Origin: Naegleria gruberi
Lineage: Eukaryota
DNA length: 64,000 nucleotides
Direction: 5' to 3' (one strand)
NCBI GenBank assembly: GCA_000004985.1
Contig: GG738848.1
The notes beneath the pieces are model-generated. The model had not been told where the DNA came from. It searched no databases and saw nothing but the letters and a program-made list of their open reading frames with translations. The position numbers and the translations under genes were made by a program. Of this stretch, positions 1-64,000 are shown one piece after another; positions within the stretch are counted from its first letter, which is position 1, and every line of letters begins with the position of its first letter.

Positions 1-2
1 AT

Positions 3-779
3 ATGGCCTATGCTGATTACAATGATTTGATGAAGATTACTGAAGAATTGTTGAGTGAAATGGCTCTCGTTGCCAATGGAAAGGATCCAAAGAACTTGCC
101 ATCAGTTGTTCCAGATGAATGGTATCATAGAACTTTCACTATGCCACACACTAATAAGGATGTTGTTGTCAACTTCAGACCACCATTCAAGAGACTTCCA
201 ATGATTTCAAGTATTGAAGAAAGACTTAACGTCAAGATCCCAACTCAATTGGATACTGAAGAAACCAGACTTTTCCTTGTTGATCTCCTCAAGAAGAATA
301 AGGTTGATTGTTCTCCACCAATGACCACTGCCAGAATGTTGGATAAGTTGGTTGGTGAATATCTTGAACCAGAATGTATTAACCCAACTTTCATTACTGA
401 ACATCCACAAATCATGTCACCACTCGCTAAGTGGCATAGAGATAACAAGGTCCTCACTGAAAGATTCGAATTGATGATCATCGGTAAGGAAGTCTGTAAT
501 GCTTACACTGAATTGAACCAACCTTTCATCCAACGTGAAAGATTCGAAGATCAAGTTGCCCAAAAGGATGCTGGTGACAATGAAGCTCAATTCATGGACG
601 AAGATTTCTGTAAATCACTTGAATATGGTTTGCCACCAACTGGTGGTTGGGGTATTGGTTTGGATCGTTTGACTATGATTCTCTCCAATAACTACAATAT
701 CAAGGAAGTTATTCTCTTCCCTGCTCAAAAGCCAGAAGATAACACACCAACTGAAAAGCCAGAAGAAGCCAAGCAATAA
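3..779 (+). CDS. Lysyl-tRNA synthetase, C-terminal catalytic part (5' end lies before the window)
   Basis: Class II aaRS motifs 2/3 context (…ERFELMIIGKEVCNAYTELN…, GLPPTGGWGIGLDRLTMIL) typical of LysRS. Continuous ORF ending TAA at 777-779. Yeast-like codon usage. Confidence 0.88.
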   Translation: MAYADYNDLMKITEELLSEMALVANGKDPKNLPSVVPDEWYHRTFTMPHTNKDVVVNFRPPFKRLPMISSIEERLNVKIPTQLDTEETRLFLVDLLKKNKVDCSPPMTTARMLDKLVGEYLEPECINPTFITEHPQIMSPLAKWHRDNKVLTERFELMIIGKEVCNAYTELNQPFIQRERFEDQVAQKDAGDNEAQFMDEDFCKSLEYGLPPTGGWGIGLDRLTMILSNNYNIKEVILFPAQKPEDNTPTEKPEEAKQ

Positions 780-833
780 ATTTATTGCAAAGTAAATATT
801 GTATAAATTATTTAAAATTAAGCTTTATTCTTT

Positions 834-2090
834 TTACGTATCAAGCCAAGAAACGTGGCCAGCAATTACAAATTTGCCTGGAAGTCCTTTACCAGGGGAT
901 GGAGAAAGAATTGTCATTGTCTTATTTTCATGGTCAATCTTTGTTACATGGATTACTCCATAAATATTTCTTGTTAAAACATCTTCCAATTTATCTGCAA
1001 GAGAAACAGCCAAGATACTGAACTTGGTGATTTCACTATGGTCAACTTGTTTAACTTCAACTGGATTATAACTGGATTTAGCACCAATTGGTAAAGCACT
1101 CAATGGAGCCTGCCATTCACCACCAATTCTGCAAAGGGTGAAATCCTCAAATCTTACAACTATGGAGTGAGGACTCAAAGATTTATGCATTCCATAGAAA
1201 TACTGCTTAGTTTTAAGTTGATTTGCAGTGGTTCTTTGCTCTTTTGATCTATTAATTACACCAGGATTTTTCTTCAAACGAGTGACAACAGCTTTTGTAT
1301 CTTTCAAATCTTTCTTTAAATTATTTGTAAGTCTGTCATCATCCATAACAATTACGTGGTTAATTTGCATAGTTTTTACAATATATAATAACAATTGAAT
1401 GCCAGAGCTGTCAACCCAACTTCCTGTATTAACAATAAATCCTCCTTCCTCATAGAATTGATCAACAGAACATTTCCTATCAATCATCTTTTTAGTTTGT
1501 TCCACAATCTTTTTGAAATGATCAACATTTTTATCAGGAGTTGTTTCACCATAGAAATAAGTTAAAGGAGAACATAATGAGAATTCATCCTCAATATCAA
1601 TTGGTTCATATGCATTCTTAGCAACCATACTGATGGTTCCAGGGAATGTAATATCATTCTGACCACAATCTAAATCAACAAATATCACTTTTTTACCAAC
1701 TCTAACAGCATAATTAACTAAAATTTTAGCAACTGATGATTTTCCTGTATCAGCAGGACCAACAACAAGAACTCTTGGAGGATTATTAACAGGTCCTCTC
1801 TCCATATTAATTTTATCATGAAATTCCAAATATTCCTTCATTGGTGTTTCTGATCCGACATAGTTAGAAATATTATCCTTTCCTTTAGAACTCTCCATTT
1901 CGATTGTTGCTCCATGATATGTAAATATTGCTCCATTTCTTCCACCAATAAAATTATAATCTCTATTCAAAGCCAATTCGGAACCAAAAAATTCAGCTTT
2001 TCCTTCCACTAATTTTATTTTAATACTTTCATCAAAGCCTACTTCAAATCTCAACTCTTCTCCTGCCTTTAATTCCACTCGGTGTTCCAT
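834..2090 (-). CDS. CLP1: Clp1-type polynucleotide kinase / pre-mRNA cleavage factor (418 aa)
   Basis: Walker A VLVVGPADTGKSS. Clp1 N-terminal beta-sandwich plus central kinase and C-terminal domain layout. ATG at 2088-2090. Tail-to-tail with LysRS, with about 55 nt between the stops. Confidence 0.82.
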   Translation of the reverse strand: MEHRVELKAGEELRFEVGFDESIKIKLVEGKAEFFGSELALNRDYNFIGGRNGAIFTYHGATIEMESSKGKDNISNYVGSETPMKEYLEFHDKINMERGPVNNPPRVLVVGPADTGKSSVAKILVNYAVRVGKKVIFVDLDCGQNDITFPGTISMVAKNAYEPIDIEDEFSLCSPLTYFYGETTPDKNVDHFKKIVEQTKKMIDRKCSVDQFYEEGGFIVNTGSWVDSSGIQLLLYIVKTMQINHVIVMDDDRLTNNLKKDLKDTKAVVTRLKKNPGVINRSKEQRTTANQLKTKQYFYGMHKSLSPHSIVVRFEDFTLCRIGGEWQAPLSALPIGAKSSYNPVEVKQVDHSEITKFSILAVSLADKLEDVLTRNIYGVIHVTKIDHENKTMTILSPSPGKGLPGKFVIAGHVSWLDT

Positions 2091-2278
2091 TTTTTTTGTA
2101 TTTGATTAAAATAATATTAATTCAATTTTATTGAACATGATGCAAATAATATCATTACAAAATAATTGAATGTATCAAAATTTATATCAATTTATCAATT
2201 ATATTGATTGTTTGATAACATGTAGTATTATTTCTAATGATTTCTTCATCAATTTAAATCAAAATCATCATTAAAAAA

Positions 2279-5200
2279 ATGAGTAAACAACTTTTTCGGA
2301 TTTGTAGCAACAATTCTTCATCAGCAGTTGCAACGAGGAATGGTAGTGTGCAGAAGAAAGGCTTGTTGATGACGGTTCGGGATCATGATGTCGGTAATAG
2401 TCAGAGAGGAAACTATCATACCTCTTTTAAAAATCAAGCAAAAATTGGATTATTTGGAGATATTCACTTTCAAGATGTTGGTTTGGAGAGAGTGGTTGAG
2501 ACTGGAGAGTGGATTACAAAAGAGTTTGAAAATCAAAAGGTGGATTATATTGTGTGTATGGGTGATGTGTTAAATACTCGAGAGACTGTTAGTATTAAAG
2601 CACAGAGTTCAGCTCTCCAATTTTTTGATAAATTGTCTCAAAAGATACCGAAAGAAATTCACATTATTTGTGGTAATCATGACTTGAATTTAAAGTATGA
2701 TACAAAAGTGAGCTCCTTGGATGCACTTGGTATGTCAAGTGTATCATCTAATAGAATTTATCTTCATAAGCATATTACAGAAACAGAGTTTGATGGAAAG
2801 AAAGTAGTATTAATTCCATATTATGAGGATACTTCAATAATCAGGGATTGGGTTGTTAAAAAAATCACAAAAGAACCACTTGATAATTCGATTGGGTTCT
2901 GCCATATGGCGATTAATGGAGCAATTCAACGATATCAAAAAGATAGTAAGGAAAATGTTTATTCTAGGAGTTATGATGACCATTCTGGAAAGAATATTTT
3001 GGTTGAAAAGAAAAAAGGAGACAAGAAAAAGGATACAGGAAGCGATATGGATTTGCCTGAGGAAGGATCCAAAGTACCAAAATTTTTAACTCAATTTCAA
3101 AGAGTGTTTTCAGGTCACTTTCACCATCATCACTTTTGTGATAAGAAGGTAGCATACGTTGGTGCACCTATGCAACATCACTTTGGAGATTCAGGTGATG
3201 CATCTAGAGGAGTAGTAATTTATGACACTGAAACTGATGAAATACAATTCGTTCAAAATCCTGAGTGGGATAAATTCAGAATACTACGATTGAGTAAGGA
3301 GGAAGACCTTGGAGAAATCACAGAATATAAGGGAAAGCACGTATCTGTTATTTATGAAAGTTTCGATTTAGTTCCCCAAGTTATACAAGAAAAGTTATTG
3401 AAGGCTGGAGCAAGTTCTGTGAAAAAACACTCTGTGGTAGTGAGAAAGGTTCAATCAGCATTATCTAGTGATGATCGTCAAAAGGATGACGAGAAGGCGT
3501 TCACTGGTCAAATGTTTGAGGATTTCGTTGTAAAATATGTAAAACAGTATGCTAATCTATCATCTATGGGATATGATTCTCAATTCAGTGATAATATAAT
3601 CAAAATTGGAAAGGAAATTATTTCAGAATCAACAAAGGAAGATAACAATAATCTAAATGTTGGTGATACGTTCAAAGCTAATATCAAGAGTATCACAATC
3701 CAAAATTTCTTGGGTGTTCAAGGATGTATTACCTTTGAAATCAAGAATATGCAAAATGGAATTTGGTTTTTGGAGGGATCAAATGGTGCTGGTAAAAGTA
3801 CAATTTTAGAGGCACTAACATGGTGTCTTTTTGATAAGTTTTTAAGATCTGATATGAAGGCAGATTTTGTTGTCAATGACCAAGTCAAAAAGGATTGTTT
3901 GGTCAGAGTAGATTTTGAATCAGGTTATTCTATTGAAAGATTCAGAAAGTATACAAAGACTGGAGAAAAGGAATTACCAGATGAATTAATTAGCAAATCT
4001 GCTCCAGAAAGAAAAGGAACAGGTGTTAGAGTTTTTAATCAAGGAACATATCTCAGCGATTTTGAAAAGGGTTCAACAAGAGATTCCCAGACTTCTATTG
4101 AGTCTCTTACCGGAATTAATTTTGATATGTTCACCAAAGCTATTGTTGTGGGAGACAATGCTGTAAATTTCTTAACCTCTGATGCAAAACAAAGAAGAGA
4201 TTTAATTGAAGATTTATTGGGGTTGTATCTTTTTGATAGCTATTTATCTAAGGCAAGGGAAAGAAAAAAGAGTCTTATTGAAAAAGTATATTCCATGAAA
4301 TCAGAACAGGAAAAAACAGAGTCTACCATTGTTTCCTTGGAAGAATCTCTGAAAAAGTGGAAAGAGCAATTATCACAAATTGATTCTGCTATTTCTGAAA
4401 AAGAAAACGATTATGCCGAATCAGTAGAATTGTGTAATGAATTAGTGGCTAAAAAGAAATCAGCAGAGAATAATTGGAAACAATTCCAGAAACTCAATAT
4501 TGCCAGGCAAAATTACAACAATCTCTTGAAGAAAAATGATCAATTAGAAGTCAGAATTAATACCCTCGAAAAGAATCTAGAAAAATTAGCAGAGGAAAAG
4601 GGGTCATTCTTTACTGACGATATCACAGATGTTAAACAATTGGAGAGATATTTTGAGGAGAATATTAATGAAATCAGATCTAATTTGAAGAGATTTTCAC
4701 AAACTTTGATGGAGAGCAATGTAGAATTAAATGTTTCTAAAGAGAAATTAGAAAAGTTGATGGACCTTTCTGAAAACAATGAATGCCCATATTGTGAGCA
4801 ACCTATCAAGGAACACACTCACGAGAAAATTCTTGAAGAAAAAAGAACCATTGAAGCTAGGGTTGAAGAGTTGACACAAAATATTGAGCATATTAATTTT
4901 ACTATTGCAGATTTGCAAGAGGAAATGGATGATTTGGAACGCTCTAAAAAATCCACAATGCAATCTCTTACCAAACTTGAAAATACAATTATCCTAAACC
5001 AGAAGGAGAAGGCAAATCTTGAAAATGATCTGGTCAATATTAGATCATCTATTGATTCTTCAGAAAAGGAATTGCAAAGTTTATCTAATGAATCTGAGGA
5101 CGTTGAGGCTACTCTTAATAGCTTGGTATCCCAAGAAAGAAAGGCAATGCAAAAAAAGTACGAATTGGATGCCAACATTAAATTCTCAAAGAAGAGAAAA

Positions 5201-5803
5201 TTAGAACTTGAACGAGACATAAAATCTAGTGAAGATTCTTTGGAAAATCTCAAGATAGATTATGAAACTATTTCTACAAGCTACAAGGATTATGAGCAAG
5301 ATTTTTCTGCTCTTGAATTTTGGGAAAAGGCTTTTGATAAAAAGTCAAAGAAATCAACCAAAGATGATTTTGAAACAATGAGATCATTCTTATTGAACAA
5401 ATCTATTGAAGATCTCAATAATATTTTGGATGAATATTCTAAACTTGTTGGAAGTGATATGTTAAAGATTACATTTGACTCTGATTTAATGATCAAAGAG
5501 GATTATGGTAAACGTTCTTCTGGACAACGTAAAAGAAATCACTTGATGATTCATTTTGCATTGTTCGAATTGGTTAGGCAGAGATCTAGATTCAGAAGCA
5601 ATTTCCTAATGTTGGATGAAGTATTTGATGCCTTGGATGTAAATGGGCAAGCACAAGTACAGCAAGTCATTGAGATGATTTCCACCAAGATTGATAAAGT
5701 ATTTGTAATTTCTCACTCAACCTCAAACATGGAACTGAGAAAAAAGGCAATTGTTGCCACCATGTCAGATGAGGGATCAAAGTACAAACTAACCTATAGA
5801 TAA
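2279..5803 (+). CDS. Fusion protein: N-terminal Mre11/SbcD-like calcineurin-type metallophosphoesterase plus C-terminal Rad50/SbcC-like ABC ATPase with coiled coil and CxxC zinc hook (1174 aa, no intron)
   Basis: Phosphoesterase motifs GDIHF (I), CMGDVLN (II), CGNHD (III), FCHMAING (IV), SGHFHHHH (V). Then Walker A GSNGAGKSTILEAL, a long heptad coiled coil with central CPYC hook, signature-like SSGQRK, Walker B/D-loop FLMLDEVFDALD and H-loop VISHS. Confidence 0.8.
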   Translation: MSKQLFRICSNNSSSAVATRNGSVQKKGLLMTVRDHDVGNSQRGNYHTSFKNQAKIGLFGDIHFQDVGLERVVETGEWITKEFENQKVDYIVCMGDVLNTRETVSIKAQSSALQFFDKLSQKIPKEIHIICGNHDLNLKYDTKVSSLDALGMSSVSSNRIYLHKHITETEFDGKKVVLIPYYEDTSIIRDWVVKKITKEPLDNSIGFCHMAINGAIQRYQKDSKENVYSRSYDDHSGKNILVEKKKGDKKKDTGSDMDLPEEGSKVPKFLTQFQRVFSGHFHHHHFCDKKVAYVGAPMQHHFGDSGDASRGVVIYDTETDEIQFVQNPEWDKFRILRLSKEEDLGEITEYKGKHVSVIYESFDLVPQVIQEKLLKAGASSVKKHSVVVRKVQSALSSDDRQKDDEKAFTGQMFEDFVVKYVKQYANLSSMGYDSQFSDNIIKIGKEIISESTKEDNNNLNVGDTFKANIKSITIQNFLGVQGCITFEIKNMQNGIWFLEGSNGAGKSTILEALTWCLFDKFLRSDMKADFVVNDQVKKDCLVRVDFESGYSIERFRKYTKTGEKELPDELISKSAPERKGTGVRVFNQGTYLSDFEKGSTRDSQTSIESLTGINFDMFTKAIVVGDNAVNFLTSDAKQRRDLIEDLLGLYLFDSYLSKARERKKSLIEKVYSMKSEQEKTESTIVSLEESLKKWKEQLSQIDSAISEKENDYAESVELCNELVAKKKSAENNWKQFQKLNIARQNYNNLLKKNDQLEVRINTLEKNLEKLAEEKGSFFTDDITDVKQLERYFEENINEIRSNLKRFSQTLMESNVELNVSKEKLEKLMDLSENNECPYCEQPIKEHTHEKILEEKRTIEARVEELTQNIEHINFTIADLQEEMDDLERSKKSTMQSLTKLENTIILNQKEKANLENDLVNIRSSIDSSEKELQSLSNESEDVEATLNSLVSQERKAMQKKYELDANIKFSKKRKLELERDIKSSEDSLENLKIDYETISTSYKDYEQDFSALEFWEKAFDKKSKKSTKDDFETMRSFLLNKSIEDLNNILDEYSKLVGSDMLKITFDSDLMIKEDYGKRSSGQRKRNHLMIHFALFELVRQRSRFRSNFLMLDEVFDALDVNGQAQVQQVIEMISTKIDKVFVISHSTSNMELRKKAIVATMSDEGSKYKLTYR

Positions 5804-6199
5804 ACTCTTTTAAATAAAACATGTTAGTTTCGCTCTACTCTAATAAACAATAAGAGACCAACCATTTAACTTCTTGCACCAGCCATCATAAACAGTTGTT
5901 AATAATACAGCTCAATAATAAGCTCTGGCCACTAATAGCCCTAAGGCCTAAGGTTCTTCCTTGTAATGTTACAGTTATTACGGCTCGTATTATCATTTTA
6001 ATGGACCTCATGTTTATTGAATGTTCTTCATAAAAACAAGATAAATTGGAACAGAGTTTTTGTTAAATTCAATGTACATTATATATAATTCTCAATTCTT
6101 CTAATTGCATCTTCCAATTATTACTTATTAATTAATAATTCTATTATTATTATCTTTAGAGAACTCCTATTTGGTCTTGAAATTTTTCATTATCAAAAA

Positions 6200-7324
6200 A
6201 TGATGCACAGAGATTTTGATTATGCAAATAAGGGTGAGTTTAAAGATTGTTATTTTGCTTAGTGTTATCATTATCTTTTATGATTGAAATAGTGATTATT
6301 ATAGGAGATAGTGCAACAGGTAAGTGATGATAAGAAGAGTTTGTTATTAAGTATTCAATTAAAAATTGATGATATTACAATTATTTATGATTTAATTAGG
6401 AAAATCATCATTGATGAATGTAAGGAGTCTTGTTGAATAATAAGGATTAATTTCATCACATAGAGGTTTTGTTATGATAAATTTAATCCTAATTTTGTAT
6501 ATACCATCGGAATGGAAATGGGCCATAAAACAATCAGTTTGAATGATAAGAAAGTTAAGGTGACTGTCTTTGATACGTATGTAGATTGAAATATAAATTC
6601 AGTTTATAGCAAGGAATTTAAAGTGCTGGACAAGAACGATTTAGGAGTATAGTAAGTAAAATTGAAAAACAAGGCCAATACTGATAATGGATGAACGCAA
6701 TGATAGACACAAAGTTACTATAGAGGAGCTGATTCAGCCATTGTAGTTTATGATGTAACCTCAATAGATACATTCAATCATGTGAGAGGATGGCTGAAGG
6801 ATTTGTACAATTACACAGATGGTAATATTAAGAAAGTTTTATTGGGAAATAAGTGTGATCAAAAGGATGCTAGAAGAGTTTCCTATGAAGAAGGTAAAAA
6901 GTTAGCCGATGAATATGGAATTACATTCTACGAGACTGTATGTTATCATCATTAACTTTGTGAATTGTTTTTAATCATGAATTAGAGTGCATTTGATGGA
7001 ACGAATGTGGAGAGTGCATTCTTATCTGTTGTGAGTAAGTTTCAATTAACAATGTTAAATAGTTTATAGATAATTGAAACATTTCATTGAAATTTTAATT
7101 GAAATTCATGACAATTACAATTTTTCAAATTGAATGGAATGTGAAATATAAACTGTATTCAAACAGAGGAAAAGGAAATTAAGCAACCACTGTACAATGC
7201 ACATATCAAAGAGGAAATATTATTATCAGAACATGGACTAGGTGATGACAATAGTAGTGAAGAAGAAAAAGTTAAAACAAAATCGAAAAAGACATCATCA
7301 TCATCCTCTTCATGTAATTGTTAA
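6200..7324 (+). CDS. Rab-family small GTPase, multi-exon gene with about 7 short introns (span given; exons partly resolved)
   Basis: Spliced exons read …GDSATGKSSLMNRFCYDKFNPNFVYTIGMEMGHKTISLNDKKVKVTVFDTAGQERFRSI|TQSYYRGADSAIVVYDVTSIDTFNHVRGWLKDLYNYTDGNIKKVLLGNKCDQKD…YGITFYETSAFDGTNVESAFLSVV|KEKEIKQ…SSSSCNC*. The C-terminal CNC prenylation motif is present. GT…AG boundaries with AT-rich introns. Exon 1/2 junction (the region carrying the KLLLIG-like hydrophobic segment) is not fully resolved. Confidence 0.7.
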
Positions 7325-7409
7325 TTCAATAATACCACTGATAATGAAACTATTGTAAAGTATTCCATAAAAACCAAATGATTATAATCTAACGTGTGAA
7401 GTGCTGCAG

Positions 7410-8943
7410 ATGTTTGCTGTCAATTCAATTTCAAATTTAAAAAAAATGTTTCAAAGTCTTTCACAATCAAAGGTTGGACTTTTTGCCAACATTTTAAAAA
7501 AAACAGTTGTTTCGGGAGATGATACCTTTAAATACTCTGAATTATCAAACACACAAAATGTGCTAAACAAAAATCCATTCCTTTCCGATATTTTCTCAGT
7601 TCCTGGTTTGACACGATTAAATCAAATTGTGACAGGTATCATTGGTGTATTTTTAGGAGTTTGTTTAACATTTCTAATGGGAACAATTCTAATTCAACTT
7701 TTATTCTACAAATTATTTGCTGTTGTAAGTAATTATCATTGGTGATCATGATTTCTAATAATTTCTAATAGCTTTTCGGATTGTTGATGATTTTGGTTTC
7801 TACTATTTTTATTCTAAACGTTGCAGTGACACCAGTAAGTAAAATAACCAAATATCCACCAATAATTAACTAACTGTCATGATCTTTTAGTATGATGAAG
7901 CATCTGCAACTAGAAAATTAGTTGCATTTATCATTTTTGGTTTATGCATATTTTGTGGATTGTTGTGTGTTTTCTTGTATGGAACTGATTGGACAGAAAA
8001 TGCCAAATCAATTATTGTCATTCGTCAAGAAAATTATACAACTCAAACTAAATCTAAATTAGGAAAAACTGGAGCTCAGTGGAAAGTTTTGTGGACTTTT
8101 TTAATTGGAATTTCAATTTTCTTTTTAATTATTTATTCATGTGCTGAAATAATTACTACGGGAATATTCCAATGTAAATGTTTTTCCTTTTTATGGTATA
8201 GAAGACCAACGTGTAATTATGTTTACTTTATGGCATGTGCATTGTTTTCCAGTGTTATCATTTCAAGTGCATTCACATTATTTATTAGTATTCAAAAAGA
8301 TTCAAATGTTTCAATTGATTCTTTAATTGGAGATTCAAATCCTAACTTTATTAGTTTGAGTAATATGCTTTATGGAATGTTAATGTTGAAACAATTGTAT
8401 TTGGTTGTTCCATTCGGTGTTGTCTTTGGTCCAATTCTTGCACTCGTTTTCCAATTCAATTATTTGAAAGATTGGGTTGACTATCAAAATTTGAGAAATG
8501 AAAGTACTCATAATGGAAAAAGCGTTTTAATCAAGACAACTAGTTTGGATTTGAGTGACGATGATGAAGATAGTCCAATTGACATTACTAAAATTACTCC
8601 TGAAAATGGTGATGCATTCTTCAATCAGTCAATTGAACATCAATCCTCTTCTCCAACACATAAGCAAATTTCATTCAAGAGTAGACACCAAAACAATACC
8701 ACTATCATTGCAGGAAATGTGAATACCAATAGCCCAACATCAAATATTAACTCATCACCAGTTATTGGAGGATTCACAGTTTCAGGAAGTAGTAATCCAT
8801 TAGCTGCCACCACAACTCCAAACACTCCTGTTCAAGTTAATGTTGTGGTTGAGCAAGAGTCAACTAATCCACTTCAAACAAATGATTCATCTGTGCTTAT
8901 TACAGAAAAGGATGATATTGTTTTTGATAATGAGGATTTGTAA
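7410..8943 (+). CDS. Multi-pass membrane protein with S/T/N-rich C-terminal tail. Three exons: 7410-7724, 7772-7834, 7891-8943
   Basis: In-frame joins at gtt|GTAAGT…aatag|ctt and cca|GTAAGT…ttttag|tat. Several hydrophobic helices. No recognisable catalytic motif. Start could be ATG 7410 or 7446. Confidence 0.55.
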
Positions 8944-8998
8944 TTTCATTTTTATTTAATATATATTTACATTATTTACATGATATTTGTAGTAATTC

Positions 8999-9307
8999 TC
9001 AATGTTTTTGATAATTGTAAAATGGATTTTCATTTACTTCATCTCTTTTATCAAATTTAGGAACTTTATCATAGACAACTGGTGCATAATTAAGAACTTC
9101 CATCAAGGAGTTTTCGCCTGGAAGAATTGATTGTTGACGATAACGAATTAATTCATCTCTTGATTCATCAGTGGAGAATACATTGGTTTTAGGCATGGTA
9201 CCAACAAGTTTGTAAACTCCAATTGAAAAGATTGAAGAGGCAAGGAAAATTCCAACTTGTTTGTAAAGCTTTGGATGGAAAAAGTTGTAATGGTGGTGTT
9301 GATTCAT
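8999..9307 (-). CDS. Small single-TM protein (102 aa), hypothetical
   Basis: ATG at 9305-9307. One hydrophobic helix (VGIFLASSIFSIGVYKLV). Coding-like codon usage. No identifiable family. Confidence 0.4.
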   Translation of the reverse strand: MNQHHHYNFFHPKLYKQVGIFLASSIFSIGVYKLVGTMPKTNVFSTDESRDELIRYRQQSILPGENSLMEVLNYAPVVYDKVPKFDKRDEVNENPFYNYQKH

Positions 9308-9451
9308 TTTTTTAATTATTGAAAAATGTAAATTGTCTAATTATGGTAACTGGTACACCACTGAAGCAACAGCTCTGATATTTTGTACTGTTGATTGATT
9401 GCATTGTGATACAAATTCATTGTAAAATGTTAAATAAAAATTACAAAAAAA

Positions 9452-9832
9452 ATGAGTGAACAACCTTCTCAAATTTCTTTGGGAAATATTTATGATTTGT
9501 CAGCTGAAGATTTAAATAAGAGTAGAGGTGAAAATATTGAACTTTTCCAAAGTCTTTACAAAACAAATTCCACACACATTGAAAGAATAATTTCAACAGG
9601 CCAATTCACACCATCCGATGAGTGGTATGATCAGGAAAGAGATGAATATGTTGTCTTGTTGAAAGGAGAAGCAACTTTGCTGATTGAAAATAAGGTAGAA
9701 AATGGTGTCGAATTGAAAGAAGTCAAATTGAAAAATGGTGATTATATTAATATTCCAAAACATGTTAGACATCAAGTGAAAGAAACCTCTAAGGATGATC
9801 CTTGTATTTGGTTGGCAGTTCACTATAATTAA
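9452..9832 (+). CDS. Cupin-fold small protein (126 aa)
   Basis: Beta-barrel cupin-like pattern (…EYVVLLKGEATLLIE…GDYINIPKHVRHQV…). ATG 9452. Its stop overlaps the stop of the convergent gene. Confidence 0.6.
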   Translation: MSEQPSQISLGNIYDLSAEDLNKSRGENIELFQSLYKTNSTHIERIISTGQFTPSDEWYDQERDEYVVLLKGEATLLIENKVENGVELKEVKLKNGDYINIPKHVRHQVKETSKDDPCIWLAVHYN

Positions 9833-12030
9833 TTGGAATGTTCTTTTTTCTTTCCCTGACTGAAATAATTATATAAAAATCTTAAAAATCTAAAAGTATA
9901 GACAACTACAGATATTGGAAATACAAATCCAGAAAGGAAAATAAGTGTTCCTAACATGTATCCTGAACCCTTGTCGAATAGCAATTGTACCAAATAATCT
10001 CTTCTGTTGTAATATCTGGATTCAGATCCTTTAAGTTGGGCAATATTTCCATCGGGTTTCATCTCAATAATACCATAATTTCTTCGAATAGAATGTTGCA
10101 AAAGTGGCTCATCTTCATCATTAGTTTTTCTGACCAGATACCAATGATCGAGTGTTGGATTAGCAAAGAAGAAGAAATCTATCAAATTGGCCACAATAAT
10201 CTTGAATTCACTTGAAACTGTAGAAGCTATGGTCATTCCACTTGTTATCAACTGTTCGAAACATTGATCTGGTGATTTACAAATTCTTGACTTTAAAAAT
10301 TGATGAATATCTCCTCCAACAAATACTATTCTATAGGTACCGTATGTATTAGATAAATAATCAAGGAAATTAATGACATCTTGTTTGAAATCTGGGTGAG
10401 TGGTATATCTTTCCTTCTCTGCAGCATAAACAACACTAGAAAAAGTATCTCCAAAGAAAAGGATTGGTATTGAAGTGAAAATAAGTGCCCTCTTAATCTT
10501 GATCGATCTATTTTCATTATTCATGCATGTACTCAAGAATGATTGAAGCTCTTTAAGTTGCTTACTTCCAAATAATGGATGAGTAGAGTCTCCATTGAAC
10601 GTTCTTTCAAATCTCAGATCCATCAGTGCTATGCAAGCGATACCAATGTCTCTGAAATAATAAATAGGTTCATTACTCACCAATTCTTGTCTAGAACCTG
10701 CAACAAGAGAATCCTTGATCAATTGGTATTGATATTCAAAAAATACCTCCTTTCCTGCCAATATCATTCTCTTAAATTGTTGATTTGAGTCTTGTTCCAT
10801 CATCCATCTATCCAAGTTATTGATAATATCATGATCGTCTGGAATCATCAAGTGTGAACCGTGTCTTAAAATCCTCTGTACAGCATTATATTTCCATGTA
10901 TTTCTATAAACATATCTGAAAGCATTCACTAAATCATCAAAAGTGGCATCAGGATTAATCTTTTTTACATATTCATGATAAACCCAATCAGCATACTATT
11001 AAAGTTCAATATTTTCAAATTAGAATCCACTACTTACAACCTGATCTCCCAAATGGATAACATAATCCCATAAATTATTTTGGTGTTCAATGTAAAACTC
11101 ATCAAAGGTAGTGATATCTTCATCCTCAAAAAGCCTGTCACAACTCATAGCTGCAATCCTAACATTTGATGTCAGTGAAAATGGGTCTGTAGAAATTGTA
11201 CAAAAAGTAGCATAATCCTCATCTTCATTCACGCTCTCTAATCTAATAAATTCAACAGTATAACAAGTGTTTGGAATTAATGAAGTAAATTGTAAAACTT
11301 TAGGTCCTTCTCTATCTTTCACTTCCACAACTTGTCCATGAATATCCTTTCCATTAACAACTGTTCTCGTATCAGTTCTTCTCAAAACAATCTTATATTG
11401 AGATGTATGCTGTTTAGTCCATTCAAGTCTTTCTTGTTCTGTCATCATTAAATAAATAAATTCAAAATCATCCTTATTCTGCTTGTACATTTTAATATTC
11501 GATTTAGAAGCAAAAATAGTTTCAATTCTCTTCTTTACATCCACAAATAAACTAATATCTTGTGGATTCTGTAAATCTCTGATCACATATGGAGGTGCCC
11601 ATTCATACAATATCCTAGCAGAGGTATCTGTAACTTCACCAACAACAATCATGAGTGGATCTTTTTGTTGTGATGGTTTATGATGAACAACTTTTGAAAA
11701 CATTATACTATTTGCATAAGGTTGACTAGATACAAAATTAATCAAAGTACAAGCAAATAATACAATTACAATATATGCCATCCACCTCCTCTTATATACA
11801 TTCAATAAATTACTACTATTATTTACAACTTGGTCTCCTCCTCCTTCCATCAACAACAACATTTCGTTCCGAGACTTTAATTCATTCACCATCATTATCC
11901 TCCTCTCTCCTATACAATTCTTCTCTGATAAATTCAAAGTCTTGTCATGAAGAGCATCAACACTATCATGATTGCAATCAAATAAAAACATTCGAAGCCT
12001 CCTCATCGTCACTCCTTCATTATCTTGCAT
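9829..12030 (-). CDS. PhoD-like metallophosphatase / phosphodiesterase. Two exons: 11038-12030 and 9829-10995; intron 10996-11037
   Basis: Spliced product restores the conserved …IHLGDQVYADWVY… and downstream DDHDI motifs of PhoD-family calcineurin-like phosphatases. N-terminal hydrophobic segment MAYIVIVLFACTLINFVSS acts as signal or anchor. Donor GTAAGT and acceptor AATAG are on the minus strand. Confidence 0.72.
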
Positions 12031-12390
12031 TTTTTTAGGTGTTCGGAAGAATTTCGTGCCCAATGACAAGTTCCCTGCATTTTAGCCTTGTTGATTCAGA
12101 TGTTATCATTTGGAACAGATGACAGTTTCGATGTGGAACAGAGAAAGTAGTCGTTGTATTCGTTGTTATTGTTAAGGAATTGGATTTTTATTTGCAACTT
12201 CATTCTAATTTGCAAGTCGGATGTTTTAAAAATTATTCAATTAATTATATTTAAAAAAAATATTCAAAAGCTATTGCCCCATTCTCTCTTGTTGAAGTTG
12301 AATTTTTTGAGGTTTATATTGTTGAAGTGAAAATATTTTGGAAATAATTTATTTTAGTTTTTGTAAATAGTGTAAAATATTGGAGTGAAA

Positions 12391-13299
12391 ATGTACAGAT
12401 CAGATTCGGAATCGGATTTAACTTCAACAGCAACAAATACTACGACATCTCGTATGACAAAGTCTACGAGTGCGTTTGATTTATCTGGGCAATCCTTGAG
12501 CAAACCAACTAGTTTTTACAAAAATCATAAATATCCAACCTATATGCAAAATTTACCTATTTGTAAATCATTGCAACGAGCTGAAGAAGTTAAAAAATTA
12601 AAACATTTAGTGTATCAAAGAGAAAAAGCAACTGATAGAATTAAAAATGATAGAAATGAATTGTTGGATTTGAGGACTTGCTTGATTGCATTCATAAATA
12701 TTAATCAAAAAGTTTCAAACCTTTCATCATTTGTGGAGAGAAACGAATTGAAGGCACTCTATCAAATCATAAGAACTGATAGAGATGACTTGAGAAAACA
12801 AGTGAAAGATTTAGAAAATGAGAAATCCACTCTCATTTCTGATATTCAAAAATTGAACGAGAGTCTGAATCAACTTGATCTTGATGTACAGAAATTCCAC
12901 TCTTCTATTGAAGAAAACTTTAAATCGAATTATTCCATTGATAACATTCATGAGAGGTTTGCTGATATTGATAAGGATGACCAGAATGAATCTTACAACA
13001 TCCCATGTACACACCCAACTCTTTTGAGAGGAATGTTACACATTTATACAAAATATTTAGCTTTTGAATCTATTGTAATAATGGGATCAAAGGAAGAAAG
13101 AACGTTAGTGATCCAAATTGATAATATTCAACAAATGAGCAAGTCACACAGTCTTTTGCATGACTGTGGCATTATTTTACACGTAACTGGTAAATCTAAA
13201 CAAAATGAAAAGATTGAATTTTCAGAGTTTAAGAATACAGAAGAAAGAGATAAGGCTTTCGATTTAATTTTTGGATTGGCATTCAATGCCAAAGAATAG
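12391..13299 (+). CDS. Coiled-coil protein with possible C-terminal GRAM-like domain (303 aa), hypothetical
   Basis: ATG 12391. S/T-rich N-terminus, a heptad-rich middle, and C-terminal …LLRGMLHIYTKYLAFESIVIMGSKEERTLVIQIDNI… resembling a GRAM/PH-like fold. Confidence 0.45.
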   Translation: MYRSDSESDLTSTATNTTTSRMTKSTSAFDLSGQSLSKPTSFYKNHKYPTYMQNLPICKSLQRAEEVKKLKHLVYQREKATDRIKNDRNELLDLRTCLIAFININQKVSNLSSFVERNELKALYQIIRTDRDDLRKQVKDLENEKSTLISDIQKLNESLNQLDLDVQKFHSSIEENFKSNYSIDNIHERFADIDKDDQNESYNIPCTHPTLLRGMLHIYTKYLAFESIVIMGSKEERTLVIQIDNIQQMSKSHSLLHDCGIILHVTGKSKQNEKIEFSEFKNTEERDKAFDLIFGLAFNAKE

Positions 13300-13341
13300 A
13301 AGAACAATTAGATAAAGTACAAGTAGTTGTTATTCAATAAT

Positions 13342-14595
13342 TTATTGTTGGTTTGAGCTAGATCCAGAAGCAAATTGCATCTTTTCATCGTGCAATTGTT
13401 TTCTGGCCTTTTCTAATTCCTCTCGTTCTTGTTGCATGGCTTTTTCTAACTTTTCAAAATATTTAATCTTCTTTTCTAATTTCTTCAATTGTTGTTCAAT
13501 TACAAAAGCAACAAGTCTTTGTAATTCTCTTTCTTCTCTAGTGGCGATTTCTTTTGCTCTAGCAGCTGCAGCACCTATAGCAGCATTTGAGGCTGTTTGT
13601 ACATCTAGTTTTGAAATATCAAATTGTGGATTTGTTTTGACTTCTTCAGTAATTCCTGATTGTTCTTTAATTTTGTTGAGGGCTGCTTCAGCTGCTGCTG
13701 CAGCAACAGAAGGACTGACAGTTGAGGAAAGGAAGGCAACTGTGTGCATTATTGGATTACTGGCATCAGCAAATGGAAGTGGCAAATCTTGATATTGAGA
13801 ATTTTCAAGACCATCATGTTCTAAAAGGAATTCATCTTCAATTGGTAATTGTAAGAATTGAAGAACACATTCTTCTTTAGATCTAGTTTGAACATGTCTA
13901 GCAATACTTTCCCAATCATCTTTGAATTTTTCGACACCTTCTAAAAGTTTCAAAATTTCGTGATCTGTCCAATTTGAGATTGGTGGAGTAGGCTTAGGTT
14001 CTCTCTTTGGTTCTTGATTATTACTTTGGAAACAATAGAATTTTTCAGTTAATGATTGACCATCATTTGTATAATTATGTACTTGTACATCACTTCCATC
14101 TTCCAAAGGTTGATTTAATTTAATTGGTCGATTTCTTGGATCTAAACCATAGTTAATCAAACCCCAATGTTCTAAGAATGAATATACTCTAATTATTGAA
14201 GTTATATCGGCATTGATTATCTTTCTACAATCGGATGTTGTTAAATATACATCAGGGTTTCTTCTAAATTGTGTAATTATATTGTTTCTAATATTCACGT
14301 ATACTTCTGCTTTTTTCCCCTCACTAAAGAATTCTGGAAGACCATTAATTTCATTCTGATGGATTCCTTCAAGGTTAAACCAATTACTATGAACGGGTAT
14401 TGTTGTAGATAATTTTGTTTTCTTAAATTGTGATGATCCGTCTTCATCATGATGAAGAGCAACACCAGACTCTGTTAAATCTCTCTTAAGTCCTGATGAT
14501 GATGCTACAGATGAACTACCATTCATATTATCATTACCAACCACACTATCCAATCCGTCATCAAACTCAGCTAAAAAGTCCGTTGGGTTAGACAT
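13342..14595 (-). CDS. SWI/SNF complex subunit SWI3/SMARCC-like (SWIRM plus SANT plus C-terminal coiled coil)
   Basis: SWIRM-like LPEFFSEGKKAEVYVNIRNNIITQFRRNPDVYLTTSDCRKII…HWGLINYG. SANT-like NWTDHEILKLLEGVEKFKDDWESIARHVQTRSKEECVLQFLQLPIED. C-terminal leucine-zipper region. ATG at 14593-14595. Confidence 0.78.
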   Translation of the reverse strand: MSNPTDFLAEFDDGLDSVVGNDNMNGSSSVASSSGLKRDLTESGVALHHDEDGSSQFKKTKLSTTIPVHSNWFNLEGIHQNEINGLPEFFSEGKKAEVYVNIRNNIITQFRRNPDVYLTTSDCRKIINADITSIIRVYSFLEHWGLINYGLDPRNRPIKLNQPLEDGSDVQVHNYTNDGQSLTEKFYCFQSNNQEPKREPKPTPPISNWTDHEILKLLEGVEKFKDDWESIARHVQTRSKEECVLQFLQLPIEDEFLLEHDGLENSQYQDLPLPFADASNPIMHTVAFLSSTVSPSVAAAAAEAALNKIKEQSGITEEVKTNPQFDISKLDVQTASNAAIGAAAARAKEIATREERELQRLVAFVIEQQLKKLEKKIKYFEKLEKAMQQEREELEKARKQLHDEKMQFASGSSSNQQ

Positions 14596-14830
14596 TTTTT
14601 TTTTATTTAAAAATATTCTTAAATTTAATTCGAAAATCAAAACAAGCCTTGCCACTCTGACAGTTTTTAATTTGAGAATACTTGAGTGGCTATTGATGGG
14701 AATTATACTTTGATCATTTAAGAGTTGATTATTCTCCTCAATTTTTCTTCAACTTACCAAGTGTATTCTCCCGCTGCTTGAAGAAAAAGCTTCGCAGATT
14801 TATTAAAATAAAAAATTTATTTATTAAAAA

Positions 14831-15644
14831 ATGAAGTCCATCGTCACCACCATCAACAGACTCAACAAGAACAACAAGTCATCATCAATTATTTGTACAA
14901 TTCAAAGCAGATGTTACTCTGAGGACGTTGCTAAATCTCAATTCAAGATTTCACCTTCTCAAGCTGCTAGAAATAAATTTATTGAATATAGAGCAAACAA
15001 TTTGGAAAATTATATGGGAATGGTTAATTTTGTTCCTGATGTTGCTCACATTGGTCAAAGACGTTGCCATAATCAAGTCATTCCACGTGATGCTCCTGCT
15101 CAACTTTCTAAATTAGGTTTGGATTTGTACACTAGAGTTACTCCAATCTTAACCTTCATTAAAAATGTTGCTTGGGATAACATGTGTTCTCATGATGTTG
15201 AATTCGTAAGTATTGATAACGGAAGTGATTGGAATTTTATTGTTCACATCAAAAATAATAATCTTACAGGTTGAAGAATGGGAATGTTGTCAAAAACAAT
15301 ACGAAAGAGACTCTTCTAAATTGACTGCTGAAGATAAGCAAATTCTTGATCCTATCATGAATAGAGCTACATTGTTGTGGAATGTTGCATTGCACGCTGA
15401 AAATATTTCTTCAATTTTAGCTACTTTGGGTATGAAGTACAGAAACACTTATTCTTATCCAGATGAAGATAAGGATATGATTTTAGATATTACTGCTGAA
15501 TATGTCGAATTGCGTGACAAGCATTGGGAAGATCGTGAAATCAGAGACAAGTTGGCCAATTCTATTTTCCAACGTTTGACTTTGTTGAAGCAAAAGATTG
15601 TTTTGCCTGAACTTACTATCAAATTCCCAAAGCTCTTTGTTTAA
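14831..15644 (+). CDS. Small protein with N-terminal organelle-targeting-like presequence. Two exons: 14831-15205, 15270-15644
   Basis: Intron gaattc|GTAAGT…ttacag|gttgaa is phase 0 and in frame. N-terminus MKSIVTTINRLNKNNKSSSIICTIQSRCYS is basic/hydroxylated and lacks acidic residues, like a mitochondrial or hydrogenosomal presequence. Confidence 0.55.
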
Positions 15645-15995
15645 ATTTCTTCTGACATTTTAAGGGTATTAATAATGTGTTTAAAGAGATTGTATTAATA
15701 AATTATTTTGAAAATTAATGAAAATTGTAATCATTGTTTCAGAATGGAAGAGTATTGTTGAATCCTCAGCATTCTAAATAAGGTGGAGCAAGTTCTCTTC
15801 CTTTTTCAAAAACAAAATAAACCTTAAATAAAAAGAATAAATAGTTTACTGATGCTGTATTATTGTTTACAAATATTTGATTGAATAATTTGATAATAAT
15901 CAATATCAAATTATTCACAGTTATTAATTAAATATACATTTTGGCGGCACTTGGGATGTGGAAAGTTTAAGTTTTTAGGAAAGATTTTTGAAGAA

Positions 15996-16583
15996 TTATT
16001 CATATTCCAAAATTGGTTCTCCTATAGCAGTAATCTTATCAATACTTGGAGGGAAATCGAATACTTTGGCCAATACAAGTTTGAAAAGCTTTTTGATGTT
16101 AATACCAGCAGCAGCGCTACAATAGATGAGAGGACACTTCATCTTTTCAGCATATTTTCTGGCTTGTGCTGTTATATCTTCTTGATCTTCCTTTGGGAGA
16201 TCAACAAACTTATCATACTTTGTACCAATCAAAAAAGGCAGAGCTCGTTTGTTATATTTTCGTGAGTGAAGGAACCAATCTTTAACGGAACGAAGTGTTT
16301 GTTTCCTTGTGAGATCAAACATAAAGAACAAAGCTAAGGAATCATTACAGACAAGGTCAAGCATGCTCATAAACTCTTTTTGACCTCCTAAATCCCAAAT
16401 CATTAGATTTACTTCCGTATTCTTGATTTGGACCTTCTTTTCCAAAAAGTTAACTCCAAGAGTCATAATATAATCCTCATCAAATTTACCATTAACATAT
16501 TTCACCATCAAACTTGTTTTACCAACTTGTACGTCACCAAGCATACCAACTTTAACCACGAATTGTTTGTTCTTACTAGACAT
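15996..16583 (-). CDS. Spg1/Tem1-type septation (SIN/MEN) small GTPase
   Basis: G1 GDVQVGKTSLMVKYV, G3 WDLGGQKEF, G4 IGTKYD. Overall spacing closely follows S. pombe Spg1 / S. cerevisiae Tem1 rather than Rab or Ras. Confidence 0.85.
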   Translation of the reverse strand: MSSKNKQFVVKVGMLGDVQVGKTSLMVKYVNGKFDEDYIMTLGVNFLEKKVQIKNTEVNLMIWDLGGQKEFMSMLDLVCNDSLALFFMFDLTRKQTLRSVKDWFLHSRKYNKRALPFLIGTKYDKFVDLPKEDQEDITAQARKYAEKMKCPLIYCSAAAGINIKKLFKLVLAKVFDFPPSIDKITAIGEPILEYE

Positions 16584-17022
16584 TTTTACTACTATTTGTT
16601 GTTGTTATATCCGATGTTGTTGTTGTTATATGTTGTGATTTTAATAATTCAAGATCGGCACCTTCTTCGTCTCTTTTAAAAAACTTGTTGTTGATGGCGG
16701 CGAAAGAACAATATCGTAGATTATTTTTTTTGTGATGATAGGAGGGATTGGTGTTATGATGATGGTGATGTGGGCAACCTTTAAATGCATTGATGAGTTG
16801 TTGTGTGACCATTGATTACCTGCAGTGTTCAAGAACTTGACTGAGAAATCATCTAATTATCCTCCTGAGTCATTCATCATAAAGTATTAGATAAAACTTT
16901 GTTCATAAAACTGTTGTTGAACGATCAATAGACACAATGAATATCCTCCTATTTCCAATTACAATGTACAAATTTTTGAAATGTTGTAATAATAATAATT
17001 TAATTTTCTTCTAGATTTGAGC

Positions 17023-18102
17023 TTAGAGTAACATGAATGAAATCAATGAGAGGAGGGCAACAATTAATTGAAGGGCAGCAACTGAGGCATTGGATTTCTT
17101 ACTGCTTGCTGCAGTAGGAGTTGAGGATTTTCTGACACCAACGGCAACATTACTAGTTGCACCAACATCACCCACATAACTGAGCTTGGTGGCATCTAAC
17201 TTGACTTGATAGAGAGCATTAATAATAGGAGCAAGGTAGGCATGACAGAAATCAGCATTTAAGGTCTTGGTATATGGATCAGCACCCAAAGAAAAAGAGG
17301 TAATGTTGGCATTTGGGAAATTGCTTTTAGCAAGAGTTTCCATTGAAGTACCAGATTGAACACACAAATTGACTGTCTTTTGATTAAGATCACTCAAAGA
17401 TGAAATAGCAGAGCCAAGATTGCCTTTGACAACACCATTACCATCCTTAATATATGGACAAGTAAAATCAATCAAATCAGTTCTTGGAACAGTTTGACCT
17501 GAAGGGAGAGTTACTGTACCTTCAACTGACATACCACTCAAAATAAAATCAAATCTGAGATTACCCATATCAGTAATGAGATTACCAAAAACAGTGGTAT
17601 CATTGGTAAAGTAAGCTTGGAAAGGAACACCTGCATAATTCATACCAATTCTATAAGCAATAGAGGCAGCAATATCTTTAAAATTCAATTAGAACACATT
17701 AATACAGCACTATTTAAACTTACCAGCTTCGAAACCAGTGCATTTACCATAATTTGAACCTACAGCAGTGTAATTAAATCTTTTTGGAACATTCGCAACA
17801 CTGTTAGCACCAAAGAGAATATATTTACGTGCGAGAATACTGGCCATAGTAGAATCAGCTTGAAGGTCGGAAGCAGCTGGCCAAGTAGTATAATTTGTAC
17901 ATTTACTTGTTGGGGCATGGAGAATATTGTCACCAAAGTAAGATTGATGGATAGCATTGAACCCAATACTAGTTGTTGTATCAGCAAGGAAATCATAAAC
18001 AGCCTTGTTCAATGTTTTGGCAGCTGTTGACTGGGCACTGACAAGTGTAGCAGTGGTGGCAACTACACAACACAAAACGACAAGGAAAAATAAATTCTTC
18101 AT
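17023..18102 (-). CDS. Secreted, probably GPI-anchored protein with bacterial-type solute-binding family 3 (PBP type II) domain. Two exons: 17724-18102, 17023-17675
   Basis: N-terminal signal peptide MKNLFFLVVLCCVVATTATLVSA. SBP_bac_3-like core …DFILSGMSVEGTVTLPSGQTVPRTDLIDFTCPYI…. C-terminal S-rich stretch then hydrophobic tail AALQLIVALLSLISFMLL (GPI signal-like). A 48-nt GTAAGT…AAAG intron gives a phase-1 join. Confidence 0.65.
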
Positions 18103-18347
18103 ATTTTCTATTTATCAGAATGTTATTTGATAAAAATATTATTATTAGATTGTTAAAAATTGTGTTGATGGCACGTTGAAACATACCAAAAAATAAAAGG
18201 AGCGATGATGAATTTTTTTTGTTCGGAGAGAACGACAAATCTCTCAATTTATGTGATTTTATGCACTTACAAAAGACATTAAAAACTGGAGACATTAGAG
18301 AAATTACAAAGATAATTCGGAGGTACCTTAGAAGGTTTTATTGAGGG

Positions 18348-20516
18348 TTAATAGATCGATTTGGCTTCCTTTCTGTAGGAGGATATTAATTGTTGTGGAT
18401 AGTGAAGAGAAAGCTTTTTGAGAATAACGTCCAATCTTCTTTGTCTTTTTCTTGATGTTTTTGGAACTTGTTGAATTATGAAATGTCTTGGCAAGACAAA
18501 GTATTGGAATTTTTGTAGAATCAAATTGGCGTGGTAAATAATCTTATCGTTGGTACTATCTTGTGTGTAGAGAGGCAAGTGAGATACTTGGCCAATTATT
18601 ACTGGCTCGAATGGATAACTTGCTTTGATTTGATAGGCTTTTTGACCTTGTGAAGAAACACTGACATATCTTGCAGTGTCAATAAATGCATTGTCTGAAT
18701 CAACTGGAGCGTATTCATTACTTTTGAATAGGGACTTTTTCAGAGTGGTAAATTCTTGTGGAATGTCAGTATTTTCATCATCTGATTGACTAATGAAAGA
18801 TGGGACAACAAATACAATCTTTTCCTTTTCTAAATATTGAGAGAGGGAAGGATACGATTCCATTAAATTTTGTGGAGATTTCCATAATCTGGTCTCAATT
18901 TTGGCGGAGATTGGTTCCAACTTGTCGAGTGGCTTGGAGGATTTGTCATGTACGAATAATTTCAAAAAGTCTCTGTTCAAATACTTGGAAATGACGCTAC
19001 TGGCATCTACTAGAGCAATCCATTTGGTTCTTGTCATAAGAATTGCTTCATTTCTTAGCAAATTAATAGGAAGTTTGTGTTCATCGAAAGTTGGAATCAC
19101 AATACACTTGTAATCAAATTTGACTTTCTTAGAGGATACAACAAGTTGAGTTAACTTTTCTGAGGAACAGTCACTTTGTGATTTAGAAGCTATGGAAACT
19201 ACCAAGTTATCACCTTCAGAGAGTCTCTTGATAAAATCGTTAATAAGAGGTATCTGAGAAATAGTGCAGTAGGTAGCAAATGTAAGACCGTTTTCAAGCA
19301 ATTCTGTTGAACGTTTTTCAAAATCGTGAGAAGGTGTCCATTCAATGGAGTAAGGTGAGGGAACAAAATAAATTGGAGGTGATGGGATTTCATCCTTAAC
19401 ATTGTTATAGGATTCCAATATGTTTGAGATGAAAGACTTGGTTATCATTCTTCTTATATCTACAATGGAAAAGCTGCTTTGATAGCTTGACTCTAAAGAT
19501 TTCTTTTCTAATTCATCTCTGACAAGTTCAATAATTTTGGAATTTTTCACCTTGAATTGATTATCTTCAGGAGAGGAAGTAGCAAACACAAACCACAATA
19601 ATTCAGGCACTTCCTTCTCAGTTAAAGGTTCTAATTTGCTGGAAGATACCCACTTGGTTTGTAATTTCCTGTTAATTGTCCTCGAGGATTTAGAAAGAAC
19701 ATTTTCAACATTGGTAAAGTATGGAGTATTCTTTTCAGAGTTCATTACATTGAATGCCAAAAGACCATAGTCAACATGCTCACCAAACAATGATTTTCTA
19801 TCTGATGTTTCTTTCAATAAATAATCTACTCTCTTATTATCTTGATTAACAAATATCGAAAATCCTGGCTCCAAAATCAAAACATATTCTGCCAATCTGC
19901 TTGTCGATTTTAATCCATTAGAAATCAATGCAGGAGCTTGGCATTTCTTGGCTGTAAAGACTCTAAACACGTCATAAAGTTCGGGATTGGAATATTTTGA
20001 CATGTGTAAATCCTTTTTTAAATCTTCACACATTGATATCGTCACTATAATTTGACTTTCTCTTAATTTATCTAATTTATCCAAATATTCCTTCTCAATC
20101 CAATCCATCTGTGAAACTGTTTCAACATATGAAATAATACCCAATTTACTCTTTTTAAAAACATCATCACCTGTTGGAAGATTAGGTATTTCCTCTTTAA
20201 CGTTCTCCCATTCAAATGTTTCCGTTCTACTAAATTGTAATGAAAAAATCAACAATATTATAAGTGGTATAGCAATAATTGCCACTAAAATCCATCGATT
20301 TGGTTTAGATGATGAAGCAGATTGTTTGTATTGTCCTCCTCCATACGAAGAATATTTACTATTGCCATAACTATAGGATGTTGAATGGGAGATTGGATTT
20401 TCATCAATAGGAGAAGCCAACTTTGTTGGTCGATTTCTCATTGTTAATGGTTGGGTGTAGGCACTTCCCGAAGTTGTGGTCAGAGATGAAAATTCTTCAT
20501 CATCACGAAAAGACAT
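18348..20516 (-). CDS. Type II membrane protein with large lumenal/extracellular domain (722 aa), hypothetical, possibly glycosyltransferase-like
   Basis: Cytoplasmic S/Y-rich N-terminus, single TM WILVAIIAIPLIILLIFSL, then a 620-aa globular region. No definitive catalytic motif recognised. Confidence 0.5.
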   Translation of the reverse strand: MSFRDDEEFSSLTTTSGSAYTQPLTMRNRPTKLASPIDENPISHSTSYSYGNSKYSSYGGGQYKQSASSSKPNRWILVAIIAIPLIILLIFSLQFSRTETFEWENVKEEIPNLPTGDDVFKKSKLGIISYVETVSQMDWIEKEYLDKLDKLRESQIIVTISMCEDLKKDLHMSKYSNPELYDVFRVFTAKKCQAPALISNGLKSTSRLAEYVLILEPGFSIFVNQDNKRVDYLLKETSDRKSLFGEHVDYGLLAFNVMNSEKNTPYFTNVENVLSKSSRTINRKLQTKWVSSSKLEPLTEKEVPELLWFVFATSSPEDNQFKVKNSKIIELVRDELEKKSLESSYQSSFSIVDIRRMITKSFISNILESYNNVKDEIPSPPIYFVPSPYSIEWTPSHDFEKRSTELLENGLTFATYCTISQIPLINDFIKRLSEGDNLVVSIASKSQSDCSSEKLTQLVVSSKKVKFDYKCIVIPTFDEHKLPINLLRNEAILMTRTKWIALVDASSVISKYLNRDFLKLFVHDKSSKPLDKLEPISAKIETRLWKSPQNLMESYPSLSQYLEKEKIVFVVPSFISQSDDENTDIPQEFTTLKKSLFKSNEYAPVDSDNAFIDTARYVSVSSQGQKAYQIKASYPFEPVIIGQVSHLPLYTQDSTNDKIIYHANLILQKFQYFVLPRHFIIQQVPKTSRKRQRRLDVILKKLSLHYPQQLISSYRKEAKSIY

Positions 20517-20647
20517 TTTTTATGATGAATTTTATTATTTAATTAATATGATTCGGAGAATGTTTTATCAAACGTAAATATATTAAAAGTCTTTTGTTAC
20601 ATGATCCATTTAAGGACTATTAAATTATGAAATCACACAATTAAAAA

Positions 20648-22321
20648 ATGATTTTAATGAAACCACAGGGGTGCATTTTGTGGGTTCTTGTGGCGGTGAT
20701 TATTTTCTTTGGACAAGTGACATTATCACATGATAATTACATAATTTTAATGCCATTTCCTGATGTATCACATATTGTAGATAGTAAACAGATTGCTAGA
20801 GCCATTTCCATTATGAATATTACTAGTCAACCTGATCATTTATTTATTATCAATACTAGTGATGAGAGACAAGTTGTCGATCAAAATAATCAAAATTATT
20901 CAATGATTAATATCAAGGATTATTCTCCATATCACAATGCAATCAAAGGAAATTTAATTGAGAGAGTAAGAGCATTGGTTAGTGATTCTCAAATGACAGA
21001 TAGATATCAAGCAATGGTTGGATATTATTTTGATATTTACGAACCAACAATTAGAGGATTGGATGAATTATTCGAAACTCATCCTCAACTTTCTACTATA
21101 GATCCATCAAAACTCTTCTTTGTCATTGATGGCATCTACTCACCAGCAATTGAATGGTCAAGGAAAAGAGGAATCAGACATATTACATTGGCAAACACTC
21201 TCATTCTCATTCCACATCAATATAAACCAAATATTTTCCCACGAATGATTTATGAAAGAACTAGTTTGAGAAGAGGAAGAGAAATTTTGGAAAATGAAGG
21301 AATTTTGAAATTCTTTATGAATAGAATTGAAGAAAAATTGTTGAGATTCTTTGATTTTTTGAGGAATGTTATTTCATTATCGAATAGATTGAATGAAGTG
21401 AGAAAAAATTTGGGATATGAATCTGTTATGGGACCATTTGTTGATAGTTCTGATAGAGCTTCTATTTATTTTTCACTTCCTGGATTCGATTATGCCACAC
21501 CTCTTCCTGTAAATTATCATCTTGTTGGATTTACTAATACCATTGTTGATAATACTAAACTAAACGAAAGGGATGAAATTGTTGATGGTTGGATGGAAAG
21601 AAGCAATGCGAATCAAATAATTTATCTTTCATTTGGTACAAAGGCAAGATTATCTATCAATCACACTTGTGATTTTATTAGAAATATTCTATCAATTAAT
21701 TCAACTTATAATATTTTGATTTCTGAAAGAATTAACACTTGGAGTGATTTTGAAAAATGTAGAGGAATTCTTCCAGAATGGAAAAACCAAGTTTTAGTTA
21801 GACCTTGGTTAAATCAAGCTAAGGTATTGAGTAATCCGAAAGTTAAAATTTTCATTTCACATGGAGGAGCTCATTCCCTATTCGAATCCATTGAAAATCA
21901 AGTTCCAATCATGTTATTCCCTCAATTTGCTGAACAATTCCTGAACAACATTCGAGCAGAAGATTTAGGTTTTGGAAGAGCAATTTATGATCCAGCCAAT
22001 TCAGTTGAATTTACAAAACTATACAATGAATTGATGGAAAATACAAAAATCAAAACAAATTTGAAAAAGTGGGACAAAATTAATCAATTTCACACTCAAC
22101 ATTTCACTCAACTCGCTCAACACAATCAAATTTCACCAAATTTATTAATGGCCGCCAATGTAATTGAAAATATTATTGAAAATGGTGACGAACATTTAAG
22201 ATCAACTGAGAAACAACTTTATTTTATTGAAACAATTGATATTGTGCATTTACTTTTACTTTTATTAGTATTGCCACTATTGTTATTTCTTTCAAAGAGA
22301 TTTTTATTGAGAAGATCATGA
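20648..22321 (+). CDS. UDP-glycosyltransferase (GT1/UGT family) with C-terminal membrane anchor
   Basis: UGT signature HGGAHSLFESIENQVPIMLFPQFAEQFLN (PSPG-like box). N-terminal signal peptide. C-terminal hydrophobic anchor IVHLLLLLLVLPLLLFL. Confidence 0.82.
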   Translation: MILMKPQGCILWVLVAVIIFFGQVTLSHDNYIILMPFPDVSHIVDSKQIARAISIMNITSQPDHLFIINTSDERQVVDQNNQNYSMINIKDYSPYHNAIKGNLIERVRALVSDSQMTDRYQAMVGYYFDIYEPTIRGLDELFETHPQLSTIDPSKLFFVIDGIYSPAIEWSRKRGIRHITLANTLILIPHQYKPNIFPRMIYERTSLRRGREILENEGILKFFMNRIEEKLLRFFDFLRNVISLSNRLNEVRKNLGYESVMGPFVDSSDRASIYFSLPGFDYATPLPVNYHLVGFTNTIVDNTKLNERDEIVDGWMERSNANQIIYLSFGTKARLSINHTCDFIRNILSINSTYNILISERINTWSDFEKCRGILPEWKNQVLVRPWLNQAKVLSNPKVKIFISHGGAHSLFESIENQVPIMLFPQFAEQFLNNIRAEDLGFGRAIYDPANSVEFTKLYNELMENTKIKTNLKKWDKINQFHTQHFTQLAQHNQISPNLLMAANVIENIIENGDEHLRSTEKQLYFIETIDIVHLLLLLLVLPLLLFLSKRFLLRRS

Positions 22322-22574
22322 TTTCCTTCATTCAAAAAATTCTCTCTTTACAATAAATTCTCATTCCAATAACAACTCAAACCCCAATATATTCATGACA
22401 GATACAAAAAATTAATATTTTGGACAATTAGATAGATTACCACCATAAAAGTTCACTCGTCCACTCTTCGCTAAATATTTTTCAAGCAACTCAAAACTTT
22501 AAAAAAAAACAACCAAGTCAATATATCTCCCTGTTGCTTGAGTGGAAAGTAATCAAAAAAGAAGGCTTTGAAAG

Positions 22575-25058
22575 ATGGGCAATACATCATCGGTGGATGT
22601 TTCATCAATGAATGATACTACATTCATAACTCTTCCTTCGAATTATGCATCAGATTTACCTCCGCATCAACAAAGCCTCACATCCTCATCACTTTCTAAT
22701 ATAGAATATTCTAAACAAGATTTGGAGAATATAAACATTGTAAAATCAAAGCTATTACACTATCTACAAGTAAAAGGACAAGAAAATCAAGTTCCTGATC
22801 ATGTTTTAAATTTCATCATTGAACCACTTTCAGTTGAAAATGAATTAAAAGGTTCCTACTTAAATTCTGATTGGAAAATTACATCAAGAATGGTTGAAAT
22901 TTATGAATTTATGTGTTTTAAATATGTTCACAATAGTCATCACTGTAAAGAAGAGAAGGATTATAAAAAACTGTTGAGTGTGATGAGAGCACATTTGGCA
23001 ACTGCTCATGCCAATTCATTGAATACTTTTGATTTAAATACTAGTACAATAAGTAATGCATCATCAAATGCTAATACTTCCATTGCTGGAGGTAATAGTT
23101 TGAATAATAGTTTGGTTGATGAATCTACAAGTCCTCCAACCATTTCTTCCTCAATTTCACCTCCGACTGGTCATTCTGTTTCAGAGCATCAACAGCAATC
23201 ACTACAGAGCATATCTCATAATGTGAGTAATACTGTAGAATCTGAAAGTGTTATCAGTAGTGGTGGAGCCGCAGAAAGTGTTTCTACAGCTGGAAATGTT
23301 TCATCTCCAACTACAGATAAGAAACTTGACCTTTCATCCAAACGAAAAAGTCAATCATTTAGTGGAATATCACAACTTAATTTAAATGAAATTCAAGATA
23401 ATTTACAAAGTGGAAAATCATCTGAAATTAAAAAGACAGCTGCCAGTTCATCATTTACTGAACAATCTAGAAAAGTTTCTTCACCAAAATCACCAAAAGA
23501 TGAAGCCGATGATAAGAATGATTCTACTGCAAGCAAATTGAAGAGAACTCTTTCTAACTTGAAAAAAGTACCAAAACTTAAGCTTCCTGAACTTTCCTTT
23601 TCGAAATCTCCAAAATCATCCCGTGCTAACAGTGTCAGTTCACCAAAAGATAATCACAGTAGCTCTGCTCTTTCAATAACTTCCTCTGCAAGTACATCCA
23701 ATTTAGAAACATTGGATAAGAGAGCATCAATGAGAAGTATTCTCGTTGACACTAAATCACTCAATCAATCATCACATAATTCACATCAACAAGATAATAG
23801 TGAACATCACCAAACAAGTGAACAAGATAAGGGTACAAAGATTGGACTTCTTAAAAAGTTGGGTTCTTTCAAAAAGACAAAATCTGGAAATAACCTCAGC
23901 CAGAATAATTCTGTTTCGAACACACCTCTAGTGGATCCTTTTGCTGATGAAGTAACATCAACAATTACCACAGTTCCAGATGTTGACAGAATTTTAGCAA
24001 ATACAGAACATGATTTTGATGATAAATTTAAGGCGCTCAAATCTCAGTACATTGAAGAGAGAAAACAAAAGAGAGAACAATATCACACTCACAATTTGTG
24101 TTTCAACGACCATGAATTTATGGAACATGAAAATTTTGAGCATGCCAAAGCAATAGATGATCTATTGGCTAAACGAGTTTGTTCAGGTAGAGAAGATGTT
24201 GTTAAGAATGAAATTGATATGAAACGACTCTTTTCTAAAAACGATGAGCTGCCTTCTTATATTAAGGAAAAGCTCGATATTATATCACATCAGAGAGATT
24301 TATCAAATCAATTGATAGGTATCAAATTATTGGTCATTGACTGTTCATGCAAACAATCTATTATTCGAATGCTTTCTCCTGTGAAGGAAACATTAGAATT
24401 CTCCAACAGTAAAACTAAAGGGTATGAATTGGGACTAGTGGTTGGACCTTGGTTATTAACTTATCATGAAGATGTTGGATTAGTTATTCCTTCAAAGATT
24501 ATTCCACCACTCGAAAATATACTATTTGACTTGGGAACTTTGGATTTATCCTCAAGTTTAGAACAACTATGTCAGGAATTATCCACTACAATCATTGAGT
24601 GGAATACAAAGAAATTTTACAGTAAGAACAATTCAGAAATGCCTGACTATCTTAAAGAGGTTTCTAAATTAAATATGACATCTGGCAGTTCCTATGACTT
24701 TGTGATGGAAATATTGAGTAATCTTGGAATTAGATTGAACCTATCTGATAATCCTTCTTTACAACTCTTATTTTCTAACATTAAGAATAACGGTTCATCT
24801 CCAATGGTTTGGATTACTGACAAGAATGAAGAAGTTGTATTTGAAACTCATGCACAACTCGATGAGTATGTGAACAATTTATCCAAGTCAAGCAATAATA
24901 CGATAGCAATGTATAGATCCTTGGATTGGGAACTTTTGAAATCATATGATAGAGTTTTTTGGGCTAAACATTTAACAACTATTGATAGTACATTTGATCC
25001 AAGCTTCAATCATGAAACTACAATTAACTGCCCTTTCAAACATCCTTATCTAATCTAA
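22575..25058 (+). CDS. Ser-rich protein with N-terminal myristoylation consensus and conserved C-terminal globular domain (827 aa), hypothetical
   Basis: MGNTSSV start (MGxxxS/T). Long S/T/N low-complexity middle. Structured C-terminal ~350 aa. Long ORF with coding codon bias. Confidence 0.5.
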   Translation: MGNTSSVDVSSMNDTTFITLPSNYASDLPPHQQSLTSSSLSNIEYSKQDLENINIVKSKLLHYLQVKGQENQVPDHVLNFIIEPLSVENELKGSYLNSDWKITSRMVEIYEFMCFKYVHNSHHCKEEKDYKKLLSVMRAHLATAHANSLNTFDLNTSTISNASSNANTSIAGGNSLNNSLVDESTSPPTISSSISPPTGHSVSEHQQQSLQSISHNVSNTVESESVISSGGAAESVSTAGNVSSPTTDKKLDLSSKRKSQSFSGISQLNLNEIQDNLQSGKSSEIKKTAASSSFTEQSRKVSSPKSPKDEADDKNDSTASKLKRTLSNLKKVPKLKLPELSFSKSPKSSRANSVSSPKDNHSSSALSITSSASTSNLETLDKRASMRSILVDTKSLNQSSHNSHQQDNSEHHQTSEQDKGTKIGLLKKLGSFKKTKSGNNLSQNNSVSNTPLVDPFADEVTSTITTVPDVDRILANTEHDFDDKFKALKSQYIEERKQKREQYHTHNLCFNDHEFMEHENFEHAKAIDDLLAKRVCSGREDVVKNEIDMKRLFSKNDELPSYIKEKLDIISHQRDLSNQLIGIKLLVIDCSCKQSIIRMLSPVKETLEFSNSKTKGYELGLVVGPWLLTYHEDVGLVIPSKIIPPLENILFDLGTLDLSSSLEQLCQELSTTIIEWNTKKFYSKNNSEMPDYLKEVSKLNMTSGSSYDFVMEILSNLGIRLNLSDNPSLQLLFSNIKNNGSSPMVWITDKNEEVVFETHAQLDEYVNNLSKSSNNTIAMYRSLDWELLKSYDRVFWAKHLTTIDSTFDPSFNHETTINCPFKHPYLI

Positions 25059-25060
25059 CT

Positions 25061-26368
25061 TTATAATTTGTTTATCAAATTTACAATTCCAGTAACGGTT
25101 CTCATGTAATGATCAGGTAAAAAGTCAATAAACAAGTGGAAACTATGAAGTGGAATATTTTCTCTCTGAATACTGACACTGGAACTGGTTGCTTTCAAAT
25201 TATCAATAACAGTTTCAATTTCATGACTAAATCTCTCTCTGCCAGAGTATGAAATAAACATTCCCTTTGGCAGAACAGATGAAACTCTTTGCCATTGATC
25301 TGCTGTCCACAGATATGGAGAGAATTGTTTGACTCTTTCCTCTTCACCAAGACCACATGGAATACCATTTAGTTTCCACTCTCTCAAATCAGTATTTCTC
25401 ACAAGTCTATCCTGATGAAATAAATCTGATAATTCTGGTGTTGCCATTTGTAAATCACACCAAGGACTCAACAAGATAGCACCTTTTAGGGCTGTCATGT
25501 ATTTCCCTTCCGTTGATGAATCCAATTGAGACAGTTTATCTGCCAGTAACCAACACAAATTAGCCCCAGCACTCTCGCCAATGACATAAATTTCAGAATG
25601 ACCCTTTTCTTCCACTAGCCATTTCAAAGATCTTAATGCTTCCTCAATTATTCCTTCAATTTCTCCCAATGGAAAAGTTGTGTATTCCAATCCTAATAAG
25701 TCGAACTTATGCTCTGAGCACCATCGTTCATGAATGTAACATAATTCTCCAACACCTGTCACATAGGCGCCACCATGGAAATGTAAGATGGCGACCTTTC
25801 TGCTTTCATTCCTTGCAAAATTAAAGAAAAAACTCTTTACAGAACTTCCCTTTAAGGTAAAATCAGGGAATTCATCAGGTTGATTAAAAGGTCCTGCATT
25901 CAAAGCAAATATAGCATTACTTGATTTCTTCTTCATTTTGGCCAAGTTTTCAGCAATTTGTTCTTTTGTATATGGTTTCAAATCCTTCGGAAGAGCTTTT
26001 AAATTATACTTTAATGGACCAAAAACAGAGTCAGCTACTCTAATGGTGGCCAATTCTCTACAATCCAATCCTTGCAGTACAATGGCTCTATATAATTCTG
26101 CCTTCTCTTTATCATTTAAATTTTCCTTACTCGACAACTCTTGAATAAGCTGAGGATGGTTTGGTTTACGAATTGAAATATCAGAACACTCCAACCAATA
26201 GAAATAATTATAGATAGAGTAGGAAATCATCGCCATTAAACTCCTCTTATAAACTCTCTTGCCGATTATTAAGAGGGTTGCTACTGTGGCTGTAAGACCA
26301 ACTACAAAGAACATTTGATGACCTTTTTTCTTGTTTTTTTTAATATTAATAAAAGCCATAAAGTTCAT
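25061..26368 (-). CDS. Alpha/beta-hydrolase fold-3 esterase/lipase with N-terminal membrane anchor
   Basis: Oxyanion-hole HFHGGAY and nucleophile elbow GESAGANL (GxSxG). N-terminal TM FFVVGLTATVATLLIIG. Confidence 0.78.
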   Translation of the reverse strand: MNFMAFINIKKNKKKGHQMFFVVGLTATVATLLIIGKRVYKRSLMAMISYSIYNYFYWLECSDISIRKPNHPQLIQELSSKENLNDKEKAELYRAIVLQGLDCRELATIRVADSVFGPLKYNLKALPKDLKPYTKEQIAENLAKMKKKSSNAIFALNAGPFNQPDEFPDFTLKGSSVKSFFFNFARNESRKVAILHFHGGAYVTGVGELCYIHERWCSEHKFDLLGLEYTTFPLGEIEGIIEEALRSLKWLVEEKGHSEIYVIGESAGANLCWLLADKLSQLDSSTEGKYMTALKGAILLSPWCDLQMATPELSDLFHQDRLVRNTDLREWKLNGIPCGLGEEERVKQFSPYLWTADQWQRVSSVLPKGMFISYSGRERFSHEIETVIDNLKATSSSVSIQRENIPLHSFHLFIDFLPDHYMRTVTGIVNLINKL

Positions 26369-26394
26369 CTAATTTAAGGAGGCAAAAGGTTAAG

Positions 26395-26467
26395 TGGAGA
26401 TGCGGGGTATCGATCCCCGTACCTCTTCCATGCTAAAGAAGCGCTCTACCATGTGAGCTACATCCCC
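26395..26467 (-). tRNA. tRNA-Ala (anticodon AGC)
   Basis: Minus strand reads GGGGATGTAGCTCACATGGTAGAGCGCTTCTTTAGCATGGAAGAGGTACGGGGATCGATACCCCGCATCTCCA. Cloverleaf with G3:U70-type acceptor, anticodon loop TTAGCAT and T-arm GGGGATCGATACCCC. No encoded CCA. Confidence 0.85.
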
Positions 26468-27181
26468 TTACATTCATATTGAAAATATTTTATTGTTGAA
26501 CAGCAAACTCAGTCGAGGAAGGGCGTGAAATGTTTCCACGAATGGGATTTGACTGAAAGAAATGATGGAACGTTTCCAGATATTGTTGAGGCTGTTCATG
26601 AGATACCTTTTATTTCTAGTTATAAGGGAGATGAGGAACTTGACAACATATTCGAAAGTATGCATTTAGAGTAACTTCTCTGATGCTAGATTATCATCAC
26701 TAGACACAGATTATTGAGTTCTTACTAATATATCGAATAGATATGAGTGTAACAGAAAATACATGGAACAGAATTCTCATTTTCAACATAACTCTTTGTG
26801 GATTGGAAAAAATCAGGCAATCTTCTATTGTTATCATTTGCAACTGTAAACATTCCTGCATCCTTCAAAGGAATTGGAATAAACATAGAGTGAGGGGACG
26901 AAAATTCTTTCACGATACCAGTAAATTACTTGTTTTTGAAAAATTGAATAGACCAGCAAAAATGTTCCTTCAAGTCATGATGACGGAAAATTGCCCAGAA
27001 CATCAATGATTGTAAAGTACGATTGATGATGCTTGATTGATGTGTCCCTCTGTCTGACACTCCTGTTACCAGATAAAAAAAAATTACACACAATCCTGAG
27101 CATACAGTTGTGTTAATAACTCATTAAAAGCACTAAAGAACACTCGGTTACCGTTTCAACAAAGCAGTATCAAATTTCACA

Positions 27182-29173
27182 ATGAGCAAGGGAAGAGACG
27201 CAATTCTTAGATGGTGCCAACGTAACTCTTATGGTTATGATGGTGTAGAAATTGATAATTTTGATTCATCATTTGCCAGTGGTTTGGCATTCTGTGCTCT
27301 CTTGGACAGTGTAAGTTGTTTCTTTCACAAAATTCTAATTCTAGGTTTTTAAAATTTTAATCAATTTGATGATTTGAATTTTTCAATTTTAATATTTTCA
27401 AATTCTTGTGATGATGGTGATAATTGTTTTTTAATTTTTTACTCTGTGTAGCAACGTCCTGATCTTCTTAAGGAATCTGGATTGGAATGGAGCGACTTGG
27501 TTAATGATTTTAGCAGAAATGAAAGATTAGAATGGGCTTTCGGAAAGGCTGATGAAATTGGCATTCCAAGATTGTTGGACCCAGAAGATGTTGATGAACA
27601 AAAACCAGATCCAAAGGTTGTAATAACCTATCTCTCTGGAATGATTCGTTTCTTCCAGGAGGATGATGGTGGATCAGAGGCTACCATTGATAGACCAACT
27701 GGTTCTTTCGCTGCTTCCATTGATGATTTAATTAATGGTGGTGGAAAGAAGAAGCCTTCTGGTGGTGATCAAACACCTCCACCATCATCAGCTAAGGTTC
27801 CACAATTAAAGGCTACCGGAAAGTCTGATTCAACACCACCTGCTGCCTCTCCTAGAAAAGATGTACCAGTTGAAAAACAATTGGAAAATCTTGAAAAGAT
27901 GTACCAAAAGGGTTTACTTAACGAAGAATCCTATGAAAAGAGTAAACAAAAGATTATGGAAAAGATTAAGGAACAACAAGCCCAATTGAGTGCTAGAAGT
28001 GATCATTCTTCAAATTCCGAAACTTCATCCAATTCATCATCTTCTCAACAAACAACAAGTGAAGATAAGACACAAAAGGCTCTTGCCAACTTGCAAAAAC
28101 TCTATGAAAAGGGTACTTTATCTGAAGAAGAATATAAGAAGGCAGTTGAAAAATTGAAGGCTAAATCAGCTCCAGTTACTACAAGTGAAGTCAAACCACA
28201 ACAAACAACTGAACAATCATCATCTTCATCTTCAGTTGATACATCAAAATTCTCTCCAGAACAATTGAAGCAATATGAAAAATTGACCAAGATGCTTCAA
28301 AGTGGTTTATTAGGAGAAGCTGAATATCAAAAATCATTGAATAATTTAATTGATAAGGTCAACAAGTCTCAACCAAGTACAAGCTCACAACAAGAATCTC
28401 CAGTTGTCACCAAACAACCAAATCCACTCATTGAAAAGATTCAAGATACCAAAAAGTTGAATAATTTGAAGACTCTCCTCAACAAGGGTGTCATTACTGA
28501 AGAAGAATTTGATAAATCGATCACTAAGCTCTATCAACAAGAACAAGAAAAGCAAAATTCTGCTCCTTCCACTCCTCCACCAACTGCTGAACCATCATTT
28601 GATGGTGTTGATATTGATAGTTTGAAGGAAGAAGATTTTGATGAAAAGACTAAAGGACGTGTTAAGGCCATTGAAAGAATGTACAAGGCAGGTCTCTTCA
28701 AGGATAACGAATATGCCCATGCTAGAAGAAAGGCCATTATGCAAGGTCTTCAAGAAGCTGGTGGTAAATTCACTCCATCTCCTGTTACTGAAACAAAGGA
28801 ACCTGAAGTCAAGCCAGTTGCTGAAGAAAAGCCACAAAAGAAGAGAACTAACAGTGTTTTCATCCAACAACCTAATCTTCCAAAGGAAATTAATGCTGAT
28901 GTTGAGGATTATCGTATTCTCTATGAAAAGTTGTTGAAGGAACACGAAAAATTGGCAGCTGACTTTGATGAAATTCAAGAAGATTATGAGGAATTGAAGG
29001 AACAATTATCTACTGTCTATGATGAAAAGAAGAAGGATGTTGAAGTTCCAGAAGAACTCAAACCAGTCTTGAAGAAGATTGGCCTCAAGAAGAAGCAATC
29101 TGGTAAGAAATTGGATGTTGTCATTATTTATTCTTCTGATGATTCTCTCGTCACTGAAAAGGTCACTCTTTAA
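27182..29173 (+). CDS. Calponin-homology (CH) domain protein followed by five SHOCT-like repeats. Two exons: 27182-27310, 27452-29173
   Basis: CH domain …ILRWCQRNSYGYDGVEIDNFDSSFASGLAFCALLDS|QRPDLLKESGLEWSDL… is split by a 141-nt GTAAGT…GTAG intron. Five ~30-aa repeats follow: LENLEKMYQKGLLNEESYEKSK / LANLQKLYEKGTLSEEEYKKAV / LKQYEKLTKMLQSGLLGEAEYQKSL / LNNLKTLLNKGVITEEEFDKSI / VKAIERMYKAGLFKDNEYAHAR. They are separated by S/T/P/Q linkers, and a C-terminal coiled coil follows. Confidence 0.72.
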
Positions 29174-29331
29174 AATTGTAAATAAACTCTATAAAACTGA
29201 AAAGAATCCAAAATATTATGCATAATGGACCAAAAGATCTTTTCATCCATACATAATCACCAATTGATTGATTGTAATACATCAAAATTTGACATTTATT
29301 GATAGGATAATAAAAACATATTCAAATAAAA

Positions 29332-30396
29332 ATGATTCAACAAGATCCGTCATCTTCAGAGCAAAATCAACAACAACAACATCACCACAATGATGAAAAT
29401 GTTCCGAAAACAAAACAACGAAAATTAAGTATTCGAGAAGTCGAAGAGAGACACACATTCAGAATTGCCTCTTTCAATGTAGAAAACTTGTATGGTAGAT
29501 ATTGCTTTAACAAGGCACAAATGGCAAAGATATCCAAGCAATGTTTGGGACGCAAAGGAAGTCTTGAATTTGGTGTCAATGATGTACAAACTAATTTAAC
29601 TATTGCTGATGAAGATAGTAAAAGAATTACAGCTGAAGCAATAAAACAAGTGAATGCAGATGTGATTTGTTTGATGGAGGTGGAATCTTTGCAAGTATTG
29701 GACTCGTTCAATGAAAAATATTTACAATCAATGAATTATGCCTATTCAATTTTAATAGATGGAAGAGATCCTCGTAGTATTGATGTTGGAGTTTTATCAA
29801 GATATCCAATTGTAAATATTCGTTCAAATAGACATGCTACCTATCCAGGTGAAAAGACCAGATACATTTTCTCAAGAGATTTACTTGAATTGGATATTGA
29901 ATTTCCAGGAAATAATAATTTGACAATTTATGCAACTCATTTGACATCTATGAGTAAGGGAAGAGAAGAATCAAAAGATAGAAGACTTGTACAAGTTGAT
30001 TATATTTGTGATAGAATTGAAAAATCTTGGAAAGATAAGAATTATAAGGGAAATTTCATTGTTTTGGGTGATATGAATGACTATAATGATTCTGAAACAA
30101 GTTTAGGAAAATTATTGAAACATGACCACATGGCTGACATTATTTCACAAAGATTGCCATCTGATGAACAATGGACTCACTATTACAATAGAGGTAATGC
30201 TTACAATCAACTTGATTACATGTTTATTTCAAAACATTTACTTCTTAGAAACCCAAGAGCTAAACCAGTTATCTTCAGAAAGGGTCTCCCAAAAAGAGCC
30301 CATTCTTTCACTGGAAAAAGAATTAAGGGTGTTGGCCAAAATGAACCAAAGGCCTCAGATCATTGTCCAGTCTATGTCGACCTATCATTTGACTAG
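29332..30396 (+). CDS. Endonuclease/exonuclease/phosphatase (EEP) family protein
   Basis: EEP motifs: FRIASFNVENL, VICLMEV, …GDMND…, terminal SDHCPVYVDL. ATG 29332. Confidence 0.78.
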   Translation: MIQQDPSSSEQNQQQQHHHNDENVPKTKQRKLSIREVEERHTFRIASFNVENLYGRYCFNKAQMAKISKQCLGRKGSLEFGVNDVQTNLTIADEDSKRITAEAIKQVNADVICLMEVESLQVLDSFNEKYLQSMNYAYSILIDGRDPRSIDVGVLSRYPIVNIRSNRHATYPGEKTRYIFSRDLLELDIEFPGNNNLTIYATHLTSMSKGREESKDRRLVQVDYICDRIEKSWKDKNYKGNFIVLGDMNDYNDSETSLGKLLKHDHMADIISQRLPSDEQWTHYYNRGNAYNQLDYMFISKHLLLRNPRAKPVIFRKGLPKRAHSFTGKRIKGVGQNEPKASDHCPVYVDLSFD

Positions 30397-30975
30397 TACT
30401 AACATTTAAGATCCAATTGTATAAACTGGAGATGTTTAATCTTCAAAATTTAGGACAATAATTGCCTCACTTTCTCCAATAACTTTTGTACAAAAGATAT
30501 TGAAGAAACAGCCATAATAAAAAATGAATCATCAAAATCTCTAATGGAATAGTTGAGTAATCAGGTAAAAATTGAGAAGTATAAAACTGCAGAGGTCACT
30601 TCCGGGTTTTTTACAGCAATCACCTTCCATGACCCTAACCTGCAGCTCGAGGCATTCTTGGGAAGAGAGTTCGGTTTGCAGTATGATTGCTACCAAATCA
30701 TTCATCCAGTGATCTATTAGAAAATTTATTGAAATTAATATTTTTTACTTTTGGTTGCAAAATATTTGCAAATATCAAAAATTTGCGTAAATTTACGTTC
30801 ACTTCGCCAATAGGAGACTAAAGTCTACAACACAAGAATCCCTTGAAGATAATTCAACAATCTCCATATACGCCTTGTACATTTTCACCTTTCCAACATT
30901 TTCCAATTGAAATATGGATTATTTAACAAGTGAACCATTACCACTTAGACCCTTAGATTCTAGAAATAGGATAAG

Positions 30976-32904
30976 CTAAGGAAGCAAACTATTGGTAGTG
31001 TCTTTTCTTTCAAACCATGTACTCTTAATCCAAATTATTCTATTACAAATAACAGCAATTATCATGGCAATACATCCCAAAGACCAAATTACTTCTCCTG
31101 TAATTTCCAAAGATCTTTCATTAACTAAAAAGCAACCTGAACCAATTGTGAATAATAAACTACTTGTAATATTCAATAAATAAGCAGATAAATCAATTGA
31201 CATGAATGTAAAACATTTTACATTGATATCCATTCCATTCCTAGCAGATTTAATGATATCCACTTGTTTTACAATATATTGAATTATTGAAACAATTAAA
31301 TATGAAATAGCTCCAACAGACCAATTGACCTCTGCAATAATTACAATTAAAATAGGTGGATTCAACATGTATAACGAAGATCCAATTGTAAAAGTTAATC
31401 CTCCCAAAATTAAAAAGAAATCATTCACCATTTCCAAAATAATCATTTTCAATGGAGGTAAATCAGGAGGTCTATATGAACTAATATCTTGATGTAATTC
31501 ATGCATTTGATCTTTTAACCTTTTAGAACTTTCATTTTGTAAATTTGTAATTTCCTTCACTTTCTTCTCCCATCTGAAATGTCTAATTAAATTAATGACA
31601 TCAACCAAAGCCTTTCCCAATGGTCCAACAAGGAATAAAACTGATCCTATAATAAACAATAATATTCCCGAGAAGAAGAAGGTTACATTATTAGCAATCA
31701 ATAAACCACATCCAGCCACGAACAATGCTGCTCCAATCACAAACGAAATATCCAACAATGCAAAAGCAGCAATATTTAACCCTCTCATCATTATCAGAGT
31801 AGAGTTCTTCTGCTGATGATTCCCAACGAGAACAAGAATGGAAGAGGAAGGAATTTTGGAATTTTTTTCTCTTGTTTTGTTTGATTCTTCGTGTTCTTGT
31901 TTGATTGTTGTTGTAATATTCTGTTGGTGCTTCTTATTGTTGTTGACGATGGTCTTATTACTCCTGTGGAGAATTTCATGATGGAATTGTGAATGTTCAT
32001 CCTTGTTATCATCATGCTGAAGGTTATGTAGAAGGGAATTAATTTTCGAGTGTTCATCTCTGATCGATTGAAGAAGATCGAGTGTGCTATTGTTGTTATC
32101 TACTGCTGTTGAGGTTGACAATTGTTTGAGATTGTTTGAAGAGTTGGGTTGTTCTTGATGATGGAGATTAGTAAGAGAACCATCCAATGTATAGATTGAG
32201 AAGGTCTCTCCTTCTTCACTTGTTGTTGAAGTGCTACTATGACTTGAATTACTATAGGAAAGTGCATGGTGATACTTTCTTTGGGGAGGTTCTAATATAA
32301 TTTCATTGTTGTTGTCTTGTTCTTCATGATGTGATGATGATGAATTCATTACATTTCTTGAATAAGAAGGTTGAATAGAAAATGCTTCCATGTGAATAGG
32401 TTCAACCAATGTTTCCTCCAATTTACCAATTATTGATTTCTCATAATGTTGATTATCACATCCTGATGGAGGTGTAATATCTGGTTGTTGCTGATGATTG
32501 TTTTTTTCACAAAGAGAGGAAATAATTGATGGAGAAATCTTAGACAAATCAATTGTACTTGCATTCAGCATTTCAATATTCTCTCCAATAATATTATCTT
32601 TAGTTTCTAATGCTTTTTCTTGACAAGTTGAATCGCCTTGTTTCTTCTGCATGTTGTTGAATGGGTTTGTTTGCATTTTCTTATTAATTTGGTTGTGAGA
32701 GTCTGGCAACGAATCATGCAGCTGCTGAGAAGACATTCCAATAAATTTACCTTTCGTATAATTATTTTCTTCTGCATCCTCAATAATGTCCACAATAACA
32801 ACACTATTGCTTGAAGATCCGTGGTCGGCCGAATAGGAGAAATGTTTCTCTTGATTATTTGTCTTGCTATTTATGTGACTTGTTTTGAAATTCATAAAAT
32901 TCAT
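30976..32904 (-). CDS. Membrane protein with N/Q/S-rich N-terminal half and C-terminal six-TM region built from three internal 2-TM repeats (642 aa)
   Basis: Repeated units FVIGAALFVAGCGLL…FFSGILLFIIGSVLFLVGP, FLILGGLTFTIGSSLYML…WSVGAISYLIVSII, LLFTIGSGCFLV…IWSLGCIAMIIAVI. ATG 32902-32904. Confidence 0.55.
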   Translation of the reverse strand: MNFMNFKTSHINSKTNNQEKHFSYSADHGSSSNSVVIVDIIEDAEENNYTKGKFIGMSSQQLHDSLPDSHNQINKKMQTNPFNNMQKKQGDSTCQEKALETKDNIIGENIEMLNASTIDLSKISPSIISSLCEKNNHQQQPDITPPSGCDNQHYEKSIIGKLEETLVEPIHMEAFSIQPSYSRNVMNSSSSHHEEQDNNNEIILEPPQRKYHHALSYSNSSHSSTSTTSEEGETFSIYTLDGSLTNLHHQEQPNSSNNLKQLSTSTAVDNNNSTLDLLQSIRDEHSKINSLLHNLQHDDNKDEHSQFHHEILHRSNKTIVNNNKKHQQNITTTIKQEHEESNKTREKNSKIPSSSILVLVGNHQQKNSTLIMMRGLNIAAFALLDISFVIGAALFVAGCGLLIANNVTFFFSGILLFIIGSVLFLVGPLGKALVDVINLIRHFRWEKKVKEITNLQNESSKRLKDQMHELHQDISSYRPPDLPPLKMIILEMVNDFFLILGGLTFTIGSSLYMLNPPILIVIIAEVNWSVGAISYLIVSIIQYIVKQVDIIKSARNGMDINVKCFTFMSIDLSAYLLNITSSLLFTIGSGCFLVNERSLEITGEVIWSLGCIAMIIAVICNRIIWIKSTWFERKDTTNSLLP

Positions 32905-33603
32905 TTTGGCTATTGGATGAGAACAGTTAGTAATTTGATAAGAAGTGATTTAATATATATTGAAAAGATGATGAAAAGAATGTTCAGAAGTAATGATTGC
33001 AATAAAACGTTACTAAGTAACTTTAATAATAGATTCTGAGAGAGATATAAACAACATGAGCAGTGTGGGTAACAAGGTTTAATGTTGCCACACTTTTTAT
33101 GAGATATATATTTGACAAGAGAATAACCAACAGACAACCCAAGCTCTATTTTTAATGTTATCACAACAGGTTCTTTTGTTGGTAGTAGTTGGGTGTGGGT
33201 TTGAGTATTGTGAATTAGTTGAATTGGGAGTTTGTTGTTTCTAAAGTGCTCTGGGTGATGTCTTGATACTGTTTTATTAAATTGAAGCGTTATTGGATAA
33301 TGAAATGAATTTTCATGCCTTATCTAGTTTCTTTTAATGTAAATAACTGAAGAATTTGATTTAAGGATTGACTGTATTCAATCTGAATACTTGATAAATA
33401 TAATATCATAAATAACGAACTCAATAGGTACTGTAATAATCTTCCTATTGGTTCCTTAATATTACTTCCTTTTTACCACATCACATTTCAAGATCTGTTC
33501 ATTGTTCAAGAGTCTTTTCATAAATCATCGATAGGAAGCTATGAACTTTTAATCAAAAAAAAAGAATTTACATTGCCAATTCTTCTTCTATAACGTCGTC
33601 ATC

Positions 33604-36600
33604 ATGTCCCAACAACAACAACAACAACAGGAGGAAGAAATTGATCCAACATTGTTGAATTATAGAAACTTGACATTGTATGTAAAAAAGGGTGAAAGTA
33701 AGGATGTTGTCTCGGCATTGATCAGAGAGAATGAAAGTTCAAGTCAATCATCCTCTTCCGAAGATATTCAAAATAATGTGGAGGAGGCTTTTTCCAAGAC
33801 TGTTGATGAATCTACATTCCGAATTGAAGAATTAGATGAGGAGAGTTTAGAAAAATTATTAGCAGAATTATTAAAAGATCAAGATGATCAAGAAGTGTCA
33901 ATTCAACAAAATTATCTAATGAGAGAACAATCACTAAAACCTCCAGAACCTGGTACTGTTGAAATTAAACAACAAGTTGAATTTCCTCCTAAATTAGATC
34001 AATTAGAAACTGCCATAAATTCTGTAGGAAATTATCTGGCAGAAAAGGCAACAGAAAACAAGAAACAAGAAACAAACTTTAAAATCATTAGATCTGTTCC
34101 AACTGGAAAGCAAAATTCGGAAATAAGTTCAGTACCATTTATTTCCATTACATTTAGTCATGATATGATTGAAGAATTTGATGGAGAACCAAAATCATTT
34201 GAAGAAATTGATTTTGTTGAAATTAGTCCAGTCACTGAAAATGTTAAGGAAGGAAAATGGAAATGGATTGGAACTAAATCTTTAGTATTTCAACCAAGAT
34301 TCAGATTTGATAGATCTAATGAATTCACTTACAAGATTCTGAAAGAAAAGACCAAATCTGTGTTTGGTAACACGATTGAAGAAGATTTGGTGGTCACTTT
34401 CAAAACGCCAACATCACGCACTCTCTCAGTTATTCCTTCGTCAACAAGTTTCCCAATTTCCGAACTTCCTTTCATTTTCCTTCAATTTGATCAAGATATG
34501 GATAAGCAAAGTGTTCTTGCACATTTGTCAATAACAGTTTCTTCTAAATCTATTGGTGTAGAAGTATTAGAAGAAACATCAATTATTTCCAAAATGTTGG
34601 AAGATTTGGATTATGCTAAAAAGTTTCCATATGTTTTTGGATCATACAATAGATGCCTTCAAGGCACATATGACCCAAAGAGGTGTATGTGGCTGAAGTT
34701 GCATATTGCCAATGAAACTTTACATGCTGGAAAGGATTATCCAAAAATTGGATTAGGAGAATATTTGAGTATTTTATTGAAAAAGGGGTATAAGAGTTTG
34801 GAAGGACCAATACCGTCAGCTCATGAATACTCGACAGGTATTTATGGTTATTCCAAAATGGCAGTCAACTATCATTACCCAAAGAAACATTTATTTTATA
34901 ATGATATTTATCCAGGATGTTCATTTACTTTCAGTTTCAACAATCCAATTGATTTGGACAAGATAGAAAGTATTGAAACATTTGTCCAAGTTGAACCAGC
35001 CATTAAAAATTATAAGGTAACTTGTAATGGTAATAGTATTGTAATATCTGGTGATACACTTGCTAGAGAAAAGTATCGTGTGAAAATATTGAAAGGTGTC
35101 CCTGATATTTATAATCAAAGCTTGGAAAATGAATATGAAGCAACTTTTGAAGTGAGCGGAGAAGATAGAGAATTCAACATGACTCTTTCAAACTCAACAA
35201 TTATGCCACCTTGCTTGTTTGATTCACAAGATCCTTTTCTTTACTTTGATTCTGTAAATATTCAAGAAACTCATGTTATTATTAATCAAGTTGATCCTGT
35301 AGAAATGTACAAGGAAAGCTCTTTTCCCAAGTTAGCTGCAAAAACAGTATTTAATTCATATGATAATTATGATTACTTTGATTGGTATCCTCGTAAACCT
35401 CACAAGATTGGAAAGGAAGTTTTTGATCAAAAGGTAAAACCTGATAACTTTGTAAAAGATAGAACAGTTTCAACCAAGATTATGTTATCTCAATATCTCC
35501 AAAATGGAAAGACTGGATCTCTACTTGTTCACATCAAACCAAAGAGATCTATTTTATACAACTTATTTAATGGATACGAAACCAAGTGGATTCAAGTTTC
35601 AAATTTGTGTGCTGATATTATTAGTATCACAGGAGAGAAGGCAGCAGTTTTTGTTACTGATTTCTCAACTGGAAAACCAGTTCCAAATGCCACAGTAACT
35701 TTATCCTATTCTACCAATAATACACCAACGAAAGATGAAGACTTGAATATTATCTCAACAAGTGAAACAACAAATGAAAATGGAATGGCCTTCTTTTCCT
35801 ACAGTCGTAATTATCACACTGTTTTGATCATTTCAAAAGATCAAGATCAAGTTGTGTACACAAATCCAACAATTTACTCTCATTCAATCCGAACCGACAC
35901 AATTTCTGCTCATATATTTAATGATCGTGGTCTTTACAAGCCAAATGAAAATGTACATATCAAAGGTTTCCTTAGAGATATCAAGTACAATTATGAAAAG
36001 GGTTCTGAGAACTATGGCACCTATTCTATTAGAGAACCATCCACTGAAACTAAAGCTACCTATGAAGTTCAGGATTCTCGAGGTGTCAAATATTTGGATG
36101 GAAAGATTGAATTGAGTCCAAGTGGATCCTTTGTATTGGATTTAACTGTTCCTGATAATGCTAATTTGGGTTCTCATTCCTTGACAATTTGCTATGGATC
36201 TAGAAAATTTAACCACACTTTCAATGTTCAAGAATTTAGAACAAAAGAGTATACAGTTTCTAGCAGCATTATTCCTTCATCTGATAAGGTGGATTTGTTT
36301 ATTGGTGACAAATTGGTAAATAAGGTCAGCGCAAAGTATTATAGTGGAGGTGGCTTGTCCAATTCCCAAGTTAACTACCAGTTCAACACAGAACCTGCAA
36401 CCTTTAATCCAGAAGGATGGAGTAATTATGTCTTTCAAGATACAGATCTCAGAAATAATTACAAGCTCAATACTCTTATTGAAAATATGAAATCCAAATA
36501 TCAAGTATATCAAAGCTTTAACAGTGCAACTGACCCAAGCGGAGATGATCATGCCTTTATGCAGTTGTGGGATCCAGAAAAAATAGTAACTGGTCCAATA

Positions 36601-39600
36601 AGCATTAATTGTAAAGCAAATGTTCAAGATATTAATAGACAAACACAAGGAACATCTAGTGAGGTTATTCTCCACTCTTGTAAATACTATGTTGGTATTC
36701 GCTGTACAAAGAGAGTTGTTATGAAATCTGATGAAAATATTGACTGCTTTTTCATTGTTACAGATATTAGAGGTAAAATTGTAAAGGATATTCCAATATC
36801 TGTAAAATTGGTCAAGTTTGGTTATGATTCTAGGGGTTATGAAAGATGGGAAACCACTAAACCAATCAAGGAAATTAATCTAACCTCTCAAAGTCAACCA
36901 CTTCTTCATACATTTACCCTCAATGAAAACACAAATGATACTGCCTATGGAGAGTATGCAATTTTGTGTGAGGTAAAAGAGAGTGAAAGACCAAAATTTA
37001 GATCAGGCATTAACAGATGTAGTATTCCAATTCGTAAATTTGGATTTAAAGAACACTTGACATCAAAGGGATACACTTCACTCAGCACCAATTCACTTGA
37101 GTTAATTTCTAATAAGTTTGAAACTGATGAATACGAGCCAGGTGAAGAAGCCAAAGTTTATATTGTCTCTCCATTCAATGGTGAGTGCTCTGGATTTGCC
37201 TGGGTTTTATGCAATGGATTAATCAAAGAGGAGAGATTTGACATTACTAACGGTATCCATGAATTGACCATTCCAATCAAGAAGGAATACAGACCTAATA
37301 TCCAAGTAAGAGTTCAATTATTTGGTACTGAAAATTATATTGATGTTGATGACAAGCCAAGAGTTAATCCAGCTCATGCTACTGGATCTCTAACCCTCAA
37401 TATTTCCAAAACCGAGCATGAACTCACTGTAACTGTCACTCCAAAGGACCCAATCTTGAGTCCAGGAAAAGAAACTGATGTCAGCATTCTCGTAAAAGAT
37501 AAGCAAGGAAACAATGTACCAAATTGTGAGGTTTGTTTAATTGTTGCTGATCAAGCTGTTTTAGATATGGCCAATTATTCAGTTACCAATCCAATGTTTA
37601 CCTTTGTTTCTAACAATTCATGCTCTGTTGATTTCTCTTCGATAAGAGATCGAGTAAGATATTGGTTATATCCAAGAAAAAATCAAAGAGATGAAGAAAT
37701 CTTAGCAATAAGACAACAGGCACTCCCTTCTTCAAATTTGTGTGCATGTGATTTAGCTGGTTGCAGTGGAGGCCGTTCGCGTAAATGCTGTGAACAATGT
37801 GGCGAATGTGACGATATGGCTCAAAAGGAATGCAAACGTGAAAAGTGTTGCAAGAAGTCATGTGGCCTTGCATGTTTTTCTAGAAGGTGTTGTAAAAATA
37901 GTAAGGATTCATATGATGGCTCACGATCCCAGATGCCATCTATGGATGATAGAAATGGTGTATTTGAAATTCGTTCCAACTTTAAACCAGATGCTGCTTT
38001 TATTGGATTTGCTCAAACTGATGAAAATGGATTTGCAAAGCTTGATTTCAAATTGACTGACGCTCTCACAAAATTCAAAGTTACAGCTGTTGTAAATGCT
38101 AAACAAGACATGTTTGGTATTGGTAATTCTGCAATTACTACCAATTTACCTATTGCAGTTAGACCATCACTTCCAAGATTTTTGAATTATGGAGATTTAT
38201 GTGATTTGACCTATGTTTTACAAAATCAAACAGATTCTGATTTGACTCTTTCTCTAGTATGTAATGTATCAAATCTCAGAATATTCAATGGAAAGGATAA
38301 AAATCAACGTAAGAAGGGATATACTGTTGTGATACCAGCAATGGGAAGAAAAGAAATTAGAATTCCTGTTCAAGTACTCAAATGTGGTAAGGCTCTTATC
38401 AATCTTGGAGTTAGAGTGGTTAGAGCCATAGCCAAGAATCCTGAAAAGCAAGAACTTGCCGATGGAATGGTTGGATGGTCAGATGCTGTCAAGAATGATT
38501 TCAAAGTTTTTACTCCAGTAACCAATGAAGCTTTTGCAACGTATGGAGATGTTAGTGCAGAAAGTGAAACTATTGTACAACCAATTTCACTTCCATCCAA
38601 GAATCTATTGGCACACTTTGGTGAATTCACTGTTAGTACTTCAACAACAGCTCTATCTACATTGACTGATTCTCTCATTTATCTCTATTCTTATCCATAT
38701 GAGTGTAATGAGCAAATTGCATCAAAGATTTTAGGTATAGTTTGTATGAAGGAAATGATCTTACAATTCTACACACCTGAAGAGCTTCAAAGATTGATGG
38801 AAATTTCTGGAGAGGAAGAAGTTAACACATTCATTAATTCCAACCTTGCTAGATTATTTGATCGTCAAAGATATGACGGAGCATTCTCATATTGGGATAG
38901 CAAGTTAATTGGAGACCCATTCTTAACATGTCATGTAGCTCTCTGTTTTGCAAAATGTAAATCTGAAGGTTACAAAATCCCAGATCAAATATTATCAAGA
39001 ACCAAATCCATTTTGAAGAATATTTCAAGTTTATTCTTCTTTGGATTCCTTTGGCCAAGATGTATTAAGGATACAATCAAATCATATGCCTATTATATTT
39101 TATCATTGTTAGCTGAAAGTGAATCTGATAAGGGACAGGTAATTTCTCTGTGTGAAGGAATTCTTGATCATTATAATAGCATTACTGAATTGACACAAGA
39201 ATTATCCCCAGAGACTGCTGCCTACCTTGCTATGGCCATTCATAAATGTAAGAAGGAACCAGTAACAGAAGAAAAGAAGGGCTTCTTTGCTAAATTTACT
39301 AAAGAAAAGATAACTATTCATCAATGGTTGGATGCTATCAAATCATACTTTAAGGAAAATGTAACAATTGACTCTGGAATTTATGCTCACTTTATTACTC
39401 GTTATGAAGATAATGAACTCGCTCAAATGGTTATGTTGCATTCAAATACCAGAACTGATGCTGTTGTTTTGGGTTGTTTGATGGAAATTGATAGAGAAGA
39501 CAGTAGTGATATTATTCAAAAATTGGTGAGAAGTTTGTTGGCTGCCAGAAATGCAAACAGATATGGTCGTTGGTATAATACTCAAGAAAATTCCATCTGT

Positions 39601-40404
39601 CTCATGTCACTCACTGATTATTTCAAGATATTTGAGAAGGAAATTCCAGATATGAATGTCAATACTTGGCTAGTAGATAGTACTAGACCAGAGGAAACTG
39701 TATTCATGGGTAATCAATCTTGGAAGGGAAGAAGTAGAGAAAAGAAAACTACATCATTACCACTTGTTGCCTTTGTTCCACGAAGTGATATTGAAAAGGA
39801 AGTTGTTAATCCAAATGAAAGTGATTCCAAAAAGTCATTCTTGTTGACAAAGAATGGAGCTGGAAGGCTTTACTATAGAATTGCTCTTTCATACACTCCT
39901 GAAGAATTGGTTCTCAAAGCTCTTGATAAAGGATTTTCAGTTTCCAGAGTTTACGAAGCAATTACCAACCCAGATGATGTCAAGTTTGACAAGTCAACAA
40001 AAACATGGAAGGTAAAATCAGGAGAATTAGTCAGAGTAACAGTTACGATTTGCAATCCAACCAGAAGATACAATGTAGCCATGGTTGACAAGATGCCAGC
40101 AGGTTTCGAAGCTGTCAATCCAGAACTCGATACACAATTTACTGATTTTGGAAATAGTGGCAATGAAGAAGATTTAGCAAACAAATACTATTACAAATGG
40201 TTCGAAAATCAAAACATTAGAGATGAAAGAGTTGAAGCATTCAGCAGAATCTTATATGAAGGCTCCCACGTTTACAGTTATATATGCAGAGCTACTACGA
40301 TTGGATCATTTGTTTCTCCTCCAGCTTATATCGAAGAAATGTACTCTCCTGAATGCTTTGGAAGAAGTAAGACTGAGTTTGTGCAAGTTTATGATAAAAA
40401 ATAA
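33604..40404 (+). CDS. Giant alpha-2-macroglobulin / thioester-containing-protein-like protein (2266 aa), single exon
   Basis: Thioester-like PYECNEQ (CxEQ) followed by TED-type RQRYDGAFSYW. Many MG-like beta-rich repeats upstream. A Cys-rich insert at 37735-37915 sits where a bait region would be. Poly-Gln N-terminus with no signal peptide. Confidence 0.65.
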   Translation: MSQQQQQQQEEEIDPTLLNYRNLTLYVKKGESKDVVSALIRENESSSQSSSSEDIQNNVEEAFSKTVDESTFRIEELDEESLEKLLAELLKDQDDQEVSIQQNYLMREQSLKPPEPGTVEIKQQVEFPPKLDQLETAINSVGNYLAEKATENKKQETNFKIIRSVPTGKQNSEISSVPFISITFSHDMIEEFDGEPKSFEEIDFVEISPVTENVKEGKWKWIGTKSLVFQPRFRFDRSNEFTYKILKEKTKSVFGNTIEEDLVVTFKTPTSRTLSVIPSSTSFPISELPFIFLQFDQDMDKQSVLAHLSITVSSKSIGVEVLEETSIISKMLEDLDYAKKFPYVFGSYNRCLQGTYDPKRCMWLKLHIANETLHAGKDYPKIGLGEYLSILLKKGYKSLEGPIPSAHEYSTGIYGYSKMAVNYHYPKKHLFYNDIYPGCSFTFSFNNPIDLDKIESIETFVQVEPAIKNYKVTCNGNSIVISGDTLAREKYRVKILKGVPDIYNQSLENEYEATFEVSGEDREFNMTLSNSTIMPPCLFDSQDPFLYFDSVNIQETHVIINQVDPVEMYKESSFPKLAAKTVFNSYDNYDYFDWYPRKPHKIGKEVFDQKVKPDNFVKDRTVSTKIMLSQYLQNGKTGSLLVHIKPKRSILYNLFNGYETKWIQVSNLCADIISITGEKAAVFVTDFSTGKPVPNATVTLSYSTNNTPTKDEDLNIISTSETTNENGMAFFSYSRNYHTVLIISKDQDQVVYTNPTIYSHSIRTDTISAHIFNDRGLYKPNENVHIKGFLRDIKYNYEKGSENYGTYSIREPSTETKATYEVQDSRGVKYLDGKIELSPSGSFVLDLTVPDNANLGSHSLTICYGSRKFNHTFNVQEFRTKEYTVSSSIIPSSDKVDLFIGDKLVNKVSAKYYSGGGLSNSQVNYQFNTEPATFNPEGWSNYVFQDTDLRNNYKLNTLIENMKSKYQVYQSFNSATDPSGDDHAFMQLWDPEKIVTGPISINCKANVQDINRQTQGTSSEVILHSCKYYVGIRCTKRVVMKSDENIDCFFIVTDIRGKIVKDIPISVKLVKFGYDSRGYERWETTKPIKEINLTSQSQPLLHTFTLNENTNDTAYGEYAILCEVKESERPKFRSGINRCSIPIRKFGFKEHLTSKGYTSLSTNSLELISNKFETDEYEPGEEAKVYIVSPFNGECSGFAWVLCNGLIKEERFDITNGIHELTIPIKKEYRPNIQVRVQLFGTENYIDVDDKPRVNPAHATGSLTLNISKTEHELTVTVTPKDPILSPGKETDVSILVKDKQGNNVPNCEVCLIVADQAVLDMANYSVTNPMFTFVSNNSCSVDFSSIRDRVRYWLYPRKNQRDEEILAIRQQALPSSNLCACDLAGCSGGRSRKCCEQCGECDDMAQKECKREKCCKKSCGLACFSRRCCKNSKDSYDGSRSQMPSMDDRNGVFEIRSNFKPDAAFIGFAQTDENGFAKLDFKLTDALTKFKVTAVVNAKQDMFGIGNSAITTNLPIAVRPSLPRFLNYGDLCDLTYVLQNQTDSDLTLSLVCNVSNLRIFNGKDKNQRKKGYTVVIPAMGRKEIRIPVQVLKCGKALINLGVRVVRAIAKNPEKQELADGMVGWSDAVKNDFKVFTPVTNEAFATYGDVSAESETIVQPISLPSKNLLAHFGEFTVSTSTTALSTLTDSLIYLYSYPYECNEQIASKILGIVCMKEMILQFYTPEELQRLMEISGEEEVNTFINSNLARLFDRQRYDGAFSYWDSKLIGDPFLTCHVALCFAKCKSEGYKIPDQILSRTKSILKNISSLFFFGFLWPRCIKDTIKSYAYYILSLLAESESDKGQVISLCEGILDHYNSITELTQELSPETAAYLAMAIHKCKKEPVTEEKKGFFAKFTKEKITIHQWLDAIKSYFKENVTIDSGIYAHFITRYEDNELAQMVMLHSNTRTDAVVLGCLMEIDREDSSDIIQKLVRSLLAARNANRYGRWYNTQENSICLMSLTDYFKIFEKEIPDMNVNTWLVDSTRPEETVFMGNQSWKGRSREKKTTSLPLVAFVPRSDIEKEVVNPNESDSKKSFLLTKNGAGRLYYRIALSYTPEELVLKALDKGFSVSRVYEAITNPDDVKFDKSTKTWKVKSGELVRVTVTICNPTRRYNVAMVDKMPAGFEAVNPELDTQFTDFGNSGNEEDLANKYYYKWFENQNIRDERVEAFSRILYEGSHVYSYICRATTIGSFVSPPAYIEEMYSPECFGRSKTEFVQVYDKK
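33608..33632 (+). repeat. CAA trinucleotide run encoding poly-Gln
   Basis: (caa)7 at the start of the A2M-like ORF. Confidence 0.9.
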
Positions 40405-40454
40405 AGTTTGATATTACAAGTAAGGTCAATAAATTAGGTCCTAAACAGCTTATT

Positions 40455-43012
40455 TTACTCCATACCAAGTGTTGGTTGGTTACTTTGCTTTTGCATAATC
40501 TTTTTCCATTTTCTGTTTGTGTGATCCATATGGAAGAATATTTGTCTCTTTTCGTCATTGCCATATTCTTCGTGAATAAGAACTTTGTCTTCAAGAAGGC
40601 CATCATCAGGAACACGACCAGTAAGAAATTGGAAAATCTTAGTTCTAGTTTCCTCAGTCACACGATTACAATCTTTCAAAATATTTGTGTTCAAATAAAG
40701 TTCAACTCTTTGTCTTCTTTCTTCATCATTTGCTTGAGGTTGTTGTGGAGGTTGTTGAGTTGGTTGTGGCTGTTGTTGTACTTGAGTATTTTCGAATGGT
40801 TGTTGATAATTTGGTGGATATTGTGGTTGTCTCATTTGATTTGGATTAGCTTGAGGCCTACTCATCATCATCATTTGATTATTCAATCCATTCATAGTGT
40901 TATTATCAGGTTGTTGGTGGAATCCCATCATGTTAGGGAATGCAGGGTTACCAATGGAAGGTAATAAATTGTTGGTTGGAGGTCGAGCATTAGATGGTTG
41001 AGAAGAATTAATACCTAGTAATTGAGTAAAGCTTTCTTGTCCCTTTCCAATACCACCAGGTAATACTCCTGGAGGAGCCATTAATCCAGGTTGTTGACTT
41101 GTGGGTTGAGAAGGATTTTGTTGATTGGCAAAGAATGGATTTGTCAACAAGCCAGACATGTTGGAATATTGATTTTGAGGGAAGTGTGAAAATCCTCCAG
41201 GAGTACCAGGATTAAACATTGGAGTAAGATAAGGTGCAGTATGATTCATGAGTGTTGTACTGAATAATGCTTGTTGATGAGGGTTAGTAGGATTGGCATG
41301 CATTGGTTGATTAATATTAGGATCTTGAGCTTGTGGCATCATATTATCAGCACCTTGTGGCATACCTTGTTGAGCATTAGCAGGATTGTTCTTTCTTCTC
41401 TTTCTACCAGGACCTGCACCATTTGCTAATTGAGCTTGTTGTGCAGCAACCTTTCTTTCTTCGGCCTGTTTCTTCTTAGCTTCTTCCTTTGCTTTCTTCT
41501 TCTCGATTTTTTCTTTTTCCTTCTTTTCCTTCATCTCAATCTTTTCAATCTTCTTTCTTTCTTTTTCTTGAACCTTTTGTTCATCTGTCATTTGTTTGGT
41601 GGAGGTTCTCTTCTTTTCATTTAATTGTTGTTCTTTCATTCTTTGAAGAGCAACAGAGTCATCTAGAAAAACTGATCTCGATGTGGAAGCTGACGAAACA
41701 GGAGTAGAAATGAGTTGTGTACCATGAGTAGGAGGATTTTTGATAAGGGTTGTCTTAGGTGTGGAAGGTAGATTGTTAATTTTCTTGATACCAGTGAGTT
41801 TGTTCTTATTTAACATAGTTGCACTTGTTGGTGTGTGGGTATTAGAATTGTATGTTTGTGGTCTAGTTGGAGTAAGTTTTTTAAGAGGAGAAAGTTTAAC
41901 TCCAACATTCTTCTTAGCAGACTCACTCTCCAATTCATCAAGAACAGAAAGCGGTTCAATTAAATTTTTACAAGCAGATGGTCTTAGGTTGAAATGTTTG
42001 TTAGAAACTAAACTACATGAGTGAGAACTGTACAAGGATCGGCCATTAGCCATCTCTTCCAAGTAGTGTTTCTTTTCGTTGAATTCTTTTGTGAGTTGTT
42101 CATTGCCCTCAGAGGAAACGTTCAAATATTTGAAAACGTTTGGTTTAAGAGTAGCAAAAGGAGATTGGGAGTTTTTAGAATCATCGTTCATCATATGAGC
42201 ATCATTATCTTCATCCTTTAGTGATAAATTACGGAAATACTTGATAGCTTGTTGGAAATATCGTTGAGGAGAATCTTCTTGCTCAATAGGGGCACTAATA
42301 GCCAATTCATTCAGGATACTAGTTTGAATATCAGTTCTAATACATGAATGTTCTGGGAATAAGTACAGTATTTCTGCCATCATTCTAACCCAATCATCTT
42401 CTCCATGGGTACTCTCGATAATATTCTGTATTTGTGCAATAATGATAATAACGAAAGTTGTTGGTTTTGTAGTGTGATGGTTTGAAGGGAGTGATGGGAG
42501 TAAAATGCATTTCGTAAAATAAGCAAGCCAACACCCAAAAAAAATAATAGAAGGGTTCAAAAAGTAGTTAGTTTGGTATGAAGGTTAATTGCATTCGGTT
42601 TGCTTTCAAAACTTACCTTGAATAATGTACAAAAGTGAGATGCCAATGTAGGAGACATTTGCTTCTTCTTTACAGAAAGGCAACACATTATGAATCGAAG
42701 TTTTATCAGTGGAGAGTTTGAAACACCCAAATTATAAAAATTTTCATAGTTATGATGAGTAGAGTCTGTCAAGAACAACTCTAGTGTTTCTTCATTGATT
42801 TGGGATGCGATACGATCCGAACTCCAGTCTGTATTCAGCTTGGAACATAACCACAATTCAATTTCTGGTAATTCTTTCTTGTGTTTTATACCACCATATG
42901 CTGAGGATGTATTTGTGTAGGAACCATCATGATGATGATCATCTATTATTGCGTCGTGATGAGAGCCGTTATAGTCATCTTGGTGGTGATAGGGTGAGGG
43001 TGTATCAATCAT
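40455..43012 (-). CDS. Q/N/P-rich nuclear-type protein with K/E-rich charged coiled-coil block. Two exons: 42627-43012, 40455-42425
   Basis: In-frame join …HFCTLFK|NIIESTHGEDDW… using minus-strand GTAAGT donor (plus 42621-42626) and …ATACAG acceptor. Conserved globular N-terminal ~200 aa. Charged block KEKERKKIEKIEMKEKKEKEKIEKKKAKEEAKKK. Long P/Q/N tail. Confidence 0.55.
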
Positions 43013-43285
43013 ATTTTTTTTTATATTTATTATTAGATAAAATATTTTTTAAAAAAAAACGGATTGTAAAAAAACCTAACGTTTGTCATATCTGTCTTGC
43101 TGCTCCTCTGAAAAGCCACTTCAAGCCTATTGCTAACTTGAGGAAGGAAGCTTGATTTTCATCTTGATTAATAGTAGTCAATAATAATTTATGTGATTGG
43201 CGGAAGAAGATATATAGCTACTCTGCATTGAAGCTTTTGAGAGAAGAATTTTAATAGTTTGGTTTCGATATATTGCATCATCGTG

Positions 43286-44116
43286 ATGATTTTAGGAAAA
43301 GTATTCGATCCAGACTTTGTTGTACACTCTATTAGTTACGAGAATGGAGGAAATAGTAATACTATGGTAAATAGGAATACAGTATTTTCATCCATTCTTC
43401 AACTTGGTGGGAAAGTAAAACAAGAAATGATGACAAGTATTAATAGTGGTGATTCTAAAGGAACAAACAAGGAACCTGTTCTTCCTTCACTACAATATTT
43501 GCAAACAAACCCTCTAGTGACTGGCAACTATAAGGAGACAATCAATAATAGGGAAGAATCTACAAGAGAAATTGCTTCCTCGGAAAATAGTGATGGCTCA
43601 CTCCTTCCCAAATTTCTAATAATTACCCACAAATTGAATCCTATTTCTATTGAGGATTTTATTGAATCTCTTAGTGGATGTATAAAAAGAATGTATGATA
43701 TTCAAAAGGAACAATTTCAGAATTTGAAGCAAAATATTCCTCATTATCACATTATTGATGGATTCACAATAGAAGGTGTTATTGCTTTACCAGAAGATAG
43801 ACAGAGTTCAGTATTTGTTCCATTTGCTGGAAATCGTGTGCATTTCAATGAAGATATGTTCTTTAGGTTGGTGGATGGATTATCAGAAGGTGTTAGTGAT
43901 GACTTGTTGCCTTCTCAGGTTGTAACTTGGCTCAATAATTCAATGTTGCCTTATTTTACAGATCCACAAAGAAAATTCCATTTTTTTGCTTTTGTACAGA
44001 CGCATGGTCATTCATCTATGCTGAAATCTGACACGTCCAGCGCGTTTGTAAAGAACCAGAGCCCGTTGAACAAGTTATGCACACAATTGGGTTTTCACAG
44101 GACTTCTAAATTGTGA
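43286..44116 (+). CDS. Hypothetical protein (about 276 aa)
   Basis: Continuous ORF with coding codon usage. The first ATG is at 43286; the ORF track begins at a TTG at 43259. No family recognised. Confidence 0.45.
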   Translation: MILGKVFDPDFVVHSISYENGGNSNTMVNRNTVFSSILQLGGKVKQEMMTSINSGDSKGTNKEPVLPSLQYLQTNPLVTGNYKETINNREESTREIASSENSDGSLLPKFLIITHKLNPISIEDFIESLSGCIKRMYDIQKEQFQNLKQNIPHYHIIDGFTIEGVIALPEDRQSSVFVPFAGNRVHFNEDMFFRLVDGLSEGVSDDLLPSQVVTWLNNSMLPYFTDPQRKFHFFAFVQTHGHSSMLKSDTSSAFVKNQSPLNKLCTQLGFHRTSKL

Positions 44117-44152
44117 TCACGTTTCAAAAAGACACAACAACACAAAAAAACA

Positions 44153-46225
44153 ATGAAACCTATGTTACTGCAAATCTGGTTGGTCGTTTCATATATTATT
44201 CTAATCAACCATGTTCATGTATCAACATGCTCACCTTCATATAGTTTAGATTTTATTTATTCAAAGAACTTTACAATACCGTCATTTGCGAAGGGGAAAG
44301 AGATCGATATAGCTAACATTAAAGAAGGAGATGTACTATCATATGGGTATTCCTTTTCTTTTTTATTGGTTAGAGAGGAAACCTTTCTTCATCTTAAGAT
44401 TACTACATTCAAGGATTTTATCACATACAACTACAACCAAACAATTGGAGTTGCAAGTGAGATGGTCCCATATTGGGAGGAAGTGCTTAAATTTTATTCA
44501 GTAGCTTCGATCAATTGGAAAACTTTTGAATACTATAATTCATTCTGTGCTCCAAATAACCCTTTCAACGAATATGACATTATCTTCACAAATAGGGAAG
44601 TATTCTTTGCAGCACATTTCTATGGCTCTGAACATTTGTTTAAATTTCTACCAATTAGAGCAATCCCTCTCTCCTTAAGATCTCAAGAAGCCTTTCCAGC
44701 ATCGTTTGCATATGCAATATCATTTGACAAACAGACGGATTTTATGAGCACAAATATTTACATGTACTTTAGATATGGAAATTTATCTGCAGATGATATT
44801 TCTTTTATCAAATTTTACTCTGGAGTTGAGAATGTTGTTGTGGACTATAACAGCTTTAAATCAATGATTGATAATGCTAGTAATCTGTACCATATTGATC
44901 TTGAAAACATTAAGCCAACATCAAGTGACTACTTTGATAACCTCAAAACTTACTATTTAAGTCCATATTTTGTAGACATGGATTACTGGCATATTCCCTG
45001 CATAGTATTAATCATATTATACTTTCTATTTCTATTTATTTCAAGACTGTTCTTGAAACCATCGATGAAAATTAGATTAATTATACCATATTTTCCTATT
45101 TTGATATTTATTCAGGAGATAGGAGGCTCTAACTATATATTCTATTATTGTTCAGAGTGGATTGGATATTTGAGAAGTTTTATTTTCTGTTTTGTTTGTT
45201 TTTCATATGGATTTACTGTGGTAAGAATATACTATCTCAGGAACATCTATTCTATTATGTATAACAACGAAAGTATAGACGAAAACAGAATTAAACGAAT
45301 GAAATTGTTAACTACTAAGAAGTTTGCTCTAGTTGCTATCCCTTTAGTTTCATTTATTCTATCATTTTTGCTAACCCTACAATGTGTAGCCTTATTTTTT
45401 GACATTGGATACAAAACAAGATTCTTAATTACAAATATTAGTTTTCCAATTTATCCAATAATTGGTGCTTTGATTGGTTTGTTTGCAATAATTGTAGACA
45501 TTAAAATGAATTGGAAACAAATTAGAGAAAATGGGGTTAAAAAGTTTCTACTTTGGGATGATGTGTATAATATTCGGATAGATTTAATGTTAATGTCAAT
45601 TTTATTGGTTTTGGTGATATCCATTGTGATTCTGTTTGCATTAGATGTTTACAATCATTCCATCAAAGTTTTGCTTTGGTTGTCGTATCTTGTTTTCACA
45701 TTAATTTGTGGTGGTAGTACTTTTATTAAGGAGCTAGTGATAGCCATACGAAAGGATAGAAGTCCAAAATCAGAATTAGAAAAGCTTTTAGAAAATCATT
45801 CATTCAGACAATTATTCAAAGAGTATAGCACAAAGGAATTATCACTTGAAAATTTTATGTTTTATGAAAAGTTGAGAGAATTGGTATCAAAATATGGAAT
45901 GAATGGTTTTATTCCACATGAAACTCTTCAACAAGTTGAAAACCAATTCTTTAAACAAGACTCTCCCTATGAATTGAATATACCATCCAGAACTAGAAAA
46001 CTCTTTTATGCCTTATTTGAAAATTATGAAAAACCAGATTCATCAAGTGCAGAATTAATTGAATATGCTAATACTACAAAAGTATCAGATTTATACACAA
46101 TTATTTACAATGATTTACTTACTAACATGTCTGATACTCAAAGTAGACTTATTGAAACTGATGTTTTTCAAAATTGGTATGCTGTATTTACTATTCAAAG
46201 AAAACAATCAGTGATTATTGTATAA
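44153..46225 (+). CDS. 7TM receptor-like protein with C-terminal RGS domain (AtRGS1 / fungal class VI GprK-like architecture) and about 280-aa N-terminal ectodomain
   Basis: Signal peptide. Cys/aromatic-rich ectodomain. Seven hydrophobic helices across 44990-45740. RGS box FRQLFKEYSTKELSLENFMFYEKLREL…LFYALFENY…FQNWY. Confidence 0.72.
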   Translation: MKPMLLQIWLVVSYIILINHVHVSTCSPSYSLDFIYSKNFTIPSFAKGKEIDIANIKEGDVLSYGYSFSFLLVREETFLHLKITTFKDFITYNYNQTIGVASEMVPYWEEVLKFYSVASINWKTFEYYNSFCAPNNPFNEYDIIFTNREVFFAAHFYGSEHLFKFLPIRAIPLSLRSQEAFPASFAYAISFDKQTDFMSTNIYMYFRYGNLSADDISFIKFYSGVENVVVDYNSFKSMIDNASNLYHIDLENIKPTSSDYFDNLKTYYLSPYFVDMDYWHIPCIVLIILYFLFLFISRLFLKPSMKIRLIIPYFPILIFIQEIGGSNYIFYYCSEWIGYLRSFIFCFVCFSYGFTVVRIYYLRNIYSIMYNNESIDENRIKRMKLLTTKKFALVAIPLVSFILSFLLTLQCVALFFDIGYKTRFLITNISFPIYPIIGALIGLFAIIVDIKMNWKQIRENGVKKFLLWDDVYNIRIDLMLMSILLVLVISIVILFALDVYNHSIKVLLWLSYLVFTLICGGSTFIKELVIAIRKDRSPKSELEKLLENHSFRQLFKEYSTKELSLENFMFYEKLRELVSKYGMNGFIPHETLQQVENQFFKQDSPYELNIPSRTRKLFYALFENYEKPDSSSAELIEYANTTKVSDLYTIIYNDLLTNMSDTQSRLIETDVFQNWYAVFTIQRKQSVIIV

Positions 46226-46357
46226 TATATGTATTATTTAAATTTGATTACCAAATATGGACCTCAATTATCTATTAACAATTATTAACAACAATGTAAA
46301 TAAATGTAATAAGAAATTAATAATAGATAATTTTGGATAATTTAATTATTAAAAAAA

Positions 46358-47325
46358 ATGAGTTTATTGGAGGTGATCAATCACCCACTCGTCAAGTCGG
46401 GTCACTCTGTTTTAAAGAACGCTTTTGATACATATCAATCTTTGGATGCTACTCTTGTATTTAACTTATTCTTTTTAAGTCATGCTTTTATTGTTGCCTT
46501 GATGGTCAAGAGATGTTTTGAAGGCTTGATCGCTAAAGGAAAAGTCAAGGAAATTCCTTTTGTTGCCGGAATGTTGTTGTGCTTTGCTGTTGGTACTGGT
46601 GGAGCTATTTTAACTTCTCTCCTCTTAGGAAAAACACAAATCTTCTTTGATAATGATATTATTAATTTATATTTAATTTGGTAGGTTGATGATTGTGATT
46701 ATTTACAAACAAAATAAGTGCTTGGATCATTACAATTTATGCACCATTTAACCTTGTTGATATCCTTTTGGGTAATGCCCTAGTTCAACTTTTTACTTTT
46801 GCTGCTGAAGGATTCTTTGTTGGTGGATTTTGTATTGGTGGAGTTAATAGAGGTGCTGCTGAATATCCACAATCACACTTTGCACCAATTATTCTTGGTT
46901 CTATTGCTTGTGTTGGAGGTGCTATTTTGAGACCATTCTTTGTCAATCTCTATGTTGGTGAAAGTGTTGAAGGAAGTGTTTTGAGCTCACCAAATTTCAC
47001 TCTTAAGGCTCCAATTTTGATAAGTGCTTTCCTCTATGTCACCAAGTTTATTCTCAAATTGGATGTTATTGAAATTCCATTGTCTTCTATTCCAGTTAAG
47101 GAAATTTCTGGACAAGTCATTGCATTCACACCTGAACAACTTGTTAAGGCATACTTTGTTTTGCACTTTATCATTATTTATTATATTTCACATCCATTCT
47201 TCCAAAAGGCTCCAAAGGTTGTAAAGAAGACATCTGTTGCTACTGTTACCACAACAAGTGTTGAACAACCATCATCAGCTGATAAATCTTCCAATAAGAA
47301 AAAGGAAACTAAGAAGAATAAGTAA
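46358..47325 (+). CDS. Polytopic membrane protein, possibly TRIC/TMEM38-like cation channel. Two exons: 46358-46680, 46719-47325
   Basis: Gly-rich intramembrane motifs FAVGTGGAIL and FCIGGVNRGAAE in two halves. Phase-2 GTAGGT…AATAAG 38-nt intron. K-rich C-terminus. Family assignment is tentative. Confidence 0.45.
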
Positions 47326-47347
47326 ATTCTCTAAACTTTTAAAAAAA

Positions 47348-48400
47348 ATGGAGTTGAATCAATTAACGTATTTTTTAATGATCATTTTCATGGTTGTTTT
47401 TAGTTTTAGTGTTTTTTATCATTCTAAACCAATCGGAACCTCCAATTCAATAACATTTAATGTTACAGATTCTATCGGAAATATTAAACAATTAACCAAG
47501 ACAGTTTGTGATTATGGAAATAGAATACCAAGTGTTTCTACTGGATATTATCAAACACAAGAATATATTAAATCTACAATTGAAAATTATACAAAATATT
47601 ATACGATCAGTTTTGATAATTTTACTGCTACAACACCAATATTTGGAGATTTGAAAATGTCAAATATTATTTTTGATTTTACTCCTTCTTCTGATTTGGA
47701 AAGTGAAAATAGAAAGAGAATTGTTCTTGCTTGTCATTATGAAAGTAAATATTTCAAAGGAAATACTTTTGTTGGAGCAACTGATTCTGTAGTTCCATTG
47801 GCCATGATTTTAAATTTTATGGTTGAATTTGAACATTATTATAATGAAACAATTAATTCAGGAAATAAGTTGAATTATGATTTACAAAGTGAGTAGCAGT
47901 ATTATTTGGAATTTTGGATTTATATTTCAATAGTTGTTTTATTTGATGGAGAGGAAGCTTTTGAAAATTGGAGTAATGATGATTCCTTATATGGAGCTAG
48001 ACATTTGGCTAATTTATGGTCCTCTCAAAACAAATTATCATCCATTAAATATTTAATGCTCTTAGATTTAATTGGAACTGCTGATGTCAAATTTAAGAAT
48101 TTCTATATTCACAAGAGTGGAGGAACAAGTTCTCTATTTTCAAGAATGACCACCATCGAAAAAACTAAATATGGATCTGCAAAGTTTTTCAATGATGGTA
48201 TCTCATATTCTGGAATTGATGATGACCACAGACCATTTATGGAGAAGGGTGTGCCAATTATTCACTTGATTAGTGAACCATTCCCGTCTGTTTGGCACAC
48301 TTTGAGAGATGATTTTGATCATTTGGATTGGAAATCTAATGAAAGAATTTATGATGTAATTGCTTCGTTCTTGAAAGAGCAACTTATTGTGAGAAAGTAG
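47348..48400 (+). CDS. Glutaminyl-peptide cyclotransferase (M28-family glutaminyl cyclase). Two exons: 47348-47888, 47934-48400
   Basis: N-terminal signal anchor. Zn-binding scaffold …VLFDGEEAF…GARHLA…HTLRDD… Phase-1 intron aa|GTGAGT…CAATAG|tt (45 nt). Confidence 0.78.
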
Positions 48401-48432
48401 AATGTCATTACTGTAGTGAACTAATAAATTAT

Positions 48433-50514
48433 TTATTTTCTATTTGATAGGATTTTCTTTACAGTTTTGTTATCTGAACTCAAAACGAGATCAGGAGCAA
48501 TGTTCAGAACAATATCACCAGTAATTCCTTGTTTTACAATATAATTCTCTTGCGCTAATTTTTCAGTACTATCTGCAATTTCAGTAAAGTTACTTCTGAA
48601 ATCGTCATCAAGTATCTCTTCATATTTTCTTCTAAATTCCTCAGAGGTTATTTCTCCATTAAACTTTTCCTTCTCAGATGCAACACAGCAAAGTATGACA
48701 AGTACTTCAATTGTTGTCTGACCTAATCCTTTTAGTATATCCAATTTTCTGCTAAATTGTGTATTTACAAGTTTTATCAGCTTACTTGTATCCAAGGTAT
48801 GAGCAATTGGAATCAAGTGAGTTTCCACAAATGATTTAATTTGTCTCATATCATGTTTGTTCTTTAAGAGACCCATCATTTTCTGAATCATATCTGCTGA
48901 AATCTTGTGCTTGTATTCATGAACAAGGATTGAGGTAATATCATCCTGTTCATACTGATTAAATGCCAAAAAGTTAATACCTGGATTCTTTGGTGGATCG
49001 TTGGTGATGGCCAATATTATTACTTTAGCCACTCGAATTTGTTCCAGATATTTGTTATGCTTGCTATATGAAAATTCATCAAGTAAGATGAGTGCTGGTG
49101 TGTGCTTCTTATTGAAATACTCCAATAACTTGGTGATTCTCTCTTGCTTCTTTGTTGAATCTGTTGATCGAGTGTAAACTTTTTCATAGAGCCTATATAT
49201 CAAATCAGATGCTTTTTCTGAACCAGCTAAATTCAATTGATACTTTTCCAAACAAGATGCATCAAATACTGAAGTTGTTACCATTGTTTTTCCTTGACCA
49301 TTAGTTCCGTAAATAAAAAGCACATTCTTTTGGGGATTAAAATCTTCATAACAGTTTTGGATAAAGTTAATTATTGTATCACATTCCTGCTTTCTTGAGA
49401 ATACTTCAACGTTTTGATTAAAGATTTTTGGTGATGATTTTTGTTTCTTTAGAGAAGATTCAAAAGGATGTTTCTCTTGTTCTTCTTCTCTTTCTGTGAC
49501 TGGAAGCTTAGCAATTGTCTTTCTTCTTGCTTGTCTTTGTTTTTTTGGAACTATTTCAATCTCGTCTTCAGATAGTAATGGTTCTTCAGTTTTCACAACC
49601 AAATCTTGTGAATCCTCAACTGGTTCAATTTTGACTTTTTGTCTGCGTCCTTGCCTAGATTTAACAGGAACAGGTTCTAATACTTCTTCTTGTGGTTGTT
49701 GCTGTATCTCATTAACAATAGGCACACTAGTTGAGGGTGAAACAATTTCTTGTGAATCTTCGGCTACTGTTGGAGGTACTGTTTCGTCTTTCGTTTCTGG
49801 AGTGATGCTAATAGTAGGTCGGGCTTGCCTCTTCTTTGTTCTAGTTTTAACAGATGCATGAATTACAGGGGATTGAATGTTGTTGGTAGTAGTATTCGAA
49901 TTGGATTGTTGTGATGAACTAGTTTCTTGAATTGGAGATTGTCTAACTAGATGAGTTTGAGGAGGGGAAAGAGGTGAAATTGATGGAGGCATCATTGGAA
50001 TTGAATGTTGACTATTGCTGTATGGACTTTGTGATAATGAGCTTTCGACTGGCATATTTCTCATTGGTGTTGAAAAGCTTCTAGAGGTTGTTGGACTGAA
50101 AAAGTATTCTCTTGTTTGATTAACAGATGTAATATATTGATCTCGATCCATAAGATCGATTTCTCTTTGTTCTGGTGGTAGTAATAAGAGTTTCTTCCAC
50201 AGCAGTCTATATTGAGTATTAGAGGTAATTTTAATGTCCTTGTTTGTTTTAATATCGTGAAAAACAATCACAAATTTACTCCTATCAACATTAGGATCAT
50301 CTATCACTTCCGACATTAAAAATTGTCTTGTTGATTCAATATCGGAATTTTCTTGTAATAGAGTTGTAGTTACACCATAATTTAAACACGATAGAGTGAC
50401 TTCCATTTCATCGGTAACACTATCATCAATCATGGAATGATCGGACAGAAGTGATGAGGAGAAAGAAGAGGTTTGTCTCCTTGTTGATGTATCTGTGATG
50501 TGTTGTTGACTCAT
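48433..50514 (-). CDS. Cdc6/Orc1-family AAA+ replication-initiation ATPase-like protein (693 aa)
   Basis: Walker A YGTNGQGKTMV and Walker B ILLDEFSY. Many S/T-P sites in the N-terminal half. C-terminal winged-helix-like region. Confidence 0.62.
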   Translation of the reverse strand: MSQQHITDTSTRRQTSSFSSSLLSDHSMIDDSVTDEMEVTLSCLNYGVTTTLLQENSDIESTRQFLMSEVIDDPNVDRSKFVIVFHDIKTNKDIKITSNTQYRLLWKKLLLLPPEQREIDLMDRDQYITSVNQTREYFFSPTTSRSFSTPMRNMPVESSLSQSPYSNSQHSIPMMPPSISPLSPPQTHLVRQSPIQETSSSQQSNSNTTTNNIQSPVIHASVKTRTKKRQARPTISITPETKDETVPPTVAEDSQEIVSPSTSVPIVNEIQQQPQEEVLEPVPVKSRQGRRQKVKIEPVEDSQDLVVKTEEPLLSEDEIEIVPKKQRQARRKTIAKLPVTEREEEQEKHPFESSLKKQKSSPKIFNQNVEVFSRKQECDTIINFIQNCYEDFNPQKNVLFIYGTNGQGKTMVTTSVFDASCLEKYQLNLAGSEKASDLIYRLYEKVYTRSTDSTKKQERITKLLEYFNKKHTPALILLDEFSYSKHNKYLEQIRVAKVIILAITNDPPKNPGINFLAFNQYEQDDITSILVHEYKHKISADMIQKMMGLLKNKHDMRQIKSFVETHLIPIAHTLDTSKLIKLVNTQFSRKLDILKGLGQTTIEVLVILCCVASEKEKFNGEITSEEFRRKYEEILDDDFRSNFTEIADSTEKLAQENYIVKQGITGDIVLNIAPDLVLSSDNKTVKKILSNRK

Positions 50515-50780
50515 TTTTTTGATTGTTTAAAAATTTAACGGACTCGAGAAAGAAAAAGGCGCCAAAAAACAGTTTGATTTTATTGGCAATGATAACAATA
50601 TTAATATTTCAACTAAGAATCAATATTACTATTGAACAACAGTATTGTACTTGCGAGAGTTGATGAAGGTTCCTTACAATTCATTTTTTATTAAAACAAT
50701 ATAAACGGAAAGAAGGCTGTAACAAGGGCGCTAACAAAGGTCGCTTCATCTTAAAAAAACGCACACTTTCATTCACCAAC

Positions 50781-53700
50781 ATGTCTTCTGAGGGATCATC
50801 ACTACTTGAAGGCTATTTCCACAAACAAGGACAAGGTGCTACCGGAGCCTCATATAAAAGAAGATGGTTTAAAGTGTATTCTGATCGGATAGAATACATG
50901 GTTGGTCCTAAAGATAAAAAGATTAAGGGTGATGTAAAAACATTAGATATGATTAGACTTGAAGATGGTTTTCATGGTCCAAATCAATTTAAAAATTATG
51001 GATTATCTCTTGTTACTGAAAGTAGAACATATAAAATTTGTTTTGAGGATGTTGTTACTAGACAAAGGTTTAAGGAAGTTGTTACAAAATTAATTCCTTC
51101 TACCGTCATACATCATGAAGAAAAACAAGATGACGATATTGATGATGATGAAGATATGCCTACTTTTGATGATAGTTCGGAAGAAGGTTTTGATGATTTG
51201 GAAATAGATAATTTTGATAAGGATAATGAAGAACACGAAGGTAAAGAAGATGAAGGATTAATGGACGATGGTGATGAAGAATTGGAAGTTAAATCCCATA
51301 TAGATATAAAAACAGATGATAGCAGGATGATCAAAAACCCTCTAATTCCTGATTACTTGGTAAGAGAAACTCCTTTTGGGTCTGTAAATAGTGATGATAG
51401 CAATAATTTCTCGAGTGGTGATGAAAGTTTTATGCCATCTACAAAAGATGATAAGAAGCATCTCAACCAAACTCCTCCGTCACAAGAATTAAAAATTAAG
51501 GAAGATTGGAGCGATTATAGCGATTATAGTGATGATGAGACTCTTCAAACTTCAAGACAAGAAGAACCAACAAACTCTACTGAGGAGGAAGTAATTATTA
51601 GTTCCCAAATTGAAATCCAATCGAAACTTCTTTTCCCTGAAAAGGATGTTGACGAATTACTGGAAGACGAAGAAAAAACAAGAAGAGAAACAAAAAGTTC
51701 AGATCACAAACAGGTGTCCTTGTTAAGTGAAGATAATCTTAATATAGGATCTTACAAGCATTTCATTGAAAGAATGACAGAACATGGAGAATCTGAAATC
51801 TTATGGAGTGGTTCTGTAAGAAAGGTGGTAAGAGGAAAGGTAAACAAGTTTGACGAAAGAAGTTTGGTTGTCACGAAATCAGCACTTTATCTTTTAACTG
51901 CAAAATCAAAAGGACTTGAATTCAAAGCCCGAGTTACATTCAGGGATATTTCTTCTCTTCTTATTAATGCATACGAAACAGAAGAGAAAGACTTCTTATC
52001 AATTTTGATCACAAACCCTGCAATCAACAATGGACATGATATGTTACTTGCATTCAACGATAATAGAGAAAAGTTTCTTGCTCATATCAAGAATGCGTTT
52101 GAGCAAAAAATGCTTAAGGAATTAATTGTCCATCTTGTTGATGACGTGACATTATATACAAGAACAAATAGAGCTGAGAGAAAGCCAATACCTCAACCTA
52201 TTTCCAAGGAAGATATCGTAACTTCAACAGATCACGATTATGCAAACTTTATTGTATCAGCAGATTGGAGATATCTTCTCAAACAATACGGAGACAGACA
52301 TATCTATTTTAGCGAGGAAATGTTAGTTAATAACACAAAACATGCTATTTTGATAACAAACTTGGCATTAATCAAAACAACAGACGCTAAAGTAAAAAGA
52401 AGAATAGAACTTGTTGATATATCAGAGATTTGGATTGACAATGCTGCCAAAGAAAACCTTCTAATCAAAGTACCTTCGGAGTATGACATATTTATTTCAA
52501 CAGCAAAGAGAAATGAAGCTGTTTCATCTTTACAAGAAGCTTTGGAAAAGTTAAAGGTAGACTTTAAACTTATTCAATCAGTAAACATTAAGGAAAAAGG
52601 TCAATTAAAGAAAACTGGAGATTACAGACAAAAAATGAAAAAGATGAAGGATCCAAAGAGAATTAAAGATCTAATGACACACGCAATTAAATCAAAGGAT
52701 GTTAGTGAGCTTGAAAAAGCAATTTGTAGCGCAAGAATATATGGATTAACAAACGATAAGCTGTATATCTTGTGCCTTCAACAAATACAAAAGATCAAGA
52801 CATCATCGATGGTACAAGAGGAGATGGAAGATGCCTATAAAAATTGTCATCTTAAGAAAATGAGAGAGCTTTTAAAGAAGGCTGAATCATTACGTCCACA
52901 TCTCACCCAATTGATTCATGTGATGACTCCTAAGTATACTGAACTTGTTAACACTAGGTTATTCAAAAAGAAAATGGAAGAAGCTATCAGTAAGAAGGAC
53001 TTTAGAATGATGAAGGATATATTTTCCAAAGCTCTTAGAGCTGGCTTGGCAGGTGATGTTGAAAAATACAAGCGAGATTATGATGCAGATGTACAAAAGG
53101 AATATTTGAGAGATCTGGTTTCTCAACATTTAGCTAATAGGGATGGAGACGCTCTTCGTCTTATTCTTATTGATGCTAAAAGTCTAGGCGTGGAAAATGA
53201 GAAAATTTTCCAAGAAGCTAAAAATTCAGTTTTGTTATTCAAAGAAGAAACTAAAATCAAAAGAAGATTAAATAAGGGTGTTGACGACGCTAACGACATA
53301 GGGAATATTGAAAAGTTGAGGGAATTGATTAAGGATGCAAAGGCCTTTGTTTCTACCAATCCTTCTATTTCACTCTCGAATACTATTGATTTTTGTAATA
53401 AGGAATGTGATAGAATCCAACAACGATTTTCTATTATTGAAAAGATAGATGAAGCCATCATGAAAAGAGACAAATCAGCAATTGATGAAATTATTGAGAG
53501 CAACAAACTTGATGATAGGTTGGATTTAACAAAAGCATATGAATGTCTAGATCACATCAATACTGATAGAGAACAAGAACAATTGGCAGCTATTTACAAG
53601 CTGGAAGAAACTCTTGATTCTCTGATTGTACTATATGACCATGAAACAACACCTGATAATGAAATCAAGTTGATGCAAATTATTGTTGAAGCAGAAATGT

Positions 53701-55540
53701 TTGTTGAATTGGGAGACTTGGTAGATTCTGCTAAAAATCTCATTCAAAAGAAGAGAATGGAAGCAAAGAGAAAGGAAAGAAAAATTCTCTCAATCAAATA
53801 TAGACTTGCTCAAGGTATTAAGGAAAGAGATATAGATGATCTTGAGACTGTTCTTGAAGAAGGACCATTTTATCCTGAATTGGCAACAGAGGTTCAAATT
53901 GCTAAAGAAATGTTAAGTGAATTATATCTTCATACACACGTTAAGGAAAATATCGTGGTGGTACCAGCTTTAACAGAAAAGGTTGAAAAGAAGGAAAATA
54001 CCTCAACTGGAAAATTCGAAGCCTTCCTAAAGAGTGCTCATATGTCCTTAGGAAGTGTTGAAAAGAGTGTTGAAGTCAAATTAGATTTTGAAGAATTGTT
54101 AGAAAAGAAGGATATTGTTGCTCTGGCTAAATTTATCAATAAGAATAAGCAGTTACTTACAAAAGAAGAAGCACAAAGAGCAACAGAAGTTATGGAAGAG
54201 TTATCATTGCCAAGTGCAACACCTGCAACTGCCACTGAATCATCAAAAGAGGAACTTCAAAAGAAGACAAAACCATTTTCATTCAACACAATGGTTTCAT
54301 CTCTCCATAGTAATATTATGAACTTGCTTAGTACTTGTGATGCAGACTCTATTGATCCAACATCAGGAAGATATGTTGTTCACTTATTCCCTCTTGGTGA
54401 TATCATTGTTAAGAATATTACATCAATTTTATATAATGGAACAAGAGTAAGTAGAAAATTTACTAACTTTGAAATCTTATCATTCATTAGAAAATTTATT
54501 GGATTAAAGAAAGAACACCATATGACATTTTTAAAAATCTTCAGGTTAGTGCTGTACAAGATGTAATTAGAGAATTTGAAGCCTTGGATCAAGTTCAACA
54601 TTTACCAAGTGATAACTTTGGAAAGACTGCTTCTCTTCTTCTGGTTCAATATTTACTTGATTGTGACTTCTTTGTTTATGCAATCAATCAATTGGCAATT
54701 GATGAAATGTACTTGCAAGAATGTTACGATAAGACTGCTATTTTATTTAACAAACAACTCAAAGATGAAATTTTGGGTGTATTCTCATTGCTCAATCAAT
54801 TTGATTTCCGTTTTGGATTTACCAAGGAAGTTGACGCAAAGGATGTTGCTTCTGCTAATATAGATCCACTTGCATCAACACAATCTGGCGTATCAATCAC
54901 GCAAACAGCTCAACCAAGTTTAAGTTTACAATTAACTTCAAGTACTTTGGACATGATTTCACTTTCACCTTTACTTCAATTGAAACAGTCAATCAAATCA
55001 ATTGTTCAGTTCTTCTATATGAAGAAGAATGATGAAAAGATGGATTTATATGATATTGGTGATGATTCAAAGAGTAGAGAAATTGATGTTCTTATAAGAA
55101 AGAAGCTTTGTTATTCATTGATGGATATTTTCTTGAAAGGATTTAAGAGTTTCTCAATATTCAAGACCTACCATGTTTGGAATGTGATTGAAGAAGCTGC
55201 AAGACTGAAAAAGTCATCTGCTGTTGATATTGGTGGTATTGGTATTCCATCGGCTGTTGAAACTGTTAACAAGATTGTTGAAGAGAGATTATCTTTAAAC
55301 ACCAAACAATTATCAAACATTGAAGATCTCAAGTTTAGAATCTTTGTTTGTTACTCATTGAATGATAATCAATTATCATACTTTATTCAATCTATTTTGA
55401 GAGAAAGTGATTTAATTAATAATTATTATGAAGCTGATTCATTGATAAGAAATTCCAACATTAGAGAAAAGGTGATTGGTTTCTTATCCAAGTTGGACAG
55501 ACTTCCATTTAACCTTTCTTTAACATCTGAATTGTTGTAA
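50781..55540 (+). CDS. Large PH-domain protein with acidic region and C-terminal RUN-like domain. Two exons: 50781-54544, 54571-55540
   Basis: N-terminal PH domain (EGYFHKQGQ…RRWFKVYSDRIEYM…YKICFED). Long in-frame ORF. The second ORF continues in frame if a 26-nt ag|GTTAGT…AATTAG intron is removed. An assembly frameshift is the alternative. Confidence 0.55.
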
Positions 55541-55558
55541 ATAAAAAATACCTAGATG

Positions 55559-58500
55559 TTAAATGTGATACAATTCGTGAATCATGAAAAAGTATTCAAT
55601 TGGACAATATAATTTGAGTTTTCGTACCATCTCTTCATCTAATTTGATCGTTATCAATAAATCTCTACATTGATTGATAATTTCAAATAATTGTTCAATA
55701 ATGAAAGGTTTTAAATGTTCATGTTCCATCAAATCAATAAAAATTCTCATTCCTTTCAAAATTTCATCAGAGGCAACAGAATTTAAACTCAACGAGCTTA
55801 TAGTTCCATTACTATTGTTATTGGAATTTTGAATCAGAGAAGTTTCATAATTATAAGAATGATTAATGGATTCATTCTTCAATGCAGTAATATCATTTAG
55901 AACATTAAATCTACTTGTTATTGTTTCTAATCCTAAACGAACAATTTGATGTTCCATACATGGTTGTATTAAACCTTTCAATACTTGATTAGGAAAATAT
56001 GAAATATGAGTTGTAACATTAGAATATCCAAAATTTAAAGAATCAACAATTAATGAAGATGCAGCACTAATATTTCCAAATAAACTTGTTAAGGTTGATT
56101 TACGTCTATTGTTAGATTGTCCAGATGATCCAATAGTATTATAATTACCAGCATTGCCACTATTATTTGTCTGTTGTTGAGAATCTTGAGAATTAATATT
56201 ATTATAAATTGAATAATTTGGAAACATGGCACTTGTTGGTGAATTCATTCCTCCTCCAACTCCACCACCCATAAATGTACCACTATTATTATTGCTATTG
56301 CTTGTAGTATTAGAAGTAGGAGGATATAACAAGTGAGAAAGTTGAACTGTCCACTCACTAATATTCACACCACTATTATTCATTCCACCAACACTACTAA
56401 CATTACCAAAACTTCCACCTATACCACCTATATTATTATTACTTGAATTATTATTACTACCACCACCTATATTACCAATATTATTATTATTACCAGTATT
56501 AATATTATTATTACCAGTATTATTAATATTATTATTATTATTACTTGAACCACCATTAAAAGATTGTGAAGTTGTTGCAATTAATCTTTTTAAAATTGTT
56601 TGTTCAAATTCTTCTTTTTGTTGTTGATTAGTTCCAAATTTAATGAAATGAAAAATGTGATTTAATAATTTTTGAGTATTTGAATTTAAAATAAAAGAAG
56701 AAATTCCATCAATTAATTGTCTTTCAATAATAGTATTACTAAATAAAGATAAAGTATTAACATTTGATAAATTTTGATCTTTTCTAAAAATTTCATTTAA
56801 ATAAAAACAAGCATAAAATCTAATTATAAAAGGTTGATTTCCATTTTGAATTAAATCCATAAATCTTTTTATAACTCTTTCAGATGAAATTGGTAAAATT
56901 GATAAAACTTTAAAAGTTTTAATAATTAATTCATTATTAATTTCATAATTATTTCTATTATCATCATGAATAAATAATAATAATAACATTGATAAATTAT
57001 TTAATAATTGTTCATGTAAATTATTTTTAATATTTCCATTTTTAGTAGTAATATTACTATTTATAGTATTATCATTATATTTATAGTAATTAATTAAATA
57101 TTCTTTCATAATTTTTAAATAATGTTTATAAACAAGTAAAAGTAAAATTGTTTGTTTAAATTCAGATAAAGGTTGTTGTGAAATTCTAATTAAAGATTTA
57201 AATAAAATTGATAATAAATCACAAAATATTCTTTCTATAATAATTGGAACTCCTTTACATGTAATTGTATAATTTCCATATATAGGTAGTAATTTAGTTA
57301 CTATATATAGACATGATAAATGTTGTTCTAAATTAAAATTTTGATCAAAATAATATAATTCTATATTTGTAGGTATTGAAGCAATTCCTTTTTGTTCATT
57401 ATTATCTAATAAATTTGGTAATAAATATGAAATACATAATTTTAAAATATGTGAAATTTTACCATTTGAATTTAATTCTAAAAATTCAAATTGATTTAAT
57501 AAATTTTTATGTGAAATTTCCATTTCTGTATTATTATTACCATTTTTATCAGAATGAGAAGAAGAACAAGATGATGATGATGAATCTGAAATATCATCTG
57601 AAATATCATCTTCATCTTCTGAATTTACTATATTTGTTAATAAAATTGTAATTGATTTTGCTAAATTTAAAAATCTTGGAATTAAATAATTTTTTTTAAT
57701 TAAAATATATTCCCTTTTTAAATATTGATCATTTTCAATTTGTAAAATATATTGATTATTATTAATATTATTAAATAAATTATTTTGATTATTTAAAATT
57801 CTTTCCATAATTATTAATAAATGAATTTCCTTATTAGTAGAAATAGTTTCAATTAATTTTACAAAATTTAAATCTAAAGAATTTAAAATACAATTATCAA
57901 TAATTGATAAAATACTTGTTTTAGAATTACTATTTATAGTAAAATTAAAAGGTACATAAATGGAAATTAATTTACTCATGTAAGATTCATCTTGTTCAAA
58001 AATATCAATAAATTTAATTAAATGATCATAAAATAATTTGTTAAATTCAATTGAATTATTATAAATTTTACCTAAAAAATTAAAATTAATTAATTTTTTA
58101 AAATCATCCATAATTTTATCTAAAATTAAATTATCAATAATTAAATTTAAATTTAATAATTGTAATAAAAAATTAGAACAATTAATTTTTTCATTATTTT
58201 TATAATTTTTAAATAAAAAATTATATAATTGATAAACAATTTTATAACTATCATAACTTGTTTTAGATTCCAAATTTGGAGAAATAAATTCATCTGGATT
58301 TATATTTTGAATTATATTAATTAAAGTTAAAATTAAATTAAATAAAATTATAATTCCTTCATCATTTTTATAATTATTAATTAAAATTAATAAATCATTA
58401 ATTGACTTTTTTAGTAATTTCATATAAACATTTAAAATTTGTCTATTTTGTATAATTTCTATATTTGAATTTAAAATAATTAATAATAAAAATGGTGTTG

Positions 58501-59418
58501 TATTATAAATATTTAATAATAAATTACTCATTTGTTCAAATAAATAATTTAATTGGCAATGTTCAATTAATTTAGTAATTCCAAAACAAGTATGTACATA
58601 ATTAGAAATATTAAAATTTGTAATATTAAAAAAATCAGAATCATTAAATTCACTTAAATTAATTGGTTGTGATAATTTTAAAGAAGGTGTAATTGACCTT
58701 CTAAAAATAGATTTTGTTTTCTTTTTTTCTAAATTTATAATTAAATCTTCAGAAATTTTCTTATTTTTTAAAAAATCACTTAAAATTTCTATAAATGTAT
58801 TTGAATTTAAATCATTATTATTAAAATAACTTGTTTCATTTTTAATTAAAATTCTTAAAGCAATTTGTTGAATACTTGTATATTTAGAAGTAACTGCCCT
58901 TTTTAGATATTCTCTATATATAGTTTCAATTTCTTGTATATCTTTTAATTCTCCATTTATATTATTAAGAACATTACTTCCATTTATATTATTATTATTA
59001 TTATTATTAGTAGTATTATTAGTAGTAGTGGATGATGATGATGGTGATGAATTATTCCATAAATTACCACTATTAGATTTATTAGATGATAATCCATTTA
59101 AAATACTACTTGTATGATTATTCATACTATTATATTGTCTTGAATGTTGTTGTTGTTGTTCTTTCTTATTTCTTATATTCATTATATTCATTATACTATT
59201 ATTACTATTATTATTATTATTAGATCTACTACTATTATTTTTAAAAGAATTAGAAGTAGATGATAAATTATCAACACTATTTGAATAATTTGTTGTTGAT
59301 GATGAAATTTGTCTAAAAGAAGATAATTCATTCTTTCTTCTAATTTGATTTGTAAATTGTTCAAGTTTATCCAATGATAAATTTCTAATTAAAATTCTTT
59401 CAATAATTAATTCTTCAG
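55559..59418 (-). CDS. C-terminal portion of giant Asn/Ser-rich protein-kinase gene (continues across the assembly gap)
   Basis: 1271-aa ORF, open in frame right up to the N-run. Asn/Ser homopolymer tracts and a Leu-rich helical region. Confidence 0.6.
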
Positions 59419-59468
59419 NNNNNNNNNNNNNNNNNNNNNNNNNNNNNNNNNNNNNNNNNNNNNNNNNN
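59419..59468. other. Assembly gap (run of 50 N) inside a coding region
   Basis: Literal n characters. The ORF is open on both flanks. Confidence 0.99.
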
Positions 59469-62400
59469 AAATTGTGGTAAATATCCTAATAATGGAAATT
59501 GTTGTGATGCAATTTGATGATCATCTTCATAATATTGTTGATAAATAAAAACTAATTGTCTCCAAATTAGGCGATACAATTGTGGTCTTTCAGAAAAGAA
59601 ATCATCGGGTAATTTTCTAAACTTTTCAATTTTGGAAACTGATAAATATTCTGCTAAATCTAACATGAATTCCATAAATTCATTAGATGTTAATATTTTT
59701 TCCTTTTTTGTAAATTGTTCAATATTATTAAAGGAAATTCTCTTTCTTTCATCACTTTCTTTTAATGAAAGTCTATTTCCACTACTATTATTATTATTAT
59801 TAGTAGTAGTAGTATTAGTAGTAGCACTACCTCCTCCACTATTACTATATATACTTGAATTTGAGATAACACCACCACTTGAAGAATTTGTTTGATTGTT
59901 AAATAAATTCAAATTCTTTGAATCTCTTTTACCCATTGAAAATCTTAAACTTCTACTTCTGACACGTCCACCACCAGCACCAACACCACCACTAGATGTT
60001 GGTGTTCCACTACCACCTACATAATTAGAAGTAAAAACACCAGTACCAGCACCACCACTATTAGTATTAGTATTATTTGGACTAATACTGAGTGAATGAG
60101 CCATAGCAGTATTGGAATCAGATGAATTTGGTATTAAAGTGGATGGAGTATTAGATGCTGAATTAAATACATCACTATATTGTTGTTCAATATTAGCAAA
60201 TAAAGAAGGTGTTACAACAACAACAAGTGAATCAGTTGATGAATCATAATCCATATGAGTTGATTGTTGTTGCTGCTGTTGTTGTTCAGATCCTCTTCTA
60301 AAGAATGATTGTGAATGATGATGTGATGATTGATTCATTCCAATACTATTATTACTATTAACATTTCCAAATAAATAATTATTAGATGCCAAATTACTTG
60401 GTAATAAATTCAAATCAGATGAAATGTAAAATTTGTTTAAAAATTGTTCTAACATCATTCTAATTGGTATTTCATTCATTTCAATTAAACTATTACTAGT
60501 ATTAGTATTACTATTAGTAGTATTAGTATTATTACTAGTATTATTAGTAGTAGATTCAATATTTTCCTGTTGTTTGAGTGCAAAATAATGAGCAAATGAT
60601 GGAATTCTAGCAATTTCCAAATATCTAAAATCATATTCATTCAATTCATTAAATAAAGTATTATATAAATTTAATGATCCACTATAATTCTTTTTATCCT
60701 TATTCTTTTTAACATTTGAATTGGCATTAATTGAAGAAGAAGAAGTGGATGATGAAGAATTTGATTGTCCTGAAACAATATTTCCTAAAATATTTGATAA
60801 ATTAGTAGAAATGAATAAATTAGGAGGAGGTGGAGCACAATTTTGTAAAAGAGATGAAATATTATTAATACCCATTGATTGAATATCAATAGTTTTTAAA
60901 ATATAATTATAATGTTGTGATTGATTAAAATTTGGATCTAATGGATGTTGTTGTTGTTGCTGAGTAAAATTTTGATTTTCAATAATATAAATGGTATTAT
61001 TTGTTAAATTTGATAATTGTGACATGATATTAAAATATTCTTGACCTTTAAAATGTTGAAAATGATCAAAAATTAAAATACATTTACCATTTAAAATTAA
61101 TTGTTTTAAATATTGTTGAATTTCCTTATTAAATTGTAAATGTTGTTTTTGTAAATTGTTTGCAGTTGATGAATTATTTCTAGAATTAAATCTTGGACTT
61201 TGTGTAAAACTACCAAAATTAGAATTTGAATTTTCATTAAATAAAATATCATTTGCTAATTTTATAACATTTCCAAAATAATATTCAAAACATCCTTGAA
61301 TTATTTTATCTATAAAATCATTTATATTTGGCATATTTAATATATTTCTTAAAGATACCATAATTGGTATTTTAAATAAACTATTAGAATGATTTGATAA
61401 TAATTGATTTAATAAATTATTATTACTTGCCATATTAGAAGAATTACTAGTATTTAAAGTATAAATATGTTCCATATAATATCTATGTATAGATGAAATA
61501 AAAAATGATAAATCTGAATCTGTAAAATTACAATTTCTACAATTTAAAACATAACATATACAAAGTGATGAATATTTGTTATATTGAAAATTATCATTTC
61601 CACCTCCTCCATTACCATTTCCACTATTATTACTTCCAATACTACTATATCCACTACTACTATTTACACTATTAATACTATTATATCTATTATTAGAAGA
61701 TTGTGTACTAAATCTATTATTATTATTATTATTATTATTATTACTGATATTATTACCGATATTATTGATATTATTATTGTTAATACTATTTCTATAATCG
61801 AATGAATTTGAATTATTTGAATCAATTAAATGACTTGATTGAAATAAAAGATCAAAATTTGTATTTCTAACACCAATAACAGCACCTCTCTTTCTTGTTT
61901 TAAAATTATCACCATCATTAATATCCATTGAAAATACATTCATTGACATTCTATTAGATGCTATATTAGAATAGCATGATAATCCAATTGTAGAAGAAGA
62001 AGAGGATGATGATATTATTGAATTAGATTGATTATTCATATTAATATTATTGGATTGATTCATATTAGTATTATTAATATTGGATTGATTGATAGATGTT
62101 GAAATGGTATTATTTAAAAATGGTGAATTAAATAGTGGTGAATTATTATTAGCAACACCTGAAGAAGAATTAAATGAAGAATTTCTTGATATTGAAATTG
62201 GTAATGAAGATGCAATATTTGATACATTAATATTACTTATATTTGTTGTTGTTATTGAAGTGGTAGTGGTGGTATTATTATTATGAATATTATTATTATT
62301 AATATTATTAATATTACTATTTATAGTAGTATTATTATTATTATTATTATTTAATAAATTATTTAAACTTGATGAATGTGAAAGTTTTCTTGAAGAAGAA

Positions 62401-63664
62401 AATTGATTTGATGATAAATAATTATTTTGAGGTGTAATATAAGAAGTAATTTCCAATTTTACTTCTTTTAAAAATCGAATATAATCAAATTTTCCTTTTA
62501 TAGAAAATATTAAATTATCTTCATCTTGAATTCTTTTAAATAAATCATATAACATTACATTCATATTATTTTCATTAAATGTTTCAGATTTATCTTCTTC
62601 CTCGTTTTCATTAAAAATATTACTATATATATATAAATTACTAAAATATTCATCCTTAAATGGAAAGTTTTTACAATTTTGTACACATTTTACAAAAGTA
62701 TAAATGGAAACATTATTTTCACTATCACTTGATAATAAAGTTTTTAAAACTTTTTCAGATTTTGAATGAAAAGCAGATTTTGTAAAAAAATAATAACAAT
62801 CTTTAAATTCATTCCAAGAAACTTTGTAATTTTGAGTTCCAAACATTTGATCCCAAAAATGTCTTGCTAATCTATAAATAATATAATAGGTAGATGTAAA
62901 TTTATGTATAAATGATAATGAATTTCCTAAATTAGTATTTCCTAAATTGGATGATTGATTATTCATTAAAATATTACTTAAATTAGAAGACATGGGTGAT
63001 GATGAAATCATTTGAATATTTCTAGGTGAAAAATCTAATCCATTATTATTATTATTATTATTATTTATATTTATATTATTTATATTATTTATATTATTAT
63101 TTATATTATTATGATCTATTAAATTTAAATTATATGAAGAAATTGATTGTATTGAATCAATATCTTTTTGAATTGATTCTAATGCAGATAAAATATCTAC
63201 TTTTTCATCCATACTTGTATTTATATTTCCATTAATGGATGTATTATTACCATTAATAGAATGATGATTGTGATGATTATTATTAATATTATTATTAAAA
63301 TTTGATTCTTTTCTTTCTTTTAATAAAAAATTTAAACATTCAGTTGCATTTAATCTTTCACTTGAATCTAATCTTAAACATTTATATACCAATTTTAGTA
63401 ATATTGAATGTCCTTTATCAAGTAATAAAGTTAATAAATTAAAAGATTGATTCTTATCAATACATTCACTTATAAAATTATCAATTACTAATTTAGTTTC
63501 ATAATTATTTGAACAATTAAATAATAAATCTCTTAATGAATCAAATCGACTTCTCCTTTTTTGTACAAGTAATTGTAATGCTACTATTCCTAATGCCCAC
63601 ATATCAACTGATTCATTATAATATTTACCATCAAATATTTCAGGTGCCATATAATTTTTAGATC
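59469..63664 (-). CDS. Central exon of giant protein-kinase gene: kinase C-lobe followed by ~1350 aa Asn/Ser/Gln-rich low complexity
   Basis: …GSKNYMAPEIFDGKYYNESVDMWALGIV… (subdomains VIII-XI), then poly-N/NNI repeats. Acceptor AAAAAG|GATC at 63665. Confidence 0.65.
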
Positions 63665-63779
63665 CTTTTTTTAAAATTATTAAAATATTAAAATATTATT
63701 TATGGAAATTATTTAATATATATGGAAATTAATATATAAAATTAATATGAATAAATGAATATGAATGAATAAAACTTAC

Positions 63780-63930
63780 CTGTTATACTCATAAGAGGTG
63801 AATCACCAACTTTAAATTCACGTGTTAATCCAAAATCAGATAAATAAATTTGAGCATTTTCAATAATTTCCTTATATGATAAATTTGTATCATTTGTTTT
63901 TTTAGATTGTAATAAAATATTATCAGGTTT
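63780..63930 (-). CDS. Protein-kinase exon (catalytic loop to activation segment) of the same gene; more 5' exons lie beyond the window end
   Basis: KPDNILLQSKK…IYLSDFGLTREFKVGDSPLMSITG. GTAAGT donor (plus 63774-63779) and AATTTAG acceptor. A 115-nt AT-rich intron lies between this exon and the next. Confidence 0.65.
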
Positions 63931-64000
63931 CTAAATTATTTAAATATATTTATAAATATTAATAAATATTAATAAATTAAAAATATTAAAAATATAAAAA

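Follow-up and report, generated by a model that had tools for sequence, protein, structure and literature searches.

Bacterial-type genes in a 64-kb region of the Naegleria gruberi nuclear genome are probably scattered, old acquisitions

Introduction

Bacterial genes are well documented in the genomes of heterolobosean amoebae: 5.1% of the proteins of Willaertia magna have bacterial best hits (PMC6892926), and 1253 of the 15868 genes of Acrasis kona represent phylogenetically supported horizontal gene transfer (PMC11589745). For the individual proteins considered here, the closest described systems are the SbcCD/Mre11–Rad50 complexes (E. coli, PDB 6S6V; Thermotoga, PDB 3QG5), the ~2000-aa form of the bacterial alpha-2-macroglobulins (A2M; COG2373, E. 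coli YfhM/ECAM-type) and the animal and plant ER-type UDP-glycosyltransferases (UGTs) of family GT1. In addition, the bacterial anti-phage system Lamassu is described in one report as having evolved from DNA-repair machinery (PMC12663957).

A preliminary description of 64,000 nucleotides of DNA, the whole of which is referred to below as the window, had listed seven genes with prokaryote-type domains and proposed that they form a horizontally acquired cluster. Here, these genes and their neighbours are compared with the systems above.

Results and discussion

Gene content and composition of the window

The window was identified as nuclear DNA of N. gruberi NEG-M, part of a 712,659-bp scaffold, from encoded proteins identical to N. 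gruberi RefSeq entries. It is gene-dense (~31 genes within 64 kb), and its contig has no gaps over positions 1–59418. All candidate genes lie on this one contig, where they alternate with LysRS, Clp1, SWIRM/Myb, Ras GTPase, RGS and RUN genes on both strands. The features discussed are as follows:

3–779, + strand: LysRS, C-terminal part (Pfam); housekeeping comparator, GC3 0.36
834–2090, − strand: Clp1 (Pfam); housekeeping comparator, GC3 0.22
2279–5803, + strand: SbcD(Mre11)–SbcC(Rad50)-like fusion, 1174 aa, single exon (Pfam, family alignment)
9452–9832, + strand: Cupin_2 protein, 126 aa, single exon (Pfam, 32.6 bits)
9829–12030, − strand: PhoD-like metallophosphatase, XP_002682110/NAEGRDRAFT_62688, 719 aa; exons 12030–11038 and 10995–9829
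17023–18102, − strand: SBP_bac_3-like solute-binding-fold protein, XP_002682113, 343 aa; exons 18102–17724 and 17675–17023, 48-nt intron
20648–22321, + strand: GT1-family UGT, XP_002681963, 557 aa, single exon (Pfam UDPGT, 57.9 bits)
27182–29173, + strand: calponin-homology (CH) protein with SHOCT repeats, XP_002681965, 616 aa; exons 27182–27310 and 27452–29173, 141-nt intron
29332–30396, + strand: endonuclease/exonuclease/phosphatase-fold (EEP) nuclease, XP_002681966, 354 aa (Pfam Exo_endo_phos_3, 62.5 bits)
30976–32904, − strand: membrane protein with two YrhK domains, 642 aa (Pfam YrhK, 68.6 bits in two stretches)
33604–40404, + strand: bacterial-type A2M, XP_002681967/NAEGRDRAFT_45966, 2266 aa, single exon (Pfam, homologues, NJ tree)
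55559–64000, − strand: NAEGRDRAFT_62707, Asn-rich Ser/Thr kinase, 2038-aa model; compositional outlier outside the claimed cluster

Statistical support was obtained for all seven domain calls with Pfam hmmscan and other profiles, SBP_bac_3 being borderline, and the PhoD and SBP_bac_3 calls emerged only once introns had been removed. The presence of spliceosomal introns in several of the genes was borne out: three of the seven contain GTAAGT...AG introns (10996–11037, 17676–17723 and 27311–27451), and their spliced products are identical to the public proteins XP_002682110, XP_002682113 and XP_002681965, while the other four consist of a single exon. Host codon bias was likewise confirmed, as GC3 is 0.21–0.29 in all seven candidates compared to 0.19–0.36 in LysRS, Clp1, SWIRM, Spg1-like and other neighbours, and no deviation of the candidates from their neighbours was seen in this comparison.

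The EEP nuclease and YrhK genes were absent from the preliminary list. Together with the CH-SHOCT and A2M genes they make up four consecutive genes (27.2–40.4 kb) with bacterial-named domains, which is mildly suggestive of local enrichment. The compositional outlier, NAEGRDRAFT_62707, runs on beyond the window end and contains a 50-N gap (59419–59468). Over positions 63650–55775 its GC is 0.19–0.22 and its GC3 0.03–0.14 (~0.05 for the gene), and only in the last 72 codons (55774–55559) does GC3 climb to a host-like 0.26. For the part outside the kinase, the sole homologue found comes from Willaertia.

Candidates with bacterial relatives, and their neighbours

Bacterial ancestry is well supported by sequence comparison for the A2M gene. 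The protein shares with the bacterial A2M its colinearity, the MG2, A2M_BRD, A2M and bMG10 domains (bMG10, 104.6 bits in Pfam hmmscan), Big_5 and the C-x-E-Q thioester motif, here CNEQ at residues 1701–1704, with C1701, E1703 and Q1704 invariant. Its homologues are an N. gruberi paralogue (74%), the N. fowleri and N. lovaniensis proteins (51%) and, beyond Naegleria, bacterial proteins (26–31% over residues ~75–2262). Full-length colinear relatives occur in at least 597 bacterial genomes (Acidobacteriota, Chloroflexota, Myxococcota, Planctomycetota and others), whereas no eukaryotic homologue outside Naegleria was found at E ≤ 1e-10, the remaining matches being bacterial or unnamed metagenomic proteins. 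The proteins of these three Naegleria species group together as a single clade in the NJ tree (100/100 bootstraps), with the N. gruberi pair stemming from a recent duplication. The gene neighbourhood of the N. fowleri A2M differs from that in the window. Compared to the bacterial relatives, which have lipobox-like N-termini, the annotated Naegleria N-terminus lacks both a signal peptide and a lipobox, and the Naegleria copies carry a Cys-rich insert (residues ~1385–1440, between the A2M_BRD and A2M domain matches) that is Naegleria-specific and variable among copies. The Naegleria gene is moreover nuclear-encoded in a eukaryote and present as a duplicate pair in N. gruberi, and the Naegleria A2M matched no NCBIfam model.

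The cupin is probably of bacterial origin, with 47–48% identity over 91–94% of its length to Pseudanabaena (cyanobacterial) plasmid cupins and a structural match to PDB 2OPK (E 1.2e-16). Its stop overlaps that of the convergent PhoD-like gene, and N. lovaniensis keeps the convergent pair (cupin 72%, PhoD 69%); no PhoD neighbour was present at the two bacterial cupin loci inspected. Splicing of the 42-nt PhoD intron restores the GDQV/YADW motif at the exon junction and raises the PhoD score from 17.7 bits on the raw ORF to 34.6 bits (Pfam cut-off 27). No homologues of the PhoD-like protein were found in the PDB or the plasmid set.

A bacterial origin is also probable for the EEP nuclease, which matches the NCBIfam ExeM/NucH domain (E 9e-13) and, in the plasmid set, a Sinorhizobium/Shinella (rhizobial) endonuclease with 30% identity over 88% of its length (E 1e-32). 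The neighbouring YrhK protein had no match in the plasmid set. For the SBP-like protein, a bacterial origin is possible. Its raw ORFs gave no SBP_bac_3 match, and the spliced product scored 25.5 bits, slightly below the Pfam cut-off of 26.4, but it matches the NCBIfam Lys/Arg/Orn-binding protein (E 1.3e-10) as well as bacterial SBP structures and cyclohexadienyl-dehydratase ancestors in the PDB (E 2e-10), with 24–28% identity to bacterial SBPs. On visual inspection, the protein shows a signal peptide at its N-terminus and ends in a hydrophobic tail of GPI-like type.

Candidates with eukaryotic architecture or distribution

The earlier view that all listed genes have their closest architectural analogues in bacteria, and were transferred, thus stands for A2M, is likely for the cupin and, as regards transfer, possible for the SBP-like protein; it does not extend to the UGT, the CH-SHOCT architecture or the fused SbcCD form.

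The SbcCD-like fusion resembles SbcCD/Mre11–Rad50 in its N-terminal SbcD/Mre11 phosphoesterase motifs and in its C-terminal ABC ATPase with coiled coil and CxxC zinc hook (C836/C839). Pfam recognised Metallophos (38 bits), AAA_23 (58 bits) and SbcC_Walker_B; the metallophosphoesterase motifs, Walker A/B and the signature motif are present, and the catalytic residues are invariant across the family alignment. In contrast to the known complexes, both parts reside in a single chain of 1174 aa, the coiled coil is shorter, and the protein falls far under the NCBIfam cut-off for SbcC (66.9 vs 478.5 bits). The family profile scores higher against E. coli SbcC (100 bits) and prokaryotic Rad50 (70–78) than against human RAD50 (28), with Thermotoga Mre11 at 44. 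The domain order equals that of the E. coli operon, which is sbcD–sbcC, and the fusion may have arisen by joining of such a transferred operon. All named homologues are nevertheless eukaryotic, from three supergroups (Naegleria, Physarum, Pyxidicula, Pezizomycetes (Pezizales) and Creolimax), with Heterolobosea and Amoebozoa represented. Four metagenomic homologues lie among eukaryotic-type genes, clearly so in three (F-box, EGF; IFT57, IFT122; Nup192) and less clearly in the fourth, where Pkinase is the sole telling neighbour. A scan of 185,579 prokaryotic species genomes with three family-specific motif patterns, which divergent bacterial fusions could escape, found no relative. In N. lovaniensis, the fusion (60% identity) is kept beside Clp1/LysRS. 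On these sequence grounds, it is an old, patchily distributed eukaryotic family with prokaryotic SbcCD-type domains. Residues 468–1147 also match almost the entire profile of Lamassu LmuB, an SMC/Rad50-like ATPase (PADLOC PDLC03859; E 2.4e-30, 104 bits), but LmuA and LmuC partners are lacking and the N-terminal part is an SbcD-type phosphoesterase. Given the reported derivation of Lamassu from DNA-repair machinery, this match may reflect just common Rad50/SbcC ancestry.

The UGT resembles eukaryote-style ER glycosyltransferases in architecture. As in animal and plant ER-type UGTs, a signal/anchor can be recognised by eye at the N-terminus and a TM helix with a basic tail behind it at the C-terminus, and the protein's C-terminal (nucleotide-sugar-binding) half is the part covered by the UDPGT match, whereas no profile recognises the N-terminal acceptor half. 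Its best PDB relatives are plant and animal UGTs, including human UGT2B. The likeness to bacterial macrolide glycosyltransferases (MGTs) is also weak and of the same order (22–27% identity over at most 55% of the protein), and closeness to plant and animal UGTs at least equals that to the MGTs. Finally, the complete CH domain (69.3 bits) of the CH-SHOCT protein, followed by SHOCT (50.2 bits) in three Pfam-scored repeats (five by eye), marks it as a eukaryotic CH-domain protein bearing a short SHOCT-like repeat.

Scattered acquisitions or a cluster

Taken together, the results are probably best explained by scattered, old, independently acquired and domesticated bacterial genes in a normal genome region. 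A minority of the ~31 genes would descend from bacterial genes, acquired independently of one another before the living Naegleria species diverged. Domestication would have followed, with host codon usage, introns or eukaryotic targeting signals gained, lineage-specific inserts added and one paralogue arising by duplication. The old age of integration, as the preliminary description had proposed, follows from the SbcCD/Clp1/LysRS and cupin/PhoD arrangements kept in N. lovaniensis and from the single Naegleria A2M clade. The claimed enrichment was not shown: two to four supported bacterial-affinity genes among ~31 fit a background of 5–8% (binomial P(X ≥ 4) = 0.07–0.23), a rate drawn from other heteroloboseans under differing criteria, and the region is therefore ordinary. 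The apparent cluster probably arises because Pfam domains were named after bacterial founders, on top of the bacterial-derived genes that a bacterivorous amoeba normally carries, with no transfer hotspot involved. N. gruberi is a free-living phagotroph, and the suggested link to gut-dwelling eukaryotes falls away. The heterolobosean context is described for W. magna (PMC6892926).

A true hotspot or island, meaning a region that preferentially accepted or retained bacterial genes and received most, if not all, of the seven to nine candidates with prokaryote-type domains by transfer, appears unlikely. It would accord with the nine of ~31 genes carrying domains named on bacterial founders, with the adjacency of four of them at 27.2–40.4 kb and of cupin and PhoD, and with the bacterial affinity of A2M, cupin and EEP; if most candidates proved bacterial, a count of 6–7 among 31 would lie above the background (P < 0.03). 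However, the SbcCD fusion has been found in eukaryotes only, the UGT and the CH-SHOCT protein have eukaryotic architectures, the candidates are interrupted by housekeeping genes on both strands, GC3 does not deviate and the supported gene count lies inside the background. The bacterial relatives also differ in source (cyanobacterial/proteobacterial plasmids for the cupin, rhizobial replicons for EEP, Acidobacteriota, Chloroflexota and Myxococcota for A2M), PhoD is missing from both inspected bacterial cupin loci, and the N. fowleri A2M neighbourhood is different. No evidence for a physical island or a common transfer event was found in the window.

Vertical inheritance of all candidates from the last eukaryotic common ancestor or the mitochondrial endosymbiont, with loss in most eukaryotes, is a slightly less probable reading still. 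The PhoD, GT1, cupin and EEP folds are, to our knowledge, universal, which would suit it, as would the SbcCD fusion in three eukaryotic supergroups and a bacterial-type COG2373/A2M-like protein in Dictyostelium (PMC2430557). Against this, eukaryotic A2M matches at E ≤ 1e-10 come from Naegleria alone, compared to hundreds of bacterial genomes with colinear full-length relatives; the identity of the 126-aa cupin to cyanobacterial plasmid genes is high for lineages that would have parted when eukaryotes arose; and very many independent losses would be required.

Contamination or chimeric assembly, with the prokaryote-type genes foreign to the amoeba, is effectively refuted, as the preliminary description had argued: although 135 bacterial contaminant proteins have been reported in the public N. 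gruberi proteome (ContScout supplement, PMC10831095), the candidates lie on a single gap-free contig stretch interleaved with host genes, show host GC3, contain spliceosomal introns in three cases and have syntenic orthologues in the independently sequenced N. lovaniensis.

Comparison with documented transfers

We are thus fairly confident that the window is an ordinary piece of the N. gruberi nuclear genome, neither contamination nor island, with its bacterial-derived genes acquired singly. Documented bacteria-to-amoeba transfers in Acrasis kona, Willaertia magna and Acanthamoeba castellanii likewise involve individual genes dispersed through the genome, frequently with metabolic or secreted products, which later gained introns and signal peptides (PMC11589745, PMC6892926). 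The window is a further instance of this known pattern, with no difference in kind.

Gene content, splicing and composition of the window

The window carries approximately 31 genes on both strands, a single tRNA-Ala gene and one gap of 50 N (59419–59468). Exact matches to public proteins assign it to N. gruberi NEG-M, on a scaffold of 712,659 bp. The main features with their positions are as follows:

2279–5803, + strand: SbcCD-like fusion, with Pfam matches to Metallophos, AAA_23 and SbcC Walker B
9452–9832, + strand: cupin, scoring above the Cupin_2 cut-off
20648–22321, + strand: UGT (XP_002681963), matching UDPGT (PF00201) at 57.9 bits against a threshold of 19.5, over residues 379–542 (C-terminal half only)
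26394–26467, − strand: tRNA-Ala(AGC), flanked by the alpha/beta-hydrolase and CH-SHOCT genes; nothing else in the window reached the gathering score of an Rfam family
29332–30396, + strand: EEP nuclease (XP_002681966) with an ExeM/NucH domain match, not part of the original candidate list
30976–32904, − strand: membrane protein with two YrhK domains, likewise not on that list
33604–40404, + strand: A2M (XP_002681967), with MG2, A2M_BRD, A2M and bacterial-type bMG10 (104.6 bits) Pfam matches
55559–64000, − strand: NAEGRDRAFT_62707, an Asn-rich Ser/Thr kinase of 2038 aa, with the N gap (59419–59468) inside

The preliminary description had named seven genes with prokaryote-type domains (the SbcCD-like fusion, cupin, PhoD-like, SBP-like, UGT, CH-SHOCT and A2M genes), and all seven domain types were recovered with Pfam, those of the PhoD-like and SBP-like proteins after splicing, with SBP_bac_3 at 25.5 bits lying just below its cut-off of 26.4. 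Spliceosomal introns, which had been noted for several of the genes, are present in three of the seven (PhoD-like, SBP-like and CH-SHOCT), and the three hand-spliced models are identical at every residue to XP_002682110 (PhoD-like), XP_002682113 (SBP-like) and XP_002681965 (CH-SHOCT). The codon check likewise bore out the view that the candidates share the host codon bias, with GC3 values of 0.21–0.29 for all seven compared to 0.19–0.36 in the neighbouring genes (LysRS, Clp1, SWIRM/Myb, the Spg1-like GTPase, the PH-TH1 gene, RUN and others). With a genomic GC content of 33% (PMC6892926), N. gruberi is a free-living amoeboflagellate that feeds on bacteria, and the characterization of such gene content as typical of gut-dwelling or phagotrophic AT-rich eukaryotes therefore fits as regards phagotrophy and AT-richness, but not as regards a gut-dwelling habit.

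The proposed cluster of horizontally acquired genes was partly confirmed as an observation and partly supported in its interpretation. The closest analogues appear bacterial clearly for the A2M and probably for the cupin and the EEP nuclease, but not for the UGT, the CH-SHOCT protein or the fused form of SbcCD.

A bacterial-type A2M in Naegleria

Judged from its sequence, the A2M stands out as the one clear case of bacterial origin. Its array of MG domains ends in bMG10 and is colinear with the bacterial family. The homologues comprise an N. gruberi paralogue (74% identity) and proteins from N. fowleri and N. lovaniensis (51%), while all remaining matches are proteins of about 2000 aa, bacterial by name or unnamed, at approximately 28% identity; outside Naegleria, the protein homology search returned no eukaryote at E ≤ 1e-10. 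When 185,579 prokaryotic species genomes were scanned for motifs, at least 597 of at least 600 matched stretches were confirmed as relatives, and the matches listed included Acidobacteriota, Chloroflexota, Myxococcota, Planctomycetota and other phyla. In most of 80 listed bacterial loci, query residues ~75–2262 were covered by tblastn. The thioester motif of the open reading frame reads YPYECNEQ, and C1701, E1703 and Q1704 of the CxEQ signature are invariant in an alignment of 15 sequences.

A neighbour-joining tree of 1961 columns, which included 78 bacterial sequences and was rooted with more distant bacterial A2Ms, recovered the four Naegleria proteins as monophyletic in 100 of 100 bootstraps; the branching of the species followed expectation, and a recent duplication gave rise to the two N. 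gruberi copies. The clade was nested among bacteria: its sister was an Obscuribacterales MAG in 73% of replicates and the whole set of 78 bacterial sequences in 19%.

Bacterial relatives show lipobox-like N-termini, whereas the annotated N-termini of the Naegleria proteins, inspected by eye, are polar or poly-Q, with neither a hydrophobic leader nor a lipoprotein signal. The Naegleria copies also carry a variable, highly Cys-rich insert (CCEQCGECDD...CCKKSCGLACF...; residues ~1385–1440), which separates the matches to A2M_BRD and A2M and is absent in every aligned bacterial relative. The absence of a lipobox and the presence of the insert are consistent with a long residence in the amoeba. A COG2373-type protein has also been described in Dictyostelium (PMC2430557), and a bacterial-type A2M is thus not unique to Naegleria among eukaryotes. 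No description of the Naegleria A2M was found in the literature searched.

Cupin, EEP nuclease, SBP-like, PhoD-like and YrhK proteins

The 126-aa cupin is 47–48% identical, over 91–94% of its length, to genes for a 'cupin domain-containing protein' on Pseudanabaena plasmids, and shows 39–45% identity to genes from replicons of Methylocystis, Pantoea and Vibrio; its closest solved relative is PDB 2OPK (E 1.2e-16). The EEP nuclease matched a Sinorhizobium/Shinella endonuclease at 30% identity over 88% of its length (E 1e-32). Both genes are probably of bacterial origin, on comparisons with bacterial sequences.

For the SBP-like protein, SBP_bac_3 gave no match on the raw open reading frames and reached its sub-threshold score once a 48-nt intron (17676–17723) was removed. 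The NCBIfam Lys/Arg/Orn-binding protein model was matched at E 1.3e-10, yet at 41.3 bits against a cut-off of 256, and PDB sequences of bacterial solute-binding proteins were matched at E 2e-10, with identities to bacterial SBPs of 24–28% over 63–70% of the length. These matches support a fold-level relation to solute-binding proteins. Assignment to SBP_bac_3 itself does not follow, as the curated scores were missed and the adjoining genes encode a Ras GTPase and a GT49 glycosyltransferase, not an ABC permease or ATPase. A signal peptide and a tail of GPI-like character were recognized by eye. The protein may be of bacterial origin, again on a comparison with bacterial sequences.

The raw open reading frame of the PhoD-like gene scored a sub-threshold 17.7 bits against PF09423, and the spliced model scored 34.6 bits, above the gathering cut-off of 27. 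Removal of a 42-nt GTAAGT...AG intron (10996–11037) rebuilds the metallophosphatase motif GDQV|YADW. No relatives were found in NCBIfam, in the PDB or, by tblastn, on plasmids, the last result being uninformative rather than negative. The protein is, by its profile match, a very divergent member of PF09423, a family that has many eukaryotic members as well. Single-sequence AlphaFold2 predictions gave a pLDDT of 52.6 for the cupin and 38.6 for PhoD exon 2, too poor for a fold search. The region of the YrhK protein likewise had no plasmid match by tblastn, which is uninformative and not a negative result.

The cupin (+) and PhoD-like (−) genes are convergent and their ends overlap by 4 nt (9829–9832) in N. 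gruberi; N. lovaniensis keeps the convergent pair approximately 15 nt apart (21934–22380 of the N. lovaniensis locus, L084). Neither of the two bacterial cupin loci inspected had a PhoD neighbour, and co-transfer of the two genes was rejected on these grounds.

The cupin is not in the NCBI N. gruberi protein set, and its sole source in the protein collection is an ENA assembly contig of 3,492 bp. The representative of the PhoD-like cluster comes from an ENA contig, also of 3,492 bp, and fragments of the SBP-like protein from one of 2,827 bp. Since ENA contigs carry cupin, PhoD-like and SBP-like sequences, it appears that some public ENA assemblies contain Naegleria-like DNA.

UGT and CH-SHOCT proteins

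The UGT matched 99 PDB sequences of GT1 enzymes at E ≤ 1e-3, with plant UGTs and human UGT2B as the closest solved relatives and the bacterial OleD lower in the ranking. Identity to plasmid-borne macrolide glycosyltransferases was 22–27% over at most 55% of the protein, and the topology, assessed by eye, resembles that of ER UGTs, with a signal and a C-terminal transmembrane segment. Nothing in these comparisons favours a bacterial origin. The N. gruberi gene sits between the GT49 gene and an 827-aa gene at 22575. In N. lovaniensis (L084, 13643–18236), the GT49 gene and the counterpart of the 827-aa gene are directly adjacent, in another orientation and with no UGT between them. The UGT locus has been rearranged.

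Once a 141-nt intron (27311–27451) is spliced out, the SHOCT repeats of the CH-SHOCT protein (PF09851, 50 bits; three scored by Pfam, five by eye) are preceded by a complete calponin-homology domain (69 bits). SHOCT is normally a short C-terminal domain of bacterial and archaeal proteins, whereas here it is internal, repeated and placed after a eukaryotic CH domain. The prokaryote-like part is at most a short motif and not the whole gene.

Probable scattered acquisitions rather than an island

The genes do not appear to form a genomic island. The candidates lie at 2.3, 9.5, 9.8, 17, 20.6, 27, 29, 31 and 33.6 kb, interspersed with Clp1, SWIRM/Myb, Ras GTPase, GT49, alpha/beta-hydrolase, tRNA-Ala and other genes. 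Their GC3 range lies within that of the neighbours, the sole outlier being an unrelated kinase gene, and the closest bacterial relatives differ from gene to gene among the A2M, the cupin and the EEP nuclease. In other heteroloboseans, 5.1% bacterial best hits have been reported for Willaertia magna (PMC6892926) and 7.9% supported HGT for Acrasis kona (PMC11589745). Against a background of 5–8% taken from this literature, the two to four supported genes among approximately 31 are unremarkable (P(X ≥ 4) = 0.07–0.23); all seven candidates being bacterial would have stood out (P < 0.01, or 0.03 at a background of 10%). CH-SHOCT, EEP, YrhK and A2M form a run of four adjacent genes with bacterial-named domains; this run was not seen around the N. 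fowleri A2M, where the neighbours differ.

The argument against contamination, on the other hand, held. Contamination is excluded by linkage, introns, codon usage and cross-species synteny: N. lovaniensis retains the order LysRS–Clp1–(one gene)–SbcCD fusion as well as the cupin/PhoD pair, so that three candidates reside in matching neighbourhoods, with identities of 60–72%, like those of their neighbours. The public N. gruberi proteome does contain 135 bacterial contaminant proteins, located elsewhere than in this window (PMC10831095). For a heterolobosean amoeba, there is nothing unusual about this region.

The most likely history is that a bacterivorous ancestor of the genus Naegleria took up single bacterial genes on separate occasions, namely that of the A2M and probably those of the cupin, the EEP nuclease and the SBP-like protein. 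These would then have drifted to the composition of the host and gained introns, targeting signals or inserts, with one of them being duplicated. The genus-level age is shown for the A2M and the cupin; the other steps we infer.

Scattered bacterial-derived genes in bacterivorous amoebae are already well documented, and the claim of their presence as originally made matters little. To these the window contributes one clean case, the bacterial-type thioester A2M that has become fixed in the genus Naegleria, together with several probable ones. Pfam names derived from bacterial founders (SBP_bac_3, SHOCT, PhoD, bMG10, YrhK) are not in themselves evidence of transfer; about a third to a half of the bacterial-named domain calls in the window survived checking. 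Two by-products possibly deserve attention, a eukaryote-only SbcD–SbcC fusion family and a single-gene compositional outlier, neither of which is accounted for by ordinary scattered horizontal transfer.

A compositional outlier: the kinase gene NAEGRDRAFT_62707

No listed candidate departs as far in composition as the kinase gene NAEGRDRAFT_62707, the strongest anomaly of this kind in the window. The GC content drops to 0.08–0.33 from approximately 55.6 kb onwards, for the remainder of the window, and the gene itself, conserved kinase domain included, has a GC content of 0.19–0.22 and a GC3 of 0.03–0.14, compared to a GC3 of 0.19–0.36 in its neighbours. Its two long minus-strand open reading frames have a GC3 of 0.06–0.075 and long Asn runs, and TTA makes up 84% of their Leu codons (28% elsewhere). 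A search of 1.84 billion representative proteins gave one other homologue of the non-kinase part, a Willaertia magna protein with 42% identity; N. fowleri and N. lovaniensis yielded no homologue. The W. magna orthologue has a GC3 of 0.106, typical of its own neighbours (0.09–0.28). Being an outlier in N. gruberi and of normal composition in W. magna, the N. gruberi copy represents a single-gene outlier with a Willaertia-like signature.

The gene may have been transferred between eukaryotes, from an AT-rich vahlkampfiid; its GC3 is ~0.05 against ~0.25 in the neighbours, and the sole homologue found for the non-kinase part is that of the AT-rich W. magna. Its composition may equally reflect a gene-specific mutational regime or AT drift. 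Mis-assembly is unlikely, as the compositional transition falls within gap-free contig sequence. Contamination by, or a chimera with, Dictyostelium DNA at 56–64 kb, as suggested by the GC content of 19% and the poly-Asn tracts, was rejected, since the reading frames belong to an annotated N. gruberi gene whose only other non-kinase homologue is from the sister genus Willaertia.

The SbcD–SbcC fusion as a eukaryotic family

The SbcCD-like fusion contains the phosphoesterase motifs, Walker A and B, the signature motif and, in its coiled coil, a CxxC hook. In the family alignment, D61, H63, G95-D96, G132-N133-H134-D135, H209 and G279-H280-F281-H282 are invariant, as are G503/G505-K506-S507, S1080/G1082 and D1113-E1114, while the zinc-hook residues C836 and C839 are nearly invariant and the hook region matches Rad50 hook structures.

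The named homologues are exclusively eukaryotic and include N. lovaniensis (60% identity), Physarum polycephalum (36%), the arcellinid Pyxidicula, Creolimax and the Pezizomycetes Ascodesmis, Peziza and Rhizina (~30%), with a weak match in a Dictyostelium species. Four metagenomic homologues have eukaryotic-type neighbours, clearly so in three cases (F-box/EGF/rhomboid; IFT57/IFT122/Dpy-30; Nup192/EF-hand), whereas a protein kinase is the sole informative neighbour of the fourth. No relative was found when the 185,579 prokaryotic species genomes were scanned with the three most conserved family motifs, and none in IMG/VR, on which basis a viral origin was rejected. The distribution points to the fused gene being an old eukaryotic family with patchy occurrence and not a Naegleria acquisition. 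The family, spanning Heterolobosea, Amoebozoa, Pezizomycetes and Ichthyosporea in three supergroups, is apparently undescribed, no account of an SbcD–SbcC fusion having been found in the literature searched. Its history would be far older than the Naegleria acquisitions: either the gene was acquired and fused once, in the distant past, and then lost many times, or it spread between eukaryotes.

The order of the two parts, from N- to C-terminus, is that of the sbcD–sbcC operon in E. coli. The family profile scored 100 bits with E. coli SbcC, 70–78 with prokaryotic Rad50, 44 with Thermotoga Mre11 and 28 with human RAD50, and the PADLOC model of Lamassu LmuB matched the ATPase half nearly end to end (E 2.4e-30). 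These scores and the LmuB match indicate that the domains of the fusion are of the prokaryotic SbcCD type, and in sequence the protein has more in common with bacterial SbcCD and Lamassu LmuB than with eukaryotic MRN. A defence-type role, as a stand-alone sensor-nuclease for DNA ends or hairpins directed against viruses or mobile DNA, could be imagined, though we regard it as improbable. The fusion nevertheless differs from both prokaryotic systems. SbcCD consists of two subunits, whereas the fusion is a single polypeptide that scores far below the curated cut-offs (66.9 bits against 478.5 for TIGR00618, sbcC, and 24.7 against 77.65 for TIGR00619, sbcD). Lamassu combines LmuB with the effector LmuA, and LmuC, in a prokaryotic locus, whereas the fusion gene adjoins Clp1 and a membrane protein gene in a eukaryotic host.

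Follow-up and report, generated by a model that had tools for sequence, protein, structure and literature searches.

A single-chain Mre11/SbcD- and Rad50/SbcC-type protein of Naegleria gruberi with phage relatives and a candidate mitochondrial presequence

In E. coli SbcCD and in the Mre11-Rad50 complexes of T. maritima and eukaryotes, the nuclease and the ABC ATPase with its coiled coil and zinc hook are two separate polypeptides. The same holds for T4 gp46/gp47, which provides a functional model of how ends are resected in recombination-dependent replication. A deviating arrangement, in which both modules are fused into one chain, was described in 2011, with a patchy occurrence across eukaryotes, viruses, bacteria and plasmids (Yoshida, Claverie and Ogata, 2011; PMC3175470). 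These fusions include Mimivirus R555 and proteins of Bacillus phage 0305phi8-36, Clostridium kluyveri plasmids, Dictyostelium (Q8T663), Physcomitrella, Phaeodactylum and Micromonas, while Naegleria and the clade considered here were outside the sampling and organelle targeting was not discussed (PMC3175470). The original prediction for the present locus had referred to a bacterial or phage-style fusion; this is not the usual arrangement, since E. coli SbcC/SbcD and T4 gp46/gp47 are made as two polypeptides, but a sporadic, virus-associated variant does exist.

The gene under study is located in a window of 64,000 nt from N. gruberi (contig GG738848.1, assembly GCA_000004985.1), the stretch of this genome that the analysis covered, and is the Naegleria example of a kind of protein known since 2011. 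Its single frame of 3525 nt contains no internal stop, and in-frame stops are found 5' of the ATG at 2279. The Mre11-like module (residues 55-385) precedes the Rad50-like module (465-1174) on one chain, and a linker with two helices joins them (Table 1). The AlphaFold model has a mean pLDDT of 75.7, and full-length homologs show 28-60% identity. The window protein combines a Mre11/SbcD-type nuclease with a Rad50/SbcC-type ATPase on one chain, and its locus is truly eukaryotic. With the 2011 fusions it shares the nuclease, a region of the length of the capping and helix-loop-helix elements, the ATPase with coiled coil, a position outside the canonical models, a sporadic distribution and viral relatives. 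The hosts of those fusions also possess canonical Mre11 and Rad50. Likewise, MRE11 (NfTy_089370) was reported for N. fowleri, and both MRE11 and RAD50 for three species of Naegleria, with one review being unsure about RAD50. The early suggestion that the window protein is distinct from the nuclear MRN complex is in line with these reports.

Table 1. Position of the gene, its upstream region and the parts of the encoded protein in the window.
Feature	Position	Strand	Basis
AT-rich intergenic region, 188 bp, common to the divergent CLP1 gene; presumed promoter and 5'UTR (inferred)	2091..2278	.	ORF map, sequence; CLP1 by Pfam
Complete CDS, fused Mre11/SbcD-like and Rad50/SbcC-like protein	2279..5803	+	uninterrupted ORF, 1174 aa plus stop
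N-terminal extension, residues 1-54, candidate mitochondrial presequence	2279..2440	+	composition, disorder, taxon pattern
Mre11/SbcD-type phosphoesterase (nuclease) domain, residues 55-300, motifs I-V	2441..3178	+	Pfam Metallophos; invariant residues; PDB profile matches
Lys/Asp-rich disordered insert within the phosphoesterase domain	residues 234-254	+	
Beta-rich domain after the nuclease, residues 301-385, resembling the Mre11 capping domain	3179..3433	+	AlphaFold strands 311-384; Foldseek
Disordered linker (386-410), then two helices (415-424, 434-454)	3434..3670	+	AlphaFold secondary structure
N-terminal half of Rad50/SbcC ABC ATPase head, residues 465-650	3671..4228	+	Pfam AAA_23, SMC_N; 6s6v_C; invariant residues
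Antiparallel coiled coil, residues 651-1018, CPYC zinc hook at apex	4229..5332	+	AlphaFold helices
C-terminal half of ATPase head, residues 1019-1174	5333..5800	+	motif positions; residue conservation; weak Pfam SbcC_Walker_B match

The nuclease motifs are D61-x-H63, G95-D96, G132-N-H-D135, H209 and G279-H-F-H282, and they align with motifs II, III and V of T. maritima Mre11. D61, H63, D96, N133, H134, H209, H280 and H282 are invariant in 24 homologs. Pfam places Metallophos at residues 55-282 (2.6e-9), and a profile of the N-terminal domain matched only Mre11/SbcD chains in the PDB. Foldseek aligned the model with nuclease-plus-capping structures of Mre11/SbcD (3qg5_C, 4tug, 7dog, 6s6v_A) over 360-440 columns at TM-scores of 0.55-0.70 (target-normalized); T. 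maritima Mre11 (3qg5_C) was matched at 1e-11 and SbcD by 7dog and 6s6v_A. The predicted structure thus shows a nuclease with all metal-binding motifs in a Mre11-type nuclease-plus-capping fold. By analogy with T. maritima Mre11 (PMC3175470), the two linker helices are a candidate for the helix-loop-helix contacting the Rad50 coiled coil at its base. The score against the curated SbcD model TIGR00619 is 24.7 bits, below the cut-off of 77.65, and the protein is consequently not a canonical SbcD.

In the ATPase, Walker A corresponds to G500SNGAGKS507 (nt 3776-3799), the Q-loop to Q604, the signature SSGQ to residues 1080-1083 (nt 5516-5527), Walker B (LMLDE) to 1110-1114 (nt 5606-5620), the D-loop to D1117/D1120 and the H-loop to H1146. 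Invariant in the 24 homologs are G500, G503, G505, K506, S507 and Q604 in the N-terminal half and S1080, G1082, D1113, E1114 and D1120 in the C-terminal half, while H1146 is kept in at least 90%. The alignments thus show a putative ATPase with all ABC motifs, split over the two halves. AAA_23 was detected at residues 471-711 (2.9e-15), together with SMC_N; E. coli SbcC (6s6v_C) matches the N-terminal half at 2e-7, and a Foldseek search of the PDB returned Rad50, SbcC and SMC chains, with Rad50 7zr1 at 2.8e-15. The coiled coil is composed of AlphaFold helices 651-776, 785-833, 845-934 and 943-1018. The predicted zinc hook CPYC (residues 836-839, nt 4784-4795) falls into the helix break at 834-844, and CPxC is kept in most of the aligned homologs (absent from P0007, P0016 and P0029). 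Scores against the curated cellular models lie far below the cut-offs (66.9 against 478.5 for SbcC TIGR00618, and about 50 against 700-1087 for archaeal Rad50 models), so that the protein is neither a canonical SbcC nor a canonical Rad50.

Most of what had been predicted for the architecture was confirmed: the one uninterrupted plus-strand ORF, the five phosphoesterase motifs, with metal-ligand residues invariant or nearly so, and every listed ATPase element (Walker A, CPYC hook, SSGQ, Walker B/D-loop and H-loop) were found, and Pfam, AlphaFold and Foldseek agree on both modules. The coiled coil, however, had been overestimated at about 600 aa; the helices give about 370 aa. The span of about 570 aa from Walker A to the signature exceeds the coiled coil because it includes the globular N-terminal lobe. 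The coiled coil is shorter than that of eukaryotic Rad50 and longer than that of T4 gp46/gp47. Compared with E. coli SbcCD and Mre11-Rad50, the window protein exhibits the same nuclease fold, motifs, ABC head, coiled coil and hook at low sequence similarity (E-values of 2e-7 at best). Taken together, the gene product is a predicted catalytically intact Mre11-Rad50-type enzyme, in which the SbcD-like part comes first and the SbcC-like part second.

Profile searches support a far better fit to phage families than to cellular ones. The protein matches phrog_77 (SbcC-like) at 1.1e-77 and phrog_100 (SbcD-like) at 1.7e-34, both shared with T4 gp46/gp47, whereas the best cellular SbcC/Rad50 model reaches 9e-19, far under its curated cut-off. 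Outside the eukaryotes, the nearest relatives found are fused proteins that uncultivated phages encode in their replication modules (P0013, P0014, P0021, the L010 protein and P0057-P0062). These proteins of 1109-1173 aa align colinearly over the full length, with 38-42% identity in the globular parts, and carry the same motifs and a CPxC hook. In contrast to the window protein, they begin directly with the first nuclease-domain strand, without any extension, and their genes form part of compact phage replication modules with a GC content of about 55%. The contigs with full-length phage relatives also encode a Toprim primase, a DnaB helicase and a 5'-3' exonuclease. All close phage relatives are metagenome-derived; a tblastn search of cultured-phage genomes (INPHARED) identified only split genes of the gp46/gp47 type (23-26% identity), none of the matches being a close relative with both parts fused. 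In the viral structure library BFVD, full-length structural matches comprise fused proteins of phages and giant viruses (1e-47 to 1e-30). The matches listed for 185,579 bacterial and archaeal species genomes included one weak match of 21% and no close relative. Nearer to viral than to canonical cellular homologs by PHROG and NCBIfam scores, phage contigs and BFVD, the window protein is a member of the non-canonical fused Mre11/Rad50 family that is associated with viruses.

Fused homologs are thus present in phages, giant viruses and other eukaryotes. The clade of the window protein comprises Heterolobosea, Physarum, Pyxidicula, Creolimax, Salpingoeca punica and Pezizales; N. fowleri and N. lovaniensis have annotated orthologs. 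The fungal relatives number in the hundreds. A sister subfamily, annotated as "Rad50/SbcC-type AAA domain-containing protein," is widespread in filamentous ascomycetes (Sordariomycetes and Dothideomycetes, e.g., Fusarium, Trichoderma, Xylaria, Chaetomium and Phyllosticta); it has the same fused architecture and reaches about 620-710 bits with the profile built from the window protein's clade. The fused protein of Dictyostelium dimigraforme (P0030) is a distant relative, scoring 241 bits where members of the clade reach 760 or more. In a neighbor-joining tree built on 667 globular columns, the Naegleria, Pezizales and phage subclades each received 100% support, but the backbone gave no supported order of the subclades; transfer may have gone from phages to eukaryotes or the other way, in one acquisition or in several. 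As the fusions were described in 2011, Naegleria orthologs are annotated and fungal relatives are so numerous, the novelty of the protein is considerably lower than first thought. New here are the position of the closest non-eukaryotic relatives found, in uncultivated-phage replication modules, and an N-terminal extension which is basic and acid-depleted in the eukaryotic clade members and missing from the phage members.

In the window protein this extension is basic, rich in Ser/Thr, poor in acidic residues and disordered (AlphaFold pLDDT about 30). The original prediction was right about its basic, Ser-rich nature, while the claim that it lacks acidic residues holds for the first 34 positions only, with acidic residues occurring at 35 and 37. 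Translation could instead begin at a second Met, at position 31. Members in or assigned to eukaryotes carry extensions of 17-180 aa, compared to 0-1 aa in members on phage contigs, and these extensions are mutually non-alignable. Pooled over 26 members, Asp+Glu amount to 1.6% in the extension vs. 14.1% (p about 7e-40), Lys+Arg to 17.9% vs. 12.7% and Ser+Thr to 18.7% vs. 14.3%. An additional N-terminus relative to viral homologs with basic, hydroxylated, acid-depleted composition is what is looked for in a presequence. All named taxa of the clade are, to our knowledge, devoid of plastids. Composition and taxon pattern suggest organelle targeting, which would then be mitochondrial import. We give about even odds to residues 1 to about 54 acting as a presequence that places the enzyme on mitochondrial DNA, with canonical MRE11-RAD50 serving the nucleus. 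Mitochondrial import would not be family-wide, as only about 7 residues precede the nuclease domain in the Sordariomycete/Dothideomycete sister subfamily, which for this reason has no presequence-like extension. A literature search for a mitochondrial SbcCD or Mre11-Rad50 fusion and for known fused accessions retrieved only the 2011 paper, and the main text of the paper on the predicted mitochondrial proteome of Andalucia contains no SbcC, Rad50 or Mre11 entry.

The favored reading, with a probability of roughly 0.55 as a whole, is that of a long-resident gene for an intact single-chain enzyme of the virus-associated Mre11-Rad50 type, which would process DNA ends as a dimer, as its homologs do, and would be directed to mitochondrial DNA by a presequence. 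That the fusion is an artefact of two adjacent genes in one ORF or of an assembly join can be rejected as practically inconceivable: besides the single frame, an exhaustive search yielded more than 100 full-length fused representatives, which recur in independent genomes and transcriptomes, with complete fused ORFs in the transcriptome assemblies of Physarum, Pyxidicula and Salpingoeca punica. It is also very improbable that the gene is a recently integrated fragment of a giant virus or phage instead of a working host gene. The viral nature of the closest non-eukaryotic relatives found would fit such an origin, but the housekeeping genes for LysRS and CLP1 (Pfam) directly adjoin the gene, the same LysRS-Clp1 neighborhood is kept in N. 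lovaniensis with a protein identity of about 60%, composition is host-like (GC 0.334, GC3 0.287, codon-usage r = 0.91 with the neighbors), the catalytic residues are all kept across the clade, and no virus-specific Pfam family was matched among the ten largest ORFs of the window. Host neighbors, synteny and composition largely refute an endogenous viral element; the gene is a long-resident nuclear host gene.

A more serious competitor, distinctly less probable than the favored reading, is that the same enzyme acts in the nucleus or cytosol, as backup in genome maintenance or in an attack on the ends and hairpins of foreign DNA (giant-virus or plasmid), in the manner of SbcCD or of SMC-like defense ATPases; the extension would then be a disordered tail or another localization signal. 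The ascomycete sister subfamily, nearly without extension, is compatible with this, as is the fact that amoebae host giant viruses encoding the same fused type. In addition, a keyword search of the supplements to the N. gruberi mitochondrial proteomics (PMC8134430) gave no match; this carries little weight, as the protein could be entered there as hypothetical or by accession. One Lamassu LmuB model matches the ATPase part at 2.4e-30. This match is, however, much weaker than that to the phage SbcC-like family (1e-77), LmuA- or LmuC-like neighbors are missing from a gene flanked by LysRS and CLP1, and none of the defense-system matches covers the nuclease domain, which has the full Mre11 nuclease-plus-capping fold; a Lamassu-type role was therefore ranked low. 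Against a neutral tail speaks the acid depletion in 26 members from very different eukaryotes despite non-alignable sequences, a pattern that presequences typically show and that would be unexpected in a neutral tail. The wider proposal, that a phage-derived single-chain enzyme is imported into mitochondria in Heterolobosea, Amoebozoa, choanoflagellates, ichthyosporeans and Pezizales, where it would process mtDNA ends and hairpins for recombination-dependent replication or repair, is tentative, and we consider it somewhat doubtful. Such an enzyme might date back to an early eukaryote.

For the mitochondrial reading, a mechanism can be outlined by homology with SbcCD and Mre11-Rad50. Two chains would pair via their nuclease domains, ATP-engaged heads and the zinc hook, and ATP binding and hydrolysis would switch the head between open and closed states on a DNA end or hairpin. 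The Mn-dependent nuclease would then cut or resect the end, which would feed into recombinational repair or recombination-dependent replication. Import by the presequence (residues 1 to about 54) would direct the enzyme to mitochondrial DNA, whereas canonical MRE11-RAD50 would operate in the nucleus.

Double-strand-break processing and the onset of recombination-dependent mtDNA replication are poorly known in most protists and fungi, and we know of no dedicated Mre11-Rad50-type nuclease assigned to mitochondria. If mitochondrial, the clade would supply the missing end-processing enzyme, another example of organelle genome maintenance drawing on viral genes, and a compact Mre11-Rad50 system on one chain that would suit structural and biochemical studies. 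The mitochondrial DNA machinery has virus-derived parts in the phage-like RNA polymerase and the Twinkle helicase. If both phage-derived and mitochondrial, the enzyme would join DNA polymerase gamma in this machinery, which is T3/T7 phage-like (Andalucia predicted mitochondrial proteome paper). If not mitochondrial, it would be one more uncharacterized member of the family described in 2011. The enzyme might also have practical interest, since N. fowleri, a lethal human pathogen, has an ortholog and humans lack a counterpart.

The fused gene starts at the first ATG downstream of in-frame stops and, as stated in the original prediction, forms a single uninterrupted ORF with all of the named nuclease, ATPase and hook motifs in their expected places (see the table of features). 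When 24 full-length homologues were aligned, all metal ligands and ATPase residues proved invariant or nearly so. An AlphaFold2 model was built on this alignment (mean pLDDT of 75.7). Its long helices span residues 651-1018, which gives a coiled coil of about 370 aa instead of the claimed 600 or so; this is the sole correction to the observation. A Foldseek search against the PDB matched the Rad50 of the Chaetomium MRN complex (2.8e-15) as well as Mre11 of T. maritima and M. jannaschii and SbcD of S. aureus and E. coli over 360-440 columns, with target-normalised TM scores of 0.55-0.70 to these Mre11/SbcD structures and the nuclease and capping domain as the aligned part. When the N-terminal region alone was searched as a sequence profile against the entire PDB, every match was an Mre11/SbcD chain (best 1.3e-11), with motifs II, III and V aligned. 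These matches indicate that the modules are of the Mre11 and Rad50 types and not generic phosphoesterase or ABC domains. The predicted enzyme identity is thus borne out by Pfam, Foldseek and the PDB profile search: both modules are confirmed, the catalytic sites are intact, and both folds, the coiled coil and the hook are present.

Features of the fused gene and its product, and further ORFs of the window (nucleotide positions refer to the window)
Feature	Position	Strand	Source or remark
Fused Mre11-Rad50-type CDS	2279-5803	+	one ORF, 1174 codons, no internal stop
Spacer upstream of fused gene	2091-2278		188 bp, A-rich, common to divergently oriented CLP1
Calcineurin-like phosphoesterase	residues 55-282		Pfam, 2.6e-9
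Rad50/SbcC-type AAA_23	residues 471-711		Pfam, 2.9e-15
SbcC Walker-B	residues 1072-1131		Pfam, weak match
Nuclease motifs	D61-x-H63, G95-D96, G132-N-H-D135, H209, G279-H-F-H282		
ATPase motifs	Walker A 500-507, Q604, SSGQ 1080-1083, LMLDE 1110-1114, D1117/D1120, H1146		
Zinc-hook motif CPYC	residues 836-839		
Lys/Asp-rich low-complexity insert	2978-3040 (residues 234-254)		between nuclease motifs IV and V; disordered (AlphaFold2)
Disordered N-terminus	residues 1-51		AlphaFold2
Alpha/beta nuclease domain	residues 55-300		AlphaFold2, includes the disordered insert
Beta-rich domain	residues 311-384		AlphaFold2
Disordered linker	residues 385-410		AlphaFold2
Two helices	residues 415-424 and 434-454		AlphaFold2
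ATPase N-lobe	from residue 465		AlphaFold2
Long helices (coiled coil)	residues 651-1018		AlphaFold2, break at 834-844, the exact CPYC site
ATPase C-lobe	residues 1019-1174		AlphaFold2
642-aa ORF	30976-32904	-	two YrhK-like domains (Pfam PF14145)
2266-aa ORF	33604-40404	+	MG2, A2M_BRD, A2M, bMG10, weak Big_1
Two adjoining ORFs	55559-63650	-	1271 and 1411 aa, 40 nt apart

Insertions at the site of the low-complexity insert occur in the Naegleria sequences, in their closest eukaryote-context relatives (proteins P0004-P0008) and in the homologue P0010; the phage and fungal members carry none.

The covalent fusion of both modules in a eukaryote was confirmed, but such a fusion is not the usual form in bacteria or phages either, because SbcCD and gp46/gp47 each consist of two polypeptides. 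The novelty had also been overstated, as the fused arrangement as such is already known. Mre11/Rad50 fusion proteins were described by Yoshida, Claverie and Ogata in 2011 in Mimivirus (R555), a Bacillus phage, Clostridium plasmids, a Deferribacter megaplasmid and six eukaryotes; they fall outside the canonical clades, their hosts keep canonical genes, and a viral origin with lateral spread was proposed (PMC3175470). That paper mentions neither Naegleria nor organelle targeting, and no later paper was found on either. The N-terminal extension is the sole feature that goes past this picture. As to the separate canonical genes that were to be checked for, the literature reports MRE11 in N. fowleri and MRE11 plus RAD50 in three Naegleria species.

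The window protein matched phage families at 1.1e-77 (SbcC-like phrog_77) and 1.7e-34 (SbcD-like phrog_100), whereas cellular families reached 9e-19 (bacterial SbcC) or at most ~4e-15 (archaeal Rad50 models), all far under the curated cut-offs. As judged by these profile scores, its affinity to phage families is far higher than to families of cellular proteins, in agreement with the non-canonical, virus-like nature that had been proposed. A profile search revealed a tight clade at 760-1350 bits, the named members of which are Naegleria, Physarum, Pyxidicula (a testate amoeba), Creolimax (an ichthyosporean) and fungi of the Pezizales. An exhaustive HMMER search (8422 cluster representatives at E ≤ 1e-30, well over 100 of them full-length fused proteins) added Salpingoeca punica, a choanoflagellate, and Geopyxis, a further member of the Pezizales (656 and 408 bits). 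Its matches also include an unnamed metagenomic group and many Sordariomycete/Dothideomycete proteins (Fusarium, Trichoderma, Xylaria, Chaetomium and Phyllosticta), which form a large subfamily annotated as "Rad50/SbcC-type AAA domain-containing protein." Clade members of the same length are encoded on compact phage-like contigs of 55% GC, one of them a 220-kb IMG/VR contig (L010), adjoining genes for Toprim primase, DnaB helicase and 5'-3' exonuclease. Over the globular parts, identity between the window protein and these phage proteins is 38-42%, and the fungal members are equally close to it. Fused homologues in phages, giant viruses and other eukaryotes were found. In a viral structure library, the best matches (1e-47 to 1e-30) were to fused proteins over their full length, from phages of Listeria and Tenacibaculum and from relatives of mimivirus. 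Cultured phages yielded only split gp46/gp47-type genes (23-26% identity) and no fused close relative, and none was present among the matches listed for 185,579 bacterial and archaeal species genomes. The neighbour-joining tree supports subclades but not the backbone and gives no direction or number of virus-eukaryote transfers.

In the phage contigs L007, L008/L009 and L010, a conserved order of DnaB-like helicase, small ORFs, 5'-3' exonuclease, small ORFs and fused SbcDC-like gene was observed, preceded in L007-L009 by a Toprim primase on the opposite strand, which has the appearance of a replication module conserved within a group of uncultivated phages. A distant fused homologue (P0097, 1383 aa) is located on L091 (features at 1830-2786 and 6218-10369), a contig of the unnamed metagenomic group. 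Close by are a separate Metallophos gene of 318 aa, a SIR2 gene and a gene for a Peptidase_S74 protein of 1770 aa, and the contig also gave a faint DUF5763 match; this context may be viral, perhaps giant-virus-like.

The chromosome segment around the fused gene is an ordinary eukaryotic one, with genes for a class II lysyl-tRNA synthetase, CLP1, a protein kinase, a myosin-tail/PH protein and glycosyltransferases among the neighbours. Its GC (0.334), GC3 (0.287) and codon usage (r = 0.91 vs. other genes) are the same as those of its neighbours. The top database match is a Naegleria lovaniensis protein (60% identity), encoded in the same LysRS-Clp1 neighbourhood with one additional gene between, and the N. 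fowleri protein XP_044557140 falls into the cluster of the second-best match. Taken together, neighbours, composition and synteny indicate that the gene has long resided in the host and been inherited vertically, and that it is no recent insertion from a virus; an endogenous viral element was rejected on these grounds. An artefactual joining of ORFs was likewise rejected, given many independent fused homologues, including transcripts. The additional N. lovaniensis gene (738 aa; contig L093, 5275-7491) lies between CLP1 and the fused gene, where the window has only the spacer, and no Pfam match to it was found.

Phage-context members possess zero or one extension residue, their chain opening directly with the first nuclease-domain strand. 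Clade members in or assigned to eukaryotes carry 17-180 additional N-terminal residues that are mutually non-alignable. Among 26 pooled members, Asp and Glu make up 1.6% of the first ≤40 residues vs. 14.1% of the protein remainder (binomial p ~7e-40, which overstates independence as the sequences are related, though the extensions themselves share no alignable sequence), and Lys+Arg and Ser+Thr are enriched. Judged by eye, several extensions resemble textbook presequences (e.g., those of Salpingoeca, Peziza, Rhizina and the homologue P0027). The named taxa of the clade all lack plastids. Such a pattern is what would be expected if a protein of viral type had acquired a mitochondrial presequence.

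Organelle targeting is considered plausible but unproven, and we assign a probability of about 0.5 to import of the Naegleria protein into mitochondria. Against a presequence count the second Met of the window protein, at position 31, and its acidic residues at positions 35 and 37, and against import a keyword search of the N. gruberi mitochondrial proteome supplements, which returned no match. The ascomycete sister subfamily, with only ~7 residues ahead of the nuclease domain, also speaks against import and would favour action in the nucleus or cytosol, where the enzyme would back up repair or attack foreign DNA. Such a role also draws on one Lamassu LmuB model, which the ATPase part matched moderately well (2.4e-30); however, this match is far weaker than that to phage SbcC, and Lamassu partner genes are absent. 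A nuclear or cytosolic role is a plausible but less probable alternative to mitochondrial import. A phage-derived mitochondrial Mre11-Rad50 enzyme common to several eukaryotic supergroups is a similarly tentative proposal. In the filamentous ascomycetes (Sordariomycete/Dothideomycete; proteins P0195-P0305), a conserved short basic N-terminus, MRxxxxxxRWLLLSDLHF, was observed in place of the presequence-like extension of the Pezizales, which suggests a change of cellular location within the fungi.

By analogy with SbcCD and Mre11-Rad50, two chains would dimerize via their nuclease domains, ATP-engaged heads and zinc hook, ATP turnover would gate the access of DNA ends or hairpins to a Mn-dependent nuclease, and end cutting or resection would feed recombination. 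The helix-loop-helix to coiled-coil tether would no longer be the sole connection, its place being taken by the covalent link, which the 2011 paper showed to be sterically compatible with the T. maritima complex (PMC3175470). If the fused protein is mitochondrial, it would probably act on mitochondrial DNA that is broken or forms hairpins, and on the ends from which recombination-dependent replication proceeds, with T4 gp46/gp47 as the closest functional model.

Several other genes of the window exhibit unusual features. The 642-aa ORF contains domains of the YrhK family, known mainly from bacterial membrane proteins. The 2266-aa ORF with bacterial-type alpha-2-macroglobulin domains is a candidate for a bacterial-like gene in a eukaryotic genome and shows host-like codon usage. 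The two long adjoining ORFs may represent a single very large gene that extends beyond the end of the window or is interrupted by an intron. In composition they stand clearly apart from the remainder of the window, with a GC of 0.19-0.22 and a GC3 of 0.06-0.07 vs. a GC3 of 0.21-0.36 elsewhere; they contain 16-18% Asn and short AT-rich tandem repeats, and at the start of the upstream ORF there is a protein kinase domain of which only the C-terminal half is present.

What the first reader, a model, noticed from the sequence alone, without database searches (positions are those of the whole stretch)
17023..18102. Bacterial-type periplasmic solute-binding (family 3) domain presented as a GPI-anchored surface protein
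Signal peptide, SBP_bac_3-like core and a C-terminal Ser-rich omega region plus hydrophobic tail indicate a surface-anchored amino-acid-binding module. It could be a nutrient sensor or receptor ectodomain acquired from bacteria. A 48-nt spliceosomal intron shows it is integrated into the eukaryotic genome rather than being contamination.
Basis: partly seen in the sequence, partly recalled or inferred. Interest (0 to 1): 0.5.

Follow-up and report, generated by a model that had tools for sequence, protein, structure and literature searches.

The report
Rearranged solute-binding protein on Naegleria surface
This Naegleria gruberi gene encodes a secreted, probably lipid(GPI)-anchored version of the ligand-catching protein that prokaryotes use for nutrient import, but with its chain order rearranged as in proteins of Heimdall (Asgard) archaea, so it looks like a eukaryotic surface sensor family that may be of archaeal rather than bacterial origin.

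Summary
The gene lies on the minus strand at 17023-18102, with two exons and a 48-nt GTAAGT...AG intron at 17676-17723. Its 343-aa product is exactly XP_002682113.1 of Naegleria gruberi NEG-M, auto-named "amino acid abc transporter".

The protein has a signal peptide, a type-II/cluster-F solute-binding (SBP_bac_3-like) Venus-flytrap core, and a Ser-rich stretch followed by 19 hydrophobic residues that end the protein. All 11 close homologues keep this GPI-signal-like end.

- **Circular permutation.** The helix pair that ends canonical SBPs sits at the N-terminus here.
- **Distribution and relatives.** Members occur in Heterolobosea, Preaxostyla, Carpediemonas and Phalansterium, including TM and receptor-kinase forms. 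The only prokaryotes with the same permutation, linker motif and helix insertion are Heimdallarchaeia ABC-importer SBPs. "Acquired from bacteria" is therefore not supported.
- **Altered pocket.** The carboxylate-clamp Arg is kept, but the Asp that binds the alpha-ammonium group is an invariant Pro. An alpha-amino-acid ligand is doubtful.

The most likely function is a GPI-anchored surface ligand sensor or co-receptor. This is inferred, not shown. I rate it a new variant of a known kind, of moderate interest.

The parts
17724..18102 (-). Exon 1 (codons 1-126 plus the first base of codon 127)
   Evidence: ORF and splice reconstruction. The product is identical to XP_002682113.1.
17676..17723 (-). 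48-nt spliceosomal intron, GTAAGT...TTAAAG, phase 1
   Evidence: Removing it restores the conserved GFEADIAASIA. It differs at 2/48 positions from strain L001, against 6/1032 in the exons.
17023..17675 (-). Exon 2, including the stop codon at 17023-17025
18034..18102 (-). Signal peptide, aa 1-23 (MKNLFFLVVLCCVVATTATLVSA), with a predicted cut after VSA
   Evidence: Read from the sequence. N-terminal hydrophobic leaders are present in all full-length homologues. No signal-peptide predictor was run.
17926..18027 (-). Permuted helix pair, aa 26-59 (TAAKTLNKAVYDFLADTTTSIGFNAIHQSYFGDN). It is the equivalent of the C-terminal helices '...lnkAL..l..dGty..i..KWFG' of canonical SBP_bac_3 proteins.
   Evidence: HHalign of the eukaryote N-segment profile against the canonical C-tail profile gives 96% probability and P 3.7e-9; the control gives 0.54. 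The family profile hits AncCDT-1 in two stretches in swapped order. MAFFT aligns it collinearly with a permuted E. coli GlnBP. AF2 places helices at 26-40 and 48-56 with pLDDT 91-94.
17848..17925 (-). Linker, aa 60-85, that joins the old C-terminus to the old N-terminus. It contains the conserved Cys68 and the aromatic-Pro motif (TTWP).
   Evidence: [WYF]P lies 8-15 aa upstream of the core in 34/38 eukaryotic and 16/16 Heimdall class-A proteins. The linker profiles align with P 2.4e-9.
17128..17847 (-). Bilobed SBP (Venus-flytrap) core, aa 86-309; this span includes the intron. Pocket residues are S176, R191 (17482-17484), T236 and P276 (17227-17229). There is a family-specific 14-aa loop between SGMS and R191.
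17083..17127 (-). Ser/Thr/Ala-rich region, aa 310-324 (SSTPTAASSKKSNAS), holding candidate omega sites (A316-S-S, S321-N-A, N322-A-S). AF2 predicts it to be disordered.
   Evidence: Rule-based scan. pLDDT is below 50 for residues 312-322.
17026..17082 (-). C-terminal hydrophobic tail, aa 325-343 (VAALQLIVALLSLISFMLL), which ends the protein. This is the putative GPI-attachment signal.
   Evidence: No charged residue follows the hydrophobic stretch in any of the 11 close homologues. Archaeal relatives instead end in TM+RRKK, and P0041 and P0110 have a TM plus a long cytoplasmic region.

Best explanation
The gene encodes a secreted, N-glycosylatable ectoprotein. Its whole mature part is a circularly permuted cluster-F (SBP_bac_3-type) Venus-flytrap ligand-binding module.

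Shown by computation: the fold, the permutation, and the loss of the alpha-ammonium Asp with retention of the carboxylate-clamp Arg.

Inferred steps:
- After ER import, the C-terminal 19-residue hydrophobic peptide is exchanged for a GPI anchor at a small residue around A316-N322. The flytrap then sits on the outer face of the plasma membrane.
- It closes on a small, carboxylate-bearing ligand that is probably not a standard zwitterionic alpha-amino acid.
- No ABC permease partner was found in the window, and none is known to me in eukaryotes. The liganded protein therefore most likely signals through a transmembrane partner or raft clustering, acting as a chemosensor or co-receptor for prey- or nutrient-derived compounds.

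The family probably derives from Heimdallarchaeia-type membrane-anchored ABC-importer SBPs that carry the same permutation.

For: **Permutation.**

**Anchor.** All 11 close homologues end in 16-27 uncharged hydrophobic residues preceded by small-residue triplets 20-29 residues from the end. The archaeal relatives have TM+RRKK instead.

**Pocket.** R191, S176 and T236 are kept. D157 has become an invariant P276, and D10 has become N100.

**Receptor use in relatives.** P0110 has this SBP followed by a TM and a PK_Tyr_Ser-Thr kinase domain (E 2e-55). P0041 (Phalansterium) and P0085 (Carpediemonas) have a TM plus a cytoplasmic tail.

**Precedent.** Entamoeba EhVFT is an experimentally GPI-anchored PBP-type flytrap that affects motility and phagocytosis (PMC12965686).

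**No transporter partner nearby.** No ABC permease or ATPase homologue is present in the window.

**Archaeal link.** The class-A permutation is found only in Heimdallarchaeia/Hodarchaeales among named prokaryotic hits. Those genes sit beside ABC_tran and BPD_transp_1 on archaeal contigs. A shared insertion of at least 6 aa occurs in the alpha1-beta2 segment. The linker motif is shared. In the NJ tree, eukaryotes are sister to the archaeal cluster in about 82% of replicates.
Against: - GPI anchoring was judged by hand-written rules only. No NetGPI, PredGPI or big-PI run was possible and there is no experiment. Presence of the GPI transamidase in Naegleria was not checked here.
- No ligand, partner, expression or localisation data exist for this protein.
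- The sensor role is argued by analogy with receptor-kinase relatives and EhVFT.
- The archaeal origin is not supported by plain similarity of the core. HMMs built from archaeal and from canonical SBPs score eukaryotic cores equally (mean difference 0.3 bits). The tree is a crude NJ tree with a biased outgroup sample. It places eukaryotes beside the whole archaeal cluster, not specifically beside the class-A Heimdall group.
- The Pfam SBP_bac_3 score of this protein is just under the curated threshold.
Confidence: 0.5

Rival explanations
1. Nutrient-capture receptor. The GPI-anchored flytrap binds a scarce nutrient at the surface and delivers it by endocytosis or hands it to a secondary transporter. 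GPI-anchored folate or transferrin receptors work this way, and it would continue the ancestral import role without an ABC permease.
For: The closest prokaryotic relatives are import SBPs encoded next to ABC permease and ATPase genes. The carboxylate clamp is retained. The gene is single-copy and conserved across Naegleria and Willaertia. From general knowledge, Naegleria is highly endocytic.
Against: No SBP-dependent uptake system is known to me in eukaryotes, and no permease lies nearby. Relatives fused to a kinase domain or to cytoplasmic tails point to signalling. The canonical amino-acid pocket is altered.
Confidence: 0.22
2. Single-pass membrane protein, not GPI-anchored. The C-terminal hydrophobic stretch stays as a transmembrane helix with essentially no cytoplasmic tail, as a direct descendant of the C-terminal TM anchor of the archaeal relatives.
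For: The Heimdall relatives are anchored by a C-terminal TM helix. AF2 models residues 322-342 as a helix. No GPI predictor was run.
Against: None of the 11 close homologues has a positively charged stop-transfer or cytoplasmic residue after the hydrophobic stretch. The archaeal proteins always have RRKK-type ends, and the true TM eukaryotic relatives have long tails. Small-residue omega triplets preceded by a disordered Ser-rich spacer are conserved.
Confidence: 0.15
3. Surface or secreted enzyme derived from an SBP, as cyclohexadienyl dehydratase (PheC/CDT) evolved from an amino-acid-binding protein.
For: The best sequence matches in PDB are reconstructed ancestors on the CDT lineage and CDTs themselves. 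The alpha-ammonium Asp is lost and new invariant polar residues appear: H271, Y273, N279 and the K107-R108 loop.
Against: AncCDT-1, the top hit, is itself a binding protein, not an enzyme (PDB title). Hits to genuine binders (Trp-, Arg-, Gln- and Glu-binding proteins) are equally strong. CDT catalytic residues were not mapped. No metabolic context is evident.
Confidence: 0.06
4. One reading: a recent horizontal acquisition from bacteria, or bacterial contamination, of an ordinary amino-acid ABC-transporter binding protein.
For: The NCBI name is 'amino acid abc transporter'. HMMs built from canonical (mostly bacterial-type) SBP cores score the eukaryotic cores as well as the archaeal HMMs do.
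Against: - The intron sits at a conserved position.
- The gene lies on a 712-kb NEG-M scaffold between eukaryotic genes and is syntenic in N. lovaniensis.
- Orthologues and paralogous family members occur in at least four eukaryotic lineages.
- The permuted topology is absent from the canonical, bacterial-type hits among the 273 proteins collected here.
- Only 177 proteins out of 1.84 billion representatives score E<=1e-3 with the family profile.
Confidence: 0.05

Closest known systems
Polar amino-acid ABC-importer binding proteins (cluster F / Pfam SBP_bac_3: GlnH, HisJ/LAOBP, ArtJ, ArgBP, AncCDT-1)
   Same: The bilobed Venus-flytrap fold is the same, and the homology is clear at profile level (E 1e-46 to 5t0w; Foldseek E ~1e-15). 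The Arg clamp and the Ser/Thr and Thr backbone binders of the ligand carboxylate are conserved.
   Different: - The chain order is circularly permuted, with the C-terminal helix pair moved to the N-terminus.
- The alpha-ammonium Asp is replaced by an invariant Pro.
- There is a 14-aa extra loop before the Arg clamp and an insertion of at least 6 aa after helix alpha1.
- It has five Cys in the mature part and N-glycosylation sequons.
- It is a eukaryotic gene with an intron.
- No ABC permease partner is present.
- It has a GPI-type C-terminus instead of a soluble or lipoprotein form.
Heimdallarchaeia/Hodarchaeales 'class-A' permuted SBPs (e.g. P0155, P0156, P0157, P0172; loci L002, L004, L006)
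   Same: The circular permutation has the same break point (starts at 'GN..L..ALN', ends at 'GIGVRK'). Linker length and the aromatic-Pro motif are the same, as is the alpha1 insertion. Both are anchored to the membrane at the C-terminus. The alignment is end to end (window protein 2-335 against P0156 4-310, E 1e-16).
   Different: The archaeal proteins keep every canonical amino-acid-binding residue. They end in TM+RRKK rather than a GPI-like signal. They are encoded beside ABC_tran and BPD_transp_1 genes, lack the extra loop and the Cys pattern, and are only 24-27% identical to the Naegleria protein.
EhVFT of Entamoeba histolytica (GPI-anchored Venus-flytrap receptor; PMC12965686)
   Same: The concept is the same: a prokaryote-type periplasmic-binding-protein flytrap with a signal peptide and a C-terminal GPI signal and no TM domain, on the surface of an amoeba. 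EhVFT was experimentally linked to motility and phagocytosis.
   Different: EhVFT belongs to the type-I PBP / ANF_receptor (LIVBP-like) class, not to SBP_bac_3, so the two are analogous rather than members of one family. EhVFT keeps the amino-acid-binding motif of its class.
PfVFT1 (Plasmodium falciparum PF3D7_0606800, PDB 5JKQ)
   Different: Identity is only 11%, and no sequence-level link was detected. It is reported to have no identifiable anchor and not to be GPI-anchored. I could not check whether it shares the permutation.
Ionotropic glutamate receptor ligand-binding domain (Lig_chan-Glu_bd plus Lig_chan)
   Different: The Pfam match is not significant (E 0.19). There is no channel domain. 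The iGluR ligand-binding domain is split by the pore rather than circularly permuted. Bacterial and archaeal SBPs are far closer.

Membership tests
SBP_bac_3 / cluster-F solute-binding proteins | Pfam PF00497 score at or above the gathering threshold | tested here: not met
   The score is 25.5 bits against a cut-off of 26.4, with E 1.3e-5. Relatives pass: P0004 Willaertia and P0009/P0010 (precomputed), P0012 at 35.6 bits and P0110 at 56.3 bits.
SBP_bac_3 / cluster-F solute-binding proteins | Statistically significant sequence homology to solved family members | tested here: met
   phmmer against PDB gives E 2e-10. TIGR01096 gives E 1.3e-10, far below that model's own trusted cut-off. The profile of the eukaryotic family against PDB gives E 1e-46.
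SBP_bac_3 / cluster-F solute-binding proteins | Two alpha/beta lobes joined by a two-strand hinge (type-II flytrap fold) | tested here: met
   [not shown]
SBP_bac_3 / cluster-F solute-binding proteins | Canonical chain order with the helix pair '...KWFG' at the C-terminus | tested here: not met
   The helix pair is at the N-terminus (aa 26-59): HHalign P 3.7e-9, swapped order of HMM stretches on 5t0w, swapped BLAST HSPs between P0023 and P0043.
SBP_bac_3 / cluster-F solute-binding proteins | Alpha-amino-acid pocket: Arg clamp plus Ser/Thr for the carboxylate, and Asp for the alpha-ammonium group (GlnBP R75, T70, D157; numbering recalled from the literature and checked against the sequence) | tested here: not met
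   R191, S176 and T236 are present. The D157 position is P276, invariant in the subfamily, and D10 is N100. This rests on a sequence alignment, not a structural superposition.
SBP_bac_3 / cluster-F solute-binding proteins | Works with an ABC permease and ATPase | tested here: not met
   tblastn of the Heimdall neighbours' ATPase and permease against the 64-kb window gives no hit at E<=1. The rest of the N. gruberi genome could not be searched.
GPI-anchored proteins | Cleavable N-terminal signal peptide | tested here: met
   The n/h/c organisation MKN-LFFLVVLCCVVA-TTATLVSA was read directly. Hydrophobic leaders are conserved in homologues. No predictor was run.
GPI-anchored proteins | C-terminal signal: small omega/omega+2 residues, a short polar spacer, and a hydrophobic stretch that ends the protein | tested here: met
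   The rule-based scan finds omega candidates A316, S321 and N322 and a 19-aa uncharged tail. The same holds in 11/11 close homologues. The spacer is predicted to be disordered.
GPI-anchored proteins | Actual lipid anchoring (PI-PLC release, C-terminal processing) and presence of the GPI transamidase in the organism | not testable with these tools
   No experiment was possible, and literature searches gave nothing specific for Naegleria. A pangenome paper mentions evidence of GPI-anchored proteins only in passing (PMC9928731).
Ionotropic glutamate receptor ligand-binding domain | Significant Lig_chan-Glu_bd match and an attached ion-channel domain | tested here: not met
   PF10613 gives E 0.19 and 12.3 bits against a cut-off of 30. 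The protein has no further domain.
Heimdall-type class-A permuted SBPs (provisional group defined here) | Same permutation break point, a ~22-27-aa linker with aromatic-Pro, and an insertion of at least 6 aa after alpha1 | tested here: met
Heimdall-type class-A permuted SBPs (provisional group defined here) | Phylogenetic nesting of the core with the class-A archaeal proteins | tested here: inconclusive
   In the NJ tree, eukaryotes are sister to the whole archaeal cluster (82/100 replicates at Jaccard>=0.9), and eukaryotes plus class A are never recovered as a group. HMM score competition shows no archaeal preference.

The most novel reading that the evidence does not exclude
The circular permutation, its linker and the alpha1 insertion are shared derived characters. 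They would mark one lineage of membrane-anchored ligand-binding proteins that passed from Heimdallarchaeia-like archaea into eukaryotes before the major supergroups diverged. Members are seen in Discoba, Metamonada and Amoebozoa.

In eukaryotes this lineage would have been uncoupled from its ABC importer and re-used as a surface receptor module in three forms: GPI-anchored, single-pass, and fused to protein kinases. That would make it a rare non-informational, cell-surface sensing component of possible Asgard ancestry.
Probability: 0.25. Interest if true: 0.75.

Novelty: new variant of a known kind. Interest (0 to 1): 0.55.

Why it matters
Solute-binding proteins are the front end of prokaryotic ABC importers. 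To my knowledge, eukaryotes were known to reuse the SBP_bac_3 fold mainly inside glutamate-receptor channels.

This locus points to a second, stand-alone eukaryotic use. It is a conserved, single-copy, probably GPI-anchored flytrap in Naegleria, including the pathogen N. fowleri, and it belongs to a family that also contains receptor kinases.

If the ligand and partner can be found, the protein could explain how these amoebae sense prey or nutrients, and it is a surface-exposed antigen candidate.

The shared circular permutation with Heimdallarchaeia SBPs gives a discrete character, independent of tree reconstruction, with which to test whether a surface-sensing protein came to eukaryotes from Asgard archaea or by later transfer.

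The current database name, "amino acid abc transporter", is misleading and should be corrected.

Tried and rejected
- **Paralogue in the window:** none. tblastn finds only the gene itself.
- **Structure jobs with the spliced sequence typed in:** I worked around this by modelling the N. lovaniensis orthologue and later using the database copy P0273 of the exact protein.
- **AlphaFold-database fold search:** the library was unavailable.
- **Profile search of the 5.8-billion-protein set with the broad eukaryotic alignment:** it returned almost nothing new, apparently because the candidate filter saturated. The taxonomic breadth therefore rests on two cluster look-ups.
- **HMM score competition between archaeal and canonical core profiles:** no preference either way. 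I do not claim that core similarity supports the archaeal origin.
- **Sequence link to PfVFT1 (5JKQ):** none found with the family profile or with divergent members P0053 and P0030. The describing paper, PMC5563136, is not held.
- **Literature on Naegleria GPI machinery, or on this protein family:** nothing specific.
- **Bacterial contamination or recent bacterial transfer:** rejected, as set out under the rival explanations.
- **iGluR ligand-binding-domain affinity:** rejected.
Full report
**1. What is in the sequence**

The finding sits on the minus strand. Reading 18102 down to 17023 gives an ATG-initiated ORF that stops after "...GFEAGKFK*". A second ORF in another frame runs to a stop at 17023-17025. 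Removing 48 nt (17676-17723, GTAAGT...TTAAAG, phase 1) joins them into a 1032-nt CDS of 343 codons.

The exact 343-aa product is already in the databases as XP_002682113.1 / EFC49369.1 / D2V1T9, "amino acid abc transporter [Naegleria gruberi strain NEG-M]", on a 712-kb scaffold. The two flanking ORFs are XP_002682112.1 (Ras-family GTPase) and XP_002682114.1.

The intron is supported independently in three ways:
- The junction restores GFEADIA(A/S)SIA, which is conserved in N. lovaniensis, Willaertia and environmental homologues.
- Prokaryote-style gene calls on an N. fowleri contig and an environmental contig break at the same codon (P0017 and P0018 end "...GFEAG...").
- Against a 98%-identical strain from a metagenome (L001), the intron carries 2/48 differences and the exons 6/1032.

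The GTPase-SBP gene pair is also adjacent in N. lovaniensis (C9374_014524/014525).

**2.

*Signal peptide.* MKNLFFLVVLCCVVATTATLVSA|QS has the usual n/h/c layout. All full-length homologues start with a hydrophobic leader.

*Core.*
- Pfam SBP_bac_3 scores 25.5 bits, a hair under the 26.4 gathering score. By that formal criterion the protein alone fails.
- TIGR01096 (Lys/Arg/Orn-binding protein) gives E 1.3e-10.
- phmmer against PDB gives E 2e-10 to AncCDT-1.
- A profile of 31 eukaryotic relatives hits PDB cluster-F SBPs at E 1e-46.

The SBP core is real.

*C-terminus.* After the last strand (...VAVGVRK309) comes SSTPTAASSKKSNAS, which is predicted to be disordered (pLDDT <50 for 312-322). Then comes VAALQLIVALLSLISFMLL, and the protein ends. 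A simple rule scan finds small-residue omega/omega+2 triplets 22-29 residues from the end. It finds the same design in all 11 close homologues: 16-27 uncharged terminal residues and nothing after them.

The contrast with relatives is informative. The archaeal relatives end in a TM helix followed by RRKK-type residues. The eukaryotic relatives that are true membrane-spanning proteins have long cytoplasmic parts. I therefore regard a GPI signal as the best reading, at about 0.75. No dedicated predictor or experiment was available, and I did not verify the GPI transamidase in Naegleria.

**3. The protein is a circular permutant**

Between the signal peptide and the first core strand lie about 60 extra residues, two helices at 26-40 and 48-56 with pLDDT 91-94. 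Their sequence, TLNKAVYDFLADTTTSIGFNAIHQSYFGD, is the motif that ends canonical SBPs ("lnkAL..l..dGty..i..KWFG").

The tests were:
- A profile of the eukaryotic N-segments aligned to a profile of the C-terminal tails of 36 canonical SBPs gives HHalign probability 96% and P 3.7e-9 over 35 columns. A control internal segment gives P 0.54.
- The eukaryotic family profile matches AncCDT-1 (5T0W) in two stretches in swapped order. Profile positions 79-296 match chain 12-216, and profile positions 30-55 match chain 220-245. Many other PDB SBPs also show two stretches.
- E. coli GlnBP, rewritten as residues 193-226 followed by 1-192, aligns collinearly with the family.
- A 30-residue eukaryote-only HMM hits canonical proteins at their C-termini (relative position 0.93-0.97). 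It hits a second class of archaeal permutants in mid-chain, as expected for each architecture.

**4. Relatives**

An exhaustive profile search of 1.84 billion representative proteins found only 177 with E<=1e-3 and 15 with E<=1e-30. This is a small, divergent family.

Identified eukaryotic members are:
- Naegleria gruberi, N. lovaniensis and N. fowleri, and Willaertia magna
- Trimastix marina and Paratrimastix pyriformis
- Carpediemonas membranifera, with two tandem modules plus a TM
- Phalansterium solitarium, with a TM plus a cytoplasmic tail

Many further metagenomic proteins have the same layout and GPI-like or TM ends. One of them, P0110, is this module followed by a TM helix and a PK_Tyr_Ser-Thr kinase domain (E 2e-55).

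The best prokaryotic hits are not bacterial. They are 320-360-aa proteins with the same N-terminal helix pair, a Thr-rich stalk and a C-terminal TM+RRKK. A search seeded with one of them shows the following:
- Every named full-length (>=84% coverage) match is from Heimdallarchaeota or Hodarchaeales MAGs.
- In one-genome-per-species GTDB contigs, the two end-to-end matches are a Heimdallarchaeota MAG and an unnamed archaeon.
- These genes lie on long archaeal contigs next to ABC_tran and BPD_transp_1 genes, or near PolD, SecY and S25e. They are genuine ABC-importer SBPs.

The same archaeal cluster (Heimdall, Kariarchaeaceae, Poseidoniales, Thalassarchaeaceae) also contains other forms: a canonical-order form (P0043, Hodarchaeales), two other permutation classes cut at different points, a tandem duplicate (P0020), and fusions to ANF_receptor/Peripla_BP_6 domains. 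This is the pattern expected if permutants arose by duplication and truncation within this archaeal cluster.

**5. Is the eukaryote-Heimdall link specific?**

In favour:
- The break point is the same. Both start at "GN..L..ALN.." and end at "G(I/V)GVRK".
- The linker has the same length class and an aromatic-Pro motif 8-15 residues before the core. It occurs in 34/38 eukaryotic and 16/16 Heimdall class-A proteins, where shuffles predict about 14 and 3. The linker profiles align at P 2.4e-9, though part of that score comes from the flanking canonical motifs.
- There is a shared insertion after helix alpha1. The GF(D)-to-W segment is 24 residues in 46/50 canonical SBPs, 30 in all class-A and class-B archaeal proteins, and 30-42 in all eukaryotic members.
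- In an NJ tree of the re-permuted core (131 sequences, 201 columns), the eukaryotic sequences cluster and are sister to the archaeal cluster. The eukaryote+archaea split is recovered (Jaccard >=0.9) in 82/100 bootstrap replicates.

Against:
- The tree does not place eukaryotes next to class A specifically.
- HMMs built from archaeal cores and from canonical cores score the eukaryotic cores equally.
- The method and the outgroup sampling are crude.

My reading is that the permutation most likely had a single origin shared with Heimdall-type proteins, so the source was archaeal rather than bacterial (about 0.6). The timing, pre-LECA inheritance or later transfer followed by spread among protists, is open.

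**6. The pocket**

The mapping uses GlnBP ligand contacts. I recalled these from the literature and checked the numbering against the 226-aa sequence.
- The Heimdall proteins keep D10, the aromatic residues, T70, R75, T118 and D157.
- In the Naegleria protein R75 is R191, T70 is S176 and T118 is T236. D157, which holds the alpha-ammonium group, is P276. That Pro is invariant in the subfamily, together with C270, H271, Y273 and N279. D10 is N100 and F13 is N104.
- The "YPPFE" loop is replaced by a nearly invariant "PKRFN".
- A 9-21-residue loop is inserted between the SGMS motif and the Arg clamp in this subfamily only.

I infer that the ligand still carries a carboxylate or other anion but is probably not a free alpha-amino acid. 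This rests on sequence alignment only.

**7. Mechanism**

Shown by computation: a secretory leader, a permuted flytrap fold, a conserved but altered cleft, a GPI-type end, no ABC partner in the window, a single copy in the window, and one hit per sequenced Naegleria species.

Inferred: the protein is displayed on the outer leaflet by a GPI anchor, closes on a small anionic ligand, and relays the event through a membrane partner or raft clustering.

Support comes by analogy from the kinase-fused and TM relatives. It also comes from Entamoeba EhVFT, a GPI-anchored flytrap of the other PBP class that affects motility and phagocytosis (PMC12965686). The main rival is nutrient capture for endocytic uptake. 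A retained TM helix and an SBP-derived enzyme are less likely.

**8. Known or new**

The gene and its SBP similarity are already recorded, under a misleading automatic name. A GPI-anchored flytrap in an amoeba has a 2026 precedent of a different fold class.

I found no paper describing this family, its circular permutation or its Heimdall relatives. The library is limited, so absence is weak evidence. I class the finding as a new variant of a known kind, with moderate interest (0.55). Interest would be higher (about 0.75) if the Asgard-to-eukaryote inheritance holds, to which I give about 0.25.

Noticed in passing
window 18348-20516 (-): The upstream neighbour, XP_002682114.1 (722 aa, annotated as hypothetical), has an N-terminal membrane span and a Glyco_transf_49 domain (LARGE/B4GAT1-type glycosyltransferase, E 2.9e-11). 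It is unannotated as such.
   Followed up: partly
window 15996-16583 (-): The downstream neighbour is an intron-less 195-aa Ras-family small GTPase (XP_002682112.1; Ras E 1.6e-33). The GTPase-SBP gene pair is also adjacent in N. lovaniensis (C9374_014524/014525).
   Followed up: partly
window 26394-26467 (-): A tRNA-Ala(AGC) gene is the only tRNA ARAGORN finds in the 64-kb window.
   Followed up: no
P0003 (N. fowleri FDP41_009315, 273 aa): The N. fowleri orthologue's public gene model lacks about 80 residues of lobe 1 and part of lobe 2 compared with N. gruberi and N. lovaniensis. It looks mis-spliced rather than truly truncated.
   Followed up: no
P0110 (Logan assembly, 667 aa): In an unidentified eukaryote, this protein combines the permuted SBP module, a TM helix and a PK_Tyr_Ser-Thr kinase domain (E 2e-55). 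It is a receptor kinase with an SBP_bac_3-type ectodomain.
   Followed up: partly
P0020, P0027, P0032, P0044-P0051, P0175-P0264; loci L008-L085: Marine archaea (Poseidoniales, Thalassarchaeaceae, Kariarchaeaceae) carry at least two further circular-permutation classes of the same SBP, cut near profile positions ~50 and ~110-124. They also carry a tandem duplicate and fusions to ANF_receptor/Peripla_BP_6 modules of up to 1064 aa. All share the 'DDTxxDTATxYP' linker.
   Followed up: partly
[not shown]
   Followed up: partly
L001 (ENA metagenome ERZ929261, 2827 bp): This environmental contig is 98% identical to window ~16630-18700 at the nucleotide level. It shows a close N. gruberi-like strain in a public metagenome, on which prokaryotic gene callers split the gene into its two exons.
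   Followed up: yes

What the first reader, a model, noticed from the sequence alone, without database searches (positions are those of the whole stretch)
27182..29173. Eukaryotic CH-domain protein carrying five tandem SHOCT-like repeats
After an N-terminal calponin-homology domain, five ~30-aa repeats fit the bacterial SHOCT consensus (L..L..L/MY.KG.L/I.EEE%..K). They are spaced by S/T/P/Q-rich linkers. SHOCT is essentially a prokaryotic short C-terminal oligomerisation motif. Finding it multimerised behind an actin/microtubule-binding CH domain suggests domain capture by horizontal transfer, or a new cytoskeletal tethering module.
Basis: partly seen in the sequence, partly recalled or inferred. 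Interest (0 to 1): 0.65.

Follow-up and report, generated by a model that had tools for sequence, protein, structure and literature searches.

The report
Naegleria CH protein with SHOCT repeats
This is a genuine, already-annotated Naegleria gruberi gene whose protein joins an actin-type calponin-homology domain to five small SHOCT helical hairpins and a coiled coil; SHOCT arrays were already reported in this amoeba, so it is an interesting but modest variant and not evidence of a fresh gene transfer.

Summary
The gene is 27182..27310 + 27452..29173, with a 141-nt GT..AG intron. It encodes a 616-aa protein 100% identical to N. gruberi XP_002681965.1 / D2V1U3.

Domain content:
- Pfam CH scores 69.3 bits and SHOCT 50.2 bits; both pass their cut-offs.
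- There are five in-register helix-turn-helix repeats. R1, R2 and R4 score about 26-27.5 bits alone, R3 is weaker and R5 is divergent.
- S/T/P/Q-rich linkers separate the repeats.
- A conserved five-heptad coiled coil and a conserved tail follow.

- SHOCT is mostly prokaryotic, but Eberhardt et al. 2013 already reported 14 SHOCT proteins in N. gruberi, some with several copies.
- The closest arrays are other heterolobosean proteins (Naegleria, Willaertia, Acrasis).
- The gene looks native: it has an intron, host-like GC3, and orthologues in three Naegleria species and Willaertia with all five repeats positionally conserved. Recent transfer is therefore not supported.
- An ancient origin of the domain by transfer cannot be tested with a 30-aa motif.

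The CH+SHOCT fusion was seen only in Naegleria and Willaertia.

Most likely function (inferred): a dimeric, probably abundant cortical linker. A CH2-type domain would engage actin, and multivalent SHOCT hairpins would bind membrane or partner proteins.

Interest is modest.

The parts
27182..27310 (+). Exon 1 (residues 1-43, first part of the CH domain)
   Evidence: The spliced translation is 100% identical to XP_002681965.1.
27311..27451 (+). Intron, 141 nt, GTAAGT...TAG, very AT-rich
   Evidence: The junction LLDS|QRPDLL is conserved in orthologues. The CH HMM match is continuous across it.
27452..29173 (+). Exon 2 (residues 44-616 plus the stop codon)
27194..27658 (+). Calponin-homology domain of CH2 type (residues 5-112; spans the intron)
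   Evidence: Pfam CH 69.3 bits. All the best PDB matches align to the second CH of spectrin, alpha-actinin or dystrophin, or to the lone CH of EHBP1, smoothelin or MICAL. 44% identity to the second CH of a fungal alpha-actinin.
27695..27736 (+). Conserved post-CH motif PTGSFAASIDDLIN (residues 125-138); predicted short helix
   Evidence: Invariant T126 G127 S128 F129 A130 I133 L136 I137. Helix 129-138 in the model, at low confidence. Function unknown.
27860..27979 (+). SHOCT repeat 1 (residues 180-219)
   Evidence: Pfam SHOCT 27.5 bits when scanned alone. Own profile 58.4 bits. Helix-turn-helix with pLDDT 81-90.
28064..28171 (+). SHOCT repeat 2 (residues 248-283)
   Evidence: Pfam SHOCT 26.3 bits and SHOCT_2 21.4 bits when scanned alone..
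28253..28372 (+). SHOCT repeat 3 (residues 311-350); weaker match
   Evidence: Pfam SHOCT 14.9 bits when scanned alone. 21-45 bits against the R1/2/4 HMM and hhalign probability 98.5%.
28436..28555 (+). SHOCT repeat 4 (residues 372-411)
   Evidence: Pfam SHOCT 26.7 bits when scanned alone..
28640..28759 (+). Repeat 5 (residues 440-479): a divergent SHOCT-like hairpin and one of the two most conserved repeats, net charge +5
   Evidence: No Pfam hit when scanned alone. 5-13 bits against the R1/2/4 HMM, versus a shuffle 99th percentile of 4.3; hhalign 87.5%, in register. 81% identity across orthologues. Charge.
28838..28888 (+). Conserved basic motif KKRTNSVFIQQPNLPKE (residues 506-522); contains an invariant R-x-x-S, a candidate basophilic-kinase site (inference)
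   Evidence: Invariant K, R, S, V and QPNLP in four orthologues.
28901..29032 (+). Coiled-coil helix (residues 527-570); heptad a/d positions at 530, 534, 537 ... 565
   Evidence: Single helix 527-570 with pLDDT about 80. A regular 4-3-4-3 hydrophobic spacing conserved in all full-length orthologues.
29045..29170 (+). Conserved C-terminal tail VPEELKP..KKI..KK..GK..DV.VIY...L.TEKV (residues 575-616)
   Evidence: Conserved in N. lovaniensis, N. fowleri and Willaertia. No Pfam family. Low-confidence beta-hairpin in the model.

Best explanation
Identity (shown). This is a native, vertically inherited nuclear gene of Naegleria gruberi (D2V1U3). It is conserved in N. lovaniensis, N. fowleri, an environmental relative and Willaertia magna. 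The protein is modular:
- an N-terminal lone CH2-type calponin-homology domain;
- a roughly 300-residue 'beads on a string' region, in which five SHOCT bi-helical hairpins sit on disordered S/T/P/Q-rich linkers;
- a conserved basic R-x-x-S motif;
- a five-heptad coiled coil;
- a short conserved tail.
It belongs to a heterolobosean expansion of SHOCT-array proteins and is the only branch found with a CH domain.

Mechanism (inferred). The coiled coil dimerises the protein. The CH domains engage F-actin or an actin-associated partner. The ten SHOCT hairpins of a dimer provide multivalent, individually weak contacts. These contacts would be with the inner face of a membrane, as predicted for bacterial SHOCT-like domains, or with a shared protein ligand. 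The molecule would then act as a flexible linker between cortical actin and membrane. Its strong codon bias suggests it is abundant.
For: - Identity and gene model.
- Domains: CH 69.3 bits, SHOCT 50.2 bits; scores for each repeat.
- The repeats are true SHOCT domains. 144 of 147 top hits of their profile among 1.84e9 proteins are Pfam SHOCT.
- The array is old. Repeats at the same position are 53-81% identical across orthologues; repeats at different positions are 16-38% identical. There is no DNA-level tandem repeat.
- Native gene: it has an intron, its GC3 lies within the range of its neighbours, and it has orthologues in two genera.
- Sister SHOCT arrays occur in N. gruberi (D2VS68), N. fowleri, Willaertia and Acrasis.
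- The CH domain is CH2-type, like the actin-binding-domain CH2 and the lone CH of EHBP1, MICAL and smoothelin.
- Structure: hairpins at pLDDT 80-90, disordered linkers, a long helix at 527-570, and conserved heptad a/d positions.
- The membrane-anchoring idea for SHOCT-like domains comes from Ravi et al. 2024 (PMC11237479).
- Codon bias is stronger than in 18 neighbouring ORFs (AAG 75% against 43%, GGT 63% against 35%, rare codons absent).
- Other SHOCT and CH proteins are among the most abundant proteins in N. fowleri secretome and vesicle proteomes. These are not this orthologue.
Against: - No experiment bears on this protein. No paper cites its accession numbers.
- From established knowledge, isolated CH2-type domains bind F-actin weakly or not at all. 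Actin binding is therefore not assured.
- The hairpins are hydrophilic (mean Eisenberg hydrophobicity -0.1 to -0.5), and all but R5 are close to neutral. They do not look like classic membrane-inserting amphipathic helices.
- The only experimental test of a SHOCT domain (one bacterial example, size-exclusion chromatography) did not support self-association, and no ligand is known.
- No solved SHOCT structure was detectable by sequence.
- The AlphaFold model used only 5 sequences and modelled the CH domain poorly.
Confidence: 0.4

Rival explanations
1. Horizontal domain capture. The SHOCT repeats entered this CH gene, or its recent ancestor, directly from a bacterium or phage. The protein would then be a chimera of eukaryotic and prokaryotic parts.
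For: SHOCT is overwhelmingly prokaryotic. The nearest single-domain neighbours of individual repeats are short SHOCT proteins from metagenomes. One sits in a phage-like contig and one in a bacterial genome bin, at 42-58% identity over 31 aa.
Against: - The five repeats are positionally conserved across Naegleria and Willaertia.
- The gene has an intron, host-like GC3 and host-preferred codons.
- SHOCT arrays occur in several other heterolobosean proteins, including in Acrasis. SHOCT is also found in trypanosomes, Dictyostelium and oomycetes.
- Any transfer would therefore be ancient and would not be specific to this gene.
- The sister repeats are about as similar to each other as the prokaryotic hits are to them. 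A 30-aa motif carries no signal about direction.
Confidence: 0.08
2. The SHOCT hairpins are self-association or hetero-association modules. The protein would cross-link with itself and with other heterolobosean SHOCT-array proteins (the D2VS68 family) into a multivalent network or condensate attached to actin. The hairpins would not bind membrane.
For: - The hairpins are amphipathic (hydrophobic moment 0.3-0.55).
- Many paralogous arrays have the same linker style.
- In bacteria SHOCT is associated with oligomeric proteins and overlaps predicted coiled coils.
- SHOCT-array proteins are abundant in N. fowleri proteomes.
Against: The one experimental test, a bacterial SHOCT fused to Cd4d3+4, gave no oligomerisation. 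AlphaFold shows no packing between the hairpins (pTM 0.20), though this is a weak test.
Confidence: 0.2
3. The CH domain targets microtubules or another non-actin partner, as the CH domains of EB1, Ndc80 and CAMSAP do. The protein would then act in the mitotic spindle or the flagellar apparatus and not in the actin cortex.
For: Lone CH domains are functionally plastic (established knowledge). Naegleria builds microtubule arrays only for mitosis and for flagellate differentiation.
Against: All the top structural relatives are the CH2 of the spectrin, actinin or dystrophin actin-binding domains, or the lone CH of EHBP1, smoothelin or MICAL (E 7e-20 to 1e-10). No EB1, Ndc80 or CAMSAP chain appears among the 60 PDB hits listed, of 61 found.
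Confidence: 0.1
4. The hairpins are helix-hairpin-helix-like nucleic-acid-binding units, one of the original hypotheses for SHOCT. The protein would then link nucleic acid to the cytoskeleton.
For: There are borderline matches of the repeat profiles to one HhH hairpin of topoisomerase V (E 0.03), and a Pfam Topo-V_HhH_2_2nd hit at 25.5 bits against a cut-off of 27. Eberhardt et al. noted the resemblance.
Against: The matches are below threshold. The repeats are near neutral or acidic apart from R5. No nuclear or nucleic-acid-related domain is present.
Confidence: 0.04
5. The repeats are not SHOCT at all. They would be a generic K/E-rich eukaryotic coiled-coil repeat that matches the short Pfam model by composition.
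For: The model is only 28 positions long. R3 and R5 fall below the Pfam threshold, and R2 and R4 fall 0.3-0.7 bits below it when scanned alone.
Against: - The whole-protein score is 50.2 bits against a cut-off of 27.
- Shuffled repeats score far lower.
- The turn glycine is invariant and the hydrophobic register is conserved in all 25 repeats.
- The reverse search returns 144/147 Pfam SHOCT proteins.
- No eukaryotic repeat family scores better.
- The predicted structure is a hairpin, not a continuous coiled coil.
Confidence: 0.02

Closest known systems
Heterolobosean SHOCT-array proteins: N. gruberi D2VS68 (NAEGRDRAFT_59074, the 8-repeat protein of Eberhardt et al. 2013), N. fowleri A0A6A5BPF1, Willaertia magna KAL9643143.1, Acrasis kona A0AAW2YY45
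   Same: They have several non-identical SHOCT hairpins strung on S/T/P/Q-rich low-complexity linkers, in the same lineage. They are the best multi-repeat hits to the repeat profile.
   Different: They have no CH domain, and they lack the coiled coil and tail of this protein. Their repeat numbers differ (up to 9) and their flanking regions are different.
Prokaryotic and phage SHOCT domain (Pfam PF09851; clan relatives SHOCT_2, DUF1707, GvpG)
   Same: They share the roughly 28-aa bi-helical motif L..L..L...G.(I/L)(T/S).EE(Y/F)..K...(I/L). Identity to individual repeats is 42-58%. Tandem copies also exist in bacteria, for example the triple SHOCT of P0040.
   Different: In prokaryotes the domain is usually single and C-terminal. 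It is often attached to membrane proteins, band-7 or PLD-N domains. Here there are five internal copies in a cytoskeletal eukaryotic protein.
Lone CH2-type CH proteins with coiled coils: MICAL, MICAL-L, EHBP1, smoothelin, SPECC1
   Same: They have a single CH domain of the same subtype (PDB hits at E 6e-14 to 1e-10) combined with a coiled-coil region. They work as adaptors between actin and membranes or vesicles (established knowledge).
   Different: This protein has no LIM, bMERB, C2 or mono-oxygenase domain. Its central region is a SHOCT array, which those families lack. No orthology is implied: identity is only 32-40% over the CH domain alone.
CH2 of the alpha-actinin / beta-spectrin actin-binding domain
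   Same: These are the best sequence matches to the CH domain (44-47% identity; E 7e-20 to PDB 1wyq).
   Different: Those proteins carry a CH1+CH2 tandem, and CH1 supplies most of the actin affinity. This protein has no CH1, no spectrin repeats and no EF hands.

Membership tests
SHOCT (Pfam PF09851) | Whole-protein score above the Pfam gathering threshold (27 bits) | tested here: met
   50.2 bits in 4 stretches. SHOCT_2 scores 41 bits against a cut-off of 24.
SHOCT (Pfam PF09851) | Each individual repeat recognisable as SHOCT | tested here: inconclusive
   Scanned alone: R1 27.5, R2 26.3, R4 26.7, R3 14.9 bits, R5 no hit. With a lineage-specific profile R3 is clear (21-45 bits). R5 is marginal (5-13 bits; hhalign 87.5%).
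SHOCT (Pfam PF09851) | Two amphipathic helices of about 28 aa in total, joined by a short turn with a conserved glycine | tested here: met
   The glycine is invariant in all 25 repeats of the five orthologues. AlphaFold gives helix-turn-helix at pLDDT 80-90 for all five. Hydrophobic moments are 0.16-0.55.
SHOCT (Pfam PF09851) | Reciprocity: a profile of the repeats retrieves SHOCT proteins | tested here: met
   144 of the 147 best non-orthologous hits among 1.84e9 representatives are Pfam SHOCT.
SHOCT (Pfam PF09851) | Typical placement: a single copy at the extreme C-terminus | tested here: not met
   There are five internal copies at residues 180-479 of 616. This placement is typical but not obligatory: multi-copy and N-terminal cases have been published.
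Calponin-homology domain (Pfam PF00307), CH2 subtype | Full-length match to the CH profile above threshold | tested here: met
   69.3 bits against a cut-off of 26. Residues 5-112 cover profile positions 4-108 of 109.
Calponin-homology domain (Pfam PF00307), CH2 subtype | Closest relatives are second CH domains of tandem actin-binding domains, or lone CH2-like domains | tested here: met
   Every one of the 49 strongest PDB hits (E <= 7e-10) aligns to CH2 positions (for example alpha-actinin 137-239, spectrin 175-278) or to the lone CH of EHBP1, smoothelin or MICAL. Weaker filamin hits also align to CH2 positions. The alpha-actinin P0007 aligns at 345-450.
Calponin-homology domain (Pfam PF00307), CH2 subtype | F-actin binding | not testable with these tools
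   This needs co-sedimentation or localisation experiments.
Spectrin/alpha-actinin-type actin-binding domain (CH1+CH2 tandem) | Two consecutive CH domains | tested here: not met
   Only one CH stretch is present. The residues after 113 are a low-complexity linker.
Recently transferred (xenologous) gene | Atypical composition, no introns, patchy presence among close relatives | tested here: not met
   The gene has an intron. Its GC3 is 0.272 against 0.253 +/- 0.031 in neighbours, and its RSCU correlation with them is r = 0.84. Orthologues exist in N. lovaniensis, N. fowleri and Willaertia.

The most novel reading that the evidence does not exclude
Heterolobosea recruited the otherwise prokaryotic SHOCT hairpin into a family of abundant multivalent 'beads-on-a-string' proteins. 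The CH-5xSHOCT-coiled-coil member would then be a previously unrecognised type of actin-membrane (or actin-organelle) tether. That would give the first tractable system for finding out what a SHOCT domain binds, a question open since the domain was described in 2013.
Probability: 0.25. Interest if true: 0.5.

Novelty: new member of a known kind. Interest (0 to 1): 0.3.

Why it matters
SHOCT is one of the most widespread small domains with no known ligand or solved structure. It is missing from the usual model organisms.

A eukaryote strings five conserved copies behind an actin-type CH domain and keeps each copy close to the bacterial consensus. This suggests that the hairpin has a portable, conserved binding activity, and it points to where in the cell to look for it.

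For Naegleria biology the protein is a candidate abundant cortical linker, in an amoeba whose motility depends entirely on actin. The human pathogen N. fowleri has an orthologue (A0A6A5BER1).

The finding does not show a new transfer event, and it does not change what was already published about SHOCT in Naegleria.

Tried and rejected
- Word-index homology searches with the repeat profile and with the C-terminal module returned nothing. They did not even return the proteins the profiles were built from, so these negatives are uninformative.
- I suspected that the N. fowleri 'SHOCT domain-containing protein' A0A6A5CCE5 (69 kDa) or the 66-kDa CH protein A0A6A5C551, both seen in secretome and vesicle proteomes, might be the orthologue. 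They are not. The orthologue is A0A6A5BER1 / XP_044557123.1, 699 aa.
- No paper cites any accession of this protein or of its orthologue. The held supplements of the SHOCT paper do not list it.
- The weak C-terminal hit to PRKG1_interact (20.1 bits against a cut-off of 32.4) is generic coiled-coil similarity and not membership.
- The GvpG, Topo-V HhH, DUF1707, CARD and EAD11 hits overlap the SHOCT hairpins. GvpG reaches its whole-protein cut-off (35.9 bits against 30.6) but not for any single repeat (at most 25.3 bits). The others are sub-threshold. I read all of them as echoes of the same bi-helical motif.
- PDB sequence searches with two SHOCT profiles found no solved SHOCT domain.
- 43 metagenomic loci encode related CH domains (31-51% identity). 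None has SHOCT repeats within 3 kb. The scan used only two CH peptide patterns, so it has limited power.
- The window holds no other SHOCT-like sequence, and the repeats are not a DNA-level tandem repeat.
- Neighbouring genes (alpha/beta hydrolase, endonuclease/exonuclease/phosphatase family, YrhK-like, glycosyltransferases) give no functional clue.
- I did not run a fold search. The full-length model is low-confidence overall (pTM 0.20), and isolated two-helix hairpins give non-specific matches.
Full report
**What is there**

The window is AT-rich eukaryotic DNA, about 30-36% GC over most of its length. At the flagged position, a 129-nt exon (27182..27310) ends in AGT. A 141-nt intron follows (27311..27451, GTAAGT...TAG), and then a 1722-nt exon runs to the stop codon at 29171..29173.

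The spliced translation is 616 aa. It is 100% identical over its full length to the annotated 'calponin homology domain-containing protein' of Naegleria gruberi, with accessions EFC49221.1, XP_002681965.1 and UniProt D2V1U3.

The junction sequence LLDS|QRPDLL is conserved in N. lovaniensis and Willaertia magna. The Pfam CH match runs through it without a gap. No cDNA evidence was available to me.

**Checking the observation**

Against Pfam the protein scores as follows:

| Pfam model | Score (bits) | Cut-off (bits) | Notes |
|---|---|---|---|
| CH | 69.3 | 26 | residues 5-112 |
| SHOCT | 50.2 | 27 | four stretches |
| SHOCT_2 | 41 | 24 | |
| GvpG | 35.9 | 30.6 | overlaps the same hairpins |

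Each repeat was then tested on its own:

| Repeat | Pfam SHOCT alone | HMM built from R1/R2/R4 of five orthologues |
|---|---|---|
| R1 | 27.5 bits | used to build the HMM |
| R2 | 26.3 bits | used to build the HMM |
| R3 | 14.9 bits | 21-45 bits; hhalign probability 98.5% |
| R4 | 26.7 bits | used to build the HMM |
| R5 | no hit | 5-13 bits; hhalign probability 87.5%, P 3.6e-6, in register |

One thousand shuffles per repeat class gave a 99th percentile of 4-6 bits and a maximum of 8.6-10.9 bits. One caveat applies to R5: I anchored the register on the turn glycine, which favours finding the match.

The turn glycines are at residues 197, 264, 328, 389 and 457. AlphaFold used only a five-sequence alignment. 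It models each repeat as a helix-turn-helix at pLDDT 80-90 and the linkers below 50. Linkers L1-L3 are 62-81% S/T/P/Q.

The reverse test also passes. A profile of the repeats was run by HMMER against 1.84 billion representative proteins and found 295 proteins at E <= 1e-3. Of the 147 best non-orthologous hits, 144 are Pfam SHOCT proteins.

Three repeats are canonical, one is weaker, and the fifth is a divergent relative.

**Age and origin of the array**

Orthologues carrying CH plus SHOCT repeats exist in the following:

| Source | Identity to the N. gruberi protein |
|---|---|
| N. lovaniensis | 59% |
| N. fowleri (A0A6A5BER1 cluster) | 55% |
| an environmental Naegleria-like contig | 62% |
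| Willaertia magna | 47% |

- All have five repeats in the same order.
- Repeats at the same position are 53-81% identical between species. Repeats at different positions are only 16-38% identical.
- There is no DNA-level tandem repeat.
- The five-repeat array is therefore older than the Naegleria-Willaertia split.
- R5, together with its acidic lead-in (EEDLDEKT.GR.KAI.RMY..GLFK), is one of the two most conserved repeats. This hints at a specific role.

The gene also looks native:
- It has a spliceosomal intron.
- Its GC3 is 0.272, against 0.253 +/- 0.031 for 18 neighbouring ORFs.
- It uses the host's preferred codons, only more strongly (AAG 75% against 43%, GGT 63% against 35%, rare codons absent). 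I read this as a sign of high expression, which is an inference.

**What is already known**

The paper that defined SHOCT (Eberhardt et al. 2013, PMC3581485) counted 790 bacterial, 53 archaeal, 15 phage and 19 eukaryotic species. It has a section on N. gruberi reporting 14 SHOCT proteins, two with three copies and one (D2VS68) with eight. It also lists trypanosome CorA proteins, Dictyostelium and oomycete alpha-kinases.

'Essentially prokaryotic' is therefore fair, but eukaryotic multi-copy SHOCT in this very organism is published. The precomputed Pfam annotation of this protein already shows PF00307 + PF09851.

The CH fusion itself is not discussed in any paper I could find.

In my search, the best multi-repeat relatives after the orthologues are these:
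- the D2VS68 cluster;
- N. fowleri A0A6A5BPF1;
- a Willaertia protein;
- an Acrasis kona protein.

This is a heterolobosean expansion of SHOCT arrays with the same linker style. None of these proteins, nor any other of the 147 hits, has a CH domain or the C-terminal module. 43 metagenomic loci encoding related CH domains also lack SHOCT repeats nearby, though that test has limited power.

**Horizontal transfer**

Each repeat's nearest neighbours outside the orthologues are short metagenomic proteins with a C-terminal SHOCT, at 42-58% identity over 31 aa. That is as close as the sister repeats in the same protein, which are 42-45% identical for R1-R4 and 23% for R5. One such neighbour lies beside a phage tail-tube gene. 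A triple-SHOCT protein lies in a bacterial genome bin.

This shows that every repeat is held near the general SHOCT consensus. It does not give a direction or a date, because a 30-residue motif cannot carry a phylogeny.

Recent capture into this gene is not supported. An ancient bacterial origin of the domain in Heterolobosea or Discoba remains open.

**The other parts of the protein**

- **CH domain.** It is of the CH2 subtype. Every strong PDB hit aligns to the second CH of beta-spectrin, alpha-actinin, dystrophin, utrophin or plectin, or to the lone CH of EHBP1, smoothelin or MICAL. The best E-value is 7e-20. No EB1, Ndc80 or CAMSAP chain is among the 60 hits listed, of 61 found.
- **Post-CH motif.** A short conserved motif, PTGSFAASIDDLI, follows the CH domain.
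- **Basic motif.** After the repeats comes a conserved basic motif, KKRTNSVFIQQPNLPKE, with an invariant R-x-x-S. It is a candidate site for a basophilic kinase (inference).
- **Coiled coil.** Helix 527-570 has a regular 4-3-4-3 hydrophobic spacing at residues 530 to 565, conserved in all full-length orthologues. It is a five-heptad coiled coil.
- **Tail.** The 40-residue C-terminal tail is conserved and matches no Pfam family.

**How it most likely works**

*Shown:* the modular anatomy, its conservation, the membership of the repeats in SHOCT, and the CH2 type of the CH domain.

*Inferred:*
- The coiled coil makes a dimer.
- The CH domains contact F-actin or an actin-associated partner.
- The ten hairpins of a dimer sit on flexible linkers and provide multivalent weak binding.

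The only functional prediction in the literature for SHOCT-like domains is anchoring to the inner leaflet of the membrane (Ravi et al. 2024, PMC11237479). On that basis the protein would be a flexible actin-membrane tether. In logic it resembles the lone-CH adaptors EHBP1 and MICAL-L, though it is not related to them beyond the CH domain.

Against this:
- The hairpins are hydrophilic, and all but R5 (+5) are nearly neutral.
- Isolated CH2 domains are weak actin binders (established knowledge).
- The one experiment on a SHOCT domain found no self-association and no ligand.
- No solved SHOCT structure is detectable by sequence. The only near-match is one helix-hairpin-helix of topoisomerase V at E about 0.03.

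I put the tether mechanism at about 0.4. A SHOCT-SHOCT network model gets about 0.2, and the remaining rivals get less.

**Verdict**

The feature is real and correctly described. The protein is an annotated member of a published phenomenon, SHOCT arrays in Naegleria. What is particular to it is a lineage-restricted fusion to a CH2-type domain and a coiled coil, seen only in Naegleria and Willaertia within the limits of my searches.

It is not evidence for a new transfer event. Its value is as a handle on the unknown function of SHOCT and as a candidate cortical linker in Naegleria. I rate interest at about 0.3 and novelty as a new member of a known kind.

Noticed in passing
window 33604..40404 (+): A single uninterrupted 2266-aa ORF encodes a bacterial-type alpha-2-macroglobulin (Pfam bMG10 104.6 bits, A2M_BRD, MG2, A2M) in this Naegleria nuclear contig. 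It is a candidate gene of bacterial origin, and more suggestive of transfer than the SHOCT protein is.
   Followed up: partly
window ~55500..64000 (-): GC drops to 18-23% here, against 30-36% elsewhere. The region still carries two very long ORFs. 55559..59374 (1271 aa) has no Pfam hit. 59415..63650 (1411 aa) matches, in its first 107 residues, only the C-lobe of a protein kinase, so the N-lobe must lie in an upstream exon. There are many TAT/ATT-type microsatellites, so these are probably Asn/Ile/Tyr-rich low-complexity proteins.
   Followed up: partly
window 27182..29173: The CH-SHOCT gene has much stronger codon bias than 18 neighbouring ORFs (AAG 75% against 43%, GGT 63% against 35%, CGT 29% against 6%, GTC 32% against 10%). 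GGG, CCC, CCG, CTA, CTG, ACG, GCG, GTG and AGG are absent. This is consistent with high expression, which has not been verified.
   Followed up: partly
literature (N. fowleri proteomes): A 'SHOCT domain-containing protein' (A0A6A5CCE5, 69 kDa) and a 66-kDa CH-domain protein (A0A6A5C551) are among the ten most abundant proteins in N. fowleri conditioned medium. The SHOCT protein is also in extracellular vesicles (PMC12089049, PMC9312180). Neither is the orthologue of this gene. They do show that SHOCT-array proteins are abundant in Naegleria.
   Followed up: partly
repeat profiles against the PDB: The only near-match of SHOCT profiles to any solved structure is one helix-hairpin-helix of Methanopyrus topoisomerase V (residues 384-407, LEEIERMYEEGRLSEEAYRAAV; E about 0.03). 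This echoes the HhH resemblance noted in 2013.
   Followed up: no
P0055, P0099, P0110 (Acrasis kona A0AAW2YY45 and metagenomic relatives): These SHOCT-array proteins also contain repeated non-SHOCT modules of about 100 aa with the motif '...FLNNIPAS...PF...', with no Pfam name among the 25 most frequent families listed. This may be another heterolobosean-specific domain that partners SHOCT arrays.
   Followed up: no
window 50781..54566 (+) and 30976..32904 (-): One gene encodes a PH + myosin-TH1-tail protein with no motor domain in the ORF. Another encodes a protein with two YrhK-like membrane repeats, a family better known from bacteria.
   Followed up: no
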